Origin: Longimicrobiales bacterium
GTDB taxonomy: Bacteria; Gemmatimonadota; Gemmatimonadetes; Longimicrobiales; RSA9
Direction of reading: 5' to 3'
Assembly (NCBI GenBank): GCA_046483065.1
Contig: JAWODW010000037.1
Location: forward strand, 1,779 to 65,778
DNA length: 64,000 nucleotides
Shown: piece after piece, positions 1 through 64,000 of the stretch
Position numbering within the stretch: the stretch's first letter is position 1
Layout: each line of letters opens with the position of its first letter
Position numbers and translations under genes: made by a program
Notes under the pieces: model-generated
What the model was told of the DNA's origin: nothing
Database searches by the model: none
Seen by the model: only the letters and a program-made list of their open reading frames with translations

Positions 1-1
1 G

Positions 2-613
2 CCGCCGGCGAGCGTGGCGGGCGGGAACGTGGAAACGTCGCAGCGGATCACCGACGTGCTCCTGCTCGCGTTGGCGCAGGCGGTGCCCGGGATCGCCGCC
101 GCCCAGAGCCAGGGGACCATGAACAACCTGACCGTGGGCGGCCTGGATCCACGGTCGGGCGAGCCGTTCGCCTACTACGAGACCATGGCCGGCGGGATGG
201 GCGGCGGTGCCGACGGCCCGGGCCTCAGCGGCGTCCACGTCCACATGACCAACTCGCTGAACACACCGGTGGAGGCGCTCGAGCACGCGTACCCGTTCCG
301 CGTGCGCGAGTACTCCATCCGTCGGGGCACCGGGGGCGGCGGCCGGCACCCCGGCGGCGATGGGCTGCGGCGGGACATCCGGCTCCTGGCCGACGGCGAC
401 GTCAGCCTCCTCACCGAGCGGCGCCGGGTGGCGCCCCGGGGGCTGGCCGGCGGCGGCGACGGAGCGCCCGGCGAGAACGTCCTGGTCCGCGACGGCGAGG
501 AGCGGACGCTGCCCACCAAGGCCACGTTCCCCGTGCGCGCCGGGGACGTTCTCAGCATCCGCAGCCCGGGGGGCGGCGGGTGGGGGGCGGACGCGGAGGC
601 GGCCGGGGGATAG
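2..613 (+). CDS. Hydantoinase B/oxoprolinase family protein, C-terminal part (5' end lies outside the window)
   Basis: ORF 14..613 stays open to the window edge in the same frame. Motifs [38 protein letters not shown] and [15 protein letters not shown] are typical of HyuB/OplaH C-termini. GC3 is high. Confidence 0.85.
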
Positions 614-863
614 CTCCTGCCCGCGATCCGATCTCGCCGGGCCCCGGCCGCGATGGGGGGCACTGTGTTCGCGGCAGAGCTGGGTTCGCGGGGTAGCTTT
701 GAACGTTCGGGGTGGCGTCTGCGATCGTGGCGAGATGGGGGGAGTGGGGGTGGGCGCCTGCGGCGCTGCGCGGCGAGGCCAGGCGCCCGCCCTCGACGGC
801 GCCGTGATCCTAGTGGTCCGCGCCGAGGTGGTGGACTCAGGGATGTAGGCGGCGCTGAGTCGG

Positions 864-1034
864 GAGAACTCCCCAAACAACCGGCTCCCGCGGCGGACCT
901 TGGGGGATTCCCAACGATAATCGTAGGGGATCCCCCAAACATCGTCGACCGGCCAGGTTGTTTGGGGGAAGGACTACGATATACGTAGGGAAGTCCCCAA
1001 ACAGGCCCTGGAAAGGACATTGTTTGGGGACTTC
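864..1034. repeat. Tandem ~62-bp units, each a direct-repeat head plus a TCCCCAAACA/TGTTTGGGGA hairpin
   Basis: Heads are ACGATAATCGTAGGGGA (914..930) and ACGATATACGTAGGGAA (976..992). Stems are 932..941/959..968 (10 bp) and 990..1003/1021..1034 (14 bp perfect), both with 17-nt loops. A degenerate third unit lies at 870..907. Confidence 0.85.
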
Positions 1035-1134
1035 TCCCGAACCGCCCACCCCATCACCGCCTTGCCGCCAGCCCCGGCCCGGCCCCGCACCCCAGTCCCC
1101 CAGTCGCGAGTGCCGGCGGACGCCGGCGCTCGCC

Positions 1135-1989
1135 CTACGCTCCCGGTCCGGCCAGGATCTCCTCGAACACCGCCACGGCCCGGGGGTCGTCGAACTCGGC
1201 GAGCCAGAACAGCGCGCGGTTGATGACCCGGGCGTCGTCCATGGTTCGGACGATGTCGATGAGCATGGGGACGGCCTGATCGTCGGGGAGCTGGGAGAGG
1301 CCGAAGACGGCGGCCTCGCGGATCTCGTCGTCCTCGGTGCGGTCGCGGACCATGCCGCCGAGCCCCGCCACCGCCTCCCGGGCGGCGCAGCGGCCGAGCC
1401 AGTGGAGCGCGGACTTCCGGGTCCGCGACGCCAGCGATCGGTCACGGGCCATGTCCAGGAGCTCGGGCCAGATCTCGGCATCGCCGGCGATGGCTGCCGC
1501 CAGGATCAAGTCTCGGGCGGCGCGAGAGCCGCTCGCCCGCGCGGCGTTCAGGAGGAAGTCGGCGGCAGCCTGGCCGGTGACGTAGCCCAGGTCGTGCATG
1601 ACGCGGGCGGCGGGGGCGGCGCGGTCGCATGCCGGCTCGCCCACCGCGACCCGGACGTCGGTCCAGCCATCGCCTTCGGGCCACATCCGGACTACCACGT
1701 CGCCGGTTTCGCACGACGGGTCGCCCTCGCGCCACCGCCGCCAGTCGGAGACGGACGTGCGGCCGGTGGTGAACACGATGGAGCCGTCGGGATCCCGGAT
1801 CAGGATCCCGTCGCCGGTACCGCAGACGTTGTGGGCCGCAGGGTAGCCCAGCCGAACCGGCGCGTCGGCGTCCCGGGCGATCCGCTCCAGCGACTGGCCT
1901 TCCGCGGTGGTGCCGGCGCCCGCGAGGGTCAGGGCGGCCCCGGCAAGAGCCAGGGCCGCGCCGATCCAGCGGTAGGCGAGAGTGCGCAC
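1135..1989 (-). CDS. Secreted protein with an unknown N-terminal domain and C-terminal HEAT/PBS-lyase-like repeats
   Basis: Part of ORF 1135..2052. I place the start at GTG 1989 (VRTLAYRWIGAALALAGAALTLAGA looks like a signal peptide), 1 nt after the upstream gene's stop. Repeats include DDEIREAAVFGLSQL and DDARVINRALFWLAEFDD. Confidence 0.7.
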   Translation of the reverse strand: MRTLAYRWIGAALALAGAALTLAGAGTTAEGQSLERIARDADAPVRLGYPAAHNVCGTGDGILIRDPDGSIVFTTGRTSVSDWRRWREGDPSCETGDVVVRMWPEGDGWTDVRVAVGEPACDRAAPAARVMHDLGYVTGQAAADFLLNAARASGSRAARDLILAAAIAGDAEIWPELLDMARDRSLASRTRKSALHWLGRCAAREAVAGLGGMVRDRTEDDEIREAAVFGLSQLPDDQAVPMLIDIVRTMDDARVINRALFWLAEFDDPRAVAVFEEILAGPGA

Positions 1990-1990
1990 G

Positions 1991-3541
1991 TCAGCCCCCG
2001 CCGCCGCCCGGCTCGGCCAGGATCTCGAGGAGGGCGTCGGCGGCGCGGTCATCGTTGGAGTTGCCGAGCCAGAAGATGGCCCGGGTCCGGAGCTGGCTGT
2101 CGGTCTCGGTGCGGGCGATCTCGATGAGCCGGTCGATGGCGCCGGGCTCTCCGCTCTCCGAAAGGCCGAAGATGATCCGCTCCTTCAGCTCGCGCTCCTC
2201 GACCTGGCCGTAGAGCCGGCCGAGCTCATCGGCGGCGATCCCGGCCTCGGCGGCCCAGAAGATGGCGCGGCTGCGCAGCTCGGTGTCCCGGCTCGCGTCG
2301 GTGGCCACGGAGAGGAGCCAGCGTGCGTCCTCGGGCCGCTCTGTCTGCCCGACGGCGAAGAGGATCCGTTCGGCGAGGCGAGGGTCGTCCACCTGCTCGA
2401 ACATCTCCTTCAGCGCCTCAATGTCCTCGGGGGTACCCTCCTCGGCGAGCCAGAAGACGGCGCGCTCCCGGATCCGACTCGGCGCGCTCGGGTCGCGGGC
2501 CACGTCGCGGACCACCTGGAGCGCCCGCGGGCTGCCGTGCTGGGACAGGGCGAAGATGGCGCGCTCCCGGATCCGGTCGTCGTCGGACTCGTGGACGAAG
2601 CGGGCGAGGGCGTCCACGGCCCGGTCGTCGTCGACCTCGCTGAGCCAGAAGACGGCCTGGCGGCGCACCTCGACGTCCGGGTCGTTGTTGGCCGCGTCCA
2701 GCAGGATGTCGACCGACTCCGGCGTCTGCTTGTCGGCGATGAGGAAGACCGCCCGCCGTCGCAGGACCACGCTGCACGGGTCGCGGCGCTGCATGACCTG
2801 CCGGAGCACCGGCATAGCCCGCTCGGTGTTCATGTGCATGAGCGCGTTCATCGCCGCGAGCTGGGTCTCGGCCTCCTCCCGGCACTCCTGGGGCAGCTCA
2901 TCGATGGAGGTCCGCCCCATGGCGCCGGCCATCACGCGGCCCTGCTCGGCGGCGATCATGGCCGCCCTGGCGATCTCATCGCTGTGGGCGGCGATCCCCT
3001 CGGTGGCCGCGGCCACCTGGGCGGCCACTTCCTCGCCGATGACGGCGCCCATTCGCGCCATCTCGTTCGACATCTCCACGATGGCCATGGCGGCGCTCTC
3101 GTTGCCGCGCCGGGCCAGGAGGCCGCGGATGCGAGTGGCGAGGGAACGGGCGTCGCCGTCCTGGCGGGTCGACGCCTGCGGATAGCGGTCGGCCTGCAGC
3201 TCCAGCAGCGCCAGCGCCTCCTCCAGCTCGTCCGAGTGGTCGAGGCGGTAGCGGTTGAAGGCCTCCCAGTAGACGGCGTCCGGCGCGTACGTGGACCGGG
3301 CGTGCTCGTCCCATACCTGGTGGAAGAGCCGGGCGGCCCGCTCGTGGTCACCGCGGCTCATGGCCGCCCGGGCCGCGCGGTAGAGCGAGTCGGCCGGGTC
3401 CTGCTGGTTCCACGCCGCCGGCGCCTCGGCCCGGGGGCCGGATGCAGGCGCCAGCCGGGCGAACGTCGGGTCGGCCTGGTCGGCCCGGGCCCCTGCGGGC
3501 ACCAGCAGCAGTGCGATCAATCCGATGATGGTCTTTCTCAT
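1991..3541 (-). CDS. Secreted HEAT-repeat protein
   Basis: Signal peptide MRKTIIGLIALLLVPAGARA. About ten repeats of the type D..VR.RAIFWL/FAL...D.RA...L, e.g. DPDVEVRRQAVFWLSEVDDDRAVDAL. Confidence 0.8.
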   Translation of the reverse strand: MRKTIIGLIALLLVPAGARADQADPTFARLAPASGPRAEAPAAWNQQDPADSLYRAARAAMSRGDHERAARLFHQVWDEHARSTYAPDAVYWEAFNRYRLDHSDELEEALALLELQADRYPQASTRQDGDARSLATRIRGLLARRGNESAAMAIVEMSNEMARMGAVIGEEVAAQVAAATEGIAAHSDEIARAAMIAAEQGRVMAGAMGRTSIDELPQECREEAETQLAAMNALMHMNTERAMPVLRQVMQRRDPCSVVLRRRAVFLIADKQTPESVDILLDAANNDPDVEVRRQAVFWLSEVDDDRAVDALARFVHESDDDRIRERAIFALSQHGSPRALQVVRDVARDPSAPSRIRERAVFWLAEEGTPEDIEALKEMFEQVDDPRLAERILFAVGQTERPEDARWLLSVATDASRDTELRSRAIFWAAEAGIAADELGRLYGQVEERELKERIIFGLSESGEPGAIDRLIEIARTETDSQLRTRAIFWLGNSNDDRAADALLEILAEPGGGGG

Positions 3542-3552
3542 GGTTCAGCTCC

Positions 3553-4176
3553 TTACAGCGAAATATCCGCAGGGGCTGCGGCCGTCCGCAGCTTCGTCAG
3601 CAGCTGCTGCTGCCGGATCCCCTCTTCGATCAGGTCGTCATCCCCGGCACCGCCCGAGTTCGCGATCTGCACGAGCACGAGCTCCAGGTCGCCCAGCAGG
3701 CCGGCCATCTCGGGGTCCTCCGCCACGCGGGAGTCGAGGAGCAGCCGCGTGGTGGCCAGAAGGTCCCTGGCCCAGTCGGCTGTGGCGGCCCGGTCATCCG
3801 TGGACGCCGCGGACGACCGGAAGAGCGTGAGCAGCGCCTCGGCGTCACTCATGTGCTCCGCCGCGGCCAGGCGCACCGGCGTGGACGGGGCCGACCTCTC
3901 GGCCGCCGCCATCGGCGCGTGTGCGGGGGCCGGCTCCCGGGTCATGCGACCCAGCCCGAAGCCGACGGCCAGCGTAGCGGCCGCCGCCAGCCCCACCACC
4001 CACGGCGTCCCCCGCCGCAGCCGGTGCCTGGCCCGGCGCCCGGCCAGGTCGTCGGTCTCGCGCCCCTGGGGCAGCTCCTCCCGGATCACCGCCCACATCT
4101 CGTCCCGGGGCGGCTCCGGCGGCTCGTTGTAGTCCCGTGCGGCGTGTATCATCCGCTCCAGCTCCTCCGGCTTCAT
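3553..4176 (-). CDS. Putative single-pass membrane anti-sigma factor
   Basis: 4-nt ATGA overlap with the sigma gene. Short N-terminal cytoplasmic segment, one TM helix (WVVGLAAAATLAVGFGLG) and a periplasmic tail. The call is by position; no specific family motif was recognised. Confidence 0.6.
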   Translation of the reverse strand: MKPEELERMIHAARDYNEPPEPPRDEMWAVIREELPQGRETDDLAGRRARHRLRRGTPWVVGLAAAATLAVGFGLGRMTREPAPAHAPMAAAERSAPSTPVRLAAAEHMSDAEALLTLFRSSAASTDDRAATADWARDLLATTRLLLDSRVAEDPEMAGLLGDLELVLVQIANSGGAGDDDLIEEGIRQQQLLTKLRTAAAPADISL

Positions 4177-4754
4177 ACCGCGTACTCCTCCGCGAAATCC
4201 GACAGCTCTTCCTGCAGCATCTGCCGCGCCCGGTGCAGCCGGGCCTTCGACGTGCCCGTGGCGACTTCCAGCGAGCTGCCGATCTCGGCGTGCGTGTACC
4301 CTTCCACGTCGTGCATCACGAACACCAACCGGTAGATGTCGGGCAAGCGGTCGATGGCCGCGTGCAGCCGGTCCTTCAGATCCGGCTCCGCCCGCGACTT
4401 CCGGGGCGGGACCGGCAGTGCCGGTACCTCGTCCATATCCACCTCCCGGTTCCGTGTCCGCTTCACCTTCCGAAGCCCGTTCAGCGCCACTGACTTCGTG
4501 ATCGAGTAGAGCCAGGTCGAGAGCGCCGCATCACCGCGGAACTGGTCCAGCCGGCCGAAGGCGCGGATGAACGTCTCCTGAGTGAACTCCCGGGCCAGGT
4601 CCTCGTCGCCCGCCATGCGGTAGCACAGCCGGTAGACCCGGTCCACGTGGTCGTCGTAGAGCTGTCGTGCCGCGGCCTCATCGCCGCCCAGCACCCGCTC
4701 GATCAGTGTCTGCTCGCTCAATCGCGATTCGCTTTGAACGGTTTCGGTCTCCAC
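4173..4754 (-). CDS. ECF-type RNA polymerase sigma-70 family factor
   Basis: Region 2 (DRVYRLCYRMAGDEDLAREFTQETFIRAF) and region 4 HTH (YTHAEIGSSLEVATGTSKARLHRARQML). Confidence 0.9.
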   Translation of the reverse strand: METETVQSESRLSEQTLIERVLGGDEAAARQLYDDHVDRVYRLCYRMAGDEDLAREFTQETFIRAFGRLDQFRGDAALSTWLYSITKSVALNGLRKVKRTRNREVDMDEVPALPVPPRKSRAEPDLKDRLHAAIDRLPDIYRLVFVMHDVEGYTHAEIGSSLEVATGTSKARLHRARQMLQEELSDFAEEYAV

Positions 4755-4960
4755 TTCACCCCTTGGGACACGGGGCGCCGTGATAGGGTTGCGTCCACGT
4801 TAACGTCTGCCCGGTGCCGTGCCCATGCCTCAGAATGCCATCAGCGAACTCGCGGCCCGGTCCTTGCCATACACGTGGCCAGACACGGTACCCATCAGGG
4901 AAGCCGCGCGGGCGGGCACCGGCCCGGCCGCCACTGAACAGCAGATCACGGAGGCAAGAC

Positions 4961-5362
4961 ATGACAGAAGCAACGGTCAACTACGCCCTCGCCCGTACGC
5001 TGGACCTCTCCTTCGAGGAGGCCGACGAGCGCGTCCGGGCGGCGCTGAAGGACGAAGGGTTCGGCGTGCTCACGGAGATCGACGTGAAGGCCACGCTGAA
5101 GGAGAAGCTGGACGAGGAGTTCCAGCAGTACAAAATCCTGGGCGCGTGCAACCCGCCGCTGGCTCATCAGGCGCTGCAGCACGAGATCGACATCGGGCTG
5201 CTCCTGCCGTGCAACGTGGTGGTCCGGGCGCTCGACGACGGCCGTACCGTGGTGGAAGCCATGGACCCGGTCCAGCAGCTCGCGGTGGCCGACAACCCCG
5301 ACCTGCCCGCCATGGCGCAGCAGGTCCGGGAGCGGATGGAGCGCGTGATCGCCGCGCTGTAG
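4961..5362 (+). CDS. DUF302 domain protein
   Basis: GFGVLTEIDVKATLKEKL...YKILGACNPPLAHQAL signature. GGAGG lies 6 nt upstream of ATG 4961. The upstream part of ORF 4814.. lacks coding bias. Confidence 0.85.
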   Translation: MTEATVNYALARTLDLSFEEADERVRAALKDEGFGVLTEIDVKATLKEKLDEEFQQYKILGACNPPLAHQALQHEIDIGLLLPCNVVVRALDDGRTVVEAMDPVQQLAVADNPDLPAMAQQVRERMERVIAAL

Positions 5363-5396
5363 GACCGCCGCGCTGTAGGACCGCCGCGCTGTAGGA
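5349..5396. repeat. 16-bp tandem triplication (CCGCCGCGCTGTAGGA) spanning the DUF302 stop codon
   Basis: Three consecutive copies at 5349..5364, 5365..5380 and 5381..5396. The first copy encodes the last codons plus TAG. Confidence 0.95.
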
Positions 5397-5445
5397 CGCG
5401 GGGGTCGTGGCGGCGTTCCCACCTTCGGGACGTGGCCACCCCCGG

Positions 5446-5666
5446 ATTCACGCGAAGACGCGGCGGGGAACCGCGAGACGCGAAGCCGGCAAGGCGGCGT
5501 TCGCGGTGAACGAGAAAGTCACCGGGCGAGGCAGGGATCAGGATCCTGTCTCGCTCCGGTAGCTTCTCCCCCGGACGCTGCCGCGCCGGAAAGCTCGAGC
5601 CTCCACCGCGAGCCCCGCCCTACCCGGCTTGGCGTCTCCTGCAGGTCTTCGCGTCTTCGCGTGAAT
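5446..5666. repeat. Palindromic intergenic element of the CGCGAAG/CGCGGAG heptad family (17-bp perfect terminal inverted repeat)
   Basis: ATTCACGCGAAGACGCG (5446..5462) is the exact reverse complement of CGCGTCTTCGCGTGAAT (5650..5666). The right arm is near-identical to 41541..41575. Confidence 0.85.
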
Positions 5667-5719
5667 GCAGTTGAAGTTCCCGCGCATCGAGCCGTTCTCC
5701 GCGTCTCCCGAATAAAGAA

Positions 5720-5750
5720 AGGCGCCGTCGGTATTTTGCCGACGGCGCCT
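5720..5750. terminator. Bidirectional intrinsic-terminator-like hairpin
   Basis: 11-bp GC stem GGCGCCGTCGG/CCGACGGCGCC with a 7-nt loop. Flanked by AATAAAGAAA on the left and TCCTTTTCGT on the right, which gives a U-tract on either strand. Confidence 0.75.
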
Positions 5751-5762
5751 CCTTTTCGTCTG

Positions 5763-5880
5763 CCGCAATCCTGACGCGATGCCGCGATCGGCACACGTCA
5801 GCCGGACAGCTTATGTCTGCGAAATAACCTACTCGGCTATGCGCCGATCAGGCGATCGCTTGCCCGTGTCAGGTTGCGGA
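5763..5880 (-). ncRNA. Candidate structured RNA (118-nt long imperfect hairpin) between a T-run and the 5720..5750 terminator
   Basis: CCGCAATCCTGAC (5763..5775) pairs with GTCAGGTTGCGGA (5868..5880). Inner helices are GCGAT..GATCGGC / GCCGATC..ATCGC. Strand and identity are unknown. Confidence 0.3.
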
Positions 5881-6077
5881 CAGTACTAGGACTTACAGAC
5901 AAGGATCACCTCCTGTTACGGTGAAAAAACGGGCTTTGGCACCAGCGGGATTCGCTCCCGCGGTCCATCGGCGACGCCTCCTTGGACCCCGCCTCCGGCC
6001 CAGTCACCTTCGTGGCGACGGCCCAAACGTAACAACGTACATCTTTGGACACAAGGATGTGGGAGATCGGCGACCCG

Positions 6078-7322
6078 TCAGTTCTCGAATTCCGCCCGCT
6101 CGAAACGGTCCCACGGCACCAGCACCAGCGTGCCGTCCGGCCGCTCCACGTACACGCCCTTGTTCCCTTCGTCGACGTCGTTGGAGTCGCTCAGCTCGAA
6201 GGTCCGGCCGTCCTTCAGCGTGACCCGACACACGTCGTATGCCACCCGCTCGATGCTCCGGATGGCGTCGAACTCGATATCCAGGTCCACGCCGTCCCGC
6301 ACCGCGCCGTCCAGGATCTCCCACGTGTACTCCTCGTCGTTGTCCCAGCGGACGAGGCCGGTGTGCGACTCCCCGCCCCGGGCGTACACCGTGCCGGTGA
6401 TCCGACCGCCGCCGTCGAACACGCCGAGCTCGACCTGCCCGGGCGGCGACTCGAAGTCGACCCGCTCGAGCTCGTCCCACTCCACGCGGACCTCCCCCAG
6501 CGCCGGGTCCGCCACCATGATGTCGCGGTTCTCGTCGTTGACATCGTTCGAGCCCCGGAGCACCCGATGCTGCCCGTCGATCAGCGTCACCCGCGCCGCG
6601 TTCGAGCTGTACCGCTCGATGGCCCGGATCCGGCCGAAGGGGATCTCGTGGTCACGACCGCCCTCGTCGCCGTCCAGGACGTCGGTGGTGAAGAGCTCGT
6701 CCATGTCCCACGCCACATAGCCCGTGAACCGGCGCCCGTCCCGGGTCTCCAGCGTGCCGTACAGCCGCTCCCCCCAGCGGGAGGGGACCGACGGGCCGCC
6801 CATGAAGTCGATGACCCGGATGTCGCGCCAGTCGAGCTCCACCTGCCCACCACGGGGGTCCTCCACAAGGATCTCGTCGGCCGACGTGCCCACATCGCCG
6901 CCCCGGAGCTCCACCTCCTCCCCCGACTTCAGAATCACCCGGGCACGGTTGGAGCTCAGCCGCTCCAGCGTGCTCACGTGGCCGAACCGGATCCCCGACT
7001 GCGACGACGAGCCGATCTGGACCTCGTCCTCGTCCCACGTGATGCCGATGCCGAAAACCTCGATCCGCCGCTCCCGACGCTCCGGCTCCCACCCCAGACG
7101 CTCCGCGTCGCGCCGGTTCCGCTCCGGGATCGGCTTGCTCCCGCTCAGGATGTCGAACCACCCCGCCTCGTTCCCGTCCCACCGGATGAACCCCTCGTAC
7201 CGCGAGCCGTCGGTGGTCACGATCCGGCCGTAGAGGCGGCTCGGGTCCGCGTCGGCCTGGGCCGCGAGCAGGCCGGGGGCGGCCAGCGCCGCGGCGAGTA
7301 CCATGATCAGGCTGTTGCGCAT
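6078..7322 (-). CDS. Secreted protein of unknown function with three ~125-aa internal repeats
   Basis: Signal peptide MRNSLIMVLAAALAAPGLLAAQA. Three repeats start LYGRIVTTDGSRYEGFIRWD / LYGTLETRDGRRFTGYVAWD / ITGTVYARGGESHTGLVRWD, and each ends ..W..I..IDF/VDFE/AEFE. Confidence 0.75.
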   Translation of the reverse strand: MRNSLIMVLAAALAAPGLLAAQADADPSRLYGRIVTTDGSRYEGFIRWDGNEAGWFDILSGSKPIPERNRRDAERLGWEPERRERRIEVFGIGITWDEDEVQIGSSSQSGIRFGHVSTLERLSSNRARVILKSGEEVELRGGDVGTSADEILVEDPRGGQVELDWRDIRVIDFMGGPSVPSRWGERLYGTLETRDGRRFTGYVAWDMDELFTTDVLDGDEGGRDHEIPFGRIRAIERYSSNAARVTLIDGQHRVLRGSNDVNDENRDIMVADPALGEVRVEWDELERVDFESPPGQVELGVFDGGGRITGTVYARGGESHTGLVRWDNDEEYTWEILDGAVRDGVDLDIEFDAIRSIERVAYDVCRVTLKDGRTFELSDSNDVDEGNKGVYVERPDGTLVLVPWDRFERAEFEN

Positions 7323-7402
7323 AATGCTATGCCTCCTGCGAATGCACGTGTGTTCCAGACCGCCCTACGTCACGTCCCACCGCCGGGTTTCATCGGCCCG
7401 CT

Positions 7403-7449
7403 CTTGACGTGCTGGCCGGACAGTTTAACTTGTTGGTTAGTTTAACCAA
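7403..7449 (+). promoter_or_regulatory. Putative sigma-70-type promoter and palindromic TetR operator of the efflux operon
   Basis: TTGACG (7403..7408), 17 nt, then TAACTT. Palindrome TTGGTTA-gtt-TAACCAA at 7433..7449 and direct AGTTTAAC repeats, 15 nt upstream of the tetR start. Confidence 0.55.
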
Positions 7450-7464
7450 TGAGTTAAGGACACG

Positions 7465-8091
7465 ATGGCCGAACGGGGCACGGAGGAGCGGATCCTGGAC
7501 GCGGCGCACACGGTGTTCCTTCAGCGGGGCACGGCGGGGGCGCGGATGCAGGAAGTGGCGGACGAGGCGGGCGTGAACAAGGCGCTGCTGCACTACTACT
7601 TCCGGAGCAAGGACCAGCTGGCGCAGGCGGTGTTCCGGCGGGCGCTCGGTGAACTGCTGCCGCAGGCGATGGAGGTTCTGCGGTCGGGCGTGCCGGTGGA
7701 GGAGAAGGTTCGGCGGATCGTGGAGCTGGAGGTGGACACGCTGCGTCGGAACCCGTTCCTCCCGGGCTACCTGCTGGGGGAGTTGACGCATCACCCGGAA
7801 CGGGTCCATGAGATCTTCGAGTCGGTGGCGGGGATGCAGCTGGGGCAGCTGGGCGACGAGGTCCGATCGACGCTCCGGTCGCAACTCGAGGAGGCGGCCG
7901 AGGCGGGGCGACTGCGGGCGATCCCGCCCGAGGACTTCCTCATGAACCTGATCTCCATGGCGATCTTCCCGTTCGCGGCGCGCCCGCTCCTGCGTCTTAT
8001 GCTGGACCTGGACGACGAGGGCTTCGACGCGTTGATGGAGGCGCGCAAGGAGCGCGTGCCGGACTTCTTCCTGAAGGCACTGCGACCATGA
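7465..8091 (+). CDS. TetR/AcrR family transcriptional regulator
   Basis: N-terminal HTH ILDAAHTVFLQRGTAGARMQEVADEAGVNKALLHYYFRSKDQL. First gene of the efflux operon. Confidence 0.9.
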   Translation: MAERGTEERILDAAHTVFLQRGTAGARMQEVADEAGVNKALLHYYFRSKDQLAQAVFRRALGELLPQAMEVLRSGVPVEEKVRRIVELEVDTLRRNPFLPGYLLGELTHHPERVHEIFESVAGMQLGQLGDEVRSTLRSQLEEAAEAGRLRAIPPEDFLMNLISMAIFPFAARPLLRLMLDLDDEGFDALMEARKERVPDFFLKALRP

Positions 8092-9470
8092 TTACGGAAA
8101 CGTTGATGGCGGCCCTCCTGCTGGCGGGCCCGACGCCGACACCCGGCGACTACGACGGAGCGGCTCCCCGGTCCACCGTGGGCGACACGGTCCAGGGCGA
8201 GGAACTGACGCTGGCGGAGGTCCTGGAGTCGGCGCTGCGCACGCACCCGTCGGTGGCGGGGGCCGAGGCCCGGGCGGACGCGGCGGCCGCGGCCAGGGGC
8301 GAGGCTCGTGCGGCGCGGCTGCCCACGGTGGCGGCCTCGGCGGTGGCCACCCAGTACCAGGAGCCCATGGTGGTAGCCCCGCTCCACGGCTTCGACATCC
8401 GGTCTCCGCCGCAGTTCGATGAGACGCTCTACCAGGGCCACGCGTCGGCGGAGTACACGCTCTTCGACGGCGGTGCCCGGGGCGCCCGGATCCGGGCGTC
8501 GACGGCGCTGGAGTCGTCGGCCGCGTCGGGGCTCGCCGCGGCCTGCGACCGGGTGTTCGCCGACGTCACGTCGGCGTACCTCGCGGCGCTGACGGCGGAC
8601 GAGGTGCTCCGGGCCCACGACCGCTGGGTGGAGGCGCTGGAGGAGGAGAAGGCGCGGGCGCGGCTGCTGTTCGAGGAGGGGAAGACACCGCGACTGGCGG
8701 TGCTGCGGACGGAGGCGGCGCTGAGCCGTGCCCGGGCGGAGCGGGAGGCGGCCGACGAGGGGCTCCGGCTGGCCCACCATCGGCTGGCCCGGGTCTCGGG
8801 GCTGGACGCCGGGCGGGTCCGGAGCGCCACGCTGGCGGGTGTGGCCCTGGCCGAGGAGACGCTCCGGGGCCGGGAGGCGCTGGTGGCGCAGGCCCGGGAG
8901 GCCAACCCGGGGCTGGCGCAGGCGTCGAGCCGGGTCTCGGCCACGGAGACGCGGGTGGCGGCGGCGAGGTCGTCGTACCTGCCGCGGGTCTCCGTCTCGG
9001 GCCGCTACAGCGCATTCGGCGCGCCGGGCACGGACGTGCTCGGTGAGTGGCAGGCGGGGGTGCAGGTGAGCTACCCGCTCTTCACCGGTGGCGCCCGTGG
9101 CGCGGGTGTGGAGCGGGCGGAGGCGGAAGCGGCGGCGGCCCGTGCGGAGCGGCGGCTGGCGGAGCAGGAAGTGGCGGACGCGGTAGACGCGGCGCTGCTG
9201 GCGTATCGTTCGGCCGGGGCCCGGGTGACGGCGCTGGCGGCGGCGGTGGAGCAGAGCGCCGAGGTGGCCCGGATCGAGGCACTGGCGCTGGAGTCGGGCG
9301 CCGGCGTGCAGACGGACTACCTCCGGGCCGAGGCCGAGCTCATGGAAGCCCGGTCGGGGCTGGCGGAAGCGCGTCACGCGGAGGTCCAGGCCCGGGTGCG
9401 ACTGGCCCAGGCCACAGGGACGCTGACCGAGGAATGGCTGGCACAGCTGACGGAAAGGGCGGAGCGATGA
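8088..9470 (+). CDS. TolC-family outer membrane efflux protein
   Basis: Two OEP-type repeats (LTLAEVLESALRTHPSVAGAEA...; YLPRVSVSGRYSAFG...). 4-nt overlaps with both neighbours. Confidence 0.85.
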   Translation: MITETLMAALLLAGPTPTPGDYDGAAPRSTVGDTVQGEELTLAEVLESALRTHPSVAGAEARADAAAAARGEARAARLPTVAASAVATQYQEPMVVAPLHGFDIRSPPQFDETLYQGHASAEYTLFDGGARGARIRASTALESSAASGLAAACDRVFADVTSAYLAALTADEVLRAHDRWVEALEEEKARARLLFEEGKTPRLAVLRTEAALSRARAEREAADEGLRLAHHRLARVSGLDAGRVRSATLAGVALAEETLRGREALVAQAREANPGLAQASSRVSATETRVAAARSSYLPRVSVSGRYSAFGAPGTDVLGEWQAGVQVSYPLFTGGARGAGVERAEAEAAAARAERRLAEQEVADAVDAALLAYRSAGARVTALAAAVEQSAEVARIEALALESGAGVQTDYLRAEAELMEARSGLAEARHAEVQARVRLAQATGTLTEEWLAQLTERAER

Positions 9471-10507
9471 AGCGACGGATCGCGGCGGCGGTGGCGGTGG
9501 TGGCCATCGCCGCGCTGGCGTGGGTCACGCTCGGCGGCGGCAACGGCACCGACGAGGTGGACGCGTCGGGCACGGTGGAGGCGATGGACGCGGACCTGGG
9601 GTTCAGCGCGCCGGGCCGGGTGGCGGAGGTGGGCGTGCGTGAGGGCGACCGGGTACGGCGAGGTGAGGTGCTTGCGCGCCTCGATGCCTCGGAGCTGGAG
9701 GCCCGGAAGTCTGCGGCGGAGGCGCAGCTCGATGCGGCCCGGGCGGCGCTTTCGGAGCTGGAGGCCGGCGCCCGGAGCGAGGACATCGCCCAGGCCCGAT
9801 CGGCGGTCCGGGCGGCGGAGCAGCAGCTGGAGGACGCGCGCCGTGACCTGGAGCGGGCGCGGACGCTGCACGAGGGCGGCGCGGTGAGCCAGGAGGCGCT
9901 GGACAAGGCGGAGACCCGGTACGAGGTCACGGCGTCGCAGCTCGAGCAGGCCCGGCAGCGGCTCCAGGCGCTGGAGTCGGGCCCGCGCAGCGAGCGGATC
10001 CGCGCGCAGCGGGCGGCCGTGGCCGCCGCCGAGGCGCAGGTCCGGCAGGCGACGGCGGCGCTGGAGAACGCCGTGGTGACGGCGCCCTTCGACGGCCGGA
10101 TCACCACGCGCCACCGTGACCCGGGCGAGACGGTGCAGCCGGGGCAGCCGGTGGTCACGCTCCTGGACCCCGATGACCGCTGGGTCCGGATCTACGTGGC
10201 GGAGAACCGGATCGGCGCCGTCCGGATCGGGCAGCGCGCCGTGATCACGTCGGACACCTACCCGGAGCGGGAGTACGGCGGCCGGGTGGTCTTCATCGCG
10301 CAGGAGGCCGAGTTCACGCCCCGGAACGTCCAGACCCGTGAGGATCGGGTGAAGCTGGTCTACGCCGTGCGCGTGGAGATCACCGGCGACCCGGACTACG
10401 TGCTGAAGCCCGGCACGCCGGCGGACGTCCGGCTGGTTTCAGGGAGCGACGATGGGTCCGCGGCCGGGGCCAACGGGCCGGGCACCCGCGGCACCGACCA
10501 CGGCTGA
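9467..10507 (+). CDS. HlyD-family periplasmic adaptor (membrane fusion protein)
   Basis: Start MKRRIAAAVAVVAIAALAWV at ATG 9467 (ATGA overlap with the TolC stop). Long coiled-coil (LDAARAALSELEAGARSEDIAQARSAV...) and a beta-barrel C-terminus. Confidence 0.85.
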   Translation: MKRRIAAAVAVVAIAALAWVTLGGGNGTDEVDASGTVEAMDADLGFSAPGRVAEVGVREGDRVRRGEVLARLDASELEARKSAAEAQLDAARAALSELEAGARSEDIAQARSAVRAAEQQLEDARRDLERARTLHEGGAVSQEALDKAETRYEVTASQLEQARQRLQALESGPRSERIRAQRAAVAAAEAQVRQATAALENAVVTAPFDGRITTRHRDPGETVQPGQPVVTLLDPDDRWVRIYVAENRIGAVRIGQRAVITSDTYPEREYGGRVVFIAQEAEFTPRNVQTREDRVKLVYAVRVEITGDPDYVLKPGTPADVRLVSGSDDGSAAGANGPGTRGTDHG

Positions 10508-11424
10508 TGGCCGCCGTCGAAGTCCGGGGTCTGACCCGTCGCTTCGGGCCCCTCACCGCCGTCTCCGACGTCACCTTCGAGGTGGACGCCGGCGAGCTCT
10601 TCGGGCTCGTGGGCCCCGATGGGGCCGGGAAGACGACCACGCTGCGGATGCTCGCCGGTGTGCTCCCGCCGTCGGAGGGCGACGCCATCGTCGCCGGCTG
10701 CTCGGTGGCCTCCGAGCCCGACGCGGTGCGCCCCCACATCGCGTACATGGCCCAGCGGTTCGGGCTCTACGAGGATCTGACCGTGCGGGAGAACCTGGAC
10801 TTCTACGCCGACCTGTACCGGGTGCCGACGTCGGAGCGGCCGGAGCGGCTGGAGCGGCTGTACGCGTTCAGCAACCTGGCGGAGTTCGAGGACCGGCTGG
10901 CGGGCAACCTGTCGGGCGGGATGAAGCAGAAGCTGAGCCTCTCGTGCGCCCTCATCCATCGGCCGGACATCCTGCTCCTGGACGAGCCCACGTTCGGCGT
11001 GGACCCGATCAGCCGGCGGGACCTCTGGCTGATCCTCCACGAGATGGTGGCGGCCGGAGTCACGGTAATCGTTTCCACGGCGTACCTGGACGAGGCGGAG
11101 CGGTGCGACCGGGTGGCGTTCCTGCACCAGGGCGAGGTCATGGCGCTGGACGATCCGGAGACGCTCCAGCAGTCACTGCCGGGCGCCGTCCTCGAGGTCC
11201 GGGCCGACCGCCCCCGGGCCGCCCGGGACGCCCTCCGGTCGGCGGCCGACGTGCGCCGGGCCACCCTCTTCGGCGAAACCGTCCACGCCGTAGTGGGCGA
11301 GGACGCAGGCGACGAGGTCGTGCGCCGGGCGCTGGACGACGCCGGCGTAGCCGTCACGGAAGTGCGTCGAGTGGAGGCGTCGCTGGAAGACGTGTTCATC
11401 GAGCGGGTGGCGGATCGTGGCTGA
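10507..11424 (+). CDS. ABC transporter ATP-binding protein
   Basis: Walker A GPDGAGKTT, signature LSGGMKQKL, Walker B ILLLDEPT. Confidence 0.92.
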   Translation: MAAVEVRGLTRRFGPLTAVSDVTFEVDAGELFGLVGPDGAGKTTTLRMLAGVLPPSEGDAIVAGCSVASEPDAVRPHIAYMAQRFGLYEDLTVRENLDFYADLYRVPTSERPERLERLYAFSNLAEFEDRLAGNLSGGMKQKLSLSCALIHRPDILLLDEPTFGVDPISRRDLWLILHEMVAAGVTVIVSTAYLDEAERCDRVAFLHQGEVMALDDPETLQQSLPGAVLEVRADRPRAARDALRSAADVRRATLFGETVHAVVGEDAGDEVVRRALDDAGVAVTEVRRVEASLEDVFIERVADRG

Positions 11425-12349
11425 AGCCGTGCGGACCCGGGATCTGACGAAGCGGTTCGGCGATTTCACCGCGGTGGACGCCGTAACGCTCGAAGTACAC
11501 GAGGGCGAGATCTTCGGGTTCCTGGGCCCGAACGGCGCCGGGAAGACCACCACCATCAAGATGCTCATCGGGCTGCTGGCGCCCACGTCGGGGGAGGCGG
11601 AGGTGGCCGGTCTCGACGTGGCCACCCACGGCCCCGAGCTGCGCCAACGGATCGGGTACATGTCCCAGAAGTTCTCCCTCTACCTCGACCTCACGGTGGA
11701 CGAGAACATCGAGCTCTTCGGCGGGCTCTACGGCGTCACCGGCTCGCGGTACGCGGAGCGCTGGGAGTGGGTGCTGCGGATGGCGGGGCTGGAGGACCGC
11801 CACGACCGCCTCACCGCCGAGCTGCCGCTGGGGTGGAAGCAGCGGCTGGCGCTGGGCTGCGCCGTGCTGCACGAGCCGCCGATCCTGCTCCTGGACGAGC
11901 CCACGTCGGGGGTGGACCCGCTGGCCCGGCGCCGGTTCTGGGACCTGATCGACGAGCTGGCGGCCGGCGGCACCACGGTCATGGTCAGCACGCACTACAT
12001 GGAGGAGGCCGAGTATTGCAATCGGCTGGCGCTCATGAACCGGGGCCGGCTCATAGCACTGGACGCGCCGGCGGGGCTGCGGAGCTCGGTGGATCTGCCG
12101 CTCTACCGGGTCCGGGTCGGAGAGCCGGCCCGGGCGGTGGAGGCGCTCCGGGGCTCGGAGGGCGTGCTGGAGGCGGGCATGTTCGGCCGCACGCTCCACG
12201 TGCTCATGGAGGAGGAGGGCGAGGGCGAGATCCGCTCCACGCTGGAGGCGGCGAATCTCGCGCCGGAGTCGGTGGAGCGGTCGTCGCCGTCACTTGAAGA
12301 CGTGTTCGTGGCGCTGGTCCGCCGCGAGGGCGGGGCGCGGGAGGGCTGA
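11417..12349 (+). CDS. ABC transporter ATP-binding protein (second ATPase of the YbhF-like pair)
   Basis: GTG start. Walker A GPNGAGKTT, Walker B ILLLDEPTSGVDP. The signature is degenerate (LPLGWKQRL). Confidence 0.9.
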   Translation: MAEAVRTRDLTKRFGDFTAVDAVTLEVHEGEIFGFLGPNGAGKTTTIKMLIGLLAPTSGEAEVAGLDVATHGPELRQRIGYMSQKFSLYLDLTVDENIELFGGLYGVTGSRYAERWEWVLRMAGLEDRHDRLTAELPLGWKQRLALGCAVLHEPPILLLDEPTSGVDPLARRRFWDLIDELAAGGTTVMVSTHYMEEAEYCNRLALMNRGRLIALDAPAGLRSSVDLPLYRVRVGEPARAVEALRGSEGVLEAGMFGRTLHVLMEEEGEGEIRSTLEAANLAPESVERSSPSLEDVFVALVRREGGAREG

Positions 12350-12350
12350 C

Positions 12351-13466
12351 ATGAGCTGGATGCGCCTGGTGGCCATGGCCCGGAAGGAGTGGCTCCAGCT
12401 CCGGCGTGACCCCCGGAGCATGACGCTGGCGTTCGTGCTACCGGTCCTCATGCTGCTCTTCTTCGGCTACGCCATCACGTGGGACGTGAAGGACCTGGAT
12501 CTGGTGGTGCTGGACCAGGACCGGACGGCCCGGAGCCGAACGCTCATCGAGGCGTTCGGCGCCAGCGGCTACTTCACCGTGGTGGACCGCCTCGACTCCT
12601 ACGGCCAGGTGGCCGATGCCGTGGGGCGGGGCAACGCCGGCTCGGTGCTGGTCATCCCGCCGGGCTTTGCCCGGGACCTTGCGGCGGGCCGGGAGGCACC
12701 AGTGCAGCTCCTGCTGGACGGCGCCGACGCCAACAGCGCCACCATCGCCTTCAACTACGCCGATGCCATCGTGGATCGGTGGTCCCGGGACGCAGTCCTC
12801 CAGGGCCGGGATCTGCGGCTCCCGCTCACGGCGGAGGTCCGGACCTGGTACAACCCCACGCTGTCGAGCCGGAACATGATCGTGCCGGGACTCATCTCGG
12901 TGATCATGATGACCATCGCCGCCATGCTCACGGCGCTGACCATCGCCCGGGAGTGGGAGCGGGGCACCATGGAGCAGCTGGTCTCGACGCCGGCCACGAA
13001 GCTCGAGATCCTCATCGGGAAGCTGGTCCCGTACGTGGTCATCGGGCTGCTGGACGTGGGGCTCATCGTTCTGGCGGGGCTGTTCATTTTCGGGGTTCCG
13101 TTCCGGGGCCCGGTGGTGGTGTTCTTCGCCCAGACCTTCCTCTTCCTGGTGGGCGCGCTGGGCCTCGGCATGCTGATCTCGGCGGCGGCCAAGACCCAGT
13201 TCCTGGCCACGCAGGTGGCGCTCATCGCTACCCTCCTGCCGGCCATGCTCCTGAGCGGGTTCCTCTTCGAGATCGAGGCCATGCCGGAAGTGCTCCAGGC
13301 CATCACGTACCTGGTCCCGGCCCGCTACCACGTGGTGGTGGCCCGGGGGATCATGCTCAAGGGCGTGGGGCCCGGCGTGCTCTGGATCCAGAGCGTCTTC
13401 ATGATCGTCTTCGCCGTGGTGGGGATCGGGCTGGCGGCACGGGTCTTCAAGAAGGAGGTGGCGTGA
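12351..13466 (+). CDS. ABC-2 type transporter permease
   Basis: Start MSWMRLVAMARKEWLQLRRDP at ATG 12351. Large periplasmic loop after TM1 followed by five more TM helices, typical of YbhS/YbhR. Confidence 0.88.
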   Translation: MSWMRLVAMARKEWLQLRRDPRSMTLAFVLPVLMLLFFGYAITWDVKDLDLVVLDQDRTARSRTLIEAFGASGYFTVVDRLDSYGQVADAVGRGNAGSVLVIPPGFARDLAAGREAPVQLLLDGADANSATIAFNYADAIVDRWSRDAVLQGRDLRLPLTAEVRTWYNPTLSSRNMIVPGLISVIMMTIAAMLTALTIAREWERGTMEQLVSTPATKLEILIGKLVPYVVIGLLDVGLIVLAGLFIFGVPFRGPVVVFFAQTFLFLVGALGLGMLISAAAKTQFLATQVALIATLLPAMLLSGFLFEIEAMPEVLQAITYLVPARYHVVVARGIMLKGVGPGVLWIQSVFMIVFAVVGIGLAARVFKKEVA

Positions 13467-14587
13467 TGGACTGGACCCGCGTCCGACGTATGATCATGAA
13501 GGAGCTCCGGCAGATCTTCCGGGACCCCCGCATGGGGCGGATCGTCTTCATCGCCCCGGTCATCCAGCTCGTGATCTTCGGCTACGCGGTGAACACCGAC
13601 ATCCGGCAGACGGCCACCTACGTGGTGGACCACGACCGCACCGCCGAGTCCCGGGCCCTGGTGGACGCGCTGACGGCGTCGGGCTACTTCCGGGTCGCGG
13701 ACCGGTCCCGGGACCCGCAGGCCATGGCAAGCGCGCTGGACCGGGGCAACGTCATTGTGGGGGTGGAGATCCCCGCCGACTACAGCGAGGACCTGGCGGC
13801 GGGCCGGGGCGCCGTGATCCAGATCATCACCGACGGGAGCAACTCGAACACGGCCACCATCGCCCAGGGGAACGCGCTGCGTATCATCCGGGACTACACC
13901 GCCCGCCGCGTTGAGGCGGGCGGTGGCTCCCTGCCCGAGGGCGTGGACCTGCGGATCCGGGCGTGGTTCAACCCGGACCTGGCCAGCCGGGTCTACAACG
14001 TGCCGGCGGTGCTGGGCGTGATCGTGCTCCTCATGTCGGGGCTGCTGACGGCCGTGGCGGTGGTCCGGGAGCGGGAGATGGGCACCATGGAGCAGCTCCT
14101 GGTCACGCCCATGCGACCCGCGGAGCTGATCCTCGGCAAGACGCTCCCCGTGGCCCTGATCGCCACCATCCAGATCATCCTGGTCACCGTGGTGGCCATC
14201 TTCTGGTTCGACGTGCCGTTCCGGGGCAGCCTCGCGGCGCTGGCCCTTGCCGCCGCCATCTACATCGTCAGCGGCCTCTCCTTCGGACTCCTCATCTCCA
14301 CCATGGCCCGCACGCTCCAGGAAGCGCTCATGGTCCTGTTCCTCTTCTTCATGCCCGCCATCATCCTGAGCGGCTTCATGTTCCCCATCTTCACCATGCC
14401 CGAGGTCTTCGAGTGGGTCACCTACGTGAACCCCATCCGCCACTTCCTGGAGATCGTCCGCCCGATCTTCCTCAAGGGCGCCGGCGTCGCGGACCTCTGG
14501 CTGTCCTATGTCTACCTTCTTCTGATCGCGGTGGCCGGGTTCGCGGCCGCGCGAGCGCGGATCGCCAGGACGGGTCTGGTCGGCTAG
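13466..14587 (+). CDS. ABC-2 type transporter permease
   Basis: Start MDWTRVRRMIMKELRQIFRDP at ATG 13466, overlapping the upstream stop by 1 nt. Paralogue of the preceding permease. Confidence 0.88.
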   Translation: MDWTRVRRMIMKELRQIFRDPRMGRIVFIAPVIQLVIFGYAVNTDIRQTATYVVDHDRTAESRALVDALTASGYFRVADRSRDPQAMASALDRGNVIVGVEIPADYSEDLAAGRGAVIQIITDGSNSNTATIAQGNALRIIRDYTARRVEAGGGSLPEGVDLRIRAWFNPDLASRVYNVPAVLGVIVLLMSGLLTAVAVVREREMGTMEQLLVTPMRPAELILGKTLPVALIATIQIILVTVVAIFWFDVPFRGSLAALALAAAIYIVSGLSFGLLISTMARTLQEALMVLFLFFMPAIILSGFMFPIFTMPEVFEWVTYVNPIRHFLEIVRPIFLKGAGVADLWLSYVYLLLIAVAGFAAARARIARTGLVG

Positions 14588-14623
14588 AAGGCGCGGCCGA
14601 TCGCCCTGCGGGCGCCCGACCGC

Positions 14624-14819
14624 GCGACTGGGGGATGATCCGGGTCGTTCTCGGTTCGCGGTGGAGTCCGCCATGCCCCGGCGGAGTCAGACTGGGGGAC
14701 TGGGTGGATCGCGCGAGGTTGTCGGCCGCAATCCCCCAGTCCCCCAGTCGGGGATCAGAGAGGAAGGCCGGGACAAACCATGCAACACAGCCGTGCCGCG
14801 AACCACATCCCCCAGTCGC
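14624..14819. repeat. Nested inverted-repeat element of the GACTGGGGGA family
   Basis: Outer arms GCGACTGGGGGAT (14624..14636) / ATCCCCCAGTCGC (14807..14819). Inner arms GACTGGGGGACTGGG (14690..14704) / CCCAGTCCCCCAGTC (14735..14749). All four are perfect reverse complements. Related copies are at 1091..1108 and 35170..35182. Confidence 0.85.
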
Positions 14820-14875
14820 GGCTGCCTCAGGAGGCCAAAGCGAACGCCGCCTGCGCCCCGAACGTCCGGGCCGCC

Positions 14876-15766
14876 CTACAGCCGGAACCCGCGCAGCAGT
14901 CGCTTCTCCTTCTCCCCCTCGATCTCGGCTTCCAGCTCGATGTACGGCTCGAGTCCGCTCCCCTTGAGCTTCTCCCGGAAGAGCTGATCGAGCTGGAAGA
15001 CGCCGGCGGAGTTGGTCATCTCGATGACCAGCCGGATCGGCTTCTCGCTCCCCTCCTGGATGTGGACCTGCTCGATGGCGGCGGCCGAGACGGAGTGGAT
15101 GCTGGCGGCGCTCTCGCGCTCGAAGGGGATCCGGGAGCGGCCCTTGGCCATGTCCAGGGCGTCGGCGATGCGGACGATCCCGGCCTCCACGGTGAGGGGT
15201 CTCCCGCCGGAGCGATGGGCGATGATGGCGTGGAGCGTCTCGCTCCGAACGATGGTGGCTTCGGCCACGTCGTACTCGTCGGCCAGCAGCTCGATGAGCT
15301 TGGGTTGGGCCACGAACAGGGAGAAGCCCTCGTGGTCGGCCCGGTGGATGGACATGCCCAGGTCGTGGAGGAGGGCGGCCAGCGCCACCACTACCTCGGC
15401 GTCATCGGTGGTCAGCCCGTGGTCCTTCACCACGCTGGGCTCCACGCCGGCCTTCACCAGGAGCCGGAAGAGCCGCACGGCTATGTTGGTCACGATCTTC
15501 ACGTGCACGGGCCCGTGGTCGGTCATGCCGAGGCGGTTGATGGCCGTGACGTTGGCGGCGGTCCAGAGGGCGTAGAGCTCGTCGTCGTCGTTGACCCGAT
15601 CCATGATCCGGGCGAGACGGTCGTTCCCCTTGGTGGGCAGCCGGATGACCACGCGGCGCTCGAGGCGCTCGGCCAGGGTGCTCGGGAAGTCGTCAACGTC
15701 GGGATCCACGGCGTCGGGCCCCACGGCGTCGGGCCCCACGGGTCCCGCGTTCTGCTCGTCGCTCAC
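14876..15766 (-). CDS. HD-domain metal-dependent phosphohydrolase
   Basis: HGPVHVKIVTNIAVRLF ... ALLHDLGMSIHRADHE (H...HD motif). Start taken as GTG 15766, forming a GTGA overlap with the purK stop. The rest of ORF 14876..16378 is antisense shadow of purK. Confidence 0.8.
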   Translation of the reverse strand: MSDEQNAGPVGPDAVGPDAVDPDVDDFPSTLAERLERRVVIRLPTKGNDRLARIMDRVNDDDELYALWTAANVTAINRLGMTDHGPVHVKIVTNIAVRLFRLLVKAGVEPSVVKDHGLTTDDAEVVVALAALLHDLGMSIHRADHEGFSLFVAQPKLIELLADEYDVAEATIVRSETLHAIIAHRSGGRPLTVEAGIVRIADALDMAKGRSRIPFERESAASIHSVSAAAIEQVHIQEGSEKPIRLVIEMTNSAGVFQLDQLFREKLKGSGLEPYIELEAEIEGEKEKRLLRGFRL

Positions 15767-16860
15767 GGGCGGGCCCCTTCCAGCTCCCGGAGCTGCCGGA
15801 CCGTCTCCCGTACCACGGCCGGGTCGGGGTGTCGCACGGTCATGTGCCCCACCTTCCGACCGGGTCGGGGCTCCTTCCGGTAGAGGTGGAGGTGGACGTG
15901 GGGGTGGGCCAGGACGTCCGCGGTGTCGGGCACGGCGCCGATGAGGTTCACCATGGCCGCGTGCCCGCGCATGGCCGTGGAGCCCAGGGGTAGCCCGAGG
16001 GTAGCCCGGACGTGGTTCTCGAACTGGCTGGTCTCGGCGCCCTCGATGGACCAGTGGCCCGAGTTGTGGACCCGGGGCGCCATCTCGTTGGCCAGGAGCC
16101 GGTCGCCGACCTGGAACAGCTCGATGGCCAGCACGCCCACGTAGTCCAGCGCCTCCAGGACCCGGGTGGCGTACCCTTCGGCCCGGGTCTGCAGCGCCGG
16201 CTCCAGGTCGGGCGCCGGCGCGTAAGAGACCCGGAGGATTCCGTCCTCGTGGACGTTCTCCGGCAGCGGGTAGAACGCCATGGCCCCGTCGGGGTGGCGG
16301 ACCGACAGGATCGAGAGCTCCCGGCGGAATTCGACGAATCCTTCGAGGAGCAGCGGCACGCCGCCCACCGCGTCCCATGCGGCGTCCACGTCGTCGGGGG
16401 TCCGGATCACCGCCTGGCCTTTCCCGTCGTAGCCGAAGCGCCGGGTCTTGAGCACGGCCGGCAGCCCCACCCGGTCCACGGCGGCCCGGAGGTCGTCGAG
16501 GGTGTCGGCGGCGGCGAAGGGTGCGGTCTCGATGTCGTGGTCGCGGAAGAACGTCTTCTCAGTGAGTCGGTCCTGGGAGACCTCGAGAGCCCGCCGGCCC
16601 GGGCGGACGGGGACGCGGTCGTCGAGGTGCTCGAGGGCGAACGCGTCCACGTTCTCGAACTCGTAGGTCACCGCGTCGAGGTTGGTGACGAACCGGTCGA
16701 GAGCATCGGGGTCGTCGTAGCGCTCGGCCAGGACCTCGGCCACTTCTGCGGAGGCCGTGGGGTCCTTCGGGTCCAGCAGCCGGCAGCGCACGCCCAACGG
16801 GTAGGCGGCCAGCGCCATCATGCGTCCGAGCTGGCCGCCGCCCAGGATTCCGAGACGCAT
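15763..16860 (-). CDS. purK: N5-carboxyaminoimidazole ribonucleotide synthase
   Basis: [20 protein letters not shown]-terminus, ATP-grasp core. Lies directly downstream of purE with overlapping stop/start. Confidence 0.92.
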   Translation of the reverse strand: MRLGILGGGQLGRMMALAAYPLGVRCRLLDPKDPTASAEVAEVLAERYDDPDALDRFVTNLDAVTYEFENVDAFALEHLDDRVPVRPGRRALEVSQDRLTEKTFFRDHDIETAPFAAADTLDDLRAAVDRVGLPAVLKTRRFGYDGKGQAVIRTPDDVDAAWDAVGGVPLLLEGFVEFRRELSILSVRHPDGAMAFYPLPENVHEDGILRVSYAPAPDLEPALQTRAEGYATRVLEALDYVGVLAIELFQVGDRLLANEMAPRVHNSGHWSIEGAETSQFENHVRATLGLPLGSTAMRGHAAMVNLIGAVPDTADVLAHPHVHLHLYRKEPRPGRKVGHMTVRHPDPAVVRETVRQLRELEGARP

Positions 16861-17357
16861 CACTCCTCCGACGGGTCCGGGTGGCTCAGCACGCGCTCGG
16901 TCTGGGCCGCGCGATACGCGTCGAGGGCCTCCCGGATCTCCGGGTGCTTGTTGGACAGGATCGACGCCGCCAGGAGCGCCGCGTTCACCGCGCCGCTCCG
17001 CCCGATGGCCAGCGTGCCCACGGCCACGCCCCGGGGCATCTGGACGATGGAGAGGAGAGAGTCGACGCCGTTCAGCACCCGGCTCTTCACCGGCACGCCC
17101 AGCACCGGGACCGTGGTCTTCGCCGCCGTCATCCCCGGCAGGTGCGCCGCGCCGCCGGCCCCGGCGATGATGACCTCGAGCCCCCGCTCCCGGGCCGAGT
17201 TGGCATACTCATACAGCAGGTCGGGCGTCCGGTGCGCCGAGACCACGCGCTTCTCGAACCAGACGCCCAGCTCGTCCAGCGTCTCCGCCGCGTGACGCAT
17301 GGTCTCCCAATCGGAGGTGGAACCCATGATCAGCCCCACCAGCGGTGTCTTCGACAT
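16860..17357 (-). CDS. purE: N5-carboxyaminoimidazole ribonucleotide mutase
   Basis: [23 protein letters not shown]...SAHRTPD...[14 protein letters not shown]...VLGVPV are classic PurE motifs. Start ATG 17357. Confidence 0.95.
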
Positions 17358-17479
17358 GGCCTCTTCCCGTTCGGTTGGCGTGAACGCGTAACCTAGGATT
17401 CCCGGCGGCGACTTACAACAACCGCGGCGGCCGCTCCGGGAGGGGGCTCCGGGCGCCTCCTCCGGCGGTCCGCCCCCGG

Positions 17480-17890
17480 TCAGTCCGGGTACTCGAACGT
17501 CAGCGGCGTCTCTATGTCGGGGTGGATGGAGCGGTGGACGGGGCAGTGGGCGCCGACCTTCTCGAGGCGCTCGCGCTGCTCGGGCGAGAGCCCCGGCGGC
17601 ATGCGGATGACCAGGGGCAGTGCTGCGATCCGGCGCGGGTCGGCGGCCATATGCTTCTCCACCCGGAACGAGGCCTCGCCGAAAGGGATGCCCTGATTCT
17701 GCGCGGCGATGGCCATGACGGTCACGATGCAGCTGCCCAGCGAGGTGGCCACCAGGTCGGTGGGAGAGAAGGAGCTGCCGTCGCCGTGGTTGTCGAGCGG
17801 GGCCGCGGTTTCGAACTCGGTGCCCGAGAGCTCGTGGCGCACCGATACCTTGAGGTCCCCGGTGTAGCGTCCTGTAATCACGACTGACAT
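17480..17890 (-). CDS. OsmC/Ohr family peroxiredoxin-like protein
   Basis: [18 protein letters not shown] and [10 protein letters not shown] (two conserved Cys). Start ATG 17890 preceded by GGAGAGGAG. Confidence 0.85.
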
Positions 17891-18030
17891 GCGCTCTCCT
17901 CTCCTGGCGGTCGGTGCGGTTCCGTGGTTCCGTGAGCCTGCCGGGCCGTGCTGACGTATATTGCATGGACCCGACACGCCGGCTCTAATGTACCGGGCTC
18001 ACCCACGCACATGCGAAGCACTGCATCACG

Positions 18031-21000
18031 TTGACGATCCTCGATCGGCTGCTCCCCGACTATCCGGAAGACCAGAAGGCCGAGCGGCACCAGCTCCTCG
18101 GTCTCATGGGGATGTTCTTCCTCGTGGTCACGGCGGTGGGGATCCTGAAGCCGGTGCGGAACTCGCTGGCGCTCTCCGGGCTCGGCGACGGCGAATTCTA
18201 CCGGGTGTACCTGGTGAGCGCCGTGGTACTCCTCTTCGTCCCGTTCTACAACCGGCTGGCGGACCGGGTGGGGTGGGGTGCGCTGGTTCCGGCCATGGCG
18301 GTGTTCTTCGGGCTGAACCTGGTAGTGTTCCGGTTCGCGTACACGGAGGGCAGCACGCTGCTGGGGCTGGTCTTCTACGGCTGGTACGACCTGTTCGCGG
18401 CGGCGCTGGTGACGCAATTCTTCGTGGCGACGCAGCTGCTGCTGAACGCCCGGAGCGCCAAGAGCGCGTACCCGCTGGTGATCGGCGGGGGCGCGCTGGG
18501 TGCCATGCTGGGCGGCGGGATCGCCGGGTTCCTGGCGGAGGCCATCGGCACGCCGAACCTGCTGCTGCTGGGGGCGGTGTGCATCCTGGGGTTCGGGCTG
18601 GGGATCCCCCTCGTGTGGCCCGGCGAGGAGATCACGGCCGTCCAGCGGCAGCGGTCCCGGGGCGTGCGACGGAAGGAGACGCTGTCGAAGGGCGAAGTCC
18701 GCCGGCTCCTGGGCAACTCCCACGTCCGGCTTATCGCGGTGAGCGTGCTGATCGTGGTCCTGGCAAAGCAGCTGGTGGACTACGAGTTCAACACGCTCAC
18801 CAAGCAGATTTTCGTGACGGAGGACGCGGTCACCGAGTTCCAGGGATACGTCAACCTGGCGACCCAGTGGCTACCCCTGGTCTCGGTGGTGGCGCTCCGG
18901 CCGCTCCTGAAGCGGTGGGGGCTCGGCGCCATCGTGTTCATCCTCCCGGGGCTGATCTTCCTGAGCAGCTTCGTGGCGGCGGCCTTCTTCTCCATCTGGA
19001 CGGTGATCGCCGTGCGGACTTCGGACACCATGTTCCGGTACTCGGCGGAGCGGGCGAGCCGGGAGATCCTCTACGTCCCGATCCCCGAGGAGATCAAGCT
19101 CAAGGCGAAGACGTACATCGATGTGGGCGTGGAGAAGGGGCTCGGAAAGGCACTGGCCGCCGGCGTCATCGCGCTCCTGGTGGAGGTGCTGCACCTCGGT
19201 CTCGAGCAGATCGCGTGGGTGGTGGTGGCGATGGCCGCGGCGTGGGTCGGGATCACGATCCTCGTCCGCCGGGAGTACGTCCGCACGCTCGCCCGCTCGA
19301 TCCGGGGCCGGTTCGCCAGCTTCCAGGGGCTGAGCGCACTCTCGGATGCCAGCACCCAGGAGGTGGTCCGCCGGTCGCTGCGCAGCGACGACCCGGTGCA
19401 GGTCTCCTTCGCCCTGGACCTGGTGGACCAGAGCGCGGGCACCGACACCCGCCCGGTGGCGGAAGCGCTCCACGAGCTGCTGGAGCACAGCAACCCGGAC
19501 ATCCGTCACAAGGCGCTGCGGATCCTGACGGAGGACCGGGACCCGGACTCCGTGGACCCGGAGCGGGTCCAGCCGCGGCTCCGGGACCGGGTCCGTCGGG
19601 TCCGCGAGCAGGCGGTGCTGGCGCTCCTTTCGGCGGCGCCGGATCGGCAGAAGGAGCTGGTGCGGGGGCTGCTGGCGTCTCCGCACTCGGAGGTCCGGAC
19701 GGCGGCGCTTGCCGTCCTGGCCCGGGGCGACGTGGCGGCCCGGGGCGACGAGCTCCTGGGCGCGTCCTTCCTGGACGAGCGCTGGGAGCAGGCGCAGGCC
19801 GGGCACCGGGACGCCCGGGTGGAGCTCGCCCTGGCCGCCGGGGTGCACCGGTCGCATCCCCGGGCCGTGGAGGTCCTGGAGGCGCTCCTCGGCGACCCGG
19901 ACCCGGTGGTGGCGTCGGCGGCGCTCCGGAGCGCCGGGCTGCTGGACCGGACCGAGCTCCGGACGGCCATGGTGGAGGGGTTGAAGAAGCCGGGGACCCG
20001 GCAGGCGGCCCGGGACGCTCTGGTGGAGCAGGGCCAGCGGGCGGTGGAGTGTCTGGCGGACGCGCTCCTGGACGAGTCGTCCCACCCCACCATCCGACGC
20101 CACATCCCGTCGGTCCTGGCCCGGATGCCCAACCGGGCGGCGGCGGACGCCATGCTCCACAGCGTGGTGGCGCCGGAGACCGACCAGCTGCTGGACTACC
20201 GGACGCTGAAGGCGCTGAGCCAGATCCGGACCCGGGACCCATCGCTGGAGTTCGACCGGGAGATGGTAATGGCTTCCATCCGGCGTGAGGTGGAGGCCGC
20301 CGTCCGCTACCACCGGGCGCGCCGGTGCATCCGGGAGCTCGAGCTCGACGGTCGCGCCACGTCGCTCCTCCGGAAGTCGCTGACGGAAGCGTGGTCGGAG
20401 CGGCGGGAAGGTGTGTTCCGGCTCCTGGGGCTGCTGTACCCGTCCGACGAGATGTACCGGGTGTACCTGGCCATCAGCAGCGGGGAGCGGACCCCGCGGG
20501 CCAACGCCATCGAGTGGCTGGAAGAGACGCTGGACCGGGGCCTCTTCCAGCGGATCGCACCGGTCCTGGGTGAGACGGCGCCGCTGGATGAGCTGGACCC
20601 GTTCGTCTCCCTGGGATCGCTGCTCCGGGACGGCGACCCGTGGATCGCCCGGACGGCCGTGGCGGCCACGGCGGAGATCGAGCAGCCCTGGAGTCGGGCG
20701 GTACTGCATGATATCATCGGGTCGGAGTCCCACGGCGACGCCGGCGAGCAGGCCGACCGCCGGCTCCGGCGGGCAACGGCGAGCGAGGAAGGCACCATGG
20801 ATCTCATCGAGAAAGTCTTTCTGCTACAGAAGATCGACCTGCTGCAGGACGCCCGGAGCGCGCACCTGGCGCTGCTGGCGTCCATCGCCGAGGAGGTGGA
20901 GGCGGACCCCGGCACCGTGCTGATCCGTCAGGACGAGCCCACCGAGGCGCTCTACATGGTCATCGACGGCAGGGTGGACCTGGAGGGCGTGGCCGGCCAG

Positions 21001-21207
21001 CAGCTCGAAGCGGGGGACAGCCAGGCGTTCGGGACCTGGGCCCTCATCGACGAGGCGCCGAGCCTCGTCACGGCCACCGTGGACGAGCCGTCGCGGCTGC
21101 TCCGCATCACGCGCAGCGACTTCTACGACCTGCTGGCGGACCACCCGGAGCTGGCCCTCGGCCTGCTCCAGGGACTTGCCCGACGCGTACGCACGCTCGT
21201 AGCCTGA
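18031..21207 (+). CDS. Fusion protein: TLC/ATP:ADP-antiporter-like polytopic transporter domain + HEAT-like repeats + CAP-type cNMP-binding-like domain
   Basis: TTG start. Residues 1-~430 form ~11-12 TM helices with MFFLVVTAVGILKPVRNSL-type N-terminal signature. Residues ~440-880 carry HEAT-like repeats (SNPDIRHKALRIL, HSEVRTAALAVLA, DPDPVVASAALRSAG). The C-terminus is LIRQDEPTEALYMVIDGRV...FGTWALID...LLRITRSDFYDLL. Confidence 0.7.
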   Translation: MTILDRLLPDYPEDQKAERHQLLGLMGMFFLVVTAVGILKPVRNSLALSGLGDGEFYRVYLVSAVVLLFVPFYNRLADRVGWGALVPAMAVFFGLNLVVFRFAYTEGSTLLGLVFYGWYDLFAAALVTQFFVATQLLLNARSAKSAYPLVIGGGALGAMLGGGIAGFLAEAIGTPNLLLLGAVCILGFGLGIPLVWPGEEITAVQRQRSRGVRRKETLSKGEVRRLLGNSHVRLIAVSVLIVVLAKQLVDYEFNTLTKQIFVTEDAVTEFQGYVNLATQWLPLVSVVALRPLLKRWGLGAIVFILPGLIFLSSFVAAAFFSIWTVIAVRTSDTMFRYSAERASREILYVPIPEEIKLKAKTYIDVGVEKGLGKALAAGVIALLVEVLHLGLEQIAWVVVAMAAAWVGITILVRREYVRTLARSIRGRFASFQGLSALSDASTQEVVRRSLRSDDPVQVSFALDLVDQSAGTDTRPVAEALHELLEHSNPDIRHKALRILTEDRDPDSVDPERVQPRLRDRVRRVREQAVLALLSAAPDRQKELVRGLLASPHSEVRTAALAVLARGDVAARGDELLGASFLDERWEQAQAGHRDARVELALAAGVHRSHPRAVEVLEALLGDPDPVVASAALRSAGLLDRTELRTAMVEGLKKPGTRQAARDALVEQGQRAVECLADALLDESSHPTIRRHIPSVLARMPNRAAADAMLHSVVAPETDQLLDYRTLKALSQIRTRDPSLEFDREMVMASIRREVEAAVRYHRARRCIRELELDGRATSLLRKSLTEAWSERREGVFRLLGLLYPSDEMYRVYLAISSGERTPRANAIEWLEETLDRGLFQRIAPVLGETAPLDELDPFVSLGSLLRDGDPWIARTAVAATAEIEQPWSRAVLHDIIGSESHGDAGEQADRRLRRATASEEGTMDLIEKVFLLQKIDLLQDARSAHLALLASIAEEVEADPGTVLIRQDEPTEALYMVIDGRVDLEGVAGQQLEAGDSQAFGTWALIDEAPSLVTATVDEPSRLLRITRSDFYDLLADHPELALGLLQGLARRVRTLVA

Positions 21208-21212
21208 GTCCC

Positions 21213-21692
21213 ATGGCCGATACCCCCGCACCCACGGTGATGATCGTCGATGACGAGGAGATGGTGGCGACGGCACTCCGGAGCTTCCTCGAGCTGGAGA
21301 CGTCGTACCGCATCCTGACATTCACATCACCCACACGCGCACTGGAGGAGGCCGAGTCGGAGCCGGTGAACGTGGTGATCGCCGATTTCATGATGCCCGA
21401 GATGGACGGGATCACCTTCCTGCGCCAGTTCCGGGAGATGAACCCCCGGGCCACGCGGATCCTGCTGACCGGCTACGCCGACAAGGAGAACGCGATCCGG
21501 GCCATCAACGAGGCGGGGCTGTACTACTACCTGGAGAAGCCGTGGAGCAACGAGCACCTGAAGCTCGTGATCCGGAACGGTGTGGAGCGGTCCAGCCTGT
21601 TCAACGAGCTCGACAGCCGGGTCCAGGCGCTGGAGGGCGCGCACGAGGAGCTGTTCGAGATCCGACGAAGGCTGGTCCAGGCGTTCCTGTGA
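21213..21692 (+). CDS. Stand-alone response regulator receiver protein
   Basis: VMIVDDEE...VVIADFMMPEMDG...LTGYAD...YYYLEKPW, with a short coiled-coil tail. 5 nt after the upstream stop. Confidence 0.9.
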   Translation: MADTPAPTVMIVDDEEMVATALRSFLELETSYRILTFTSPTRALEEAESEPVNVVIADFMMPEMDGITFLRQFREMNPRATRILLTGYADKENAIRAINEAGLYYYLEKPWSNEHLKLVIRNGVERSSLFNELDSRVQALEGAHEELFEIRRRLVQAFL

Positions 21693-23191
21693 GCATCAGC
21701 CCCCGGAGCTGGAGCCCGGAGGAAGCGGCGGGCGACGTGCGGCTCCACAGGCCCGTCCGGTCCCGGGCCGTCGTCGTCGGCTGGACGCTGGTGCTGGGCG
21801 CCATCTTCCGCCTGGGGCTGGGGCTGCCCCTCGACGTCCGCTTCTTCGCGCTGGCCGCGGGCTGGTTCGTGGCGGCGGCGGCAACGTTCCACTGGCTCGC
21901 CGGCCACCGCAACTCCACGGCGTTCTTCTCCGTCCGGTTCCTCCTCTTCGCCGCCGAGGTGGTGGTGGCCGCGTGGCTCGCCCATTACATCGGCGCCAGC
22001 AGCTGGCTCGCCACCCTCTTCCTCCTGCTCCCCGCCATCGAGTGGAACATGCTCTACCCCGGCGCGTGGGGGCTGGCCGGGTCGTTCTTGGCCGTCCTGG
22101 CCACGGGTGCCCTGATCGCGGGCGAGGCGCTGGGGTTCGTCCCGCCCGGCGCGCTGTTCAGCGCCATCGAGACCGGCTACTCCGACCCGTTGTACGCGGT
22201 GGGCGCGTTCCTGGTCTCGGCGTCACTCATCATCGGGCTCTCCACGGTGGTCAGCCGGTACGCGGAGGCGGGCCGGCGGAAGAGCCGGGAGCTGGAAGCG
22301 GCGAACGAGCGGCTCCGGGAGCTTTCCCGGGACGTGCAGGAGTCCCACGCCGAGCTGGAGTCGGCGTACGAGCAGCTCCAGGACACGCAGGCGGAGCTGG
22401 TGGGCTCGGCCAAGCTGGCCACACTGGGGAACCTCATCGCCGGTGTGGCCCACGAGATCAACACGCCGCTGGGCGCGCTCCACAGCAACCACTACACCAT
22501 CGCCCGGGCACTGGAGCGGCTCCAGGAGATCCTGGAAGACGAGGTGGTGGACGAGCACGAGCTGGAGGACGTGCGGCGGATCGTGAAGGCCATCGACGGC
22601 GTCACGGCCACGAACAACATGGCCGTGGACCGGATGGTGAAGCTGGTGAGCAGCCTGCGGACGTTCGGGCGGGTCGACCGCTCCGACATCGATTACGCGG
22701 ACCTCCACGGGGGCCTGGAGAGCACACTGGCGATCCTGAGCCACGAGCTGCGGCAGCGGATCGAGGTGGAGAAGGATTACGGCGACCTGCCCCGGGTGGA
22801 GTGCTACCCGAACCAGATCCACCAGGTGTTCATGAACCTTATCGTGAACGCCATGCAGGCCATGGAGGACGGCGGCACCCTGACACTGCGGACCCGGCAC
22901 GAGGGTGACGAGGTAGTGATAGAGGTACAGGACACGGGCGTGGGCATGTCCCGGGAGACCATCGACCGGATCTTCGACCCCGGCTTCACCACCAAGGGGT
23001 CGCGCATGGGGATGGGGATGGGGCTCCTGATCACGAACCGCATCGTCGACCGGCACGACGGCCGGATCGAGGTCGAGAGCGAGCCCGGCGTGGGCACCAC
23101 GTTCACCATCCGCCTCCCCGTCCGGCTGCCGGAGAAGGCCCGGACCGGTCGGGAGACCCGCCGGGAACCGACCCCCGACGGGGTCGCTTGA
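21689..23191 (+). CDS. Sensor histidine kinase with polytopic (about 6 TM) membrane-embedded sensor region
   Basis: GTG 21689 overlaps the RR stop (GTGA). H-box AGVAHEINTPLGAL. N/G boxes NLIVNAMQAM, DTGVGM, GMGMGLLI. Confidence 0.88.
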   Translation: MSISPRSWSPEEAAGDVRLHRPVRSRAVVVGWTLVLGAIFRLGLGLPLDVRFFALAAGWFVAAAATFHWLAGHRNSTAFFSVRFLLFAAEVVVAAWLAHYIGASSWLATLFLLLPAIEWNMLYPGAWGLAGSFLAVLATGALIAGEALGFVPPGALFSAIETGYSDPLYAVGAFLVSASLIIGLSTVVSRYAEAGRRKSRELEAANERLRELSRDVQESHAELESAYEQLQDTQAELVGSAKLATLGNLIAGVAHEINTPLGALHSNHYTIARALERLQEILEDEVVDEHELEDVRRIVKAIDGVTATNNMAVDRMVKLVSSLRTFGRVDRSDIDYADLHGGLESTLAILSHELRQRIEVEKDYGDLPRVECYPNQIHQVFMNLIVNAMQAMEDGGTLTLRTRHEGDEVVIEVQDTGVGMSRETIDRIFDPGFTTKGSRMGMGMGLLITNRIVDRHDGRIEVESEPGVGTTFTIRLPVRLPEKARTGRETRREPTPDGVA

Positions 23192-23222
23192 GCACCAGCG
23201 CGGCACGAAATCGAAGGGACCC

Positions 23223-24200
23223 ATGAGACCGAACAGCACGCGGCACCGCACCCCTCTGACAGTCGGGCTGGCGGCCCTCATCCTGGCCGTGGCGCCCACT
23301 GGCATCGCGGCACAGGGCAACATCCTCCACCCGCCGGACACCATCGAGAAGCGGCTGGCCCACGACGACTTCGAGATCGTGGACCGCAGGGGCTCCCGGT
23401 TCGATGGCGACCGGACGAACCGGGTGGCCATGTCGTTCGCCGACGGCACCATGATGGTGGCGAAGTGGGCGCTGGCGCCTCAGGGTGGCGAGGCGTACAA
23501 CAACAACCCGCGCTACGAGGTGGCGGCCTACGAGCTCCAGAAGCTCTTCCTGCGGCCCCACGAGTTCGTGGTGCCGCCCACCGTGTTGCGGGCCTTCGAC
23601 CTGGGCTGGTTCCGGAGCCTGGAGCCGGGCGTGCGCCCGACCTTCAATGACACCGAGTCGGTCCTGGTGGTGCTCCAGTACTGGCTCTTCGACATCGCCG
23701 GCGCCGAGTTCTGGGACCGCCGTCGGTTCGCCAGCGACTCCGTCTACGCCCGGCACCTGGCCAACTTCAACATCTTCACGTACCTGGTCCGGCACAACGA
23801 CCAGAACCAGGGAAACTACCTGATCTCCGGGATCGAGACCGACCCGCGGGTCTTCAGCGTGGACAACGGGATCGCGTTCCAGAGCAGCGTGAGCGACCAG
23901 GGCGCGAACTGGCGCCGGCTCCGGGTGGACCGGCTCCCGACCGAGACCATCGACCGGCTGCGGGAGCTGACCGAGGAGGATGTGCGCCGCCGGCTCGAGA
24001 CCGTGGCCCAGTTCCGGATCCAGCCCGATGGCACGCTCACGGCCGAGCCCACCGGCCCCGCCCGCGACCCCGGCCAGGGGATCCGTCGCTCCGACCGCGT
24101 GATCCAGCTCGGCCTGGACCGCCGGGAGATCGACGACGTGTGGCGCCGGATCCAGCGCCTGCTGGCACGCGTCGATGACGGCGACTTCGAGCTCTTCTGA
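23223..24200 (+). CDS. Signal-peptide protein with PI3/PI4-kinase (type II PI4K-like) catalytic motifs, paralogue 1
   Basis: Signal peptide ...LAALILAVAPTGIAAQG. Motifs VAKW (Lys), NNNPRYEVAAYELQKLF...VVPPTV, RHNDQNQGNYLI (catalytic loop-like) and FSVDNGIAF (DxG-like). About 45 percent identity by eye to 37512..38531. Confidence 0.65.
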   Translation: MRPNSTRHRTPLTVGLAALILAVAPTGIAAQGNILHPPDTIEKRLAHDDFEIVDRRGSRFDGDRTNRVAMSFADGTMMVAKWALAPQGGEAYNNNPRYEVAAYELQKLFLRPHEFVVPPTVLRAFDLGWFRSLEPGVRPTFNDTESVLVVLQYWLFDIAGAEFWDRRRFASDSVYARHLANFNIFTYLVRHNDQNQGNYLISGIETDPRVFSVDNGIAFQSSVSDQGANWRRLRVDRLPTETIDRLRELTEEDVRRRLETVAQFRIQPDGTLTAEPTGPARDPGQGIRRSDRVIQLGLDRREIDDVWRRIQRLLARVDDGDFELF

Positions 24201-24203
24201 GCC

Positions 24204-24644
24204 ATGGACGTGATCTTCGCAGTCGTCGCCGACGCAGCCAACGTGAGCCGGGAAGGCAAGCTCAACATCATGGGCATCTTCGACCGGGTCTTCGCCCGGA
24301 AGGTACCCGCCCGGTTCCCGCCGATGCAGCTCGTGATCCGGCTGGAAGCCGACTACGCCGAGCTCGAGACCGAGCACGCCATCCGGGTACAGCTCAGCGA
24401 CCCGGACGACGAGTCCGTCTTCGATATCGACGGCAGCTTCACCCCCCGGGGCGGCCAGCCCGGCCAGAAGGTCCCGGTCAACCACGTCCTCCAGCTCGGG
24501 AACCTGCCGCTCCAGCGTACGGGCACCCACCGGATCCTCATCTGGATCGATGGCGACCTGAAGCGGGAGCTGCCGATCCACGTGGTCCAGGCCCCCGACG
24601 CCCCGCCCCCGGGCGCCGACGGCGGCGATACACTGGTCCACTAG
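24204..24644 (+). CDS. Hypothetical small soluble protein
   Basis: ATG 3 nt after the upstream stop. High GC3. MDVIFAVVADAANVSREGKLNIMGIFDRV N-terminus. No family assigned with confidence. Confidence 0.7.
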   Translation: MDVIFAVVADAANVSREGKLNIMGIFDRVFARKVPARFPPMQLVIRLEADYAELETEHAIRVQLSDPDDESVFDIDGSFTPRGGQPGQKVPVNHVLQLGNLPLQRTGTHRILIWIDGDLKRELPIHVVQAPDAPPPGADGGDTLVH

Positions 24645-24810
24645 CCGGTCCACCGGTCCACTGGACGATCCCCCGGGCACCGGCCGGTCCATGGGGGCAG
24701 CAGCTCTCTCCGTTCGGCAGCGCCGGACCCGCGCCACCGGACGGACGAGTTCTTGCACTTCTCTTCATCGGACCGGCGGAGCGAAACGCTTCCTGAACAA
24801 GGAGTTGGCC

Positions 24811-25179
24811 GTGGTATTCGGTGAGATCATCCTGGCATTCGCGATCGGGCTCCTCCTGGCGCTGATCTTCGCGTACGGCCTCGGACGGACGGGGCCGTGG
24901 GGTGGGTTCGTCTGGTTCTTCCTGGTGGTCTTCCTCACCGCCTGGGCCGTGGGGCTCTGGGTCGAGCCCGTGGGGCCGGCACTCTGGGGCGCTGCATGGG
25001 TGCCGATCCTCTTCGGGGCACTCTTTGTGGCGCTCCTGGTAGCAGCCATACCGCCGAGGCCCGCTCGCCCCGCGGATGTCGCCGAGCCCGATGCGGTCGG
25101 GACCGCCGCCGCCGTGGGACTCTTCTTCTGGCTCCTGGTGGTGATCCTGCTCATCGCCATCATCTTCGCCTACGTCTGA
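24811..25179 (+). CDS. Hypothetical small integral membrane protein (about 4 TM)
   Basis: GTG 24811 lies 6 nt after GGAG. Hydrophobic throughout (VVFGEIILAFAIGLLLALIFAY..., LFFWLLVVILLIAIIFAYV). Followed by a strong hairpin. Confidence 0.6.
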   Translation: MVFGEIILAFAIGLLLALIFAYGLGRTGPWGGFVWFFLVVFLTAWAVGLWVEPVGPALWGAAWVPILFGALFVALLVAAIPPRPARPADVAEPDAVGTAAAVGLFFWLLVVILLIAIIFAYV

Positions 25180-25210
25180 CCCGCATCTGACGGAGGCGGG
25201 CGGAACGAGA

Positions 25211-25246
25211 CGAGCCCCCGGCGGCCGCAAGGCCGCCGGGGGCTCG
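25211..25246. terminator. Strong GC hairpin between convergent genes
   Basis: 16-bp perfect stem CGAGCCCCCGGCGGCC/GGCCGCCGGGGGCTCG with a GCAA tetraloop. No clear U-tract. Confidence 0.6.
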
Positions 25247-25275
25247 TGGTTGGGCGGTCGGCCGCCGCTGTGCGT

Positions 25276-28491
<3,216 letters not shown>

Positions 28492-28595
28492 GGTCACGCG
28501 TCCCTTGTGCGGGGGTCGAAGTCTGCCTATGTGCGGGAAGGGCCGGACGCCCAAAGTGGGAAGGGATCCGGGATGATGCCAGGGGATTGGTGATC

Positions 28596-28621
28596 GGGGT
28601 CGGGGTCGGGGTGGGGTCGGG
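28596..28621 (+). other. Canonical G-quadruplex motif in the BNR/MATE divergent intergenic region
   Basis: GGGGTCGGGGTCGGGGTGGGGTCGGG: four G4 tracts with 1-2-nt loops, followed by further G-runs to 28660. Confidence 0.7.
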
Positions 28622-28718
28622 CCCGGGCTCGGGGGGCGGAGTGGGAAGCGGGATGGGGCGGGGAAAGGCCCCGTCCGGCCTCCCGCCCGGCCACCCCTCC
28701 CGCTACCTTCCCGGCGCC

Positions 28719-30089
28719 ATGAAACCGTTCGCCGCCGCCGTCGCCGCTCTCCCGCCCCGTCGCGAGTTCCGCTCGCTCGTCCGCCTGGCGCTGCCCATCG
28801 TGGCGGTACAGGTGGGGCTGATGTTCATGGGCGTGGTAGACACACTCATGGTGGGCCGGGTCAGCGCCGCAGCGCTGGCGGCGGTGGCCCTCGGCAACCT
28901 GTACTTTTTCTTCATCGCCATCTTCGGGATGGGCGTGCTGTTCGGCCTCGACCCCGTCGTATCTCAGGCGGTGGGCGCCCGGGACGACGCGGCCATCGCC
29001 CGGGCCGTCCAGCGGGGGCTGGTCATGGCCGCCGTGCTGGCCGCCCTCTCCCTCGCGGCGCTGCTGCCGGCCGAGGCGATCTTCACCGTGCTCCGCCAGC
29101 CGCCGGACGTCATCCCCCTGGCCGCTGGCTACGTTCACGCGGCCACCCCGGGGATCGTGGCCTTCCTCGCCTTCATCGTGCTCCGGCAGACGCTCCAGGC
29201 CATGGACCGGGTCCGGCCCATCGTGGTGGCCATCGTGGCGGCGAACCTGGTGAACGTGCTCACGAACTGGCTCCTGGTCTTCGGCCACTGGGGCTTCCCC
29301 GCCCTCGGCCCCATCGGGACGGGGTGGGCCTCGACGTTCAGCCGGTGGACGATGCTCGTCTTCCTCGCGGTGCTCACGCTGCGACGCCTCGGCCCTTACC
29401 TCCGGCCCGCCGGCCGCGTGGTCCTCCAGCTCCGGCCGCTGTGGCGCATGCTCCGCCTCGGCGCGCCCATCGGCGCACAGTTCCAGCTCGAGATGGGCGC
29501 GTTCGCCGTGGTGGCGCTCCTCATGGGCTGGCTCGGCACCGCCCAGATGGCCGGCCACCAGGTGGCCATCAACCTGGCGTCGCTCACGTTCATGGTGCCC
29601 GTGGGCATCGCCCAGGCCGGCGCCATCCGCGTAGGGCAGGCCGTGGGGCGCGACGACCCCGCGGGCGCACGCATCGCTGTGAAGTCGGCCCTCGTGGCCG
29701 GCGCCGGGTTCATGTCCTTCACCGCCGTCGTGTTCCTGGCCTTTCCCGGGTTCCTGACCCACCTCTACACCGAGGAGCCCGAGGTGATGGCCGTGGCCGT
29801 GACGCTCATCCCCATCGCCGGCGTCTTCCAAGTGGCCGACGGGCTCCAGGTGGTCTCGGCCGGCGTGCTCCGCGGTATCGGCGACACCACCGCCCCCTTC
29901 GTGGCCAACCTCCTGGCCTTCTGGATGGTCGGGCTCCCCGTGGGCATCTACCTCGGCTTCCGCACCGCCGCCGGGCCGGTGGGACTCTGGTGGGGGCTCG
30001 TCGCCGGTCTCGGCCTCGTGGCCCTCTTCCTCGTGCTCCGGGTGCGCAATCGGATGCGGAGGACGCTGGCCCGGATCGTCATCGATTAG
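28719..30089 (+). CDS. MATE family efflux transporter
   Basis: Start MKPFAAAVAALPPRREFRSLVRLALPIVAVQVGLMFMGVVDTLMVGRVS. 12 TM helices with internal duplication (second half LRLGAPIGAQFQLEMGAF...). Confidence 0.9.
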   Translation: MKPFAAAVAALPPRREFRSLVRLALPIVAVQVGLMFMGVVDTLMVGRVSAAALAAVALGNLYFFFIAIFGMGVLFGLDPVVSQAVGARDDAAIARAVQRGLVMAAVLAALSLAALLPAEAIFTVLRQPPDVIPLAAGYVHAATPGIVAFLAFIVLRQTLQAMDRVRPIVVAIVAANLVNVLTNWLLVFGHWGFPALGPIGTGWASTFSRWTMLVFLAVLTLRRLGPYLRPAGRVVLQLRPLWRMLRLGAPIGAQFQLEMGAFAVVALLMGWLGTAQMAGHQVAINLASLTFMVPVGIAQAGAIRVGQAVGRDDPAGARIAVKSALVAGAGFMSFTAVVFLAFPGFLTHLYTEEPEVMAVAVTLIPIAGVFQVADGLQVVSAGVLRGIGDTTAPFVANLLAFWMVGLPVGIYLGFRTAAGPVGLWWGLVAGLGLVALFLVLRVRNRMRRTLARIVID

Positions 30090-30091
30090 TA

Positions 30092-30185
30092 GGCGTGGAG
30101 ACGCGGAGGAGCGCGGAGGCGCGGAGGGGGCGTCGCGAGGCGGGGATTCGGGTGGGGATCGAGGGACGCGACGAGGCCGACTTCA
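30092..30185. repeat. Single arm of a CGCGGAG heptad element
   Basis: GGAGACGCGGAGGAGCGCGGAGGCGCGGAGGGGG... starts 3 nt after the MATE stop and ends at the stop of the lipoprotein fragment. Confidence 0.7.
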
Positions 30186-30299
30186 GGGCTCGTAGAGGTC
30201 GAAGGGGGCGACGGTAGTTGTCCAGCCGGACGACGGCGCGTCGCCACCGCACGAGACGGCCGCGAGCACCACGAAGCCGGCGACGAGTCGGTTGGTCAA
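30183..30299 (-). pseudogene. Lipoprotein N-terminal fragment (38 codons: signal peptide + lipobox, then premature stop at the repeat junction)
   Basis: Not in the ORF track (<60 aa). TTG ACC AAC CGA ... gives (M)TNRLVAGFVVLAAVSCGGDAPSSGWTTTVAPFDLYEP*. GC3 is very high. The stop at 30183 directly abuts the CGCGGAG repeat arm 30092..30185. Confidence 0.5.
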
Positions 30300-30315
30300 T
30301 GCAGAAACGTCGACC

Positions 30316-30526
30316 CCCAAGGCGGACCGCCCAAGGCGGACCGGGTTTTACTTACCCGCCCAAGGCGGACCGCCCGCCCAAGGCGGACCGGGTTTTACTA
30401 TTTACCGCCGGGCCCTGCATGGCCTCATTCGCTGCCGATCTGCCCCGAATTCGGGCCGTTGGGATAGCAAATCGGGACATCCAGATAGCTGAAATGGCCA
30501 AATTGTAAAAAGTAAAACCAGGTCCG
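30316..30526. mobile_element. MITE-like element: duplicated left end and inverted right end around an AT-richer core
   Basis: CCCAAGGCGGACCG occurs four times in two ~43-bp tandem units, each ending CGGACCGGGTTTTACT (30336..30351 and 30385..30400). The inverted partner AGTAAAACCAGGTCCG is at 30511..30526. The core has a 12-bp palindrome CCCGAATTCGGG (30444..30455). No transposase is present. Confidence 0.45.
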
Positions 30527-30570
30527 TTAGGAGGCCAAGTTAGACGGCCGGCCTCAAACGGAATCCTTGA

Positions 30571-31140
30571 TCCGACGCCGGCGGCGAAGTGTGGCTGTCG
30601 GCGTTCGGCGGCGGTGAGGCGGAAGCCATGGAGGCGGTGATCGTGACGTCGGGCGGTCGCTACCTGGTGGTGGGCGGTACCGAGGGCGGGGAGGGCGACG
30701 ACGCGTGGGTGGTGGCGGTGGAGCCCGACGGCAGCATCGCCTGGCAGAAGACGTACGGGATCGCCGGCGTGTACGACGAGGCGCTGAGCGTCGGGATGAC
30801 CGACCACGGCGGTGCCCTCATCGGCGGGTCGTACTACGAGGACGGCGACGCGGACTGGAGCTGGACGCTGGCCCGCGTCGGGCCCGACGGCGCGCTGAGC
30901 TGGAACCGGAGCTACGAGCGAAGCTTCGACTGGCCGAACTCCGTGGTCGAGCTGTCCGACGACAGCGCGGGCGCGTCGTGCGCGCCCAGCGCCGACCAGA
31001 CCATCGCGGAGGAAGTCACGACGGTCTCACCGGTGGCCAGCAGCGCCACGGTGACCGACGCGGCCATCACGCCTCAGACCACCAGCGCGTCCGTCACGGA
31101 CACCGGCGAGGGGCACGCGTACGACTGCTCGGACGGTTAG
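30571..31140 (+). pseudogene. 5'-truncated fragment of a beta-propeller-type repeat protein
   Basis: The frame is open from 30571 and the track starts it at GTG 30589. No signal peptide or N-terminus. Repeats DDAWVVAVEPDGSIAWQKTYG / DWSWTLARVGPDGALSWNRSY are typical of secreted repeat proteins. The upstream region is AT-richer repeat DNA. Confidence 0.5.
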
Positions 31141-31187
31141 AAGAGCACTTCCGCGAAGTCGAGGTCCTCATCGCACAGGTCACCGCG

Positions 31188-31715
31188 TCACTGGCCATCG
31201 CCCACGGGCCGCGACGCGGGCACATCGATGGCGCTGAACCCGTCGGCGTGGATCCGCCACTCCCCCCGCGAGTTCCGCTTCCAGATCACGATGAACTTCC
31301 CGCGGCTGCCCTCGGCCTCCGGCGACGCGTCGGGCGCCCGGAGGGTGTAGACCCCTACGTCGTAGGCCATGCCACCGCTGATCTCACGGTCCACGATCTC
31401 GAAGGCGATCTCGGGACCGGCGCCGCCGTCCCGGGTATAGCGCTCGAGGAAGGAGAATTGCCCGCGGAACTGGTCCTGCCCGTGGAGGATCGGCGAGCCC
31501 GGCGGTAGGTAGTACGCGTCGCGGGCGTAGACCCCGTCCATGAGGAGCGTGATGTTGGCCTGGGCGTACGCCTCGCTGAACGTGGCATAGACGCTGTCCA
31601 GCGCGGCATTCACGGCCCCCCGCTGTGCCGCGGCCTCGGGGTCCGGTACGGTGCACGCCGTGACGAACAAGCACAGGAGGGCGGCCAGGGTGGCGGACAG
31701 GGCGTCGTGGTGCAT
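31188..31715 (-). CDS. SnoaL-like/DUF4440-type (NTF2 fold) lipoprotein
   Basis: Lipobox LCLFVTAC. ...GKFIVIWKRNSRGEWRIHADGF C-terminal motif is typical of DUF4440. Confidence 0.7.
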   Translation of the reverse strand: MHHDALSATLAALLCLFVTACTVPDPEAAAQRGAVNAALDSVYATFSEAYAQANITLLMDGVYARDAYYLPPGSPILHGQDQFRGQFSFLERYTRDGGAGPEIAFEIVDREISGGMAYDVGVYTLRAPDASPEAEGSRGKFIVIWKRNSRGEWRIHADGFSAIDVPASRPVGDGQ

Positions 31716-31790
31716 GGAGCTCTTGGTGCGGGTCGATCTCGCGATCGTTGCGTCGGCCGGCCCCGTCGGGCCGTACGCCCCCGGGACCGC

Positions 31791-31919
31791 CTATTCGTCG
31801 GCCAGCGCCGTGTGCGGGTCGATCCGCGTGGCCTGGCGGACTGGAAGATAGCTGACCAAGGCCGCCACCGTAACCAGCGCGCCGGCGGCCAGCGCCACCT
31901 CCGCCACGTTGATCGCCCG
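31791..31919 (-). pseudogene. 3'-terminal remnant (42 codons) of an FtsX/MacB-type ABC permease gene
   Basis: Not in the ORF track. The minus frame reads RAINVAEVALAAGALVTVAALVSYLPVRQATRIDPHTALADE*, i.e. the last TM helix plus the canonical ..P.R.A.RIDP..AL..E tail. An in-frame TAG lies immediately upstream (31920..31922). Confidence 0.6.
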
Positions 31920-31949
31920 CTACCCGCCGCCCCGCCGCGGGGGCGGGCT

Positions 31950-32120
31950 GTCCCAAATGCGCCGTTGGCGTGGGCCGGGAGGACCACCTGCGGCTTTGGG
32001 GCCCTACGCGACCCATATCCCGCATTGGCCGTTGGCAGGGAGGAACGAAAGGAGGATTCGGGTCTCTACGCGACCGATTCTCCGCATTGACTGGATTCAA
32101 GGCTGCGGGCGGAGCATTTC
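31950..32120. repeat. Three degenerate ~58-bp tandem repeats downstream of the AAA ATPase gene
   Basis: Units share ..CTACGCGACC..(A/T)TC(C/T)CCGCATTG(G/A)C..GG..GGGAGGA.. (compare 32003..32040 with 32066..32100, and 31953..31990). Confidence 0.6.
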
Positions 32121-32179
32121 GGCGCCCTGGGCACGGACCTGTCTTATCCGGGCGCGGCGACGTCCGTTGCTCGCGCCCC

Positions 32180-33316
32180 CTACACCACCAGCTCCCGCTT
32201 CGCCCACTCCCGGAAGTACGGGTTGTCGAACCGGACCCCAGCGCCGGTACGGCCCAGGATGGACCGACGCACCAGCGCCTCCAGGCCGGTGGCCACCGAC
32301 GATGCGGCACCGAGACCGTACAGCTCCCGGGTGTCGGTGGAGTGGAGCTGCTCGGCCCCGGCGGCCACCGCCCGGAGGATCCGCTGCTGGAGCGGCGTCA
32401 GATCGTCGAACGTGCGGCGGAGCGCCGGGTCGTCCTGCGTCACGATCTCCCCGATGGCACCCTCCACCGATCCGGGACCCGCCACGCCCTCCTGCGCACA
32501 GCGGAACCAGAGCACCCGGGCCGCCTGCACGATGTCCTGGGTGCGCGGGCCGACCCGCTCCACCAGCTCCCGGCCCACGCCCGCGGCCTCCACGCCGGCA
32601 CCCGTCAGCCGGCTGTCGATCCAGTGGGCCAGGTGGTCCGCGTCGATGGGGCCGAGATCCAGGCGGTCGAAGAACTTGTAGAACGCACGCTTCGGCTGCA
32701 GCATCTCGGCGATCAGGCTCCCCTTCGAGCCCGCGCACACATAGCCGGTCGTTCGGTTCTCCTGCATCCGTCGACGCAGCAGCCACTCCGCCGCCTCGCC
32801 GCCCAGCTCCGCGATCCGCTGGAACTCGTCCAGCACCACCACCACAGGCGACGACGACTCCGACGCCACCTCCTCAACCCGGTCCAGGACCCCCTCCAGC
32901 AGCTCCCGCTCCCCCTCCTCGCCACGAGGACGCGACTCCAACGCCACCGACAGCCGGGGCAGACCCGACAAGTCGTAGCCCAGCGTGACCACCGGAGCCA
33001 GACCCCGCGCCCACTCCGACAGTCGGTCCCGCCACAGCTCTACCGCCGCCACCGCACGCAGGAGCCGGTTCGACACCTCCGTCAGCGACGACGCCGTGGC
33101 CAGATCCGCCTGCAGCACTGTGCCACCCGCCACCTCCACACGCTCCGCAGCCACGCCGATAACGGTGCTCTTCCCCATCCGCCGCGGGCCCGTCACAAGG
33201 AGCCGCGCCCGGTCGGCTATGGCCCGCCGCACCACGGCCACCTCGTCGGCCCGATCGGTGAAATAGGCGTCGCGGACGTGCTCGGCGACCCGGAAAGGAT
33301 TCCTCAGCTCGCGCAT
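32180..33316 (-). CDS. AAA+ ATPase of the archaeal-ATPase (PF01637-like) type with C-terminal winged-helix-like region
   Basis: Walker A GPRRMGKST, Walker B VVVVLDEFQ. FTDRADEVAVVRRAI N-terminal motif. The C-terminus LTPLQQRILRAVAAG is wHTH-like. Confidence 0.75.
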   Translation of the reverse strand: MRELRNPFRVAEHVRDAYFTDRADEVAVVRRAIADRARLLVTGPRRMGKSTVIGVAAERVEVAGGTVLQADLATASSLTEVSNRLLRAVAAVELWRDRLSEWARGLAPVVTLGYDLSGLPRLSVALESRPRGEEGERELLEGVLDRVEEVASESSSPVVVVLDEFQRIAELGGEAAEWLLRRRMQENRTTGYVCAGSKGSLIAEMLQPKRAFYKFFDRLDLGPIDADHLAHWIDSRLTGAGVEAAGVGRELVERVGPRTQDIVQAARVLWFRCAQEGVAGPGSVEGAIGEIVTQDDPALRRTFDDLTPLQQRILRAVAAGAEQLHSTDTRELYGLGAASSVATGLEALVRRSILGRTGAGVRFDNPYFREWAKRELVV

Positions 33317-33338
33317 GGCTCTCTGACGTTCGGGGTTC

Positions 33339-33367
33339 TACGTTACGTTACATTACGTTACGTTAGT
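33339..33367. repeat. Pentanucleotide microsatellite (TTACG)n in a divergent promoter region
   Basis: TACG TTACG TTACA TTACG TTACG TTAG is six near-perfect 5-bp units. It is AT-rich relative to its surroundings, and lies between ATPase start 33316 and hydrolase start 33477. Confidence 0.9.
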
Positions 33368-33476
33368 CTACATAACCTAGCGCCTCTGTCAAGGACCCGG
33401 CCGGGTGTCCTACCTTGTGACGGTCCGCCACCCGATACATCTTGCGACCGTGCTCCCCAACCCTGGAGGCGAAGCC

Positions 33477-34361
33477 ATGCGTTGTATCCCGATCCATGCC
33501 ACGCGCGGCGCCCCCGCCTGCGCGGTCGTCCTTTCGCTCGTCCTCACCTTCCTCTTGGCCGGTCCGTCGGCGGCGCAGGAGACGGGCGAGACGCATCACG
33601 ACGGGCTCCCGCCGGGCGCCGAGGGCGCGGTGGAGGCGCTGAACGCGTCGCCGCGCCACGGTGAGTGGGCGATGGTCCGTCTGGAGAACGGCGACAGCGT
33701 GCGGAGCTGGGTGGTCTACCCGGAGCGTAGTGACGCGGCGCCGGTGGTGGTGGTGATCCACGAGATCTACGGGCTGACGAACTGGGTGCGTGCCGTGGCC
33801 GACCAGACGGCGGCGACCGGTTTCATCGCCATCGCGCCGGACCTGCTGACCATGGAGGGCGTGCCCACCGACGCGGCCGGCGACCCGGAGCAGCAGCCGG
33901 CGGTGGCGGCCATCCGCGGGCTGGACGACGACCGGGTACATCGCCAGATCCGGGCGGTGGCGGAGTACGCCATGGGTCTGGCCGCGGCCCGGCCGGTGTA
34001 CGGGATCACGGGGTTCTGCTGGGGCGGCAGCACCAGCTTCGAGCACGCCACCCGCTACGAAGACATCATGGGCGCCGTCCCCTTCTACGGCGGCTCGCCC
34101 TCGGAGGCGGCGCTGGGCCGTGTGCGGGTCCCGGTCCTGGGCCACTACGGCGGGGATGACGCCCGTGTGAACGCCACGATCCCCCGGGCGGAGGCCGTGC
34201 TGGGCGGCGACTACTGGCCGAACATCTACGATGACGCCGGCCACGGCTTCCTGCGGCAGCAGAGCGGCCGTGACGGGGCCAACCACCGGGCGTCGGTCCA
34301 GGCGTGGCCGATGACGGTCGGGTTCTTCCGGGCGGCCGCGTACTACGCGGGTGGGAACTGA
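33477..34361 (+). CDS. Dienelactone hydrolase family protein (secreted)
   Basis: Signal peptide ...LTFLLAGPSAAQE. VVVVIHEIYGLTNWVRAVAD...GFCWGG...GHGF motifs. GGAGG upstream of ATG 33477. Confidence 0.85.
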   Translation: MRCIPIHATRGAPACAVVLSLVLTFLLAGPSAAQETGETHHDGLPPGAEGAVEALNASPRHGEWAMVRLENGDSVRSWVVYPERSDAAPVVVVIHEIYGLTNWVRAVADQTAATGFIAIAPDLLTMEGVPTDAAGDPEQQPAVAAIRGLDDDRVHRQIRAVAEYAMGLAAARPVYGITGFCWGGSTSFEHATRYEDIMGAVPFYGGSPSEAALGRVRVPVLGHYGGDDARVNATIPRAEAVLGGDYWPNIYDDAGHGFLRQQSGRDGANHRASVQAWPMTVGFFRAAAYYAGGN

Positions 34362-34383
34362 TCCCGTGACGGCGGTCTGACCC

Positions 34384-35142
34384 GTGTTTCCGCTGCGCGA
34401 CGAGAACCCCACGGAGCTGGTCCCCTACATCACGCTGGCGCTCATCGCCATCAACGTGGCGGTGTGGATCATGGTCCAGGGCGCCGGGCTGGACATGCAG
34501 GCGCTCCAGCAGAGCGTGTGCACCTACGGCGCGATCCCGTCGGAGATCACCGGCCAGACCAGCACGCTGCCCCGGGGCTTCCGGGGCCTCCAGTGCCCCA
34601 CCGGCGGGCTCACATGGGGCGCCATCCTCACCAGCATGTTTCTGCACGGCAGCTGGATGCACCTGATCGGGAACGTCTGGTTCCTGTGGATCTTCGGGAA
34701 CAACATCGAGGACAGCCTGGGCCACGGCCGCTTCCTCCTCTTCTACCTTTTGACCGGCGCAGCGGCGGCCGCCGGCCACATCCTGAGCGCGCCCGGTTCC
34801 CCGGTCCCCATGGTTGGCGCGTCGGGCGCCATCAGCGGGATCATGGGCGCGTACCTGCTCCTCTACCCGAGGGTACGGATCCTCACCCTCTTCTTCTTCG
34901 TGATCTTCATCCGGATCATCCCGCTTCCCGCCTGGGTCATGCTCGGCTACTGGTTCCTGATCCAGCTCCTGAGCGGGACGGCCACGGGCGGGGCGTCAGG
35001 CGTGGCGTTCTGGGCCCACGTGGGCGGCTTCGTAGCCGGGCTGGCCCTGGTCAAGCCGTTTGAAAACCGACAGTTGGTGGAGGCGAAGCGGCAGCATGTC
35101 AAGCTCGATAAGCGAGATATCCGCCGAGGGGGGTGGTGGTGA
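34384..35142 (+). CDS. Rhomboid family intramembrane serine protease
   Basis: GTG start. MFLHGSWMHLIGNVWFLWIFG and GASGAISGIMGAY (catalytic Ser) plus a downstream His (AHVGGFVAG). Confidence 0.92.
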   Translation: MFPLRDENPTELVPYITLALIAINVAVWIMVQGAGLDMQALQQSVCTYGAIPSEITGQTSTLPRGFRGLQCPTGGLTWGAILTSMFLHGSWMHLIGNVWFLWIFGNNIEDSLGHGRFLLFYLLTGAAAAAGHILSAPGSPVPMVGASGAISGIMGAYLLLYPRVRILTLFFFVIFIRIIPLPAWVMLGYWFLIQLLSGTATGGASGVAFWAHVGGFVAGLALVKPFENRQLVEAKRQHVKLDKRDIRRGGWW

Positions 35143-35272
35143 TTGCCGCCGCATCTGCGCGCGCGGCGGCGACTGGGGGATGAACGGTCGCGGCAGGCCG
35201 GGTTCACGGGGTCTGCTTGACTCGCGGCTCTTTTCATTACCGGCGGCTGATGGGGAAACTGGGGGTCCGATG

Positions 35273-35570
35273 TTCGCGGCGGGGCTGCGTTCGCGGTGAC
35301 TCCGGGCTGGCTTGCCGGTGGAATCTGAGCACCGGGGTTTGAACCGCTTCCGGTCTTCCATGCGGCGCGGTTCGAACCGGCTCGATCGGGTTGACGTGGA
35401 CCGACGCGGGCGGTTCAAAGGCGGCGGCGAGCCGGCCGGCAGACCACCCCACGCCCGAACCAACCCCGATCTCAGTCGAGCACCCACCCCCACTCCCCCC
35501 ATCGTACCGCGAACCCAACCAGGCCCCGAACGCTCAATCCAACCCCGCGAACCCCGACTCCACCGCGAAC
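35273..35570. repeat. Long palindromic intergenic element with GTTCGCGG / CCGCGAAC arms
   Basis: GTTCGCGG at 35273 and 35290. CCGCGAAC at 35507, 35545 and 35563. The left arm GCGTTCGCGGTGA also occurs at 5497..5509. Confidence 0.7.
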
Positions 35571-35638
35571 CCTGCTCCCCCCCTCGCGGCCCGAAAGCAG
35601 AAGCGTCAGCCCCGAGATCGCGCCCGACAGGGCCGCCC

Positions 35639-37453
35639 TCAGTGCCCGACTGCCGCCGCGTCCGCATCGCGGGGGTCCGGCGCGCCGGCGATCCGGCCAT
35701 CGGGCCGCACACGAATCGAATGGGCGTGCCCCTGGGCGCCGCGGATGTCGATGGAGTGGCCGCGATCCCGGAGCCCCAGCAGGACGGCCTCGGGCCAGTC
35801 GGCGTCCTCCATCCGCAGCCGGTCCGGGAGCCACTGGTGGTGGACCCGGGGCGCCTGGACGGCTGCGAGGATCCCCATGTCGAACTCCATCAGGTTGAGG
35901 CTCACCTGGAGCACGGTGTTGATGATGGTCCGCCCGCCGGGGCTGCCCACCACGGCGAAGAGGCCGCCGTCGGGGTCCTCGAGGATGGTGGGTGACATGC
36001 TTGAGAGCATCCGCTTCCCGGGCTCGGCCAGGTTCGGCTCGGTCCCGATGAGCCCACCCTCGGTGGTGAGGCCCGGCGCGGGGTTGAAGTCGCCCATCTC
36101 GTTGTTCAGGAGGAACCCGGCGCCGGGGACGGTGATCCGGGAGCCGTAGCTGTATTCCAGCGTGTACGTGGTGGAAACGGCCATGCCGTCGGGGTCCACC
36201 ACGGAGAAGTGGGTGGTCTGCGCGCTCTCGTGGACCATGGCCACGTCGTCCACCGACGACGGCGTCACGGTGTCGGACTCGATCCCGGCCCGGAGCTCGG
36301 CCGCGTACGCCTTGCTCGTGAGCCGGTCCAGCGGGACGTCCACGAAGTCGGTGTCGGCCAGGTGGCGCGCGCGGTCGCGGTACGCCCGGCGCATGGCCTC
36401 GGCCAGGTGGTGGACGTACGGCGCGGTGTTGTGGCCCATGGCCGCCAGGTCGTACCCCTCGAGGATGTTGAGCATCTCCACGAGGGCGGTCCCGCCGCTG
36501 GACGGCGGCGGCATCCCGATGACGCCGTAGCCCCGGTACGTGCCCCGGACGGGCGCCCGCTCGGCGGGCTCGTAGCGGGCCAGGTCCTCGAGGGTGATGA
36601 GCCCGTCGCCGCGCTCCATTTCGGCGACGAGGAGCCGGGCCGTCTCACCGGCGTAGAACCCGTCGCGGCCCTCGTCCCGGATCCGCTCCAGCGTCCGTGC
36701 CAGATCGGGCTGCCGGAAGATCTCGCCCACCTCGTACGGCTCGCCGTCCTTCGAGAACGCGGCCACGCTGGCGGGGTAGCGCTCGAACGCGTCGAGCACC
36801 GACGCCAGCGACCGGGCGGCGCCGGGCGTCATCTCCCAGCCGTCGGCGGCGAGCCGGACGGCGGGCTCCACCAGCTCCCGCCACGGCAGGCTGCCGTACT
36901 GGTCGTGGACGTACGCCAGGCCGGCCACCGTGCCGGGCACACCCACCGCCCGATGGCTCAGGTGGTGACGCTGCCGGTCGTACTCGCCGTCCTCGTCGAG
37001 CCACATCTCCGGGTGCGCGGCCAGCGGCGCCTTCTCCCGGAAGTCGATGGTCGTAGCCTCGGCGTCGGGCAACCGGACCACCATGAACCCGCCGCCGCCG
37101 ATGTTGCCGGCCCGGGGGTAGACCACCGCCAGTGCGAAGCCGGTGGCCACAGCGGCGTCCACGGCGTTGCCGCCGGCCTGGAGCACCTCATCGCCCACGT
37201 GGCTGGCCAGCGCGTGGGCGGAGACCACCATCCCGTGCTCGGCCACAGCGGCACGGTCGGCGGGCACGGCAGCGACGCCGGGCTCATCGCCCACGGCCGC
37301 CGGGACGGGGTCGGTCCGTTGCACCGGTGTCTCGGCGGGTGCGCCGGCACACGCCGGGAGGGCCACGAGCCCGAACGCCAGGAACAGGGTGGCCAGCCCA
37401 CGCACGGCGGGCCGGGAGAAGTCGGGAACGATAGCGTTGAGCGTCATAGTCAC
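35639..37453 (-). CDS. ggt: Gamma-glutamyltransferase
   Basis: Lipoprotein-like signal (LVALPACAG). GGNAVDAAVA, PPSSGG, autoprocessing/catalytic TTHFSVVD, NNEMGDF. Confidence 0.93.
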   Translation of the reverse strand: MTMTLNAIVPDFSRPAVRGLATLFLAFGLVALPACAGAPAETPVQRTDPVPAAVGDEPGVAAVPADRAAVAEHGMVVSAHALASHVGDEVLQAGGNAVDAAVATGFALAVVYPRAGNIGGGGFMVVRLPDAEATTIDFREKAPLAAHPEMWLDEDGEYDRQRHHLSHRAVGVPGTVAGLAYVHDQYGSLPWRELVEPAVRLAADGWEMTPGAARSLASVLDAFERYPASVAAFSKDGEPYEVGEIFRQPDLARTLERIRDEGRDGFYAGETARLLVAEMERGDGLITLEDLARYEPAERAPVRGTYRGYGVIGMPPPSSGGTALVEMLNILEGYDLAAMGHNTAPYVHHLAEAMRRAYRDRARHLADTDFVDVPLDRLTSKAYAAELRAGIESDTVTPSSVDDVAMVHESAQTTHFSVVDPDGMAVSTTYTLEYSYGSRITVPGAGFLLNNEMGDFNPAPGLTTEGGLIGTEPNLAEPGKRMLSSMSPTILEDPDGGLFAVVGSPGGRTIINTVLQVSLNLMEFDMGILAAVQAPRVHHQWLPDRLRMEDADWPEAVLLGLRDRGHSIDIRGAQGHAHSIRVRPDGRIAGAPDPRDADAAAVGH

Positions 37454-37511
37454 AGAGTGTGCATCGGTCGAAGGTGGTCGAGCGCCGCGTGCAATCGCAG
37501 CCCGTCGCGGT

Positions 37512-38531
37512 CTAGAACGTCTCCAGCTCGCCGGCGTCTACACGGTCCAGCACGGTGCGGATCCGGGCCCACAGCTCATCCAGCTCCAGGTTCGTGAGCC
37601 CGAACTGGATCATGCCTTCCTCCCGGGGCACGCCCCGGTTCTCGTCGATCTTGGCCGTGGGCGGGACCCGTTCCAGGCGGCCATCCTCGCGCACCCGGAA
37701 CTGGGCCACCACGTAGAGCGCGTCGTCCAGCTCGCCCCGGGTCAGCCGCCGCAGCCGCTCGACGGCCTCGCCGGGGACGCGGTCCACATGCAGGTCCCGC
37801 CACACCGTACCCCGCGGACTCGCCGGACTGCGGAACGCCACCCCGTTGTCGACGGCATAGAGCCTGGGCGGTCCCCGGGTGGAGACCAGCACGTTGCCCG
37901 GGTTGGAGTCCACGTGCCGGATCAGGTGCGTGAAGAGGTTCAGGTAGCCGAGGCGCCGGGCGTACGCCGGGTCCCCACCGAGGCGTGCGGTGTCCGGCGC
38001 CTCGGCGGCGTCCACGTTCTGGAGCCAGTACTGCACGGCCACCAGCACCGAGCCCGTTCCCTCGAACGTGGGCTCCGCCTCCGGGTCGAGTTGACGGTAC
38101 GCGGTTAGTGGTAGCTCCCGGATCACGGTGGGCGGGACCACCCAGTCGGCCTCGTCGAAGAAGAGCTTCTGGAAGGCGTACGCCGCCGCCTCGTAGCGGG
38201 GCTGGTTGTTGATGGCGAACCCGCCCGGCGGCGCCTTGGCCCACTTCACCCGGATGCGCCGCCCATCGCTGAACTGGATGTCCGTCTGCTGGGTCCGATC
38301 GCCCTGCCACCGGTTGTCGCGGATCCCGACGATCTGGAACGGGTCGCCGGCCAGGCGGGCCTCGACGGCCGTGGGGGAGAAGACGTAGTTGGGGCCGTAC
38401 GTGGACGCCTGCGGATCGCTCGTCGGGAGAGCGCTGTCCGGGCGGCTCCCGCCCTGGGCCACAGCGGGAGCCGCCACAACGGCGGCCGCCACCGCCAGGA
38501 CCGAGAGGCGTGTTCGGGAGAATGTTCGCAT
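37512..38531 (-). CDS. Signal-peptide protein with PI3/PI4-kinase (type II PI4K-like) motifs, paralogue 2
   Basis: Signal peptide MRTFSRTRLSVLAVAAAVVAAPAVAQG. Motifs VKWAKAP, NNQPRYEAAAYAFQKLF...VVPPTV, RHVDSNPGNVLV, YAVDNGVAF. C-terminal FGLTNLELDELWARIRTVLDRVDAGELETF matches paralogue 1. Confidence 0.65.
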   Translation of the reverse strand: MRTFSRTRLSVLAVAAAVVAAPAVAQGGSRPDSALPTSDPQASTYGPNYVFSPTAVEARLAGDPFQIVGIRDNRWQGDRTQQTDIQFSDGRRIRVKWAKAPPGGFAINNQPRYEAAAYAFQKLFFDEADWVVPPTVIRELPLTAYRQLDPEAEPTFEGTGSVLVAVQYWLQNVDAAEAPDTARLGGDPAYARRLGYLNLFTHLIRHVDSNPGNVLVSTRGPPRLYAVDNGVAFRSPASPRGTVWRDLHVDRVPGEAVERLRRLTRGELDDALYVVAQFRVREDGRLERVPPTAKIDENRGVPREEGMIQFGLTNLELDELWARIRTVLDRVDAGELETF

Positions 38532-38649
38532 GGGGGCAACATACCGGCGGCCCGGGGGCCGCGGCCAGTATCTTGCCCCGGGCCGCCGTCACAGGCCAGA
38601 TTATGGACACTTCCCTCGCAACACGTCACTCATCAGGCAGACCGTCGCC

Positions 38650-40449
38650 ATGACCGCCCCTAATGTGGACCCGCGTTCCATGGAGGTCGAGGGCCTGGCG
38701 CTCGATCCCGGCGAGCAGAGAGCGGTCCGGGCCCGGCAGCTGCGCACGCTGAACACCCGCACGGTCCCCCTCCTGCGGCTCCTGGGCGCCAACTTCCTGG
38801 TGTTCGGCGCCGTGGTGCACAACAGCCTCATCCTGGGCCGGATCGACTGGACGGCGATCCTCGTCTACACCGCCTTCGTCGAGCTCTACTGTCTGGCCAG
38901 CTGGTGGGCCCTCGACCGATGGTACGACCCCGATGCGTCGCCGGACCTGGCACTCCTCTTCCTGGTGGCGGACCTCGTCCCCATGGCCATGGCCGTCTAC
39001 CTCACCGGCGCCGACGCCAGCTGGATCTTCTGGGTCTTCCTCGTCCGGGTGGTGGACCAGACCCACACGTACTTCATGCGGGCGTTCATGTTCACCTGGC
39101 TCGCCACGCTGGCCTATGCATCGGTGATCGGGTGGGCGGTGGTGGTGGACGGGGCCACGGTCAACCTCCCCGGCGAGATCGCCAAGCTCATGTTCCTGGT
39201 CCTGGCGGGGTCGTACATCTCGTTCACCGCCCGCACATCCGAGCGGGTCCGATCGCGCCTGGCCGACGCCATCCGCACGGCTCGACAGTCGGTGACCGAG
39301 CTGCGGGTGAAGTCGCGACAGCTGGAGCAGGCCCGGGAGGCCGCCGAGGCCGGGAGCCAGGCAAAGAGCCAGTTCCTGTCCCGGGTCAGCCATGAGCTGA
39401 GGACCCCGATGAACGCCATCCTCGGCTTCGCCCAGCTCCTCCAGTTGGACGAGATGACCGAGGAGCAGCAGGCCCACGTCGACGAGATCCTGACGGGCGG
39501 CCGCCACCTGCTCGACATCATCAACGAGGTCATGGACATCGCCCGGGTCGAAACAGGGTCCCTGGCCAAGGAGGTGGAGCCGATCCGGCTGGGGCCCGTG
39601 CTCCGGGAGGGGCTGGAGCGGGCGCAGCCCACCGCCGAGCGCCGGAACGTGACGCTCCCGGAGCGGCCGCCGCCGGGCTCGGACGCCTGGGTCATGGGCA
39701 GCCGGCGGAAGGTGCGGCAGGTCTTCGCCAACCTCCTCGACAACGCCATCAAGTACAACAGCTCGCCGGGCACCGTGTCGCTGGCCTGCGGGCACCGGGA
39801 CGGGACCCTACGGGTGAGCGTGACCGACACGGGCCCGGGGCTCCCAGCCGGCCGGATCGAAGCGGCGTTCACCCCCTTCGAGCGCCTCGGCGCGGAGAAG
39901 ACCGACCCCGACGGCACGGGGCTCGGCCTCCCGGTGGCACGATCCCTGGTGGAAGCCATGAACGGACGGATCGGCGTGGACTCGGAGCCGGGCTCCGGGA
40001 GCACCTTCTGGTTCGAGCTCCTGGAGGCCGAGCCCCCATTGCAGGAGGAGGCCAGAGTGGTGGACGCGGAGACCACCGGACCCCTGGTGCTCTACGTAGA
40101 CGACAAACCGGAAAACGTCGTGCTCGTCCGCCGGATCCTGGCCCGGCGCCCCACGGTCCGCCTGATCTCGTCACCGCTGGGGCTGAAAGGGCTGGAAACG
40201 GCACGGCAGCGCCGACCCGACCTGATCCTCCTCGACCTGGAACTCCCCGACATCGCCGGGCGAGAGGTGCTGACCCGGCTGCAGGACGACGTCGCCACCC
40301 GCGAGATCCCCGTGGTGGTGGTGAGCGCCGAGGCGGAACCGAGCAAGGTGGAGCGGCTCCTGGCCGAGGGCGCACGGGCCTACTTCGTCATGCCCTACGA
40401 CGTGGCGAAGTTCCTCGACGTGGTCGACGACCTGCTCGACCTGCGGTAG
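38650..40449 (+). CDS. Hybrid sensor histidine kinase (polytopic membrane sensor + HisKA/HATPase + C-terminal receiver)
   Basis: Start MTAPNVDPRS at ATG 38650. About 6 TM helices. H-box FLSRVSHELRTPMNAI, DTGPGL, GLGLPVA. Receiver VLYVDDKPENV...LILLDLELPDIAG. Confidence 0.88.
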   Translation: MTAPNVDPRSMEVEGLALDPGEQRAVRARQLRTLNTRTVPLLRLLGANFLVFGAVVHNSLILGRIDWTAILVYTAFVELYCLASWWALDRWYDPDASPDLALLFLVADLVPMAMAVYLTGADASWIFWVFLVRVVDQTHTYFMRAFMFTWLATLAYASVIGWAVVVDGATVNLPGEIAKLMFLVLAGSYISFTARTSERVRSRLADAIRTARQSVTELRVKSRQLEQAREAAEAGSQAKSQFLSRVSHELRTPMNAILGFAQLLQLDEMTEEQQAHVDEILTGGRHLLDIINEVMDIARVETGSLAKEVEPIRLGPVLREGLERAQPTAERRNVTLPERPPPGSDAWVMGSRRKVRQVFANLLDNAIKYNSSPGTVSLACGHRDGTLRVSVTDTGPGLPAGRIEAAFTPFERLGAEKTDPDGTGLGLPVARSLVEAMNGRIGVDSEPGSGSTFWFELLEAEPPLQEEARVVDAETTGPLVLYVDDKPENVVLVRRILARRPTVRLISSPLGLKGLETARQRRPDLILLDLELPDIAGREVLTRLQDDVATREIPVVVVSAEAEPSKVERLLAEGARAYFVMPYDVAKFLDVVDDLLDLR

Positions 40450-40504
40450 CGAGCCACCCCGGCCCCGACAGGCGACCCGCGGCTACGCACCGCGGGGCCG
40501 ACGA

Positions 40505-41278
40505 CTACGCGTCCCGGTCCAGGACGTACACGTTCCGCTGCGCCGACGGTAGCAGCACCATCCGCAGGATGTTGACATGGGCCGGCAGGTTCGCCACGTA
40601 CGCCACGGCGTCGGCCACATCGTCGCCGGTGAGCGGCTGGAACCCGTCGTAGACGCTCTCCGCCCGCTCCTCATCACCGTGGAACCGCACCACGCTGAAC
40701 TCCGTCTCCACGAACCCCGGGTCCACGCTCGAGACCCGGAGCCCCGTCCCCGTGACGTCCAGGTTGATGGCCTCCGTCAGCGCCGTTACCGCGAACTTGC
40801 TGGCGTTGTAGACGTTGCCCTTCGGATAGACCTGGTGGCCGGCCGTGCTGCCGATGTTGATGATATGGCCCCGGTCCGCCTCGATCATCGACGGGAGCAG
40901 GAGCCGCGTCACGTTCAGCAACCCCTTCACGTTCGTGTCGATCATCCGGTCCCAGTCGTCGAAGCTGCCCTCCTGGACCGTGTCGAACCCGGCGGCCAGC
41001 CCGGCATTGTTGACCAGGATGTGGGGCGGCCCCGCCTCGTCCAGGAGCCGGTCCACCGCCGCCCGCACGGCGTCCCGGTCCCGTACATCGACGCTCGCCA
41101 CGTGGACGGCCACGCCGTGCTCCCGGGCCAGCTCGTCCGCCAGCCGCTTCAGCCGCTCTTCCCGACGGGCCCAGAGCGCCACGTCGGCGCCCTCGGCCGC
41201 GAGCCTGCGCGCGCAGGCCTCTCCGATCCCCGAGCTCGCACCCGTCACCAGGGCGAGCTTGCCTTCGATTCTGTTCAT
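40505..41278 (-). CDS. SDR family NAD(P)-dependent oxidoreductase
   Basis: Start MNRIEGKLALVTGASSGIGEA (TGxxxGxG). NNAG. Catalytic Y..NASK (YNASKFA). Confidence 0.9.
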   Translation of the reverse strand: MNRIEGKLALVTGASSGIGEACARRLAAEGADVALWARREERLKRLADELAREHGVAVHVASVDVRDRDAVRAAVDRLLDEAGPPHILVNNAGLAAGFDTVQEGSFDDWDRMIDTNVKGLLNVTRLLLPSMIEADRGHIINIGSTAGHQVYPKGNVYNASKFAVTALTEAINLDVTGTGLRVSSVDPGFVETEFSVVRFHGDEERAESVYDGFQPLTGDDVADAVAYVANLPAHVNILRMVLLPSAQRNVYVLDRDA

Positions 41279-41293
41279 ACCGTCAAGCTTTCG

Positions 41294-41582
41294 ACGCGAA
41301 GACACGAAGTCAAATGCGCGAAGGCGCGGAGAACGGCAGCAGGGCACGCGAAGGCGCGGAGATCGCGAAGGGGTGCGTCGTGGGCCGAAACCTGTTCTCA
41401 GATCCCGACGACCGGTTCCGGGTGGAGACGGTGGGCTCGACGTTCGCTGCGAAGCCCGACCCGCCCGGACAACCCCATGTCACGAAGTCTGCTCCGCCCG
41501 GATGGTCCGACCCCACCGGCGAGCCCGCCCTTCGCGATCTTCGCGTCTTCGCGTGGGATGCAGTGCTTCGCGTCTTCGCGCG
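41294..41582. repeat. Palindromic CGCGAAG/CGCGGAG heptad element
   Basis: The left arm CGCGAAGGCGCGGAGATCGCGAAGG is the reverse complement (21/25) of the right arm CCTTCGCGATCTTCGCGTCTTCGCG. The right arm nearly duplicates 5641..5670. Confidence 0.85.
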
Positions 41583-41594
41583 AACCCGAGGGTG

Positions 41595-41636
41595 GGACCC
41601 ACCGCGTCGCCCGGACCCACCGCGTCGCCCGGACCC
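41595..41636. repeat. 18-bp tandem duplication (GGACCCACCGCGTCGCCC x2.3) abutting the DinB stop codon
   Basis: Copies at 41595..41612 and 41613..41630, with a partial third at 41631..41636. Confidence 0.9.
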
Positions 41637-42163
41637 TACCGATACCGCTCGTCGAGGATCGCCCGGTGGTGGATCTCGTGGCCGGCGATGACCCAGGCGA
41701 TGCCCCGGGGCGTGAACGTCACGCCGCTGGCGGTGCCCGTCCGGAGCAGTGCTGCATCGGTGAGGCCGCGGAAGAGAGCCGCGGTGGATGCCCGGACCGC
41801 CGCGAGCTCGGCCTTCACGCCGTCGAGGGTGCGGGGCGCCAGGTCATCGGGAACCACGTAGTCGTCCTGCGCGAAGCCCGGCAGCGGCGTGGCATCGCCC
41901 CGGGCGATCCGGAGCGCACGATAGCCGAACACCCGCTCGGTATCGGCCAAATGGACCAGGACCTCCTTCAGACTCCATTTCCCGGCGGCGTACCGGTAGT
42001 CGGGGTCCACGCCGAGAGCGTCGACCACGCGGAAGGTCTCCTCCAGCTGTCCGGCCAACGCCGAGAGCAGGCTCCCCGCCGGTCGGTGCTCCAGGTAGCC
42101 GCGGTAGTACTCGGCTACCTCGTCCGGGCCGGGACGGCCGTCCAGCACGCCGATGCCGCTCAC
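41636..42163 (-). CDS. DinB-family (DinB_2-like) four-helix-bundle metalloprotein
   Basis: GTG 42163 forms a GTGA overlap with the upstream stop. EVLVHLADTERVFGYR and IAGHEIHHRAIL His motifs. Confidence 0.75.
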   Translation of the reverse strand: MSGIGVLDGRPGPDEVAEYYRGYLEHRPAGSLLSALAGQLEETFRVVDALGVDPDYRYAAGKWSLKEVLVHLADTERVFGYRALRIARGDATPLPGFAQDDYVVPDDLAPRTLDGVKAELAAVRASTAALFRGLTDAALLRTGTASGVTFTPRGIAWVIAGHEIHHRAILDERYR

Positions 42164-43062
42164 TCGGGGACCCCGCAGTCGCTCCGGGGCAGCGCTCGGC
42201 CGGGTGCCTCGATCCGGGCTTCCACCCGGGCCACCACCGCCGGACGCATGTCCAGGAACCGATGGACCAGGACCGTGTCGATCCCGGCAAGCACCGCCTC
42301 GAAGGAGTCGGCCGGGAGGCTGCGGTACCGCCGCCACGGCCGCCCCAGATCGCCGGGCTCGGCGATGGAGTCGATCTCCGCCTCCCAGCACGTGGTCGGC
42401 CGCGTGGTGGGCTGATACTCGAAGGCCCGGTTGTGGTCGATGGCTACCACCCGGTCACCCACAAGCAGCCAGTTGTTCGGGTGCCGGTCGCTGTTCCCGA
42501 TGATCGCGTCGAACAGACGCAGCGCGTCAGGCTTGCCGGCACCCTCGTCCGGCGGCGAGCGGGCGTCGGCCACGAAGTACATGGTCGAACCCGACAGGGT
42601 GTCCCCCTGCTGGTTCCTGATCCGGGTCCTGATGGTCATGGGCGTGAGATCCATGGCCAGGACCCGGTCGATCCGGTAGGTGGCCACTTCCCGGTCGGCG
42701 CCGCACTCGGGGCAGAAGATGTCGGAACCGTCCACCTTGAAGATGGACCGCACACCCGCCCCGTGATCGAGACGCCAGGTGTACGAGACGCCCTGGCTGT
42801 CCATGGCCAGCGGCGTGGCGGCCTCGGGCCACCCCCGGAGCCGTCCCTCGAGCCGGACCAGGACCTCCTCCGCACCCGCCGTGTCCCCGGCCGCCCGGAG
42901 CGTCCACGCGGCCTCCTGCAGACGCCCGCGCTCCAGCAGACTGTCCACCACGGCCTCGGCCCCGGCACCCTGAGCCGCCGCCGGCAGAGGCGCCCACGCC
43001 CCCGCCACCCACGCGGCCAGCCCCAGGACGATCACCCGCATTCCTCGCCTCGTTCCCTTCAT
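42160..43062 (-). CDS. Signal-peptide protein with PI3/PI4-kinase-like catalytic motifs, paralogue 3 (divergent)
   Basis: Start MKGTRRGMRVIVLGLAAWVAGAWA... Motifs FKVDG (Lys), REVATYRIDRVLAMDLTPMT, IIGNSDRHPNNWLL (DRHxxN), VAIDHNRAF. Confidence 0.65.
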   Translation of the reverse strand: MKGTRRGMRVIVLGLAAWVAGAWAPLPAAAQGAGAEAVVDSLLERGRLQEAAWTLRAAGDTAGAEEVLVRLEGRLRGWPEAATPLAMDSQGVSYTWRLDHGAGVRSIFKVDGSDIFCPECGADREVATYRIDRVLAMDLTPMTIRTRIRNQQGDTLSGSTMYFVADARSPPDEGAGKPDALRLFDAIIGNSDRHPNNWLLVGDRVVAIDHNRAFEYQPTTRPTTCWEAEIDSIAEPGDLGRPWRRYRSLPADSFEAVLAGIDTVLVHRFLDMRPAVVARVEARIEAPGRALPRSDCGVPE

Positions 43063-43436
43063 CCCACCTCGCCCTCCGCTCGAAGATCGGCAGCACGCAG
43101 CCACGAAGGACAAGCTCTATCCGCTGCGCCCGATCCGCCAGGGTGACCCACCGATTCGTACCGCGCCCTCTCCCTGGTCGACGGCAGGCTGAGGAGACGG
43201 AGAAGTACGAAGCGGCTCTACAGGTACAGGCCGACGGAGACGGCGACGAAGAGGAAAAGGGCAGCCTCCCGGGTGAGACTCTCCGCGGCGCTGCGTTCCG
43301 AAAGCTGCGAAACCGCTGGCATGTGTCGGGCAAACGCATCAACAACTTCGGAGATGAACCCAGGAAATTTTCGGGCGGGGATCGGGGTATGCCGTAAGTG
43401 TAACCCCAGCAAGGACTTACGATTTTCCGCCGAAAA

Positions 43437-44579
43437 TCAGCTCCAGTCGCTGGGCTGGTCGAAGTGGCGGCGGGAGAGGATGAGGGAGCGGCCCTGTGTG
43501 ACTTCACGGCGGAAGCCCAGGAGGTGGAAGACTTCGGTGGTGTACCAGCGGGCCACGCGTCGATCGACGATGACAGCGTCGGCGATGTAGGGGTGGCGTC
43601 GGACGCCGGGCAGGAGTGGAGCGAAGCGGTCGAGGCCGAGTCGTCGCAGGAGTGTGGAGAGTGCGAGCCAGAAGGGGCGGACATCGCGGGTGAGGAAGAA
43701 GCCGTCGTCGCCCCGGTTCTGGTAGAGGGGCATGAGGAGCCGTCCGTTCTCGGGGGCGAGTACGGGGCGGCCATCGCCCCAGCTGCCGAGCCGCTGGCCG
43801 GCGTCCACGGGCTGGAAGCTGCGGAACCCCGGCTCCATGATCAAGGTGCGGCCGCTCGGGATCTCGTGGCGGTAGCGGATCTCCACCACGCGGGGCTGGC
43901 CGCGAGCGGCTTCCCGGAGCCGGGTCTCGGGGTCGGGGCCGGGTACGTGCATTCTGTGGAGGATCCCTGCGGCGGTCAGGGCGATCCACGCCACGGCCTC
44001 GAGGCGGTCCACGGCCTCGGGGCTGTCGTGGCGCCCGCCCTCGCACCCCATGGTGACGCACCCCCGGTTGTTGACGTACTCCAGGAACGTGGCGGCGAGC
44101 TGTTCCTCGAGGCCCAGGACCATGGGGAGCGGGAACTGCTCGGCGAAGCGCCGGTTGCGGAGGGTGTCGCCCACGGTGAGGAAGGGGGGCGTGTCACCGG
44201 AGGTGGTGTGAAAGTCCACGACGATGGGCGGGCCATCGGCCCGGCGGAATGCGGGCCGGATGGCGTCGAGGAGCTCGCGTCGCTCCCGGTCCTCGACGCG
44301 GGTGCTCCCCGGGTGATCCCTGTCGATGGCCTCGGGCCACCATTCCCGGTTCATGTCGGAGTCGACGAAGCGGACGCCCCGACCGAGGGCCGTGACGTTG
44401 CCCACCACGGCCAGCACCTCGCCGTGAAGCTCGTCGGCGGGCGGCAAGCGGCGGAAGACACGACGGAGCGCATCCACGCCGGCGGGCTCGTTGCCGTGGA
44501 GCGAGCCGACGAACACCAGGGTGCGGCCGGGTCCACCGCGGCGGTGGCCGATGACGCGGTCGGCGAGCCGCTCCGTCAC
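43437..44579 (-). CDS. Succinylglutamate desuccinylase/aspartoacylase (AstE/ASPA, M14-like) family protein
   Basis: VFVGSLHGNEPAG zinc-binding HxxE motif, ..DFHTTSG.. Overall length and order are typical of the family. Confidence 0.8.
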   Translation of the reverse strand: MTERLADRVIGHRRGGPGRTLVFVGSLHGNEPAGVDALRRVFRRLPPADELHGEVLAVVGNVTALGRGVRFVDSDMNREWWPEAIDRDHPGSTRVEDRERRELLDAIRPAFRRADGPPIVVDFHTTSGDTPPFLTVGDTLRNRRFAEQFPLPMVLGLEEQLAATFLEYVNNRGCVTMGCEGGRHDSPEAVDRLEAVAWIALTAAGILHRMHVPGPDPETRLREAARGQPRVVEIRYRHEIPSGRTLIMEPGFRSFQPVDAGQRLGSWGDGRPVLAPENGRLLMPLYQNRGDDGFFLTRDVRPFWLALSTLLRRLGLDRFAPLLPGVRRHPYIADAVIVDRRVARWYTTEVFHLLGFRREVTQGRSLILSRRHFDQPSDWS

Positions 44580-45016
44580 GGCGCGTCGGTGCGGCGGGGT
44601 GCGTCGGCCAGGAGCTCGCCGGCCACGCGCGCCACGTCGTGCTCGCTGAGGATCCCGACCACGCGGTGGTCGTCCACCACGGGCACGGCGGAGACGTCGT
44701 GCTCGAGCATGAGCCGGATGGCCTCACGCAGCGGGGTGGCGGTGGTGACGGTGACGGGGTCCGGGATCATGAAGGCGTCCACCCGGCCGCCTTCTTCAAT
44801 CTCGCCCGCGCGGCGGGCGGCCAGGAGCCGGAGGACCGCTCGATAGGAGACGATCCCGAGGAGGCGTCCGTCGTGGTCCACCACCACCAGCTGGCGGATC
44901 CTGCGCCGCTCCATCAGGAGCCCCGCCAGGTCGAGCCGATCGTCAGGGGCCACGGTCAGGAGCTCCGTGGTCATGGCGCTGCCGACCGTGGGCCGATCCG
45001 TGTGCGTGGGATTCAC
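44576..45016 (-). CDS. CBS domain pair protein
   Basis: Two CBS motifs (VGSAMTTELLTVAPDD...LVVVDHDGRLLGIVS; IPDPVTVTTATPLREAIRLMLEHDVSAVPVVDDHRVVGILS). 4-nt overlap with the downstream gene. Confidence 0.88.
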   Translation of the reverse strand: MNPTHTDRPTVGSAMTTELLTVAPDDRLDLAGLLMERRRIRQLVVVDHDGRLLGIVSYRAVLRLLAARRAGEIEEGGRVDAFMIPDPVTVTTATPLREAIRLMLEHDVSAVPVVDDHRVVGILSEHDVARVAGELLADAPRRTDAP

Positions 45017-45072
45017 TTCCCAACCTCCCGAAACTCCGGTGCGACGCGGCCTGGCCGGGTCGGCGAGTGCCG

Positions 45073-46110
45073 CTAGACCCCCTTCACGCCCCGCGCTTCG
45101 GGACTCTTCTCGGTGGGCACCCGGCGGAACCGCACGCGCTGACCGTCGTCCAGCGACTTGTAGCCGTCGCCGGCGATGTTCGAGTGGTGGACGAACACGT
45201 CCTCGCCGCCGTCGTCGGGCTCGATGAAGCCGAAGCCCTTGCTGTTGCTGAACCAGCGGACGGTTCCCGTGATCTCTCCCTCTTCGGGGCCGGCGGAGAG
45301 CTCGTCCTCGGAGATAACCCGATCGGGCTCCTCGAAGGAGTCGGCCACACCGGTCTCCTGCGTGGCGCCCACGTCGATGTCGAGGGGGTCGCGCAGCACC
45401 GACCGGCCCAGCTCCCGGGCCTCGCTCGACAGTGTACGGCCGACGAAGAGCACCTGCCGGTTCGCGGGAGTGAGCTCCAGGATCCGCTCGACTTCGGCGT
45501 GCCGCCCGCGCTGGAGGAGGATGTCGATGGGGTCGAAGACCAGGACCTCGACACCTTCGAGGCGGACGTTCCCGGCGTCGACGTGCTCCAGGAGCCGCTC
45601 GGGGGTGGCCACCAGGAGGTCGAAGCCAGCCCGGAGGTCCCGGACCTGGTCCTCGAACGGCACACTGCCGTGGATCTCGCCGACCCAGAGATCGGCCTCC
45701 TCGGCCAGGACCCGGGCCTGCGCGGCGATGTCCTCGACCATGTCCACGGCCGGACTCACGATCAGCGTGTGGAGCCCCTCCCGGTGGAGCTGGCGTTCCA
45801 GCGCCGGGACCAGGTACGCCCCGGTCTTCCCGGTGCCCTGTGGCGCGCTCATGAGGAGGTCGCGCCCGCTCCGCAACGCATCGATAGTCCGCGCCTGGAC
45901 GGGGCGGGCCTCGCGCCAGCCCATGTCCTCGAGCCCGACGCGCAGTGCGTCGTGCTCCACAAGGTCGGCGAAGCCGGCGGGCCCCTTCCGGGTACCCGGC
46001 GACGATGACGCCGGTTCACGACGACGGACCGTGGCCATCACGACCCAGACAACAACAGCTATGACCGCCACAACGAGGACGGTCACCCAGATTTCAGTAG
46101 ATAGATTCAT
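45073..46110 (-). CDS. Membrane-anchored protein: TM helix + degenerate DEAD-box helicase domain 1 + C-terminal cold-shock domain
   Basis: [28 protein letters not shown] (TM). Q-motif-like FADL...ARPVQ, motif [17 protein letters not shown] (Ib). DEAD is replaced by FDPID and SAT by GRT. No helicase-C domain. CSD has KGFGFI and VFVHHS RNP motifs. Confidence 0.75.
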
Positions 46111-46153
46111 GCCCCAATCTTCCCGCGCTTCTGCCCCCCTTGTCAAGCAGGGG

Positions 46154-47488
46154 TCATTCCGACGACCCCGCAGCGAGCCACGCCGCTCGGTCGCCAGCGC
46201 GTACGTACAAGTGATCGCCTACCCGACCCAGGACATCTACGTTCTGGCCGGGTGCAAGGCGTGTGATCTCGGCCGATTCGATACTCGGAAGTTCGCGGAG
46301 CGGAGCGGCGGAGTCCACCGATGCCACCCGCAGCGAAGTGGTCGGCTCGGTCTGGCGAGCGGCCACGAAGCCCCGGCGGCCGCCCGGGATCTCGACCCGG
46401 AGCCAGTCGCCGGAGACGCCCAGGACACGGATCGGGACCTCCCGGTCGAGCCGATCGATCTCGGCCGCCTCCGTGCCGGGCCCCGCCCGGAGCCGCAGGT
46501 CCTGGGTCCCGACCCGTCGCCACGTGCCCGGCTGCACATCGAAGAGCGCCGGCGGGTCGGTGACCAGCGGCTGGACGAACGGCATGGGGTCCAGGGGTCC
46601 CACCCCTCGGCGGTAGACGCCGAAGTGGAGGTGGGGCGGCGTGGTGCGGGCGTTGCCCGAGTTGCCCACCAGCCCCAGGGTGTCCCCGGGTCGGACTTCC
46701 ATCCCCCGCTCCACCCACTGCTCCTCCAGGTGGGCGTAGTAGATGGACTGGCCCCGCTCCTCGTCTCTGAGCCAGACCACCCGCCCGCCGATGGGCGTGG
46801 TCCGGACCGACCGGACTACGCCGGCCGTAGCGGCGATGACCGGCGTACCACGACGGGCGAAGATATCGATCCCGTGATGGTCACGGCGCCCGCCATCGCG
46901 GGAGTCGCCGAAGAAGCTCCGCACGGACCGCGGGCCGCCGTCGTATACGGGGAACGCCAGCGTCGGCTCCATGGTGGCCGTCAGGATGTAGCGACCGCCC
47001 CGAAGCAGCTCGGGCTGGACGCGGATGATGAACGTGCCGTCGCGGGACGGCTCGTGGACCAGTCGGAGCCCGCCGCTGTCGGCGGCGGCCACTCGCTCGG
47101 GCGCCTCCGTGGAGTCCGCCGGCGCCCGGAACAGGTCCAGAAAGATCAGCGTGTTGGTGGGCGGATCCAGCCGGAGGTCGAAGGTGAGCCGCTGGCCCGC
47201 TCGCGCATGGAAGCGATAGCCCACGGCGTCGGGCCGGGACGAGTCCAGGTAGCCGGTCTCCCGGAACGGCGTGTCCACCGGCGGCGCTTCATCGAGCGCC
47301 CGCCGTGCCGCCCGGTTCCACAGGCGCCCCAGCGCCGCGCCATCGAGCCCGGCTTCCTCCAACCGGAGGGCGTAGTGCTCGTGCGGCGCGGCAGCCGCCC
47401 GCTGCTCCCCGACGGCAGGGACGAATCCACGCCCGAGCCAGAATCCGAGCCCGCCTACCGCCACCACCAGAAGGATCCACCATCGCAT
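46154..47488 (-). CDS. M23 family metallopeptidase with N-terminal membrane anchor and C-terminal SH3-like region
   Basis: [18 protein letters not shown] anchor. [37 protein letters not shown]. Confidence 0.88.
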
Positions 47489-47525
47489 GGCTAGCTTAAC
47501 CCTCCAGCCGCGATGGCGTTCCGAA

Positions 47526-49133
47526 TCACTGCCCCCGAACGGGTGCCGCGGGCCGGCGCAGGATCGGGTACCGGGAGCCGGCTTCCAGCGCGTCGTCCAC
47601 CAGGTTCCAGTTCACCACGCCGTCATCGGACCGGGGCTCCAGGAGCGCGAAGATGAGGCGGGCCAGCGGCTGGTTCAGCGGCACGAGCACGGTGCCCCCG
47701 ACCAGCGTCACCTCCGCCGAGCCCCACGTGCCGAACACCTCCCGCTGCCGGTGGCCCTGGTACTCCCGGGGCGCCACGCGCATGGAGTCCACGGTGAACT
47801 GCTCCAGAACGTGCGTCTGCTCCTCCGGCAGCGCCGTGGTGCGCACACCGTGAAGCTCCAGCAGGTCGAGGACCGACGTCAGCTCCGCCGGCACGTAGTA
47901 CGCCTCCGGGACCACCCCGGTCACCGTGGGCTCGAACGTGCCGTACTCCCACATCTCCTCCGGCGTCGCCACGTCGAGCCGCGCCCGGTAGCGCCGGCCG
48001 GAGTACGGGCTCAGCCGCTCCTCCACGGCACCCATGAGGATCTCCACCCGGTCCCCGCGCTTGTGCTGTGCACGAAGCGGCAGGCGCCGACCCCGCAGCT
48101 CCTCGGCATCCGCCGTGGCCACCCGGCGGTCGAGCTCCGACGCGTGGGCGTGGGCGAACGACAGGATCTCCTCCACGAACGCCAGCGTGCTCCGGATCCG
48201 GTCCCGGAACGGCACGTACGAGTACGCCTCGCTCAGGATCCCGAACCGGTTCCGCAGGCCCACGTAGTTGGTGTTGTACCGCGGCTGGTGACTGTAGGTG
48301 TACCAGCCACGATCCCCGCCTCCCGGTGCGTAGGCACCACCGTAATAGTACATGCGCCAGCCCCGCTCCCCCACCTGATGGGTGACCTCGGGCAGCCACT
48401 CCCCCCGGAGCAGCTCCACCAGGCCCGACGCCGTGCCCGGGTGCAGCGGCGGCGCGTAGGTGAGATGGTAGCCGTGGTACGTCCCGTTCGTGGTATGCAG
48501 GTCCACCACCACATGCGGGTCGTACGCCTTCAGGAGCTGGACCAGCGACCGCGCCTCCGGCGACTCCAGCTTCGTGTGGTCCCGGTTCAGGTCGAGGTCC
48601 TGGGCGTTGGCCCGTTGCCCTACACCGCCGAATGGGCCGTTCTGACGGTACCGGTTCTGCACCGATACCCGCTCGTTCCCGTCGGCGTTGTAGATCGGCG
48701 CCACCAGGATGACCAGCGAGTCCAGCCACCCGGCGTGATCCCCGGCCGCGAACCGCCGCAGCAGGACCTGGAGCGCCTCCTTCCCCTCCACCTCGCCGGC
48801 GTGGATGTTCCCCTGGACGTAGACACGCGTGCGACCCGACGACAGCACCGACTCCGGGCTGCCATCCGCCAGGTCCGAACCCACCACCACCAGCGGGAGA
48901 GGACGGCCTTCGTAGCTGTAGCCGAACGTCACCCGATGAAGGACTGGCGCGTCCACCGCGTCAAGGAAGTCGAGCACATCCTCGTACCGGCTCGTCTCCA
49001 GCCAGTCCGTACGCTCCGGACGCGTCTGCAACTGCTGCGCCATCGCCGGCGCGGCCACCAGGCACCCACCCATCGAAAGAGCCGCGATCCCGCGGCCCAT
49101 ACTGCGCATTGCTCTTGTCATGTCAGTAATCAT
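47526..49133 (-). CDS. M14 family zinc carboxypeptidase (secreted)
   Basis: QGNIHAGEVEGKEA (HxxE), DLNRDH, VVDLHTTNG. The start is uncertain among four clustered ATGs at 49100..49133. Confidence 0.85.
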   Translation of the reverse strand: MITDMTRAMRSMGRGIAALSMGGCLVAAPAMAQQLQTRPERTDWLETSRYEDVLDFLDAVDAPVLHRVTFGYSYEGRPLPLVVVGSDLADGSPESVLSSGRTRVYVQGNIHAGEVEGKEALQVLLRRFAAGDHAGWLDSLVILVAPIYNADGNERVSVQNRYRQNGPFGGVGQRANAQDLDLNRDHTKLESPEARSLVQLLKAYDPHVVVDLHTTNGTYHGYHLTYAPPLHPGTASGLVELLRGEWLPEVTHQVGERGWRMYYYGGAYAPGGGDRGWYTYSHQPRYNTNYVGLRNRFGILSEAYSYVPFRDRIRSTLAFVEEILSFAHAHASELDRRVATADAEELRGRRLPLRAQHKRGDRVEILMGAVEERLSPYSGRRYRARLDVATPEEMWEYGTFEPTVTGVVPEAYYVPAELTSVLDLLELHGVRTTALPEEQTHVLEQFTVDSMRVAPREYQGHRQREVFGTWGSAEVTLVGGTVLVPLNQPLARLIFALLEPRSDDGVVNWNLVDDALEAGSRYPILRRPAAPVRGQ

Positions 49134-49217
49134 GCGTGCACCCGTGCGAATCCCGCAAATCAGGGCCGGGCACCGCCCTGATCCGGAAACCACCCGCCGA
49201 CAACCACCAGCCAGACC

Positions 49218-49469
49218 TCATCGCCCGCTCGCCGCTTCCCGTCCGTTCAGCCGCGTCCGCAGCCCGTCCGCCAGATTCGCCAGACGGTTCGCCCGCCGGG
49301 CCGCCACCGATGCCAGCCGCTCGAGGTTCTCCGGGCTCGGCCGCCGGCGGCCCGTAGCCCACGAGTACAGCGCCGAGTACGACACCCCCGCCTCCTCCGC
49401 CACGTCCTCGAGGCGACCCGCTGTCGTATCCAACAACTCGTCGATCAGAACTGAGATCCCTGACTCCAT
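49218..49469 (-). CDS. Small helix-turn-helix (XRE-like) DNA-binding protein
   Basis: Start MESGISVLIDELL at ATG 49469. HTH LEDVAEEAGVSYSALYSWATGRRRPS. Confidence 0.65.
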   Translation of the reverse strand: MESGISVLIDELLDTTAGRLEDVAEEAGVSYSALYSWATGRRRPSPENLERLASVAARRANRLANLADGLRTRLNGREAASGR

Positions 49470-49872
49470 GTATATGCCCACTCCCGTTTTGACAATCCGC
49501 CGACCTGCGCGGACGGTCGGACGCCCGCCCTGAAACGTCCACCGGCCGCTGCATGGCAAAGCTGCAACTTCTCTGCGTTATAGAGGAGCCAGAACGTAAT
49601 GAAGTTGTATGATACTGACCAGACGACAGCGGCAGCGATGATGTGCGGTGCGATCCGCCCGTCGCCCACCGGACCCTGCCCCGCTCCGGTGGGCGGGGCA
49701 GGGAGAATCCCCACAGAAACGGCAACGTCGATTCCTGTGGGGCGATGCACTACAGGAAGGTTTCAGCCACTGCCTGACAGACAGGGACGGATTGGCATCC
49801 CATACTCATTCGGGGTAACCTGTCCGTACGAGTTTTTTGACAGCTCGAAACATCCTTCTGTGGAGGTCACAT

Positions 49873-51207
49873 ATGGCGGATACACTGAAGATCATTGACA
49901 ATCGCACCGGCAAGGAATACGAGAACGAGGTCATCCACGGCACGTATCCCGAATACGGCTCGGCGACCCCGGCCCCTCCGCTGCGGCAGATCAAGACGTC
50001 GGACGAGGATTTCGGGCTGCTCACCTACGACCCGGGCTTCAAGAACACGGCGTCGTGCAAGAGCGACATCACGTTCATTGACGGCGAGAAGGGCATTCTC
50101 CGGTACCGTGGCATCCCGATCGAGGAGATGGCGGAGAACAGCAACTTCCTCGAGTCGGCGTACCTGACGCTGTTCGGCGAGCTGCCGACGCAGGAGCAGT
50201 ACGACGACTGGGAGCACCACATCACGCACCACACGTTCATCCACGAGAACATCAAGAAGCTGATGGATGCGTTCGCGTACGACGCGCATCCGATGGGGAT
50301 GTTCGTGAGCACGGTGGCGGCGCTGAGCACATTCTACCCGGAGTCCCGGAACATCGAGGACCCGGAGACGCGGCAGAAGCAGATCGTGCGGCTGATCGCG
50401 AAGGTGCCGACCATCGCGGCGTTCGCGTACCGGCACAGCGTGGGGCAGCCGTACGTCTATCCGGACAACGAGCTCAGCTTCACGGGTAACTTCCTGAGCA
50501 TGATGTACCGGATGTCGGAGGCGAAGTACGAGCCGAACCCGATCCTGGAGAAGGTCCTGGACACGCTGTTCATGCTCCACATCGACCATGAGCAGAACTG
50601 CAGCACCACCACCATGCGGACGGTGGGCAGCGCTCATGCGGATCCGTACGTGTCACTCTCGGCCGCGGCCGCGGCGCTGTACGGCCCGCTCCACGGCGGC
50701 GCCAACGAGCGGGTGCTGCGGATGCTGAACGAGATCGGGAGCAAGGACCGTGTGGGCGAGTTCGTGCAGCGGGCGAAGGACGGCGAGTTCCGCCTCATGG
50801 GCTTCGGCCACCGCGTCTACAAGAGCTACGACCCGCGGGCCAAGATCCTCCGGGAGATGGCGCCGCAGGTGTTCGAGGTGACAGGCAAGGACCCGCTCCT
50901 GGAGCTGGCGGTGGAGCTGGAGAAGATCGCTCTCGAGGACGAGTACTTCGTGGACCGCGGCCTGTACCCGAACGTGGACTTCTACTCCGGGATCCTGTAC
51001 AAGGCGCTCGGGTTCCCCACGGACATGTTCCCGGTGCTGTTCGCCATCGGCCGGACCGTGGGCTGGCTGGCCCAGTGGTCCGAGCTGCTGCAGGACGACG
51101 AGCAGGCCATCGCCCGGCCGCGCCAGGTCTACACCGGCTACGACCAGCGGGAGTACGTCCCCATGGAGAAGCGGGACGCGCAGACCGAGACGCTCGTCGG
51201 CGCGTAG
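49873..51207 (+). CDS. gltA: Citrate synthase (type II, hexameric type)
   Basis: MADTLKIIDNRTGKEYE..., GILRYRGIPIEE, HIDHEQNCSTTT, GPLHGGANE, MGFGHRVYK, DFYSG. GGAGG upstream of ATG 49873. Confidence 0.95.
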   Translation: MADTLKIIDNRTGKEYENEVIHGTYPEYGSATPAPPLRQIKTSDEDFGLLTYDPGFKNTASCKSDITFIDGEKGILRYRGIPIEEMAENSNFLESAYLTLFGELPTQEQYDDWEHHITHHTFIHENIKKLMDAFAYDAHPMGMFVSTVAALSTFYPESRNIEDPETRQKQIVRLIAKVPTIAAFAYRHSVGQPYVYPDNELSFTGNFLSMMYRMSEAKYEPNPILEKVLDTLFMLHIDHEQNCSTTTMRTVGSAHADPYVSLSAAAAALYGPLHGGANERVLRMLNEIGSKDRVGEFVQRAKDGEFRLMGFGHRVYKSYDPRAKILREMAPQVFEVTGKDPLLELAVELEKIALEDEYFVDRGLYPNVDFYSGILYKALGFPTDMFPVLFAIGRTVGWLAQWSELLQDDEQAIARPRQVYTGYDQREYVPMEKRDAQTETLVGA

Positions 51208-51257
51208 CATAGCCGGCAGGTAGCGGCCCGACGGTCCTGCGGGACCGACGGACGCGG

Positions 51258-51285
51258 AGGGCGCGGGGCTCCGGCCTCGCGCCCT
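51258..51285 (+). terminator. Hairpin downstream of gltA
   Basis: 11-bp stem AGGGCGCGGGG/CCTCGCGCCCT (one G-U pair) with a 6-nt loop, 50 nt after the gltA stop. No U-tract. Confidence 0.4.
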
Positions 51286-51299
51286 TCTGCATCGGGGGT

Positions 51300-51600
51300 G
51301 GTCGGGTGACACCCGGGAATCGGGGCGCCCGATACGGGTAGGCGATTCTGGCCACGGCATGCGCCACGTACTCCACGTACTCGTGATCCCGCAGGTACGG
51401 GACGGAGGAGTAGTCGAACCGGCCGATGCCGCCGAGCTCCTCAAAGGGAGGCCGATGCTGACGCTCTCGTCGTGGCGCGCGCAGACGGACACCGTGTGGC
51501 GCGCCGGGTCCGGCGCGGTCAGCGCCACCACCACCACGCATCCGGGTCGCAGGTACAGCCGCCAAAGCCCGTCCATGGGGATCTCGGCCCGGACCGCCAT
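51300..51600 (-). pseudogene. Frameshifted/decayed ORF of unknown family
   Basis: High-GC3 coding signal runs in one minus frame from ~51690 to ~51446 (..MAVRAEIPMDGLWRLYLRPGCVVVVALTAPDPARHTVSVCARHDESVSIGLP). It then continues in the -1-shifted frame (FEELGGIGRFDYSSVPYLRDHEYVEYVAHAVARIAYPY). There is no in-frame stop before the end of gltA. Confidence 0.4.
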
Positions 51601-51800
51601 CACGTGGAAGACACGATGGATCTCACTGTCGTACGCGGCCCTCGGCCACCGGTCGGAGGTGTCAGCCAGCTGGCTGGCCGACGAACGCCTACTTCATCTG
51701 CAATCCGGCGGCGCGGCTCATCCCGGCTGTGGGCGTGGCTGGCCTACCGGATCTTCCCTGGCACCGACTCGGCCCCGGCCCCGGCCACACGCCGAGCCGG

Positions 51801-53462
51801 TCAGACCGTGCGCAGGTACTCGTGCACCGCCCCTACCGTCGCCGATCCCTCGCCTACGGCGGCGGCGACGCGCTTGCCGGAGCCGTGGCGGGCGTCGCCG
51901 GCGGCGAAGATGCCGGGGACGCTGGTCTCGTAGAGGAGCGGGTCGCGGTCGGCGGTCCAGCCTGCGGGGCGACCGCCGTCACGCATGACGTCGCGGCCGG
52001 TGAGGATGAAGCCCTTGGGGTCGAGGGCCACGAGGTCGGCCACCATGGCGGTGCGGGGGGCGCTGCCGATGAAGACGAACACGGCGGCGGCGGGGCGGGT
52101 GGCGGCCTCGCCGGTGGCGGTGTCCCGGAGCTGGAGGGCCTCGAGGCGCTCGTCGCCCTCTACGCCCTCCACCACGGTGTTGGGCAGGACGATGATGTTG
52201 GCCGTCTCGCTGATCCGGTCGACCAGGTACTGTGACATGGACTTCCTCAGGTCGGGGCCCCGGATGAGGATGGTCACGGTACGGGCGAGGCGGGAGAAAT
52301 GGACGGCGCCCTGCCCCGCCGAGTTGGCACCGCCCACCACGAAAACGTCGCGGTTTCGGTAGAGGGCGGCCTCGCTGAGGGCGGAGCCGTAGTAGACGCC
52401 GGCGCCGACCTTCTCCTCGAGGTTGGGCACGTCCAGGCGCCGGACCTCCATCCCGCTGGCGATGACCACGGCGTAGCAGCTGAGCTCGGAGCCGTCGGCC
52501 AGCTCCACCACGCGGTACGGGTCGCCGCGGCGGACGCGGACGGCCTCCTGGGCGGTGAGCATCTCGACGCCGAAGCGCCGGGCCTGTGCGGCGGCGCGGC
52601 GGGCGAGCTCGGCACCGGTGACGCCGTCGGGGAAGCCGAGGTAGTTCTCGATGAAGGAGCTGGTGCCGGCCTGGCCGCCGGGCGCGGCGCGCTCGACCAG
52701 GAGCGTGGTCAGCCCCTCCGAGGCGCCGTACACGGCCGCGGCCAGCCCGGCGGGCCCGCCGCCCACGATGACCAGGTCGTAGAAGCGCTGCTTCGGGCGG
52801 GTGTCGAGGTTCGACTGCTCGGCCAGCTCCCGGGCGTCGGGCTGGATCAGCGTGGTCCCGTCGGGATAGAAGACCACAGGCAGGCGGGCCAGCTCCGGAT
52901 CGACGGCCTCGACGGCGGCGCGCATGGGGGCGTCGGTGTCGATGTCGCACCACTGGTACGGGATCTGGTTGGCGGACAGGAACCGCTTCGCGGCGTAGCT
53001 GGTCGGTGAGAACGCGGTGCCGCAGACGCGGATCCCTTCGAAGAGCGGACCGGCGGCGGCGCTCCACTCCTCGAGGAGCGCGTCCAGGTGCGGGTAGAGC
53101 CGCTCCTCGGGCGGCTCCCACGGCTTGTCGAGGTAGCGGTCCAGCCGGATCTGGTTGATCCCGGCCACGGCGCTGCTCGTGTCCGCGTACGCGGTCAGCA
53201 GCACGCGCCGGGCGTCGGGGTACATCTCCAGCGCGCGCACGAGGAACTCGGTCCCGCGCATCTCCGGCATGCGCTCATCGACGACGAAGAGGGCCACGGG
53301 CACACCGGTCTTCTTCAGCTCCCGGGTGACCTCCAGCGCCTGCGCGCCGGAGTCGGCCTTCACCACCCGGTAGTCCTTCCCGTAGCGGGACCGGAGGTCA
53401 CGGCCGACGGCGCTCAGGACCTCGGCGTCGTCATCCACGGCCAGGAGGACGGGGCGGGTCAC
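51801..53462 (-). CDS. Fused response regulator receiver / thioredoxin-disulfide-reductase-like FAD oxidoreductase
   Basis: Receiver LLAVDDDAE...LFVVDERMPEMRG...LTAYAD...YLDKPW. FAD site VIVGGGPAGLAAAVY, NAD site VVGGANSAGQGA, GIFAAGD. No CxxC redox motif was noticed. Confidence 0.85.
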   Translation of the reverse strand: MTRPVLLAVDDDAEVLSAVGRDLRSRYGKDYRVVKADSGAQALEVTRELKKTGVPVALFVVDERMPEMRGTEFLVRALEMYPDARRVLLTAYADTSSAVAGINQIRLDRYLDKPWEPPEERLYPHLDALLEEWSAAAGPLFEGIRVCGTAFSPTSYAAKRFLSANQIPYQWCDIDTDAPMRAAVEAVDPELARLPVVFYPDGTTLIQPDARELAEQSNLDTRPKQRFYDLVIVGGGPAGLAAAVYGASEGLTTLLVERAAPGGQAGTSSFIENYLGFPDGVTGAELARRAAAQARRFGVEMLTAQEAVRVRRGDPYRVVELADGSELSCYAVVIASGMEVRRLDVPNLEEKVGAGVYYGSALSEAALYRNRDVFVVGGANSAGQGAVHFSRLARTVTILIRGPDLRKSMSQYLVDRISETANIIVLPNTVVEGVEGDERLEALQLRDTATGEAATRPAAAVFVFIGSAPRTAMVADLVALDPKGFILTGRDVMRDGGRPAGWTADRDPLLYETSVPGIFAAGDARHGSGKRVAAAVGEGSATVGAVHEYLRTV

Positions 53463-54913
53463 GGCGCGTCGGGGGGCTCGCCGGTGACGGGGCCCGCGGC
53501 GGCGGCCAGCGGGAGCGTCACGCGGAACTCGGTCCGCCCCGGTCGGGACTCGAAGCCGATGTCGCCCCGGTGGCGGCGGACGTGTGCCCGGGCGATGTCG
53601 AGGCCCAGCCCCGTGCCCTCGCCCGGGTCCTTGGTGGTGAAGAACGGGTCGAAGACCCGGCCCTGGTCGCCCGCATCGATGCCGGGCCCGTCATCGATGA
53701 CCCGGACCACCAGCGACGAGCCCTCGGGCTTGACGGTGACCGCCACACTGCCGCCCAGGTCCACGGCGTCCAGGGCGTTGTCCAGCAGGTTCATCCAGAC
53801 CTGCTCCAGGTCGCCGCCGATGGCGTGCACGCGGGGGAGCCCCGGGGCGACGTCGATGGTCACGCTCGCCGACTTGTCCCGGGCCTTGTGGCCCAGGATC
53901 AGGAGCGTGTCCCTGAGCCCGCCCTCCACGTCCACCGGGCCGGCGACCCGGGCCTGGTCCATGTGGGTGAGCCGCTTCATGGCGCCCACCAGTGAGGAGA
54001 TCTTCGACGCGGCCCGCTCGTTCTCCGCGGCCAGCAGGCGCACCGCGCAGCCGGCGGCCACCCAGTCCAGCGCGGCGTCGAGGGCCGGGCCGTCCAGGTG
54101 CCCGGCCAGCTCGTCGAGGACCTCCGCGGTGACCGCCGTCTCCGCCAGCGCCTCGACGGCCGAGCCGTCGACGCCGTGGGCCTCGAGCCACCCGGCGATC
54201 CGGTCCTCCCGGTCGGCCCGCTCCAGCGGGGACAGCGACACCGTGGGCGGCGGGGCCATGCACGCGGTCCGCACCCGGTCGACGGCCTCGAGCTGCTCCG
54301 GCGTGAGCCCCACGCCGGCCAGCGCCCGGGCCGCCCGGTCGGCGTCGTTCATGGATGCGTCGAGCCGCTGCGCGCTCCGGGCCACCGCCGACGCGGGGTT
54401 GTTGAGCTCGTGGGCGAGGCCGGCCGAGAGCTTCCCGAGGGAGACCATCTTCTCGTCCTGGAGGTCGCTGGTCCGGAACGCCCTCGCCCGATCGAGCATC
54501 ATGTGCACGCACGCCGCCGTAATGCCCGGGCACTCCCGGATCAGCTCCGGGAAATGGTCGGCGGCCAGGGAGAGGGTCTCCGCGGCCGTCTCCGCACGGG
54601 TGCTGCCCCGGGCGACCCCCATCCGGGAGAACGGGAGCAGGCCGGTCACGTCCCCCGCCTGCCATTCCACCACCTTGTGGGTGCCGGAGCCCCGGTCCAC
54701 GTAGTTGGCGATCCGCCCGCTCAACACCACTTCCAACCCGATGCCCTCCGCGGCCCAGTGCTGGCCCTCGCGCAGGAGGTGGTCCCCGGCCTCGAACCGG
54801 CGGAGCGCACCCCGGCCCGCGAGCCACGAGAGCTCGGGCTCAGGCACCTGCGCCAGCGTGCGGTGCCGACGGAGTCGCTCGATCACGTCGAGAGGGGCTT
54901 GCTCGGCGTCCAT
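53459..54913 (-). CDS. Cytoplasmic histidine kinase with N-terminal CAP-type cNMP-binding-like domain
   Basis: No TM helices. N-terminal beta-barrel-like FEAGDHLLREGQ...LSGRI. H-box LSAGLAHELNNPASAV, NLLDNALDA, DDGPGI, GTGLGLDIA. 4-nt overlap with the RR-oxidoreductase gene. Confidence 0.85.
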   Translation of the reverse strand: MDAEQAPLDVIERLRRHRTLAQVPEPELSWLAGRGALRRFEAGDHLLREGQHWAAEGIGLEVVLSGRIANYVDRGSGTHKVVEWQAGDVTGLLPFSRMGVARGSTRAETAAETLSLAADHFPELIRECPGITAACVHMMLDRARAFRTSDLQDEKMVSLGKLSAGLAHELNNPASAVARSAQRLDASMNDADRAARALAGVGLTPEQLEAVDRVRTACMAPPPTVSLSPLERADREDRIAGWLEAHGVDGSAVEALAETAVTAEVLDELAGHLDGPALDAALDWVAAGCAVRLLAAENERAASKISSLVGAMKRLTHMDQARVAGPVDVEGGLRDTLLILGHKARDKSASVTIDVAPGLPRVHAIGGDLEQVWMNLLDNALDAVDLGGSVAVTVKPEGSSLVVRVIDDGPGIDAGDQGRVFDPFFTTKDPGEGTGLGLDIARAHVRRHRGDIGFESRPGRTEFRVTLPLAAAAGPVTGEPPDAP

Positions 54914-55009
54914 GGAGTTGAGTTCGGGGGGGACAGCTTGTCAGGAAGTGAGCAATAACATACGCGGTCCCGGTGGCGAGGGACAGTGCGGCATGGCGGC
55001 GCGCCCATA

Positions 55010-55047
55010 TTGTCGGACGTGTATACTCGTACTAGTATACTTGTATA
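55010..55047 (+). promoter_or_regulatory. vapBC promoter with overlapping palindromic operator; transcript probably leaderless or near-leaderless
   Basis: TTGTCG (55010..55015), 17 nt, then TAGTAT (55033..55038). The ATG is at 55048 with no SD. 20-bp palindrome GTATACTCGTACTAGTATAC (55021..55040, 9/10 arm matches). Confidence 0.55.
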
Positions 55048-55350
55048 ATGTCCGAAAGACCGAAGCGCGTGCGCGAACAGGCCGTCGTGTACATGAGCGC
55101 GGCCGACCGGGAACTGCTGGAGCGGCTGGCCGAGGAGACCGGGCTCGCCCGCACCGAGCTGTTCCGCAGAGGACTGCGCCGATTGGCGGAGGAGCTGCTC
55201 GACGAGCGTGCGCCCGGCTCGTCGTTGGACTACCTGACGGGGATCGCGGACGAGACGGACGCCCCCGCGGACCTGTCGGAGCGGCACGACGACTACCTGT
55301 ACGGGGGCGGCTACGCGGACGGGGACCGCGCGGCGAACGGAGACGACTGA
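55048..55350 (+). CDS. vapB: Ribbon-helix-helix (CopG/VapB-type) antitoxin
   Basis: QAVVYMSAADRELLERLAEETGLARTELFRRGLRRLA = beta-strand + two helices of an RHH fold, with an acidic disordered tail. Directly upstream of the PIN gene. Confidence 0.8.
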   Translation: MSERPKRVREQAVVYMSAADRELLERLAEETGLARTELFRRGLRRLAEELLDERAPGSSLDYLTGIADETDAPADLSERHDDYLYGGGYADGDRAANGDD

Positions 55351-55351
55351 G

Positions 55352-55759
55352 GTGCGCGCCCTGGTCGACACGAGCGCGCTCCTGGCGCTGAGCCACGCAC
55401 GGGACCAGCACCACGCCCGGGCCGTCGAGATGGCGGCGCGCCACCGGGCGGCGGGCGGCACGTACGTCGGCACCACGCTGGTCCTCTCGGAGTTCTACTC
55501 GCACCTCCTGTACCTGAGGGACGCGGCGGTGGCGCGCACGGCGCTGCGGCACCTGCTGGACGACCCGATCCAGTCGTGGGTGGAGGTCGGTCCGGAGCTG
55601 GTCGGTGAGGCGTCGAGCCGCTGGCTGGCGCGCTACGACGACCAGGCCTTCTCGCTCGTAGACGCCGTCAGCTTCGAGGTCATGCGCACCGAGAATGTGG
55701 CCGCCGCGTTCGCGTTCGACCACCACTTCGAGGTTGCGGGCTTCGAGCTGCTGCGGTGA
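55352..55759 (+). CDS. vapC: PIN-domain ribonuclease toxin
   Basis: GTG start 1 nt after the vapB stop. LVDTSALLAL (Asp 1), SEFY (Glu), SLVDAVSFEVM (Asp), FAFDHHF (Asp). Confidence 0.85.
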   Translation: MRALVDTSALLALSHARDQHHARAVEMAARHRAAGGTYVGTTLVLSEFYSHLLYLRDAAVARTALRHLLDDPIQSWVEVGPELVGEASSRWLARYDDQAFSLVDAVSFEVMRTENVAAAFAFDHHFEVAGFELLR

Positions 55760-55787
55760 GGGGCATCGAGGGGGAGAGGCCCGGCTA

Positions 55788-56008
55788 GGCGCGGAGGCGC
55801 GGAGTACTCGCGGAGAACCGATCGGGAGTTGATCCGGTGAAGCTGGATCCGCCGCAGAGGGTGCACCTTCGCGGCGTGCCAGGTTTCCGAGAATCGAGTC
55901 CTGTCCAGCCCGGAGCTCATCGTCTTCCGCCGCGAACCCCGGCCTCGCCCGGATCAACGCTACTGCAGTTCTCCGCGTTCGCTCCGCGACTCCGCGGCTC
56001 CGCGGTTC
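55788..56008. repeat. Palindromic CGCGGAG heptad element, copy A (upstream flank of the serine-hydrolase gene)
   Basis: Left arm GGCGCGGAGGCGCGGAGTACTCGCGGAGAACC, right arm GTTCTCCGCGTTCGCTCCGCGACTCCGCGGC. Shares blocks CGCGGAGAAC, GATCCGGTG, CGTCTTCCGCCGCGAA, CCTCGCCCGGATCAA and TCCGCGGCTCC with copy B. Confidence 0.85.
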
Positions 56009-56096
56009 CCGACACCTCAGCCTTGCCGAAGCGCCGTCCATGCCGTACCGGTGAACGTGCGACCCGTGAGCCCGCCCACACACCAGGAGACCCCCC

Positions 56097-57896
56097 ATGC
56101 ACGCTCGACCGATCCGCTGGACGACCACACTGCTCGGCCTCGCCTTCGTACTCGTCCTGGCCGCCGCCTCCGACGCCGCCGCCCAGCGGTTCCCGGCCGA
56201 CAGCTGGATGCAGTACCAGAACGTGGAGGAAGCCGGGTTCGACGCCACGAAGCTGGACAGCGCGCGGGCGAGCTGGGAGGCGCTGCCGTCGTCGGCCTTC
56301 CTTGTGGTGGCGGACGGCGCGGTGGTGGCCGCGTGGGGCGACGTGGGCCGGCGGTTCATGTGCCACTCGGTGCGGAAGAGCTTCCTGTCGGCGCTGTACG
56401 GGGTCTACTGGGACCGGGGCGAGCTCGATCTCAACAAGCAGATGGAGGACCTGGGGATCGACGACCACCCGCTCCCGCTGATGGAAACCGAACGGGAGGC
56501 GCGGATCCTGGACCTGCTGAAGGCGCGGTCGGGCGTCTTCCACCCCGCCGCGTACGCGGGCCGGACGGACTCGCGGCCCCGGGGGAGCGAGGGGCCGGGG
56601 CGGTACTTCGCGTACAACAACTGGGACTTCAACACGCTGGCGTATGTCCTCGAGCAGGAGACGGGCGCCGAGGTCTTCACCGCCTTCGACGAGCACTTCG
56701 CCGGGCCGCTGGGGATGGAGGACTGGCGGGTCAGCGACGGGTACTACCACTACGAGCGGGACAAGAGCCGCTACCCGGCCTATCCGTTCAGGATGTCGAG
56801 CCGCGACGCCGCCCGCTTCGGGCTCTTCTTCGCCCGCGAGGGCGTCTGGGACGGTACCCGGATCCTGTCGCGGAACTGGGTCCGGCGCAGCACCGCGACG
56901 TACTCCATCGACGACGAGGTCCGGGGCTACGGCTTCATGTGGTGGACGTACCTCGAGCCCCGCTTCCTCCAGCACGGGATGTACTCGGCGATCGGGGTGG
57001 GCAACCAGATGATCGCAGTGCTCCCGGACCTCGACATGGTGATCGTGAACCGGGCGGACACGTACGAGGGCGAGGGGACCCCGCTGGCCGGGCTGCTGGA
57101 CCTCATCGAGGAGGTCCTCGAGGCACGGACTGGCGACCCCGTCGCCGATCCCGCGCTGGCACCGCTCACCGTCGAGGCGGATCCCATGATCACGATGGCG
57201 TCGGGCGACCGACTGGCCGGGTTCCAGGGCGAGTTCCCATACCCGCCGGCGCCGCTGGGGCTGCCGGTTCGGGCCACGCTCGAGATCGAGCCCGGCGACG
57301 GGCACCTGGTCTCCCGCTCGCCCACTGCCGGTACCTTCCGGCTCTACCTTCAGGATGACGGCACCTTGGTCGCCGAGGACAGCCGTGAGCGGTACTGGCC
57401 CGTGGACGACGACGGCGCCTTCGCCGGTCTCGCCGCCGCGGACCACCTGGTCAGCGCAGCGGTCCTCACCGCCGCCGACGGCCGGACCGGCCGGGCCCGG
57501 GCGCTTTTGAACCGCGTGGAAGCCGCGGCCGGCCCGCTGCCGGAGGTCGGGACCGCCGTGGTCGATCTCCTGGCCGGCGAGACGCGAGCGGCCGAGCGGG
57601 CCGTCCGCGCCCTCGGCGAAACGCACGATCCGGGCACCGTGGCCGGCTCCGTTTTCCGCGCGGGCCTCCAGCTCGCCGAGCTCGAACGATACGGTGCCTC
57701 GGCCCGGGTCCTCGAGCTCGCCACCCGGCTCCGGCCCGATGCCGCTCTCTTCTGGGCCACGTTGGCCGAGGTCCTCGCCGCCGCCGACCGCGACCGCGAT
57801 GCGGCCCGGGCGGCCGAGCGCGCACTGGAGATCGACCCCGAGAACGAGACTGCCCGGGAGACGCTCGACCGGCTCCGGGAGGTTGAGAGGCGGTGA
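56097..57896 (+). CDS. Secreted serine hydrolase (beta-lactamase/PBP class C-like) with C-terminal TPR-like region
   Basis: Signal peptide ...LVLAAASDAAAQ. SxxK motif HSVRKSF, YxN motif YAYNNW. C-terminal helical repeats ending LEIDPENETARETLDRL. Confidence 0.85.
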   Translation: MHARPIRWTTTLLGLAFVLVLAAASDAAAQRFPADSWMQYQNVEEAGFDATKLDSARASWEALPSSAFLVVADGAVVAAWGDVGRRFMCHSVRKSFLSALYGVYWDRGELDLNKQMEDLGIDDHPLPLMETEREARILDLLKARSGVFHPAAYAGRTDSRPRGSEGPGRYFAYNNWDFNTLAYVLEQETGAEVFTAFDEHFAGPLGMEDWRVSDGYYHYERDKSRYPAYPFRMSSRDAARFGLFFAREGVWDGTRILSRNWVRRSTATYSIDDEVRGYGFMWWTYLEPRFLQHGMYSAIGVGNQMIAVLPDLDMVIVNRADTYEGEGTPLAGLLDLIEEVLEARTGDPVADPALAPLTVEADPMITMASGDRLAGFQGEFPYPPAPLGLPVRATLEIEPGDGHLVSRSPTAGTFRLYLQDDGTLVAEDSRERYWPVDDDGAFAGLAAADHLVSAAVLTAADGRTGRARALLNRVEAAAGPLPEVGTAVVDLLAGETRAAERAVRALGETHDPGTVAGSVFRAGLQLAELERYGASARVLELATRLRPDAALFWATLAEVLAAADRDRDAARAAERALEIDPENETARETLDRLREVERR

Positions 57897-57917
57897 TACG
57901 GGCACACGGTCAACCGC

Positions 57918-58140
57918 AGAGACGCGGAGACGCGAAGTACACGCGGAGAACTGCTGCGGGGGTCGATCCGGTGGATTCCGAGCTCGCGGCGGTGGATTCA
58001 AGATTCGCGACGAGGCAGGGCTCCGGGCGTCGGAGTCCGGGATCCGCCAGAGACCCGGCGTCTTCCGCCGCGAAGGGCGCCTCGCCCGGATCAAACCCAA
58101 AACCCTCCCGTACGCTCCGCGCTTCCGCGGCTCCACGGTT
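57918..58140. repeat. Palindromic CGCGGAG heptad element, copy B (downstream flank of the serine-hydrolase gene)
   Basis: Same orientation and the same conserved blocks as copy A. Starts ~20 nt after the stop at 57896. Confidence 0.85.
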
Positions 58141-58270
58141 AACGATGCGCCGTTCCGCGCCGCTCCCGGCCCGTGCGGCAGAATCATCCAATTCCCCACA
58201 GACGGCGGCGGCGGTGGCCCGGATTTTGACAGGTGTTGAACCAACTCACGAATGGAACGGGAAACCGATC

Positions 58271-58720
58271 ATGGCCGAAGCAGAGAAGGAATTCGATCTG
58301 ATGCTCCGCCGGCTCGAGGGCTTCAAGTTCGACACGGAGTTCGACGGCGAGAAGATGGCGAACCTGATGTTCGACGAGCCGGACCCCATCGGCGACGACG
58401 AGGGTCCGAACGCCGCCCGGGTGCTGAGCGCCGCCGTGGGCAACTGCCTGAGCGCGAGCCTGCTCTTCTGCCTGCAGAAGGCGCGGGTCACGGTGGAAGA
58501 CATGACCACCGACGTCCACGGCGTCGTCACCCGGAACGAGGACAAGCGGCTCCGGGTCACGGCGATCAAGGTCCGCATCAACGCCACCATCCCGCCCGAG
58601 GACCAGGACCGGGTCCCCCGCTGCCTCAAGGTCTTCGAGGATTTCTGCGTGGTGAGCGGCAGCGTCCGGAAAGGCATCGACATCGATGTCGAGGTGGACG
58701 TGCTGAACCCATCAAGCTGA
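58271..58720 (+). CDS. OsmC-like family protein
   Basis: Start MAEAEKEFDLM at ATG 58271. AAVGNCLSASLLFCL and FEDFCVVSGSV Cys motifs. Confidence 0.75.
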   Translation: MAEAEKEFDLMLRRLEGFKFDTEFDGEKMANLMFDEPDPIGDDEGPNAARVLSAAVGNCLSASLLFCLQKARVTVEDMTTDVHGVVTRNEDKRLRVTAIKVRINATIPPEDQDRVPRCLKVFEDFCVVSGSVRKGIDIDVEVDVLNPSS

Positions 58721-58721
58721 C

Positions 58722-58790
58722 GCGGAGGCGCGGAAGGGCGCGGAGACGCAGAGGTCTGACCGGTGGCATTCGTGCCCCGGCGAGGCTTTC
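58722..58790. repeat. Single arm of a CGCGGAG heptad element
   Basis: GACGCGGAGGCGCGGAAGGGCGCGGAGACGCAGAGG lies between the OsmC-like stop (58720) and the stop of the ppa remnant (58792). Confidence 0.7.
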
Positions 58791-58791
58791 T

Positions 58792-58905
58792 TCACCCGGC
58801 GGTGTCCACCTCGTACTTGTTCCGCCCGCCCCGGGGGATCTCGATGTACGCGTTCAGGCGGTCGGGTGGGTTGGGGCCGGTGGGCAGGTCGTGAAGCGGA
58901 TGCAT
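58792..58905 (-). pseudogene. ppa: Inorganic pyrophosphatase, N-terminal 37-codon remnant
   Basis: MHPLHDLPTGPNPPDRLNAYIEIPRGGRNKYEVDTAG* matches the family-I PPase N-terminus (..H.IP.G...P...N..IEIP.GS.NKYE.D). It then stops ~140 codons early, next to the CGCGGAG repeat arm 58722..58790. Confidence 0.7.
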
Positions 58906-59125
58906 GGCAGGCGACGCGGGGTGAGGGGAACGGTCGTCGTGACTTCCGATCTCAACGTGCCACGGCCGGGGGCGGCGCGGCAAGCTCCGGGGTGGGGCCA
59001 ACCATTCGCGCGGGTCCGACCTTCCGAGCGAAGCGGCGGTCGCGGCTCGGGAAGGCTGCCGGGCACAGCTGGTCGCGGGTCACGAGAGACCGGCGGCGGC
59101 TCGTCGGGCGGGGCCATCGGCTAGC

Positions 59126-59307
59126 GCGGGGGAAAATCGCGATTTCGTCGCCTGTTCGGGGGCGACATCGCGATCTTCCACGTCAAAGGTGGAAAAATGC
59201 GCTGGGGCGCCACGGGCCCGGCGACCAGGTTGCGTTCTTCCACCGATCAGGGTGGAAAAACGGGATGCGGCGAGCGGGATGCCCGCGAGATTGCGTATTT
59301 TCCCCGC
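59126..59307. repeat. Composite palindromic non-coding element with two TTCCAC-N-GTGGAA sites
   Basis: Outer [20 protein letters not shown] (59126..59143) / ATTGCGTATTTTCCCCGC (59290..59307). Hairpin at 59137..59173. Sites TTCCAC-N7-GTGGAAAAA (59176..59197) and TTCCACC-N6-GGTGGAAAAA (59238..59260). Confidence 0.75.
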
Positions 59308-59360
59308 CTTCGGCACCACGACCTCCCGACCCGGAGGTCCTCACGCGGCTAGAACCACCT

Positions 59361-59531
59361 TCACGTCCCCTCCATGTGCGTCCGGTAGGCGCCTCCGTAC
59401 CGCTCGAGGAGGAGCCGCTCCTCGCGCGGTGTCCGGTAGTCTAGCACGCCGAGCAGCACGAGTCCGACGGCCAGGAGGAAGGCGCTGTCGGCGAGGACCG
59501 CCACGAAAGTACCCCGATACCACAAATCCAT
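59361..59531 (-). CDS. 56-aa membrane mini-protein resembling the C-terminus of ICMT/PEMT-type methyltransferases (possibly a gene remnant)
   Basis: Below the ORF-track cutoff. GGAGGTGAAGG precedes ATG 59531. High GC3. MDLWYRGTFVAVLADSAFLLAVGLVLLGVLDYRTPREERLLLERYGGAYRTHMEGT* (TM helix + EE..L...YG..Y..Y tail). Confidence 0.5.
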   Translation of the reverse strand: MDLWYRGTFVAVLADSAFLLAVGLVLLGVLDYRTPREERLLLERYGGAYRTHMEGT

Positions 59532-59540
59532 CCTTCACCT

Positions 59541-59665
59541 CCTTGCGAGCCCCCGCAGGGGGCGAGCCTGTTGCGGCCGACGGCCGCCTGTTGCGAACGA
59601 AGTGAGCCTGTTGCCGGCCGCAGGCCGGCCTGTTGCGAGGACCGGAGGGCCGAGCCTGTTGCGAG
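59541..59665. repeat. Array of five GAGCCTGTTGCGAG-type repeats (20-26 bp period) interleaved with short GC hairpins, between feoB and the 56-aa ORF
   Basis: CCTGTTGC starts at 59567, 59587, 59607, 59629 and 59655. The spacers are mini-hairpins (CCCCCGCAGGGGG, GGCCGACGGCC, CCGGCCGCAGGCCGG, TCGCCGTCAGGCGA). A terminal half-copy CCTTGCGAG merges into the SD of the small ORF. Confidence 0.9.
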
Positions 59666-59671
59666 TCGCCG

Positions 59672-61900
59672 TCAGGCGACGAGCCTCCACGCCTGCGCCA
59701 CCCCGAACGTCACCGCGAAACCCAGCGCCAGCGGCAGCAGCGCCGCCACCACCGTCCACTTCCCGCTCCCGGTCTCCTTGTAGATGGTGTACAGCGTGGT
59801 GGAGCACGGGTTGTGGAGCAGGCTGAAGAGCATGAGGCTCACGCCGGTAAGAAGGGTCCAGCCGCCGGTGCGGAGAACGTCGGCCATGGCCATGGTGCTG
59901 TCCAGCTCGAACATGACGCCCGCCCCCTCCCCCAGGCCGCCCAGGCTCGCGGTGGTCAGCACGGTGAGCATCAGCACGGTGGGGATCACGATCTCGTTGG
60001 CGGGGATGGCCACCACGTAGGCCAGCAGGATCACGCCGTTCATGCCGAGCAGGAGGCCGAAGGGGTCCAGGGCCGAGATCGCGTGCTCGGCCAGGCTCGC
60101 GTCGGCCACACTGATGTTGGCCAGCAGCCAGATGACGGCGCCGGCGGGCACGGCGAAGATCACGGCGCGCCAGAGCACGATGAGCGTCCGGTCGATGACC
60201 GACGTGTAGAGGGTCTGGAGGATCCGCGGCGGGCGGTACGGCGGCAGCTCGAGGCTGAACGTCGTCGCCTCGCCCCGGAGCACGGTGTTGGAGAGGAGCC
60301 ACGAGCTCAGGAACATGAACCCGACACCGAGCACGGCGATCCCGACCACTGCGGCGGCGGAGACCAGGCCCGCCAGGTGGGCGGGGGCCAGGGCGCCGAT
60401 GAAGATGGTGGCGATGAGGATCTGCGTGGGCCAGCGGCCGTTGCAGAGACTGAAGTTGTTCGTCAGGATCGCGATCAGCCGCTCGCGCGGGCTGTCGATC
60501 ACGCGGGTCGAGACCACGCCGGCGGCGTTGCAGCCGAAGCCCATGGCCATGGTCAGCGCCTGCTTCCCGTGGGCGCCCACCTTCTTGAACATCCCGTCCA
60601 TGTTGAACGCCACGCGGGGCAGGTAGCCGAAGTCCTCGAGGAGCGTGAAGAGCGGGAAGAAGATGGCCATGGGCGGCAGCATGACGGCCACCACCCACGC
60701 CGTGGCCAGGTAGACGCCATCGAAGAGGAACCCGCTCAGCCACCACGGCATGCTGAGCGCCTCACCGACGCCCGTGAGCCACGCGTGCCCGTTGTCCACC
60801 AGCAGCGTGCCGAGCATCTGCGAGGGCACGTTGGACCCGGCGATGGTGATCCAGAAGACCACGGCCAGCATCAACAGCATCAGGGGGAACCCGAGCCACC
60901 GGCTGGTGAGGAGGTCGTCGAGCTTCCGGTCGAAGTCGTACGCCGTCTGCTTCAGGCCCCGGCGCTGCGACCGGTCGGCAATCGCCTGGGCGGCCTGGAA
61001 GAGGCGCGCCATGAGGGCATCGTGGAAGTCCGGGCGGAGGTTCCACCGCAGCCGCGACGCCGTGTCCAGCACCTCCCGGATCGCCGCCTCGTCCCCGGCG
61101 GGCTCTCCGGCGTGATCCTCCCCATGGGCCAGGAGCCCGAGCTCACCGCTGCGCACCGCCTCCTCCACAGCGCCATCGGCGTTCAGCAGCCGGAGGGCCA
61201 CCCACCGAGCGTTGGCCACGCCGGGGTACGCCCGCTGGATGGCCGGGACCAACTCGGCAGCGGCCTGCTCCACCTCCAGTGCGTGGGACTCGAGGCGGTA
61301 CGGCGTGGTGGGCCGCGCGCCGGTGGCCACGGCCTCCACCGCGTCCAGCAGCGCCCCGATACCCTCGCCGGACCGGGCCACGGTGGGGACCACGGGAACG
61401 CCGAGCTCGGCCTCCAGCTTCTCCGGATCCACCGCCGCACCCCGGCGCTCTGCCTCGTCCATCAGGTTCAGGCAGACCACCACACGGTCCGTGATCTCCA
61501 TGACCTGGAGGACCAGGTTCAGGTTCCGCTCCAGGTGCGTGGCGTCGACTACCACTACCGTGACATCGGGGCGGCCGAACACGATAAAGTCGCGGGCCAC
61601 TTCCTCGTCGCTGCTCCCGGCCTGGAGCGAGTACGTCCCCGGCAGGTCCACCACCTTCACCCGCCGGCTGTTGTGGGCGAACACACCCTCGGCACGGACC
61701 ACCGTCTTCCCCGGCCAGTTGCCGGTGTGCTGACGGAGCCCCGTCAGCTCGTTGAAGACGGTGCTCTTCCCCACGTTCGGGTTCCCGGCCAGCGCCACCA
61801 GGTGGTCCCACTTGTCGGGACTCAGACCGAGCCGCACCAGGTTCTGGTGCCGATGCTGCGCCGTCGCGCCCTCCTTCCGGGGCCGCGTGATCGTCACCAT
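59672..61900 (-). CDS. feoB: Ferrous iron transporter B
   Basis: G-domain [28 protein letters not shown]. Long polytopic C-terminal permease domain. Confidence 0.95.
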
Positions 61901-61901
61901 G

Positions 61902-62951
61902 TCAGCCCGCCCGCGCCGTCGGCCGCGCTTCGATCTCCACCCACTCGGCCTGCTCCCGACGCAGCGCGATGAGCGCGCCCCGGATCCGGTACGCCACCGG
62001 GTCGCCGCCGCTGCTCACCAGCTCGGGCGCGATCTCGGTGCCCGGCACGACGCCCAGGTCCAGCAGGCGACGACGCTGCGGGCCCTGGCACGACGGCGAG
62101 AGCCCCGCCACCCGGACGGACTCCCCGCGCTCGGCGTCCGCCAGCGTCCGGCGCGGGCCGGCGCCATCCTCGCCCTCGGGGACCGGCTCCACCGTGACGT
62201 TCGCCGCGTCCACCGCGCGGAGCTCGTGCTCCTCGCCCCGCACCCGGATCCGGACGCGGCCCGCCGACCGGCCGGTCTCCTTCCGCTCCACCACCTCCAG
62301 GACGGCGCCCGGCGCCAGACCCAGGTCGACCAGCCGCTCGAACACCTCGTCGGGCTCGTCCTCCAGGTGCCGGATCACCACGCTCTGCCCCGGCGCCACA
62401 CGGCCCAGTGAGGTGCCCGCCGGAGCCGGGATCTCGCCGCCGGCTGTGGGGATCGGGTCGCCGTGGGGGTCGTAGCGCGGGTCGCCGAGACGGCCGGCCA
62501 GCTCCTCCGCCTCGGCCTCCGTGAGCCGGTGCTCCACGCGCTCCGCCTCGGCGTGCCACTCCACGGCGGGTACTCCCGTGCGGTCCGCCAGGTAGCGCTC
62601 CCACAGACGGTGCGTGCGCACGATCCGCAACGCGTACGCGCGGCCCGGCTCGGTCAGCTCGAAGCCCGTCGGAACCGCCTCCGCCAGAGCCCGCTCCGTC
62701 AGCTTCGTCAGGACTTCTGATGCCACGCCACGGGACACGCCGAGCCGGCCCGCAACCGTCTCCAACGTCACCGGACGACCGGCGCGCTCGCAGTCGAGCA
62801 GGTGCTTCAGCCCGTCCTCCAGGCGAACCCGCTCCGTCTCATGGCGCACACGCCGCACGCGTGCGAGCAGGCCGCGCCGGGGCCACACCACGAGGGCGAG
62901 AAGGGCGCCGAGCGCGGCGAAGATGGCGAACGTAACGATGGCGTCAGGCAT
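61902..62951 (-). CDS. Membrane-anchored DtxR/MntR-family regulator fused to two FeoA (SH3-like) domains
   Basis: N-terminal [21 protein letters not shown]. DtxR core [16 protein letters not shown]...[14 protein letters not shown]...HAEAERVEH...DPHGDPIP. Two FeoA-like modules ([12 protein letters not shown]...[15 protein letters not shown]; [10 protein letters not shown]...[12 protein letters not shown]). Confidence 0.8.
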
Positions 62952-62977
62952 AGCGGTTTCCTGGCGGGCGCCGTGAT

Positions 62978-62991
62978 TTAGGCTTGCCTAA
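62978..62991. promoter_or_regulatory. DtxR/IdeR-type iron-box-like palindrome upstream of the feo operon
   Basis: TTAGGCTTGCCTAA (6-bp perfect arms) lies 27 nt upstream of the regulator start codon. It shares TTAGG...CCTAA with the IdeR/DtxR consensus TTAGGTTAGGCTAACCTAA. Confidence 0.6.
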
Positions 62992-63197
62992 CGTTGGAGT
63001 TCGGAGAGACTGCTGTCAAGGGCCGGGGCCACGCCGCGGCCCGAGCGCGTTGAGGCCACCGCCCCACGCACCTTTACGCGCCGCCTCCCACAACGGACAT
63101 TGAGAAGCGATGAAGTCTACCCGGGCCGCGGGGTGAGAGGCGATGTCGTCGTAGGGCCCCGGGGTCCGCCGCCCAACCGAGAAACCGAGAGGGAGTG

Positions 63198-64000
63198 ATG
63201 CATAGAGCTTGGATCGCGGTGCTGGCGCTGGTGGTGGCCGTGCCGGCCGCCGGACAGCAGAGACTGGGCAGCGTGCAGGAGGCGCTGCAGGCGTCGGGTC
63301 AGCTGGCGGGGTCGTCGGGCCCGGCCAGCGTGAACTGGATCGAGGGCGGCGAGGAGTTCAGCTACACGATCCGGAACCCGCAGACGCGGCAGCCGGAGGT
63401 CCGGCGGTTCAGCCCGAGCACGCTGTCCGACCAGATCCTCTTCGACGCCCGCAGGTTGACGCTGCCGGGCACGGGCGAGCCGATGCAGTACCGGTCGTTC
63501 GAGTTCGGGCAGGGCTCGAGGAACCTGGTATTCGAGACCAATTTCCGCCCGATCTACCGGAACAGCGGGCTGGCGGACTTCTACATCTACGACCTGGAGA
63601 CGGAGGAGCTGCGGCTGGGCGCGAAGGACGCCCGCACCGCCGACCTCTCGCCGGGTGGCGGGCTGCTCGGCTTCGAGCGGGGCGGCAACCTGTACGTGGT
63701 GGACCTGGAGGCCGGTGAGTCCGGCGAAGAGCGGCAGCTCACCGATGTGGACGGCGACAGCATCTTCAATGGCCGCTTCGACTGGGTCTACGAGGAAGAG
63801 TTCGGGTTCGCGCAGGCGTGGAAGTGGAGCCCCGACGACCGGCGGATCGCGTACTGGCAGACCGACGAGCGGGGCGTCCCGGTCATCCAGATCACGGACT
63901 GGGAGGGCCATTACCCGGAGTGGACGCGGATCAACTACCCGAAGGTCGGTGAGGAGAACCCGGAGGTCCGGATCGGCGTCGTGGACGTGGAGAGCGGCGA
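63198..64000 (+). CDS. Dipeptidyl-peptidase IV (S9B) family protein, N-terminal part (3' end outside window)
   Basis: Absent from the ORF track because it has no stop in the window. ATG 63198 follows GAGGGAG. Signal peptide MHRAWIAVLALVVAVPAAGQQ. DPPIV_N motifs FNGRFDWVYEEEFGF..AWKWSPDDRRIAYWQTDE and YPKVGEENPEVRIGVVDV. Confidence 0.85.
   Translation, partial: MHRAWIAVLALVVAVPAAGQQRLGSVQEALQASGQLAGSSGPASVNWIEGGEEFSYTIRNPQTRQPEVRRFSPSTLSDQILFDARRLTLPGTGEPMQYRSFEFGQGSRNLVFETNFRPIYRNSGLADFYIYDLETEELRLGAKDARTADLSPGGGLLGFERGGNLYVVDLEAGESGEERQLTDVDGDSIFNGRFDWVYEEEFGFAQAWKWSPDDRRIAYWQTDERGVPVIQITDWEGHYPEWTRINYPKVGEENPEVRIGVVDVESG

Follow-up and report, generated by a model that had tools for sequence, protein, structure and literature searches.

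The window analysed here is a 64,000-nucleotide stretch of DNA from a soil bacterium of the phylum Gemmatimonadota. Six open reading frames, termed g1 to g6, lie between positions 18031 and 25179, all co-directional on the plus strand:

18031..21207, plus strand: g1, NTT-HEAT-cNBD fusion protein, 1058 aa, TTG start
g1, aa 1-430: transporter domain, 12-helix NTT/TLC type
g1, aa ~440-915: HEAT solenoid, predicted to be cytoplasmic
g1, aa ~925-1058: CAP-type beta-barrel with a remodelled ligand pocket
21213..21692, plus strand: g2, single-domain response regulator, 159 aa
21689..23191, plus strand: g3, histidine kinase, 500 aa
23223..24200, plus strand: g4, kinase-fold protein with predicted export, 325 aa
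g4, aa 1-30: predicted signal peptide, Sec type with an AxA|Q site; a type II PI4K-like kinase domain comes after it
24204..24644, plus strand: g5, DUF6941 protein, 146 aa
24811..25179, plus strand: g6, small four-helix membrane protein, 122 aa, GTG start

Gaps of 5 nt (g1-g2), 31 nt (g3-g4), 3 nt (g4-g5) and 166 nt (g5-g6) separate the genes, and g2 and g3 overlap by 4 nt (GTGA), the start codon of g3 lying over the stop codon of g2. The layout and spacings given in a first-pass annotation of this DNA were all reproduced exactly. Promoter or terminator signals for the cluster were not detected.

The product of g1 had been described as a TLC-like transporter fused to HEAT repeats and an atypical nucleotide-binding barrel, and Pfam, profile search and fold comparison all agree on these domains. 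Pfam scores were 32.9 bits for TLC (cut-off 21, match limited to the C-terminal half of the model), 61.5 bits for HEAT_2 and 48.1 bits for cNMP_binding, the latter two also above their cut-offs. An NTT relationship of the N-terminal domain was found by HMM, by profile search, which matched AtNTT1 (9j3j, E 6e-13), and by Foldseek, where the AF2 model (pLDDT 81.5, 12 transmembrane helices) best matched AtNTT1 (9j3m, TMt 0.65) and then C. pneumoniae NTT1. With the ATP/ADP translocases of plastids, Chlamydia and Rickettsia (NTT/TLC, TC 2.A.12; 9j3j/9j3m, 9j3n) g1 shares the 12-helix fold (TMt 0.63-0.65), while identity is about 16%, the TLC match covers just half of the model and g1 has a cytoplasmic HEAT and cNBD-like tail of 630 aa. 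Transport by AATP1 requires four charged residues (PMC4256464). Positions K155, E245, E385 and K527 of AtNTT1 align to R58, D120, D250 and K373 of g1, all of them charged; the last three are invariant in the g1 family and the K155-equivalent position varies between K, R and Q. The cNMP cassette of g1 reads FGTWALIDEAPSLVTA. Here Thr1002 stands in place of the canonical Glu and Ser1011 in place of the canonical Arg, whose replacement had been suspected before; both residues are invariant in 48 g1 homologues.

The identical three-domain architecture is found in the NTT-HEAT-cNBD class, which was catalogued together with NTT-HEAT proteins in 2017 by Major, Embley and Williams, function unknown (PMC5381601). 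The same study states that these proteins are widespread in free-living bacteria, that transport has never been demonstrated for any NTT-HEAT protein and that the NTTs characterised so far work natively as importers, and it proposes cAMP control of ATP uptake; linkage to a regulator and kinase pair, an exported kinase-fold protein and a phosphatase is not part of that account (PMC5381601). In contrast to the proposed cAMP control, g1 has other residues in place of the Glu and Arg that contact cAMP, and its gene context points to the periplasm. g1 may carry out ATP/ADP exchange. Since a free-living host makes its own ATP, net flow via g1 would then run outward, against the direction known from physiology.

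As had been called earlier, g2 is a receiver-only response regulator. It consists of a receiver (Response_reg, 89 bits) and a C-terminal helix, and Pfam found no output domain in it. The acidic pocket is readable in the sequence (DD13-14, D58, T86, K108), and among NCBIfam models g2 best matches the receiver portion of a NosR-family REC/c-di-GMP-phosphodiesterase regulator. The neighbouring g3 scores 98 bits for HATPase_c and 24.6 bits for HisKA, just below the cut-off of 26.9. Hydropathy analysis revealed six hydrophobic helices in residues 27-190, almost loop-free and followed by DHp and catalytic domains, in keeping with its description as a membrane-embedded histidine kinase. Counts out of 46 refer to species-representative Gemmatimonadota genomes in which 4 kb or more of sequence follows the g1 homologue. 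The g3 membrane domain is present in ten of these, only in the window's own clade, and the orthologous histidine kinase elsewhere (35 of 45 pair-bearing loci) is short (250-314 aa), soluble and sensor-less. The membrane domain is therefore a recent addition in this clade, and because it is confined there, the earlier suggestion that g3 reads the output of the exported kinase is not supported.

The signal peptide previously assigned to g4, assessed here from hydropathy and the -3/-1 rule, keeps its features across 58 homologues: 57 have an h-region, 56 carry R/K in the n-region, and 55 each show A/G at -1 and Q at +1. For g4, whose mature protein has no Cys, PI3_PI4_kinase scored 20.0 bits, below the cut-off of 27.1; this is the sole model matched by 36 of the 58 family members. 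The AF2 model (pLDDT 91.2) has human PI4KIIalpha as its best Foldseek match in the PDB (4hnd/4hne, E 2e-7, TM 0.47), which bears out the type II PI4K-like fold proposed before. Next in line were Hydra Fam20 (fourth-best), PI4KIIbeta, ATM, PINK1 and Vps34. The catalytic-loop and DFG-like motifs of g4, HNDxNxGNxL and VDNGxAF, are like those of the human PI4KII enzymes; identity, however, is 16-17%, and g4 has a signal peptide and no palmitoylation-type Cys motif. All 58 homologues share E99, D193, N195, G197, N198, D214, N215 and G216, among them the catalytic Glu, Asp, Asn and Asp, and at least 90% also retain the catalytic Lys, K81. It is very unlikely in our view that g4 is a pseudokinase or scaffold, or that it is membrane-anchored with its kinase domain facing the cytoplasm. 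The sub-threshold Pfam score, the lack of any solved kinase found by sequence with the g4 profile and a signal peptide deduced from hydropathy and the -3/-1 rule would fit such a protein, but the invariant E99, D193, N198 and D214 together with K81 argue against inactivity, and the positive charges that precede the hydrophobic segment in 56 of the 58 homologues and the conserved AxA|Q site argue against a cytoplasmic location. The fusion proteins described below, in which the domain comes after an extra hydrophobic helix, speak in the same direction.

The last two genes differ in standing from the first four. g5 matches DUF6941 (103.6 bits, Pfam) and has no signal peptide; a homologue follows g4 in three of the 46 genomes and in the loci L004 and L075, and g5 is thus an occasional, sporadic passenger of the cluster. 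g6 has its own AAGGAG-N6-GTG start and encodes four hydrophobic helices, a family match was not found, and no homologue adjoins the cluster in 154 related loci. It is probably a separate unit outside the conserved cluster. Of the six-gene set originally presented as a unit, g1 to g4 are kept widely, while g5 recurs in 3/46 relatives and g6 in 0/46.

The gene order itself proved to be conserved among relatives. The regulator and histidine kinase pair follows the g1 homologue in 45 of the 46 genomes, with g2 directly downstream of g1 in 45, and a g4 homologue lies beside g1 in 44, in three different gene orders. Flanking genes are wholly unlike between distant cluster members, and the cluster therefore moves as a unit. 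Conservation of this arrangement across 46 species-level genomes with unrelated flanks is far beyond chance. The usual fifth partner is a PPP-family phosphatase with predicted export, encoded after g4 in 33 of the 46 genomes and absent from the window. This partner had been overlooked in the first-pass annotation. The N-termini of the phosphatases are signal-like in most relatives examined. Their closest solved relative is the cold-active protein-tyrosine phosphatase of Shewanella (PPP family; 1v73, 2z72, 2zbm; E 1.6e-37), from which they differ by an additional domain at the N-terminus, about 140 aa long and containing a conserved GEYGL motif. As the partner of g4 is a protein-phosphatase-like enzyme, g4 may be something other than a lipid kinase. 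The g1-centred set is best explained as a single conserved functional module of Gemmatimonadota, centred on a putative NTT-type nucleotide exchanger.

A reverse search starting from g4 yielded 53 metagenomic loci; in about 31 of them, g1-RR-HK or a g1-like gene is located immediately upstream. One sub-clade has a g1-like gene for 818 aa that overlaps g4 by 4 nt, without two-component genes between them; g1 is also followed directly by g4 in loci of the L060 and L137 type, which lack two-component genes. In L111, on a contig of 40-50% GC, a 928-aa HEAT-repeat protein with a sub-threshold TLC match is paired with a g4 homologue. About 22 of the 53 loci (roughly 40%) have no NTT neighbour, and neither does the window's own g4 paralogue at 37512-38531. 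Some of the loci without NTT neighbour border ArnT/PMT-like GT-C glycosyltransferases (L134, L146) or else different envelope genes.

A direct connection is seen in two independent proteins, P0264 and P0390 (66% identity over the full length), which unite an NTT domain and a g4 kinase domain in one chain. The order is NTT (~12 hydrophobic segments), an Arg-rich linker, one extra hydrophobic helix, i.e., a 13th membrane helix, and the kinase domain. Given the extra helix, the kinase domain would lie opposite the cytoplasmic NTT C-terminus, i.e., on the periplasmic side. P0390 was called as a single gene on a 40.9-kb contig (L155); two-component genes are not annotated among the called genes downstream of it, and upstream the locus ends at the contig edge. 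The NTT domains of both proteins belong to another subfamily, with Gly and Asp at the E245 and K527 equivalents, so that their substrate may not be ATP. Two further proteins, P0241 and P0245, combine a signal peptide, g4 and Metallophos in one chain.

These fusions bear on the possibility that the genes are merely co-regulated, the pair and g1 forming one unit and g4, with or without the phosphatase, modifying lipid A, glycan or lipid in the envelope with a donor independent of g1. The g4 loci without NTT neighbour, some of them next to glycosyltransferase or other envelope genes, and a sugar-bound Fam20 among the best fold matches are compatible with this, yet we consider it unlikely: without a functional link, direct NTT-g4 fusions would be difficult to account for, g4 and the exchanger gene are neighbours in 44 of the 46 genomes, and we know of no alternative phosphate donor for the g4 fold. 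The earlier idea that exchanger and exported kinase cooperate gains strong comparative support from this linkage, from the 4-nt overlap in the sub-clade and from P0264 and P0390; the mechanism is what we infer from them.

Our best reading, tentative and held at somewhat less than even odds, is that exported ATP feeds a periplasmic kinase and phosphatase pair. The 12-helix domain of g1 would trade cytoplasmic ATP for periplasmic ADP, probably also phosphate, as class I NTTs do, and so provide the phosphate donor for g4 in an otherwise ATP-free compartment. g4 would phosphorylate an envelope substrate (protein, lipid or glycan), and in most relatives the exported phosphatase would undo this mark. 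Together, the two enzymes would regenerate exactly ADP and phosphate, both taken back by the exchanger. The HEAT solenoid and the non-canonical cNBD-like barrel may gate the exchanger from the cytoplasm, and the histidine kinase and output-less regulator may act on this tail by protein contact, not transcription. In the window's clade, the histidine kinase would have gained its six-helix membrane domain and the phosphatase would have been lost. Against ATP export stand the half-length TLC match, the variable K155 equivalent and the different subfamily of the fused NTTs, as well as the g4 homologues without NTT neighbour and the phosphatase missing in the window. Periplasmic ATP would, moreover, leak via porins.

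UhpC/UhpB, DctA/DcuS and BceAB/BceS are co-sensing systems of a transporter and a histidine kinase that end in a DNA-binding regulator. Like these, the cluster encodes a sensor-poor histidine kinase beside a transporter-like membrane protein; unlike them, g2 has no output domain and g1 has its own large cytoplasmic regulatory tail. g1 could accordingly take up or sense nucleotides, or a related anion, from outside (a 'transceptor'), with the pair as its signalling output, as for UhpC with UhpB. The exported kinase-fold protein and the phosphatase would then serve to process or capture the external substrate instead of using exported ATP. We regard this as rather unlikely. A histidine kinase that is sensor-less in most relatives and always adjoins g1, the native import by characterised NTTs (PMC5381601), nucleotide-cleaving members of the phosphatase family such as ApaH, and a tail that could serve as a signalling platform all suit it. 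The invariant catalytic residues of g4, however, argue for phosphotransfer over binding alone, a kinase outside the cytoplasm still requires a phosphate donor, the NTT-TM13-kinase fusions have no two-component partner in the protein, and g1-g4 loci without two-component genes occur.

ATP export to a periplasmic kinase would follow a logic familiar from eukaryotes, where the Fam20 kinases of the secretory pathway are supplied by the ER ATP/ADP exchanger AXER/SLC35B1. In both cases an antiporter would feed a kinase in a compartment without ATP synthesis, and Hydra Fam20 is itself close to g4 in fold; transporter family and kinase subfamily differ, and in the present case exchanger and kinase are linked genetically or fused. 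To our knowledge, no bacterial counterpart of the Fam20/AXER arrangement has been described. The NTT-kinase fusions and the linkage suggest, short of proof, that some bacteria deliver ATP to the space outside the inner membrane.

The six open reading frames lie where the first-pass annotation had placed them, with the same spacings of 5, -4, 31, 3 and 166 nt, on a contig of 70% GC from a metagenome-assembled genome of Longimicrobiales (Gemmatimonadota):

18031-21207 (+), g1, NTT-HEAT-cNBD fusion protein of 1058 aa
21213-21692 (+), g2, response regulator
21689-23191 (+), g3, histidine kinase
23223-24200 (+), g4, kinase-fold protein of 325 aa with predicted signal peptide
24204-24644 (+), g5, DUF6941 protein
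24811-25179 (+), g6, small membrane protein

The stop codon of g2 and the start codon of g3 overlap in the sequence GTGA, and an AAGGAG box precedes the GTG start of g6. A scan for promoters and terminators yielded no signal above shuffled expectation, which leaves the operon boundaries putative. Convergent with the cluster, a gene for a Sortilin/BNR-repeat protein of 1092 aa whose N-terminus is signal-like (25276-28554, minus strand) is syntenic in the close relatives L001, L002 and L004 and not in distant ones.

A relationship of the N-terminal domain of g1 to the TLC family had been claimed on first inspection and is borne out by several lines of evidence. The Pfam model PF03219 (TLC) matches residues 181-412 with 32.9 bits (cut-off 21), with the match confined to the C-terminal half of the model (positions 234-487), and with 23.9 bits the NCBIfam AAA superfamily model stays far under its cut-off. 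A profile built from ten g1-type N-domains matches the cryo-EM structure of Arabidopsis NTT1 (E 6e-13), while the single g1 N-domain sequence found no match in the PDB; among PDB sequence searches, NTT structures were thus reached only by family profiles. In the AlphaFold (AF2) model of g1, built from 48 homologues (pLDDT 81.5), 12 transmembrane helices are followed by a HEAT solenoid (~440-915) and a beta-barrel (954-1027). The best Foldseek match is Arabidopsis NTT1 (9j3m, E 8e-8, TMt 0.65, 491 columns), NTT1 of Chlamydia pneumoniae reaches a TMt of 0.63, and the list includes channels and transporters bearing C-terminal cNBDs, e.g., SLC9C1. The predicted 12-helix fold of g1 is superimposable on solved NTTs. 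Residues K155, E245, E385 and K527 of Arabidopsis AATP1/NTT1, which are K71, E161, E301 and K443 in the solved chain (offset 84), are important for transport (PMC4256464). The equivalents of E245, E385 and K527 in g1 are D120, D250 and K373, all invariant among the 48 homologues, and K155 aligns to R58, a position that varies between K, R and Q in the family and lies in a weak part of the alignment (6.4 bits).

Behind the transporter domain, the HEAT_2 model scores 61.5 bits with its best-scoring stretch at residues 478-564, alphaRep/HEAT profile matches reach to about residue 727, and cNMP_binding (PF00027) matches residues 956-1038 with 48.1 bits (cut-off 27.5). The tail also yields profile matches to structures of PKA-R, Epac and CRP. 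In proteins that bind cAMP or cGMP, the contacting glutamate and arginine sit in a phosphate-binding cassette of the form FGE...PR[ST]A. The corresponding stretch of g1 reads FGTWALIDEAPSLVTA, and neither canonical residue was found in g1 or in any of the 48 homologues. The doubt expressed earlier about cAMP or cGMP as the ligand of g1 was justified, because the residues that would hold these nucleotides are replaced by Thr1002 and Ser1011, both invariant in the family. The order of NTT, HEAT repeats and cNBD along the polypeptide, as seen in Pfam matches, profiles and model, fits the NTT-HEAT-cNBD architecture. A 2017 survey listed proteins of this build as a monophyletic class that is widespread and has no assigned function, and left the role of NTTs in free-living bacteria open (PMC5381601).

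The next two genes encode a two-component pair. The g2 product is a receiver (Response_reg, 89 bits) with an intact acidic pocket and without an output domain. That of g3 has six hydrophobic helices almost free of loops, followed by DHp and ATPase domains; it contains the H-box AHEINTP and matches HATPase_c with 98 bits, with HisKA (24.6 bits) falling just under the cut-off of 26.9. A further response regulator and histidine kinase pair, distantly like g2 and g3 (35-36% identity), is encoded at 53010-54034 on the minus strand.

The family of g4 is small: of 1.84 billion cluster representatives, 671 match at E<=1e-3. Its signal peptide was judged by hydropathy and position counts (n-, h- and c-regions, small residues at -3 and -1) across 58 homologues: an h-region is present in 57 of them and an R or K in the n-region in 56, while A or G at -1 and Q at +1 each occur in 55. 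The protein is accordingly predicted to be exported by the Sec route. The catalytic lysine, the DxxxxN loop and the DxG motif are all present (K81, D193, N198, D214). E99, D193, N195, G197, N198, D214, N215 and G216 are invariant in the alignment of 58 members, and K81 is kept in at least 90% of them. The first-pass annotation had called the protein type II PI4-kinase-like. Fold and catalytic motifs speak for this: with an AlphaFold model of pLDDT 91.2, the top three Foldseek matches in the PDB are human PI4KIIalpha (E 2e-7, TM 0.47), followed by sugar-bound Hydra Fam20, PI4KIIbeta, ATM, PINK1 and Vps34. The Pfam score speaks against it, as PF00454 (PI3_PI4_kinase) reaches 20.0 bits and remains below the cut-off of 27.1. 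This is the sole Pfam model matched in the family, by 36 of the 58 homologues at E<=0.01 (best 2e-6), and the g4 profile found neither PI4K nor any other kinase among PDB sequences; kinases were found by fold comparison only. As the type II PI4-kinase fold is nearest and the sequence score lies under the Pfam cut-off, we treat g4 as a putative kinase-fold enzyme related to, but outside, the type II PI4-kinases.

Several relatives of g4 deserve separate mention. A paralogue with 47% identity and without an NTT neighbour is encoded in the window at 37512-38531 on the minus strand, head-to-head with a gene for a hybrid histidine kinase (38389-40449, plus strand; HisKA, HATPase_c, receiver) and adjoining a gamma-glutamyltranspeptidase gene; a paralogue occupies the same position in the related loci L002 and L004. 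In the 644-aa homologue P0324, a g4-family kinase domain follows a signal peptide and a domain resembling class A beta-lactamases (Beta-lactamase2, 55 bits). Two related loci look like cases of g4 decay: in L006 (~12550-12810) only short g4-like remnants lie between the histidine kinase and phosphatase genes, and in L064 (~14650-18300) the two halves of g4 are about 2.8 kb apart, possibly through an insertion.

Close relatives retain the order g1, response regulator, histidine kinase, g4, but they also share the entire regional synteny and are thus not independent evidence. Distant g1 homologues (~50% identity) reside in wholly different surroundings and still have the two-component genes directly downstream. 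A scan with one genome per species gave 66 loci, which with a single exception carry the label Gemmatimonadota, and gene orders were counted in the 46 of these that continue for 4 kb or more past the downstream end of the g1 homologue.

Gene order downstream of the g1 homologue (RR, response regulator; HK, histidine kinase; phosphatase, PPP-type enzyme).
RR-HK-g4-phosphatase: 25/46 loci
RR-HK-g4, HK with membrane domain: 7/46 loci
RR-HK-phosphatase, g4 convergent on the other strand: 5/46 loci
RR-HK-g4-DUF6941, HK with membrane domain: 3/46 loci
RR-HK-g4, soluble HK: 3/46 loci
RR-HK-phosphatase, without g4: 2/46 loci
g4-phosphatase, without two-component genes: 1/46 loci

The two-component pair follows g1 in 45 of the 46 loci and g4 is present in 44, while the phosphatase occurs in 33; a g6 homologue was not found beside the cluster in any related locus. 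These counts show a conserved module of g1, the two-component pair and g4, which a phosphatase with predicted export usually joins. Among the histidine kinases, a membrane domain is restricted to the clade of the window (10 of 46 loci), the other kinases having 250-314 aa and starting right after the response regulator. The earlier idea that a membrane-embedded kinase reads a periplasmic output is unsupported, because this domain is a clade-specific addition. The constancy of the two-component pair is also what the main rival explanation would draw on, in which g1 is an importer or a sensor that signals through the sensor-less histidine kinase. This explanation appears rather unlikely to us. 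A correlation between g1 and g4 divergence across loci was dropped as evidence, since shared phylogeny alone explains it.

The phosphatase is a calcineurin-like metallophosphoesterase with the signature GDxHG / GDxxDRG / GNHE, and most relatives examined have a signal-like N-terminal segment before a conserved GEYGL motif. Its nearest solved structure is the cold-active protein-tyrosine phosphatase of Shewanella (E 1.6e-37), and the ApaH and PrpA models match weakly. A search across the window for a homologue gave none at E<=0.01. The partner of g4 thus resembles protein phosphatases, and a lipid substrate for g4 is not implied.

The neighbourhood was also surveyed starting from g4, in the best 80 metagenomic loci, of which about 53 retained at least 1 kb upstream. 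A histidine kinase gene precedes g4, as in the full cluster, in 23 of the ~53, and in 7 a shorter g1-like gene without two-component genes lies directly upstream, as in L137 (5551-8007), where its 818-aa product contains HEAT and cNBD and the gene has a 4-nt overlap with g4. On the L111 contig (40-50% GC), a g4 homologue is paired with a HEAT-repeat protein of 928 aa whose TLC match stays below threshold. About 22 of the ~53 loci have no NTT neighbour, and the contexts there include Ser/Thr kinases, MacB/FtsX transporters and ArnT/PMT-like glycosyltransferases. Divergent genes for the latter (GT-C type) are located upstream of g4-phosphatase pairs without an NTT neighbour in L134 (5805-7481, minus strand), where the gene is directly adjacent, and in L146 (5841-7292, minus strand), where one small gene lies between. 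These neighbours hint that the substrate may be a glycan or lipid A.

Single polypeptides join the same partners. In the representative search, P0241 and P0245 combine a signal peptide, a g4 domain and a Metallophos domain in one chain, and P0264 combines TLC with g4. With P0264 as query, P0390 was found (66% identity over the full length), a single gene call of 802 aa on a 40.9-kb contig. The P0264 sequence runs from about 12 hydrophobic transporter segments through an Arg-rich stretch and one further hydrophobic helix to a kinase domain that keeps all catalytic motifs, and P0390 shows the same layout. The C-termini of NTTs are cytoplasmic, which would make the kinase domain of P0264 and P0390 periplasmic and anchor it to the transporter. 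The NTT domains of both belong to another subfamily than g1, with the nearest named members in Gammaproteobacteria, and in it the equivalents of E245 and K527 are Gly and Asp. Linkage of g4 to NTT-type transporters thus recurs, and in two cases the two are fused. That the genes share co-regulation only has to be weighed against these fusions, and we deem it unlikely.

Other NTT-family transporters also carry additional domains. Members of an NTT subfamily with its nearest named relatives in gammaproteobacterial MAGs (alignment A4: P0391, P0392, P0393, P0407, P0421, P0423, P0434, P0440, P0467, P0473 and P0485) possess a 13th helix and, outside the cytoplasm, a domain of ~330 aa in which the motifs IGNTDWS..HN and PYDFDFSG occur. 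The Pfam CotH-kinase model scores 21.2 bits for P0434 and 17.2 bits for P0391, the two scanned, at a cut-off of 23.8; the domain had no match in the PDB, and hhalign against the g4 family gave a probability of 4% only. A CotH-like identity of the domain is therefore tentative; if it is confirmed, a second kinase type would be joined to an NTT on its outer side. He_PIG putative Ig domains are usually extracellular, and P0406 and about 50 similar NTT-family transporters of ~540 aa end in one (37.8 bits).

From gene linkage and fusions we propose that g1 would act as an exchanger that sends ATP to the periplasm and takes back ADP and phosphate, which would be the combined products of a kinase/phosphatase cycle. 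The HEAT and cNBD-like tail, the output-less response regulator and the histidine kinase would gate this flow from the cytoplasm. The proposal as a whole is plausible and put forward tentatively. The closest parallel to such a supply is the eukaryotic ER/Golgi exchanger that feeds kinases of the secretory pathway. A defence-system origin was considered and rejected: PADLOC returned generic cNBD/HEAT matches for g1, weak receiver matches for g2 (E 6e-5 and 4e-4) and no match of its defence models to g3, g4, g5 or g6. A phage origin was likewise set aside, PHROGs giving nothing useful for g4 to g6. The literature searched on periplasmic ATP and kinases and on NTT-HEAT proteins contained no description of the cluster; its parts belong to known families, and their assembly is without a described counterpart there.

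Textbooks present NTT nucleotide transporters as tools of energy parasites and plastids, and the periplasm is generally considered free of ATP, for which reason machines of the envelope draw their energy from the inner membrane. It is possible, if doubtful, that certain bacteria supply their periplasm with energy on purpose: a regulated ATP/ADP(+Pi) exchanger of the NTT type would feed an exported kinase/phosphatase pair, and ATP-dependent phosphorylation beyond the cytoplasmic membrane would be reversible. Outside Gemmatimonadota the principle may hold as well; there are fusions of NTT, 13th helix and kinase, and gammaproteobacterial NTTs whose periplasmic domain has sub-threshold CotH-kinase similarity. 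A conserved, sometimes fused pairing of an NTT exchanger with an exported kinase that keeps its catalytic residues would provide the first genetic support for an ATP supply dedicated to the periplasm and would also speak for reversible phosphorylation within the envelope of bacteria. Two questions thereby become testable, namely what role NTTs play in free-living bacteria and whether the periplasm truly lacks ATP.

Follow-up and report, generated by a model that had tools for sequence, protein, structure and literature searches.

The window, a 64-kb stretch of DNA from a soil/sediment bacterium (Longimicrobiales, Gemmatimonadota), contains three kinase-like open reading frames: kinase A (23223..24200, + strand, 325 aa), kinase B (37512..38531, - strand, 339 aa) and kinase C (42160..43062, - strand, 300 aa, or 293 aa from the NCBI-annotated start seven codons downstream). 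A preliminary description had given these frames without strand, and the ORFs and their translations confirmed all three. Their GC3 values of 0.88-0.91, in DNA of 70% GC, indicate that they are true coding frames. Kinase A is 100% identical to R6U63_05240 (P0001 in our set), which is annotated as a "hypothetical protein" in a Longimicrobiales MAG. Every motif previously listed was found in the translations, namely VAK81WA, NNNPRYE99VAAY, VVPPT, HND193QNQGN198YL and VD214NGIAF in A; RVK96WA, NNQPRYE114AAAY, VVPPT, HVD208SNPGN213VL and VD228NGVAF in B; and IFK109VD, ADRE125VATYRID, LTPMT, SD192RHPNN197WL and ID209HNRAF in C. The key residues are thus K81, E99, D193, N198 and D214 in A; K96, E114, D208, N213 and D228 in B; and K109, E125, D192, N197 and D209 in C.

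The three proteins had been proposed to be paralogs. This holds for A and B, which share 47% identity over 293 aa (E 8e-90) and whose homologs stand in tandem in three related loci (L010, L030 and L031), but not for C. In BLASTP the match between C and A was confined to the catalytic loop region (E 0.026), and hhalign aligned them with the motifs in register (E 9e-4, probability 23%, 159 columns). As the likeness is limited to the catalytic loop and to the profile level, C forms a family of its own within the superfamily that it shares with A and B. There are therefore two bacterial families, A/B and C, and both are unnamed in curated Pfam or NCBIfam models.

Kinase A is the last gene of an operon that starts with a transporter of 1058 aa (18031..21207, + strand) matching Pfam TLC (32.9 bits, cut-off 21), HEAT_2 (61.5 bits) and cNMP_binding (48.1 bits). 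A TM scan and the Pfam matches place about 12 transmembrane segments first, HEAT repeats next and a cyclic-nucleotide-binding domain at the C-terminus. Major et al. 2017 (PMC5381601) described this NTT-HEAT-cNMP-binding architecture; according to that paper, all characterized NTTs are importers or uptake exchangers. The NTT domain in the window is divergent (TIGR00769, 23.9 bits vs a cut-off of 387). We know of no NTT-HEAT protein with a known substrate or transport direction. The receiver ATG follows after 5 bp; this single-domain response-regulator receiver (21213..21692, + strand, 159 aa; Response_reg, 89.3 bits) is 90% identical to its counterpart in L002 (3947-4435) and overlaps by 4 bp (GTGA) a sensor histidine kinase of 500 aa read from GTG 21689 (21689..23191, + strand; HATPase_c 98 bits, HisKA 24 bits), which also falls into NCBIfam histidine-kinase families and has 4-5 transmembrane segments and no large periplasmic domain. 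Kinase A begins 31 bp further on, and 3 bp after its stop lies a gene for a DUF6941 protein (24204..24644, + strand, 146 aa; 103.6 bits). The DUF6941 gene is kept only in close relatives (L001, L002, L007 and L009) and occupies the position that an exported PPP-family phosphatase gene holds in most other lineages; no gene for such a phosphatase was found in the 64-kb window. The preliminary account of the locus had overlooked this informative context, from the NTT transporter and two-component genes to the phosphatase.

Kinase B lies 58 bp upstream of a gene for a gamma-glutamyltranspeptidase (35639..37453, - strand, 604 aa; G_glu_transpept 558.7 bits, TIGR00066 553 bits) that has a hydrophobic segment at its N-terminus. 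The two genes are probably co-transcribed, and the same order recurs in L008, L056 and L067. Divergent from kinase B is a hybrid histidine kinase/receiver whose sensor part has several TM segments (38647..40449, + strand; HisKA, HATPase_c and Response_reg); its start is uncertain, the mechanical ORF running from 38389 and overlapping B, and a comparable divergent gene is present in L067.

Export, which had been claimed from the N-termini, is very likely for all three proteins, presumably by the Sec route. Each begins with a positive n-region and a hydrophobic core followed by IAA|QG (A), AVA|QG (B) or AAA|QG (C), and predicted signal peptides span residues 1-30 of A and 1-25 of B. By the heuristic sequence rules used for these calls, the n-region, core and AxA|Q site are present in 112 of 119 A-family and 76 of 90 C-family proteins. 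The cysteine pattern agrees, as it fits an oxidizing compartment: A and B have no cysteine, C has Cys117, Cys120, Cys225 and Cys296, and the mature part holds exactly four in 88/91 C-family and none in 107/120 A-family members.

The fold was assessed from AF2 models of A (pLDDT 85, pTM 0.83) and C (pLDDT 86.9, pTM 0.84). For both, the best Foldseek matches were human PI4KII alpha (4hnd/4hne; E 2e-8 for A and 3e-7 for C) and PI4KII beta, followed by Fam20C, Fam20B and Fam20A (E 1e-6 to 1e-5, TMq 0.5-0.55; Fam20C at 3e-6 for A, Fam20C/A at about 5e-6 and TMq 0.52-0.55 for C). The models predict that the motif residues are placed as in a kinase fold, with the Lys in beta3, alphaC contributing the Glu, Asp-x4-Asn following alphaE and the last Asp past the next beta-hairpin. 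All of these residues are invariant in 40 A-family and 34 C-family sequences of 36-70% identity to the query. The A model shows an extra C-terminal subdomain in the A/B kinases, and C carries a three-helix domain at its N-terminus. PF00454, the sole recurrent Pfam relation of both families, was matched (E<=0.1) by all 34 C-family members and by 30 of 40 in the A family; in the window, A (20.0 bits) and C (22.9 bits) stayed below the cut-off of 27.1 and the search with B gave no match, so the window proteins do not formally belong to PF00454. The likeness to PI4KII is beyond chance, given the family-wide PF00454 matches and the Foldseek E values, and the PI4KII-like motif order read from the sequence is borne out. 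The C-family profile also matched Fam20B (5xom, E 0.002) and PI4KIIbeta (0.016), and aligned with Fam20B, Fam20 and Fam20A at the alphaC motif (REVAAYRvDRLLG vs EIAAFHLDRLLGF) and the catalytic loop (GNSDRH vs GNADRH/GNMDRH). Its alignment with PI4KIIbeta likewise covers these two motifs. What had been offered as an analogy to Fam20 thus appears, from these alignments, to be distant homology. We place both families, with near certainty, in the protein-kinase-like branch that holds the eukaryotic type II PI4-kinases and the Fam20 secretory kinases.

Across 80 related loci, NTT genes were present in 41-42, receivers in 35, PPP phosphatases in 40 and histidine kinases in 31-33, the latter directly 5' of the kinase; NTT or PPP was found in 58 loci and both in 23. 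At least six gene orders retain the linkage (L018/L064, L011, L015, L040, which is labelled Bacteroidota, L052 and L074). The PPP proteins are Shelph-type homologs of the Shewanella cold-active protein-tyrosine phosphatase (1v73, 2z72, 2zbm; E about 1e-47) that keep the catalytic motifs GDxHG (35/40), GDxxDRG (39/40) and GNHE (38/40), and 34 of 35 have a hydrophobic N-terminal segment. Two fusion proteins (P0212 and P0216) read signal peptide-kinase-PPP with one signal peptide each, and a third (P0235) has an NTT, one additional hydrophobic segment and then the kinase; each is a singleton, P0235 coming from a single 8.9-kb Logan contig. In the C family, C-like, A-like and PPP genes form a tight operon in L082/L083, and a C-like gene precedes PPP in L087. 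Among the A-family loci whose flanks are long enough, about 40% have no NTT/HK genes, and the NTT-HEAT family is spread much more broadly than the kinases (PMC5381601), so the partnership is not obligatory. The linked loci belong mostly to one phylum, and part of the linkage may therefore be inherited synteny.

The reading we favor, with a probability of roughly 0.6, is an exported kinase/phosphatase module that works outside the cytoplasm and is possibly fed with ATP by the NTT transporter. A, B and C would be the writer in the periplasm or cell envelope, and the exported PPP phosphatase, adjoining or fused to the kinase in relatives, would be the eraser. An inner-membrane NTT exchanging ATP (out) for ADP (in) would supply exported kinase A, under the control of cytoplasmic cNMP and of the receiver/histidine-kinase pair. 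Functional coupling of the kinases to PPP and NTT is likely, and genomic context suggests that A, B and C, atypical kinases with a complete set of catalytic residues, are probably active phosphotransferases. ATP export by the NTT is a more tentative proposal, at somewhat less than even odds, and porins could let ATP escape from the periplasm of a diderm. A protein substrate is favored because the closest solved relative of PPP is a protein-tyrosine phosphatase; we put it forward as a possibility slightly short of an even chance. Metallophosphoesterases also cleave non-protein phosphoesters. Phosphatidylinositol as a substrate is unsupported; the conserved partner is a homolog of PPP-type phosphoprotein phosphatases. 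Against the module count the TM-scores to known kinases, only 0.4-0.55, and the lack of PPP in the window, with DUF6941 in its place among the closest relatives. A full-text literature search found no paper describing such a bacterial periplasmic kinase family, in line with the earlier statement that no periplasmic PI4K-like family had been characterized, and the gene linkage and fusions with exported kinases point to a phosphorylation system so far unrecognized.

Other readings were weighed against this module. The exported proteins might phosphorylate an envelope lipid or a sugar of lipopolysaccharide, peptidoglycan or exopolysaccharide rather than protein, as PI4KII does with a lipid head group and Fam20B and POMK with a glycan sugar. 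The top structural match is indeed a lipid kinase and the top C-family profile match a xylose kinase, PMT-like glycosyltransferase genes lie 5' of kinase-PPP pairs in L063, L069, L070, L077 and L080, and the extra C-terminal subdomain of A/B would also suit this reading. We consider it rather unlikely: the proteins have no CCPCC palmitoylation or membrane-insertion element (A and B contain no cysteine at all), the conserved and at times fused PPP partner is related to a protein-tyrosine phosphatase, and phosphatidylinositol is, to our knowledge, not known among Gemmatimonadota lipids. A role as exported pseudokinases, or as accessory proteins whose kinase fold binds a nucleotide or metabolite and which modulate the adjoining membrane histidine kinases with neither phosphotransfer nor a need for periplasmic ATP, is improbable. 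A and B both adjoin multi-TM-sensor histidine kinases that have no periplasmic domain of their own, the periplasm is conventionally taken as ATP-free, and Fam20A is a pseudokinase precedent in the same branch; yet pseudokinases do not usually keep the Lys, Glu, Asp-x4-Asn and Asp residues invariant, the linkage and fusion of the kinases to a phosphatase with intact catalytic motifs speak for a genuine phosphoester product, and a histidine kinase is missing from the neighborhood of many kinase loci.

A role in nucleotide scavenging or sensing, in which the NTT imports and the exported kinase-fold and PPP proteins interconvert or hydrolyze nucleotides or dinucleoside polyphosphates outside the cell ahead of their uptake, would accord with the uptake direction of characterized NTTs, with the linkage of the three genes and with the ApaH-type dinucleoside-polyphosphate hydrolases of the PPP family. 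We regard it as very improbable, because the fold resembles that of kinases acting on proteins, lipids and glycans and not that of nucleotide kinases, PPP matches the Shewanella phosphatase, ATP import is of little use to a free-living heterotroph and many kinase-PPP pairs have no NTT. Least credible, with only a slight chance, is that the hydrophobic segment is an uncleaved anchor or an artifact and that the kinase domain lies on the cytoplasmic membrane face, as PI4KII acts at the cytosolic face. The conserved AxA|Q site and the four near-invariant cysteines of the C family speak against this, as do the hydrophobic N-terminal segment of the partner PPP and the fusions, in which the phosphatase has no hydrophobic segment of its own and shares one with the kinase domain. 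By the positive-inside rule, moreover, the positive n-region before the hydrophobic core would leave the C-terminal domain outside, cleaved or not.

The three open reading frames that the preliminary description had singled out as signal-peptide proteins with motifs of type II phosphatidylinositol 4-kinases (PI4KII) are real genes. In a window of ~70% GC whose genes were called with a GC3-based script, A (23223..24200, + strand), B (37512..38531, - strand) and C (42160..43062, - strand) have a GC3 of 0.88-0.91, the codon-position pattern of true genes. All of the motifs originally listed were found in the three proteins, with key residues K81, E99, D193, N198 and D214 in A; K96, E114, D208, N213 and D228 in B; and K109, E125, D192, N197 and D209 in C. 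With 47% identity over 293 residues (E 8e-90), A and B are clearly paralogous. C had been described as a third paralog; its BLASTP likeness to A is confined to the catalytic loop (E 0.026), and a profile-level comparison (hhalign) put every motif of the two in register across 159 columns, at E 9e-4 and a probability of 23%. We therefore regard A and B as a paralogous pair within one family, the A family, and C as belonging to a sister family, the C family. A is 100% identical to the retrieved homolog P0001 (R6U63_05240) and C to P0121 (R6U63_05315), and the existing annotation of these matches, where named, is "hypothetical protein".

The expected ATP-/metal-binding and catalytic residues are invariant in alignments of 40 A/B-type (A1) and 34 C-type (A2) sequences, namely K81, D193, N198 and D214 in the A family and K109, D192, N197 and D209 in the C family. 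AlphaFold2 models of A (pLDDT 85.0, pTM 0.83) and C (pLDDT 86.9, pTM 0.84) have the secondary-structure order of a protein-kinase-like fold: an N-lobe of three strands, the third bearing the lysine, then a glutamate-bearing helix and two strands, followed by a helix, the Asp-x4-Asn loop, and a beta-hairpin leading to an aspartate. The catalytic Lys, Asp and Asn and the metal Asp thus lie on the expected elements. When the models were compared with the PDB using Foldseek, human PI4KIIalpha took first place for both (E 2e-8 for A, 3e-7 for C), with its structures 4hnd and 4hne at ranks 1-3 and TMq values to PI4KII of 0.40-0.51. PI4KIIbeta was found at E about 5e-6 and Fam20C, Fam20B and Fam20A at E 1e-6 to 1e-5, the Fam20 structures giving the highest TM-scores among the matches (0.50-0.55); ordinary protein kinases and class III PI3K lay behind, at E 1e-4 or weaker.

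PF00454 was the sole Pfam family matched consistently: at E<=0.1, it was hit by all 34 of the C-type sequences (best E 3e-9) and by 30 of the 40 A-type ones (best E 1.4e-7). The match to this family expected of the window proteins was obtained among their relatives but not at full strength in the window, where A (20.0 bits) and C (22.9 bits) score below the PF00454 gathering threshold of 27.1 bits and B gave no match. This shows a superfamily-level relationship of A, B and C to PF00454, not formal membership. In the C-family profile, the REVAAYRvDRLLG helix and the GNSDRH loop align with the motifs of Fam20B, nematode Fam20, Fam20A and PI4KIIbeta; matches of this profile to PDB chains were marginal (5xom, E 0.002; 4kqa, E 0.011; Fam20A, E 0.05), and the A-family profile returned only noise from PDB sequences (434 repressor, E 0.6). 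Because the invariant residues, the models, the Foldseek ranking and the PF00454 and profile matches agree, we consider the assignment to a PI4KII-like fold to be right. A further weak match of the C-family profile (positions 179-212, E 0.11), to 9pdz_A, a 299-residue "Periplasmic binding protein-like II superfamily protein", falls in the catalytic-loop region.

We applied a signal-peptide heuristic (positive n-region, hydrophobic core of at least 10 residues, small-x-small site) to all retrieved homologs. It was passed by 112/119 A-family and 76/90 C-family proteins, the failures being mostly truncated or mis-started sequences. The cleavage region shows the conserved pattern (P)AxA↓Q(D/G), after which A-family proteins continue with a mature N-terminus xNIL. 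Beyond residue 35, approximately the mature part, 107/120 A-family proteins contain no Cys and 88/91 C-family proteins contain exactly four, at near-invariant positions (117, 120, 225 and 296 in C), which fits two disulfides in an oxidising compartment. By the positive-inside rule, the kinase domain would lie outside even with an uncleaved peptide. The pass rates and the Cys pattern bear out, at the level of prediction, the export proposed earlier, and both families are predicted to be exported. Tat export was considered for C, which carries TRRGMRV, and rejected, as the twin Arg is not conserved in the C family; the lipoprotein reading of the window proteins was rejected because they have no lipobox Cys.

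The best structural match, PI4KII (PI4KIIalpha/beta and plant PI4Kgamma, PF00454; 4hnd, 4hne and 4wtv, E 2e-8 to 1e-5), has the same order of motifs: the beta3 Lys, an E-x-A-A-Y alphaC helix, a DR(H/G)xxNW-type catalytic loop, which in the C-family profile aligns with that of PI4KIIbeta, and the IDxG metal-binding Asp. The TM-scores are just 0.4-0.5. PI4KII enzymes are anchored on the cytosolic face of membranes by a Cys-rich CCPCC palmitoylation insert. Unlike them, A, B and C are bacterial, predicted to be exported and devoid of the CCPCC insert; A and B have zero Cys, and those of C are dispersed (117, 120, 225 and 296). The partner genes of the A family, encoding an exported Shelph-type PPP phosphatase (PPP) and an NTT transporter, have no counterpart in PI4KII biology. 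This context of a PPP partner and predicted export does not suggest phosphorylation of phosphatidylinositol at the 4-position, and the phosphoinositide substrate that a PI4-kinase label would carry found no support. With Fam20 (the protein kinase Fam20C, the xylose kinase Fam20B and the pseudokinase Fam20A), the bacterial proteins share a predicted signal sequence and predicted action outside the cytosol, and the C family can be aligned with Fam20B, Fam20 and Fam20A through its alphaC motif and GNxDRH loop. Fam20 kinases also depend on ATP transport into a non-cytosolic compartment, as the system proposed below would. They differ from the bacterial proteins, which are much smaller and have a different N-terminal region; the Pfam Fam20C domain was matched neither by the window proteins (E<=1) nor by their relatives (E<=0.1), the sequence E-values to Fam20 are marginal (0.002-0.06), and no match of the Cys pattern to the Fam20 disulfides emerged. 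The comparison with Fam20 had been offered as an analogy; the word seems too weak, since the resemblance appears to be one of distant homology.

CotH (spore coat) is another bacterial atypical kinase acting on extracytoplasmic structures; the SCO1664, HipA-like and CotH families are cytoplasmic or mother-cell-made and have no Sec signal peptides. No CotH match was obtained. TIGR03843 (SCO1664 family) was weakly matched by all three (14.9-24.7 bits, cut-off 172) and HipA_2 by C (14.1 bits, cut-off 27) and 24/34 of its relatives; like the weak matches to ABC1, these cover the catalytic loop only and are far below threshold. C does not qualify as a HipA-like toxin kinase, given the sub-threshold score and neighbours that are DinB-like and AstE/AspA-like, with no HTH/HipB-type antitoxin among them. 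A role in anti-phage defence was rejected, PADLOC having given just matches of catalytic-loop length (15-22 bits) to PDC-M66A and PDC-M03A. No curated Pfam or NCBIfam model names either family, the only matches that reach or approach significance being to the generic PF00454 and, far under its cut-off, to TIGR03843. The earlier statement that no bacterial periplasmic family of this kind has been characterised stood up in full-text literature searches, which turned up no account of exported bacterial PI4KII/Fam20-like kinases, although such an absence is not proof. We place the kinases in the PI4KII/Fam20 branch as new bacterial families with predicted export.

Kinase A (23223..24200, +) comes fourth in a compact run of genes on one strand. 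The gene for an NTT(TLC)-HEAT-cNMP-binding (cNBD) protein (18031..21207, +) is followed after 5 bp by that of a single-domain receiver (21213..21692, +), which overlaps through GTGA the gene of a multi-TM histidine kinase (21689..23191, +). A 31-bp gap with an AAGGGA ribosome-binding site precedes kinase A, and 3 bp past its stop begins the last gene, encoding a DUF6941 protein (24204..24644, +) of 146 aa without signal peptide or TM segment. The kinase A-DUF6941 arrangement is repeated in four loci of other genomes or metagenomes (L001, L002, L007 and L009), and in the closest relatives DUF6941 fills the slot that the PPP phosphatase holds in most other lineages. No PPP phosphatase was found in the 64-kb window by tblastn with 40 queries (E<=0.01).

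The protein encoded by 18031..21207 exceeds the Pfam cut-offs for TLC (32.9, cut-off 21), HEAT_2 (61.5, cut-off 27.7) and cNMP_binding (48.1, cut-off 27.5). It scores 23.9 bits against the NCBIfam AAA superfamily model, with a cut-off of 387, and is thus divergent from characterised ATP/ADP translocases. Its architecture is exactly the NTT-HEAT-cNBD described in the NTT-HEAT passages of Major, Embley and Williams (2017, PMC5381601). Those passages place two Gemmatimonadetes sequences in the NTT set, describe NTT-HEAT and NTT-HEAT-cNBD fusions as predominantly bacterial, and discuss ATP uptake or exchange; they leave NTT-HEAT function unknown, with no NTT-HEAT protein characterised, and connect these transporters with neither an exported kinase nor an exported phosphatase. 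Residues 930-1054 of the window protein, its cNMP-binding domain, gave weak PADLOC matches (~32 bits) to Pycsar-type effector models, which are most likely due to the cyclic-nucleotide-binding domain common to both rather than to a role in defence. Just downstream of the operon lies a 162-aa ORF (24691..25179, +) with ~5 hydrophobic segments and no Pfam/NCBIfam match. Convergent with the operon is the gene of a 1092-aa Sortilin/Vps10-BNR repeat protein (25276..28554, -), whose position is kept in the six closest loci (L001, L002, L003, L006, L007 and L009) and which has more distant homologs in L015 and L052.

A scan of 185,579 species-representative genomes yielded 278 stretches encoding A-family relatives, of which the best 80 loci were analysed by clustering all neighbours. 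Most of these 80 are labelled Gemmatimonadota; scattered MAGs bear the labels Calditrichia, KSB1/Deferribacteres, Neomarinimicrobiota and Bacteroidota/Cytophagia, and single loci those of Deltaproteobacteria, Actinomycetota and Thaumarchaeota. The NTT-HEAT-cNBD gene is a partner in 41/80 loci, a receiver in 35/80, a histidine kinase in 31/80 and a metallophosphoesterase (PPP), the gene absent from the window, in 40/80. NTT or phosphatase is present in 58/80 loci, and both together in 23/80; ~40% of the A-family loci with sufficient flanking DNA are without NTT and histidine-kinase genes. The linkage between kinase and partners survives rearrangement, six gene orders having been seen: NTT-receiver-histidine kinase-kinase-PPP (L018 and L064), kinase-PPP-NTT-receiver-histidine kinase (L011), NTT-kinase-PPP (L015), kinase-NTT-PPP (L040, labelled Bacteroidota), NTT-histidine kinase-x-PPP-kinase (L052) and NTT-kinase (L074, Gemmatimonas). 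The literature searched contained no report of a kinase-NTT-PPP (Shelph) linkage, an absence that is not proof.

Other genes recur beside the A family. Genes for membrane-anchored Hanks-type Ser/Thr kinases (Pkinase, 144 bits) flank it in L013, L016, L021, L034, L039 and L079, at times on both sides, and PPP is near in some of these loci. In the NTT-less Gemmatimonadota loci L063, L069, L070, L077 and L080, a PMT-like (dolichyl-phosphate-mannose-type) glycosyltransferase gene precedes the kinase-PPP pair; genes for a methyl-accepting-protein-like product and a periplasmic binding protein are also upstream in L063, L069, L070 and L077, and downstream of the pair, L069, L070, L077 and L080 have HlyD-like and ABC ATPase genes.

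The PPP gene directly adjoins the kinase gene and is usually translationally coupled to it. Its product has a match at E about 1e-47 in the cold-active protein-tyrosine phosphatase of Shewanella, the enzyme that founded the Shelph group (1v73, 2z72 and 2zbm), and keeps the catalytic motifs GDxHG (35/40), GDxxDRG (39/40) and GNHE (38/40). A hydrophobic leader of its own is present in 34/35 PPP proteins. Unlike the Shelph structures, the kinase-linked PPP has an extra ~100-aa N-terminal domain and a predicted signal peptide, and in some proteins it forms one chain with the kinase. When 1.84 billion representative proteins were searched exhaustively with a profile, 667 A-family clusters (50% identity clusters, E<=1e-3) were obtained. 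P0212 and P0216 are signal peptide-kinase-phosphatase fusions in which the phosphatase leader is lost. In P0235, an NTT domain is followed by a single additional hydrophobic segment, the counterpart of the kinase signal peptide, and then by the kinase, which this topology would again place outside. All of these fusions are singletons, and P0235 is a continuous ORF on one 8.9-kb contig. The 425-aa gene adjoining the NTT-kinase fusion (L165) was considered as the phosphatase and rejected, as it is not a PPP.

We propose, with a probability of roughly 0.3, that some diderms possess a dedicated, ATP-fuelled, reversible phosphorylation outside the cytoplasm, in which the NTT would export ATP, the kinases would write and the PPP would erase. 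These diderms would, just as tentatively, be mainly Gemmatimonadota among the loci examined, with scattered MAGs of Bacteroidota, Calditrichia, KSB1 and Neomarinimicrobiota. Kinases of the PI4KII/Fam20 lineage, exported by Sec, would phosphorylate a periplasmic or envelope substrate (proteins or glycans), and the exported Shelph-type phosphatase would take the phosphate off their products. The NTT-HEAT-cNBD protein would act as an antiporter swapping cytoplasmic ATP for periplasmic ADP, thereby fuelling the kinase; with 12 TM segments ahead of them, the HEAT and cNMP-binding domains at its C-terminus would face the cytoplasm, and the receiver/histidine-kinase pair together with a cyclic nucleotide would set the activity of the NTT or of the system. 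The proposal is weakest on what the NTT transports and in which direction, and on what the kinase phosphorylates. As the kinase substrate we favour a protein, for the single reason that the phosphatase has its closest solved relative in a protein-tyrosine phosphatase; a lipid or a glycan is a serious rival.

The eukaryotic secretory pathway, with its luminal kinase, ATP/ADP exchanger and luminal phosphatase, parallels this proposed logic. The periplasm is usually regarded as being without ATP and ATP-dependent signalling, an assumption that a gene set of kinase, phosphatase homolog and ATP/ADP-transporter homolog makes directly testable. If true, the proposed phosphorylation system would be a bacterial counterpart, and possibly an evolutionary source, of the eukaryotic secretory-pathway kinase system and would give a first function to the widespread NTT-HEAT transporters; if confirmed, it would be categorically new as a system. 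With it comes a concrete hypothesis on what the NTT-HEAT(-cNBD) transporters do in free-living bacteria, and the exported PI4KII/Fam20 relatives bear on the origin of eukaryotic secretory kinases and type II PI4-kinases. Two protein families now annotated "hypothetical protein" become defined, A/B comprising ~670 clusters at 50% identity, and relatives in culturable Gemmatimonas make genetics feasible.

In the 80 genome loci, no C-family gene lies beside an A-family gene; the linkage was found only in L082/L083 (unclassified bacterium), where a C-like gene, an A-like gene (48% identity to A, E 4e-104) and the PPP gene form a tight operon. In L087, the PPP gene directly follows the C-like gene, so that the C family, too, is tied to this gene set. 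A metagenome scan with the C-family alignment returned mostly unrelated proteins sharing just a GNSDRHxxNW-like loop, the clear C-family loci being L085-L088. In Gemmatimonadota, C lies within a conserved C-(DinB)-SDR-...-GGT-rhomboid stretch, GGT being gamma-glutamyltranspeptidase. B is immediately upstream of the GGT gene in the window (35639..37453, -), L008, L056 and L067, and divergent from a hybrid histidine kinase in the window and L067. Tandem pairs of A-family kinase genes occur in L010, L030 and L031, and B appears to be derived from a tandem duplicate of A. Elsewhere in the window, 45073..46146 (-) encodes a 357-aa protein with DEAD-box helicase domain 1 and a C-terminal cold-shock domain, in which a second helicase domain was not detected; a Gemmatimonadales relative (L081, 3854-4924) shares this architecture. 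Finally, 53010..53453 (-), inside the gene 51801..53462, encodes a second receiver-like stretch that is 33% identical to the receiver of the kinase A operon.

Follow-up and report, generated by a model that had tools for sequence, protein, structure and literature searches.

Bacterial exported enzymes with a kinase fold are, to our knowledge, rare and poorly understood, and the periplasm is normally treated as ATP-free. The window analysed here, a stretch of 64,000 nucleotides from a Longimicrobiales (Gemmatimonadota) MAG, encodes secreted kinase-like proteins, two of which have a histidine kinase (HK) as a genomic neighbour. Does this neighbourhood reflect a functional link, and of what kind? 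The original prediction was that a secreted family with three paralogues (par1, par2 and par3) is recurrently paired with polytopic HKs that read the membrane itself. There are 3 HK genes among the about 55-60 genes of the window, and by a rough estimate an HK neighbour for both family members would be expected by chance in ~1% of cases. This makes a non-random association at par1 and par2 suggestive but not decisive, and HK adjacency was therefore tested across genomes. Exact-sequence database look-ups with the window's own proteins and with P0001 returned no record; genomic context was taken from homologues of the window proteins. The features concerned are:

18031..21207, + strand: NTT(TLC)-HEAT-cNMP_binding membrane protein, 1058 aa, first gene of the operon (Pfam TLC, HEAT_2, cNMP_binding)
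21213..21692, + strand: REC-only (CheY-like) response regulator, 159 aa (Pfam Response_reg alone)
21689..23191, + strand: HK1, long type, with an N-terminal polytopic domain of ~6 predicted TM segments (Pfam HisKA and HATPase_c)
23223..24200, + strand: par1, signal-peptide-bearing PI4K-II-like family member, last conserved gene of the operon (weak PF00454)
24204..24644, + strand: DUF6941 gene, 3 nt past par1 (Pfam DUF6941, 1.3e-29)
35639..37453, - strand: gamma-glutamyltranspeptidase, ggt (Pfam G_glu_transpept, 1.8e-167)
37512..38531, - strand: par2, signal-peptide-bearing PI4K-II-like family member, duplicated copy (AF2 and Foldseek)
38532..38649, no strand: divergent par2/HK2 intergenic region, 118 nt (direct sequence reading)
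38650..40449, + strand: HK2, hybrid histidine kinase with ~6 predicted TM segments, HisKA, HATPase_c and REC, occupant of a variable slot (Pfam)
40505..41281, - strand: short-chain dehydrogenase, SDR, in conserved synteny (Pfam adh_short; start taken from orthologue lengths, the ORF reaching 41347)
41636..42163, - strand: DinB_2 family protein, translationally coupled to par3 (Pfam DinB_2)
42160..43113, - strand: par3, remote PI3/PI4-kinase-like secreted protein with DRHxxN and IDHN motifs (PF00454 below cut-off)

On re-reading the sequence, all coordinates and junctions of the original prediction were borne out. The window holds one transporter-response regulator-HK-kinase-like operon (18031-24200), in which the response regulator starts 6 nt past the transporter stop, the GTG start of HK1 overlaps the response regulator stop by 4 nt (GTGA) and par1 starts 31 nt 3' of HK1. 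On the other side of the window, the divergent gap between par2 and HK2 is exactly 118 nt, the ATG start of HK2 being backed by a 73%-identical orthologue. The ggt gene starts 58 nt past par2, and the predicted coupling of par3 to the DinB-family gene through a GTGA overlap was confirmed.

We then examined the kinase-like proteins themselves. By BLAST, par1 and par2 share 47% identity (E 1e-89) and are genuine paralogues, and the family has a Sec signal peptide with an AxA|Q cleavage site. The gathering threshold of PF00454 (27.1 bits) is reached by none of the three window proteins (par1 20.0 bits, par3 22.7 bits, par2 no match), and some family homologues carry a precomputed PF00454 match. 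In sequence searches against the PDB, neither par2 nor the family profile gave anything better than E>0.5, so the fold assignment rests on AF2 plus Foldseek. The AF2 model of par2 (pLDDT 90.1, pTM 0.86) has 30 Foldseek matches in the PDB at E<=1e-3, with PI4KIIalpha first, followed by Vps34, ATM and ATR; human PI4KIIalpha was matched at E 1.5e-6 (4hnd) and at a TM of about 0.39 (4pla, 4yc4 and 9hhm). The model thus places the family in the PI3/PI4-kinase superfamily, with a predicted type II PI4K-like fold. Across 40 diverse members (45-100% identity), the residues K96, E114, H206xD208xN210xGN213 and D228-N-G (par2 numbering) are invariant, and the catalytic loop and DxG align with those of ATM and Vps34. 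As a whole, the family forms a small exported clade of PI3/PI4-kinase-fold enzymes whose catalytic Lys, catalytic loop and DxG are intact.

Among known enzymes, the type II PI4Ks (human PI4KIIalpha/beta; PF00454) are alike in structure, in the catalytic Lys, in the Asp/Asn of the loop and in the metal-binding motif 'xDNGxAF', which presumably corresponds to the IDNGLAFP motif of PI4KII. However, the members of our family are bacterial, about 320 aa long, Sec-exported and devoid of the palmitoylation insert; their sequences score under the Pfam threshold and their substrate need not be a phosphoinositide. In NCBIfam, par2 and par3 score against just one model, in the catalytic core, that of the actinobacterial PI3/4-kinase-like SCO1664 family (TIGR03843), of which neither is a member (20-25 bits for a cut-off of 172). 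The SCO1664 family is likewise uncharacterised.

The third presumed paralogue did not hold up as such. BLAST gave no match between par3 and par1 or par2, and an hhalign comparison with the family over the catalytic loop and DxG, based on an alignment of seven par3 orthologues, was marginal (probability 22%, E 1e-3). The only other connection consists of the weak PF00454 matches. A close relationship was rejected, par3 being at most a remote PI3/4K-like relative.

In order to find out how far the HK neighbourhood is conserved, we compared orthologous loci. In Gemmatimonadota, the par1-type gene ends a conserved operon composed of the NTT(TLC)-HEAT-cNMP-binding gene, a REC-only response regulator gene, an HK gene and the gene of the kinase-like protein. 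A same-strand response regulator-HK pair lies immediately 5' of the par1-type gene in 30 of 49 evaluable Gemmatimonadota orthologues, for an HK background of ~1.3% per gene (binomial P about 1e-44, a value that takes no account of shared ancestry, although identities reach down to about 45%). The enrichment of HKs beside family members in other genomes, on which the original prediction depended, was therefore found for par1-type genes. HK1, with its HisKA and HATPase_c domains, adjoins a co-directional REC protein, and this same two-component pair is present at the 30 loci. A domain search of the 159-aa response regulator detected REC alone, with no DNA-binding or enzymatic output domain; the same gene of 157-159 aa was found in L080 and L083 and at other operon loci. 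A full NTT-HEAT-cNBD gene precedes the response regulator in 28 of 29 evaluable HK-linked loci, the exception (L031) having a stand-alone cNBD ORF alone in the transporter position. The operon is widely conserved and apparently undescribed, and its most constant member is the transporter-like protein. Conversely, 19 of the 49 par1-type genes have no HK, none of the 17 evaluable family loci outside Gemmatimonadota (KSB1, Calditrichia, Bacteroidota and others) has an HK neighbour, and most of these non-Gemmatimonadota members also lack an adjacent transporter. Thus, neither the HK nor the transporter is obligatory for the family.

The same neighbourhoods were scanned reciprocally, from the transporter. 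The kinase-like family comes next in 42 of 52 evaluable loci, either after a response regulator-HK pair (22 loci) or directly behind a shorter transporter without part of the HEAT region (20 loci). Seven further loci have the response regulator-HK pair without the kinase-like family, and three have neither. Since the kinase-like family also stands beside the transporter without the pair at 24 loci or more, these two kinds of dissociation indicate that the primary tie of the HK is with the NTT-HEAT-cNBD gene rather than with the kinase-like gene. We also found one natural fusion on one contig (P0146, the sole transporter-kinase fusion seen), in which a TLC domain, a hydrophobic segment and a kinase-like family domain form an uninterrupted ORF; its family part derives from the non-Gemmatimonadota clade. 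In the Bacteroidota locus L057, the order is kinase-like family, NTT-HEAT, phosphoesterase. No par3-like gene was found beside the transporter in 80 metagenome loci. More generally, an exported ApaH/PPP-like phosphoesterase gene recurs 3' of family genes, and family-phosphoesterase fusions exist.

The window's 1058-aa transporter-like protein scores above the Pfam cut-off for TLC (32.9 bits for 21), with 61.5 bits for HEAT_2 and 48.1 bits for cNMP_binding. The TLC match spans the C-terminal half of the Pfam model alone, and the NCBIfam NTP/NDP exchanger model TIGR00769 gives 23.9 bits for a cut-off of 387. That the protein moves nucleotides is therefore assumed, and its NTT-like domain could carry another substrate. 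The protein has exactly the three-domain architecture of the NTT-HEAT-cNBD fusions, which are monophyletic and widespread in free-living bacteria, with a function that is not known (Major, Embley & Williams 2017, PMC5381601). That study reports no linkage to a response regulator, an HK or an exported kinase-like protein, whereas such linkage is the rule here. These fusions have been without an assigned function since their description in 2017, and our literature search found no later functional study of NTT-HEAT proteins.

Next, we considered what the HKs could sense. Hydropathy places 4-6 hydrophobic segments with short loops at residues ~28-190 of HK1 and ~38-195 of HK2 (approximate limits), i.e. 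the predicted polytopic part of both falls in the first ~200-230 residues. This roughly fits the ~6 TM helices and short loops originally proposed for both proteins, a feature which is not conserved among the operon HKs. Of the 29 such HKs in the genome set, about 16 are short DHp+CA proteins of 255-340 aa, with no room for a 6-TM domain (the HK of L083, for instance, has 281 aa), and 11 are long; in the metagenome set, about 16 of 22 are short, as judged by spacing. All 11 long orthologues were recovered at E<1e-100 with a profile built on the HK1-type membrane domain. The operon HK would be membrane-embedded in the window's subclade and soluble in most others. A membrane sensor domain is thus not conserved among the HKs paired with the family, and a polytopic, membrane-reading HK is not its general partner. 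Neither this profile nor BLAST matched HK2, so that homology is not detectable; a sensor domain common to HK1 and HK2 was rejected. As the two sensor domains are unrelated, the two adjacencies are not instances of one pairing, and the "recurrent pairing" does not stand as two independent cases.

These data bear directly on the original model, in which the secreted enzyme modifies a membrane lipid and polytopic HKs, one per paralogue, sense the change in the bilayer. A lipid kinase, PI4KIIalpha, is indeed the nearest fold, the response regulator-HK-kinase-like operon is conserved, the operon HK of the window's subclade has a conserved short-loop domain of ~6 predicted TM segments and HK2 would be polytopic too. 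We nevertheless consider lipid sensing unlikely, given that most operon HKs lack TM segments, that HK1 and HK2 have non-homologous membrane domains, that HK2 is missing at most par2 orthologous loci and that the response regulator-HK pair and the family each stay by the transporter without the other.

The second adjacency has a different history. In the window's lineage, par2 belongs to another block of conserved gene order, par3-DinB-SDR-[variable slot]-par2-GGT. The co-directional ggt gene 3' of par2, already noted in the window, is kept directly 3' of par2-type genes in L001/L081, L002, L003, L006, L007/L080, L084, L085 and L086; DinB follows par3 in L001, L006, L007, L084 and L085, and the SDR gene is part of the same synteny. 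The slot itself varies. The par2/HK2 pair was found in 3 of 9 evaluable orthologous loci, i.e. the window and L081 and L084, which carry 73%-identical HK2 orthologues in the same slot. One additional locus (L003) has a REC-only remnant, 57% identical to the REC of HK2, and the five others lack HK2. Among the loci without it, the slot contains a Lumazine_bd_2 gene and a 123-aa lipoprotein gene in L085 (71% identity), a 132-aa lipoprotein gene in L080 (L007/L080) and nothing in L006 and L002. HK2 is thus one among several alternative occupants. A very recent insertion of HK2 had been envisaged, an idea softened by the homologous REC in L003; this remnant suggests that the HK2/par2 neighbourhood may predate its patchy distribution.

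It could be argued that par2 and HK2 form a functional unit, HK2 sensing a periplasmic or membrane cue related to the products of par2 and GGT or controlling the divergent par2-ggt promoter via a phosphorelay, with patchiness due to secondary losses. Three genomes, at 73-77% protein identity, share this arrangement with a divergent spacing of about 120-160 nt, and the REC remnant survives in the slot of the more distant L003. However, conservation among such close relatives is indistinguishable from simple synteny, the unit is absent in L085, L002, L006 and L007/L080, and no Hpt protein or DNA-binding/output regulator adjoins HK2 in the window. We find this reading improbable; the par2/HK2 adjacency looks like inherited local synteny without demonstrated functional coupling. 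The predicted link between HK and kinase-like genes therefore survives for par1, which belongs to a real conserved operon, and not for the par2/HK2 pair originally flagged, which is a patchy local arrangement.

Taken together, the gene neighbourhoods are probably best explained by a two-component pair regulating a transporter that supplies a periplasmic kinase, with par2/HK2 as inherited local synteny. The response regulator-HK pair would serve to regulate the transporter/kinase system and would not detect the kinase product; we thus read the HK as a regulator attached to the transporter and not as a conserved membrane sensor. The HK would phosphorylate the CheY-like regulator which, lacking an output domain, must act by protein binding, its likeliest target being the transporter's cytoplasmic HEAT/cNMP-binding part. 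The transporter would in turn serve the periplasmic kinase, the most economical guess being a nucleotide such as ATP carried across the inner membrane. More tentatively, the operon may be an energised periplasmic phosphorylation system, a possibility that we hold rather more doubtful, in which ATP/NTP is exported in exchange for ADP and fuels the exported PI4K-like kinase. Cytoplasmic control of the flux would come from a bound cyclic nucleotide and from the phosphorylated CheY-like regulator, which would dock on the HEAT repeats, and the kinase would be paired in most lineages with the exported ApaH/PPP-like phosphoesterase. If true, this would give the NTT-HEAT-cNBD fusions of free-living bacteria a function and would mean regulated ATP-dependent phosphorylation in the bacterial periplasm. 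The reciprocal linkage of transporter and exported kinase, the fusion and the two-component system turn two puzzles into one testable hypothesis.

A periplasm without ATP, as generally assumed, makes a periplasmic kinase awkward, and the family protein could instead be a ligand-binding co-sensor, a kinase-fold receptor for e.g. extracellular nucleotides, that signals to the HK or transporter in the way in which periplasmic binding proteins serve LuxQ or TorS. Its export and its position beside a sensor kinase without its own periplasmic domain would fit. Such a role is very unlikely: invariant catalytic residues (Lys, Asp/Asn, DxG Asp) in 40 diverse members are unexpected for a pseudokinase, soluble cytoplasmic HKs are unable to contact a periplasmic partner, and the downstream phosphoesterase and its fusions speak for phosphate chemistry. 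HKs with periplasmic accessory proteins are known (LuxP/LuxQ, TorT/TorS, CpxP/CpxA), as are membrane-embedded HKs without periplasmic domains. Our loci resemble them in that an exported protein is encoded beside a sensor kinase, HK1 and HK2 having predicted multi-TM N-termini with short loops, but differ in the intact kinase active site of the accessory protein, in the cytoplasmic nature of most orthologous HKs and in the response regulator without DNA-binding output.

The regulated supply that we favour has a conceptual parallel in the eukaryotic ER/Golgi, where secretory-pathway kinases such as Fam20C and four-jointed are supplied by the lumenal ATP/ADP exchanger SLC35B1/AXER. The logic is alike, with a kinase in a compartment without ATP synthesis and a dedicated nucleotide antiporter. 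There is no homology, however, and the bacterial case, deduced from gene linkage, adds a two-component system and a cNMP-binding domain. A literature search on periplasmic or secreted PI3/PI4-like kinases and NTT-HEAT function returned nothing on this system, and the combination of two-component system, transporter and periplasmic kinase appears to be undescribed; a preprint on oral-microbiome PKLs concerns a different, intracellular PIK-like family.

Two smaller observations concern the end of the operon and the origin of par2. The DUF6941 gene occupies a matching position in L018, L038 and L061 and is a subclade-specific extension of the operon. In addition, par2 is a duplicated copy, and a tandem arrangement with the par2-type gene behind the par1-type gene persists in L004, L005, L016 and L090.

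The positions predicted for paralogues 1 and 2 of the kinase-like family and for their two neighbouring histidine kinase (HK) genes were all correct when checked on the sequence, which has a G+C content of 70%. The genes concerned are the following:

18031..21207, transporter gene, upstream of the response-regulator gene
21213..21692, response-regulator gene, its stop overlapped by the HK1 start
21689..23191, + strand, HK1, with HisKA and HATPase_c domains (Pfam)
23223..24200, paralogue 1, beginning 31 nt past HK1
37512..38531, - strand, paralogue 2, read from the sequence
38650..40449, + strand, HK2, a hybrid kinase with HisKA, HATPase_c and REC domains (Pfam)

Paralogue 2, which encodes a protein identical to one annotated as hypothetical in a Longimicrobiales MAG, is separated from the divergent HK2 gene by exactly 118 nt. 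The ggt gene expected after it starts 58 nt further on (product G_glu_transpept in Pfam), and the GTGA overlap of paralogue 3 with a DinB gene (product DinB_2) was also found on the sequence.

The family is small, as a word-indexed search found about 350 homologues and an exhaustive profile search yielded 707 cluster representatives with E<=1e-3 (256 with E<=1e-30). Gemmatimonadota form its centre, and further members occur in MAGs of KSB1, Calditrichota, Bacteroidota and Marinimicrobia. Paralogues 1 and 2 share 47% identity. Paralogue 3 showed no BLAST similarity to either, its PF00454 match is under threshold and its hhalign E value is 1e-3; it is thus only a remote PI3/PI4-kinase-like relative and not a third paralogue. 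All 40 aligned members (40/40) carry a positively charged, hydrophobic N-terminal signal sequence of the AxA|Q type, as well as the invariant residues K96, E114, H206-x-D208-x-N210-x-G-N213 and D228-N-G230. The best structural match of the AF2 model, which is confident (pLDDT 90), is human PI4KIIalpha, followed by the Vps34, ATM and ATR kinase domains. Signal sequence, invariant residues and fold match argue for an exported, probably active PI3/PI4-kinase-fold enzyme, the periplasmic location being predicted from the signal sequence. The protein resembles type II PI4K in fold and putatively in its way of working, but it falls below the Pfam membership threshold. A non-catalytic periplasmic co-sensor would equally be exported, but is very improbable with catalytic residues so strictly kept. 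One cluster representative (P0202, 644 aa) has a Beta-lactamase2 domain fused N-terminal to the kinase-like domain, a hint that the substrate may relate to the cell envelope or to antibiotics.

We then looked for HK genes next to the family in 79 loci (one genome per species), with HK, REC and family profiles built from the window genes and iterated on six-frame ORFs. A neighbour-joining tree of 87 family genes gave three groups. In the par1-type group (Gemmatimonadota), 30 of 49 evaluable loci have a REC gene and then an HK gene directly upstream on the same strand, with a gap of <=110 nt between HK domain and family gene. No HK neighbour was found in the 17 evaluable loci of the non-Gemmatimonadota clade. 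Among the eight evaluable par2-type genes (Gemmatimonadota), three lie in tandem behind a par1-type gene, two are divergent from a hybrid HK and three have neither. The background from the same loci is about 1.3 non-adjacent HK genes per 100 genes, giving for par1-type genes a binomial P of ~1e-44, a value that overstates the independence of the loci. Given this enrichment, and an arrangement that holds down to ~45% protein identity, the HK link of paralogue 1 is real.

The original prediction had read the two kinase-like/HK adjacencies together as a functional link: the adjacency of paralogue 1 does belong to a conserved operon, that of paralogue 2 is a patchy local one. Annotated contigs of paralogue 2 orthologues and our own scans revealed a conserved block (paralogue 3, DinB, SDR, a variable slot, paralogue 2, GGT) with Rhomboid, PMT_2 and DLH genes close by. 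The slot is occupied as follows:

Window, L081 (73% identity) and L084 (77%): divergent hybrid HK
L003 (59%): stand-alone REC of 130 aa, L003:967-1359, - strand, 57% identical to the HK2 REC
L085 (71%): Lumazine_bd_2 protein and a 123-aa lipoprotein (L085:7152-7523)
L080/L007 (52%): 132-aa lipoprotein (L080:14617-15015), homologous to that of L085
L006 and L002: empty

The L080 and L085 lipoproteins are 51% identical, with an LSAC/LTGC lipobox. Since slot contents differ by locus whereas GGT follows paralogue 2 in every evaluable locus, the paralogue 2/HK2 adjacency is a patchy occupancy of a variable slot, and HK2 is clearly dispensable there. The L003 REC looks like a deletion remnant of a hybrid kinase, and on this basis the adjacency may be old. 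Among close relatives, inherited synteny would look alike and is not separable from it. A genuine HK2-paralogue 2-GGT unit hardly fits the changing slot, and we consider it unlikely. Taken alone, the feature at 37512-40449 is ordinary.

Both HKs had been described as polytopic sensors, and the hydropathy of HK1 and HK2 is compatible with some six TM segments set close together in each; however, most operon HKs elsewhere are short. HK1 and HK2 have membrane domains without detectable relatedness to each other. In the genome set, 11 operon HKs, including HK1, have ~500 aa and a conserved multi-TM domain, while ~16 have 255-340 aa and no predicted TM segment; the HK called in L083 (281 aa) consists of HisKA and HATPase_c only. 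In the metagenome loci, REC and family gene lie far enough apart for a long HK in just 3 of 22 cases. The pairing therefore does not come with a membrane-reading sensor as a conserved trait. The bilayer feedback initially proposed, in which a lipid modification is sensed in the membrane, would suit the long HKs but not the short ones, and we give it little credence.

The stronger partner is the transporter, a 1058-aa protein that combines a TLC/NTT domain scoring above the Pfam threshold with HEAT repeats and a cNMP-binding domain (cNBD). It belongs to the NTT-HEAT-cNBD fusions, which are widespread and have no assigned function (Major et al. 2017, PMC5381601); we found no later functional work on them in the literature. 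Of the 29 evaluable HK-linked loci of the genome set, 28 have the full transporter in front of the response regulator, HK and family genes, and the remaining one (L031) has a stand-alone cNBD ORF only. In L039, L047 and L079 of this set the transporter directly abuts the family gene, without regulator and HK, as does a cNBD ORF alone in L076. When metagenome contigs were scanned reciprocally, starting from the transporter, 52 loci were evaluable. Of these, 22 have regulator, HK and family gene; in 20 the family gene directly follows a shorter transporter in which some of the HEAT region is missing; 7 have regulator and HK but no family gene, with one more HK on the upstream side and a RibD_C-like gene on the downstream side; and 3 have none of these. 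As regulator and HK lie behind every evaluable long transporter, the two-component pair goes with the transporter, and the scan indicates that the kinase-like gene likewise does. Independent reinforcement of the transporter-kinase link comes from P0146 (L087:5718-8132), an uninterrupted ORF of 804 aa in which a TLC domain is joined to a family domain that falls in the non-Gemmatimonadota clade, and from the Bacteroidota locus L057 (family gene, NTT-HEAT, phosphoesterase). P0146, found on a single 8.9-kb Logan contig (57% G+C), has neither HEAT nor cNBD, and the hydrophobic segment linking its two domains is the counterpart of the family's signal sequence.

The variant operon (L089, L095, L099, L102, L121, L152, L165) reads HK, NTT-HEAT-cNBD, regulator, HK, RibD_C-like; the last product (273 aa, without signal peptide, e.g. 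L099:11392-12213) replaces the kinase-like gene. Just 3' of the family gene, short-transporter loci (L136, L140, L146, L149, L153-155, L157, L160, L161, L163, L166, L167) have two convergent response-regulator genes (e.g. L160:10571-11939, -), one REC-only (133 aa), the other REC+GerE/LuxR.

Our observations concern gene order, conservation, domain content, fold and invariant catalytic residues. At this level, the reading that we favour, with some reservation, is that a two-component system regulates a transporter/exported-kinase module, and that paralogue 2/HK2 does not represent this arrangement a second time. The regulatory pair itself, an HK with a CheY-like regulator, is of an ordinary kind. 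Having no output domain, this regulator would have to act on a protein, the obvious candidate being the transporter's co-varying HEAT segment. The HK would provide membrane input if long, cytoplasmic input if short. The transporter would serve the exported kinase, in the simplest case as its source of nucleotide, although ATP export specifically is only a tentative proposal. We found no description of the conserved transporter-regulator-HK-kinase combination in the literature, and the novelty appears to lie in this combination, not in its parts. If true, regulated nucleotide export feeding periplasmic phosphorylation would be categorically new.

Another partner is a signal-peptide-bearing metallophosphoesterase of the ApaH/PPP-like type (~430 aa), encoded co-directionally after the family gene (e.g. 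L083:4384-5694, L082:3608-4918). In the genome set it occurs in ~36 loci, 13 of which are not from Gemmatimonadota, and in the metagenome set in 16, spanning Gemmatimonadota, KSB1, Calditrichia and Bacteroidota; two cluster representatives (P0121 and P0125) are family-phosphoesterase fusions. In the window and its subclade the phosphoesterase gene is missing and DUF6941 stands in its stead (24204-24644, +, directly 3' of paralogue 1; kept in L018, L038 and L061). Just past it lies a 1092-aa Sortilin/BNR-repeat protein gene (25276-28554, -), kept in 8 related loci. Elsewhere in the window, at 51801-53462 and 53459-54913 (both -), a third HK with an N-terminal cNMP-binding domain overlaps by 4 nt a gene for a fusion of REC, glutaredoxin-like and thioredoxin-reductase-like (Pyr_redox_2) domains, an unusual response-regulator output.
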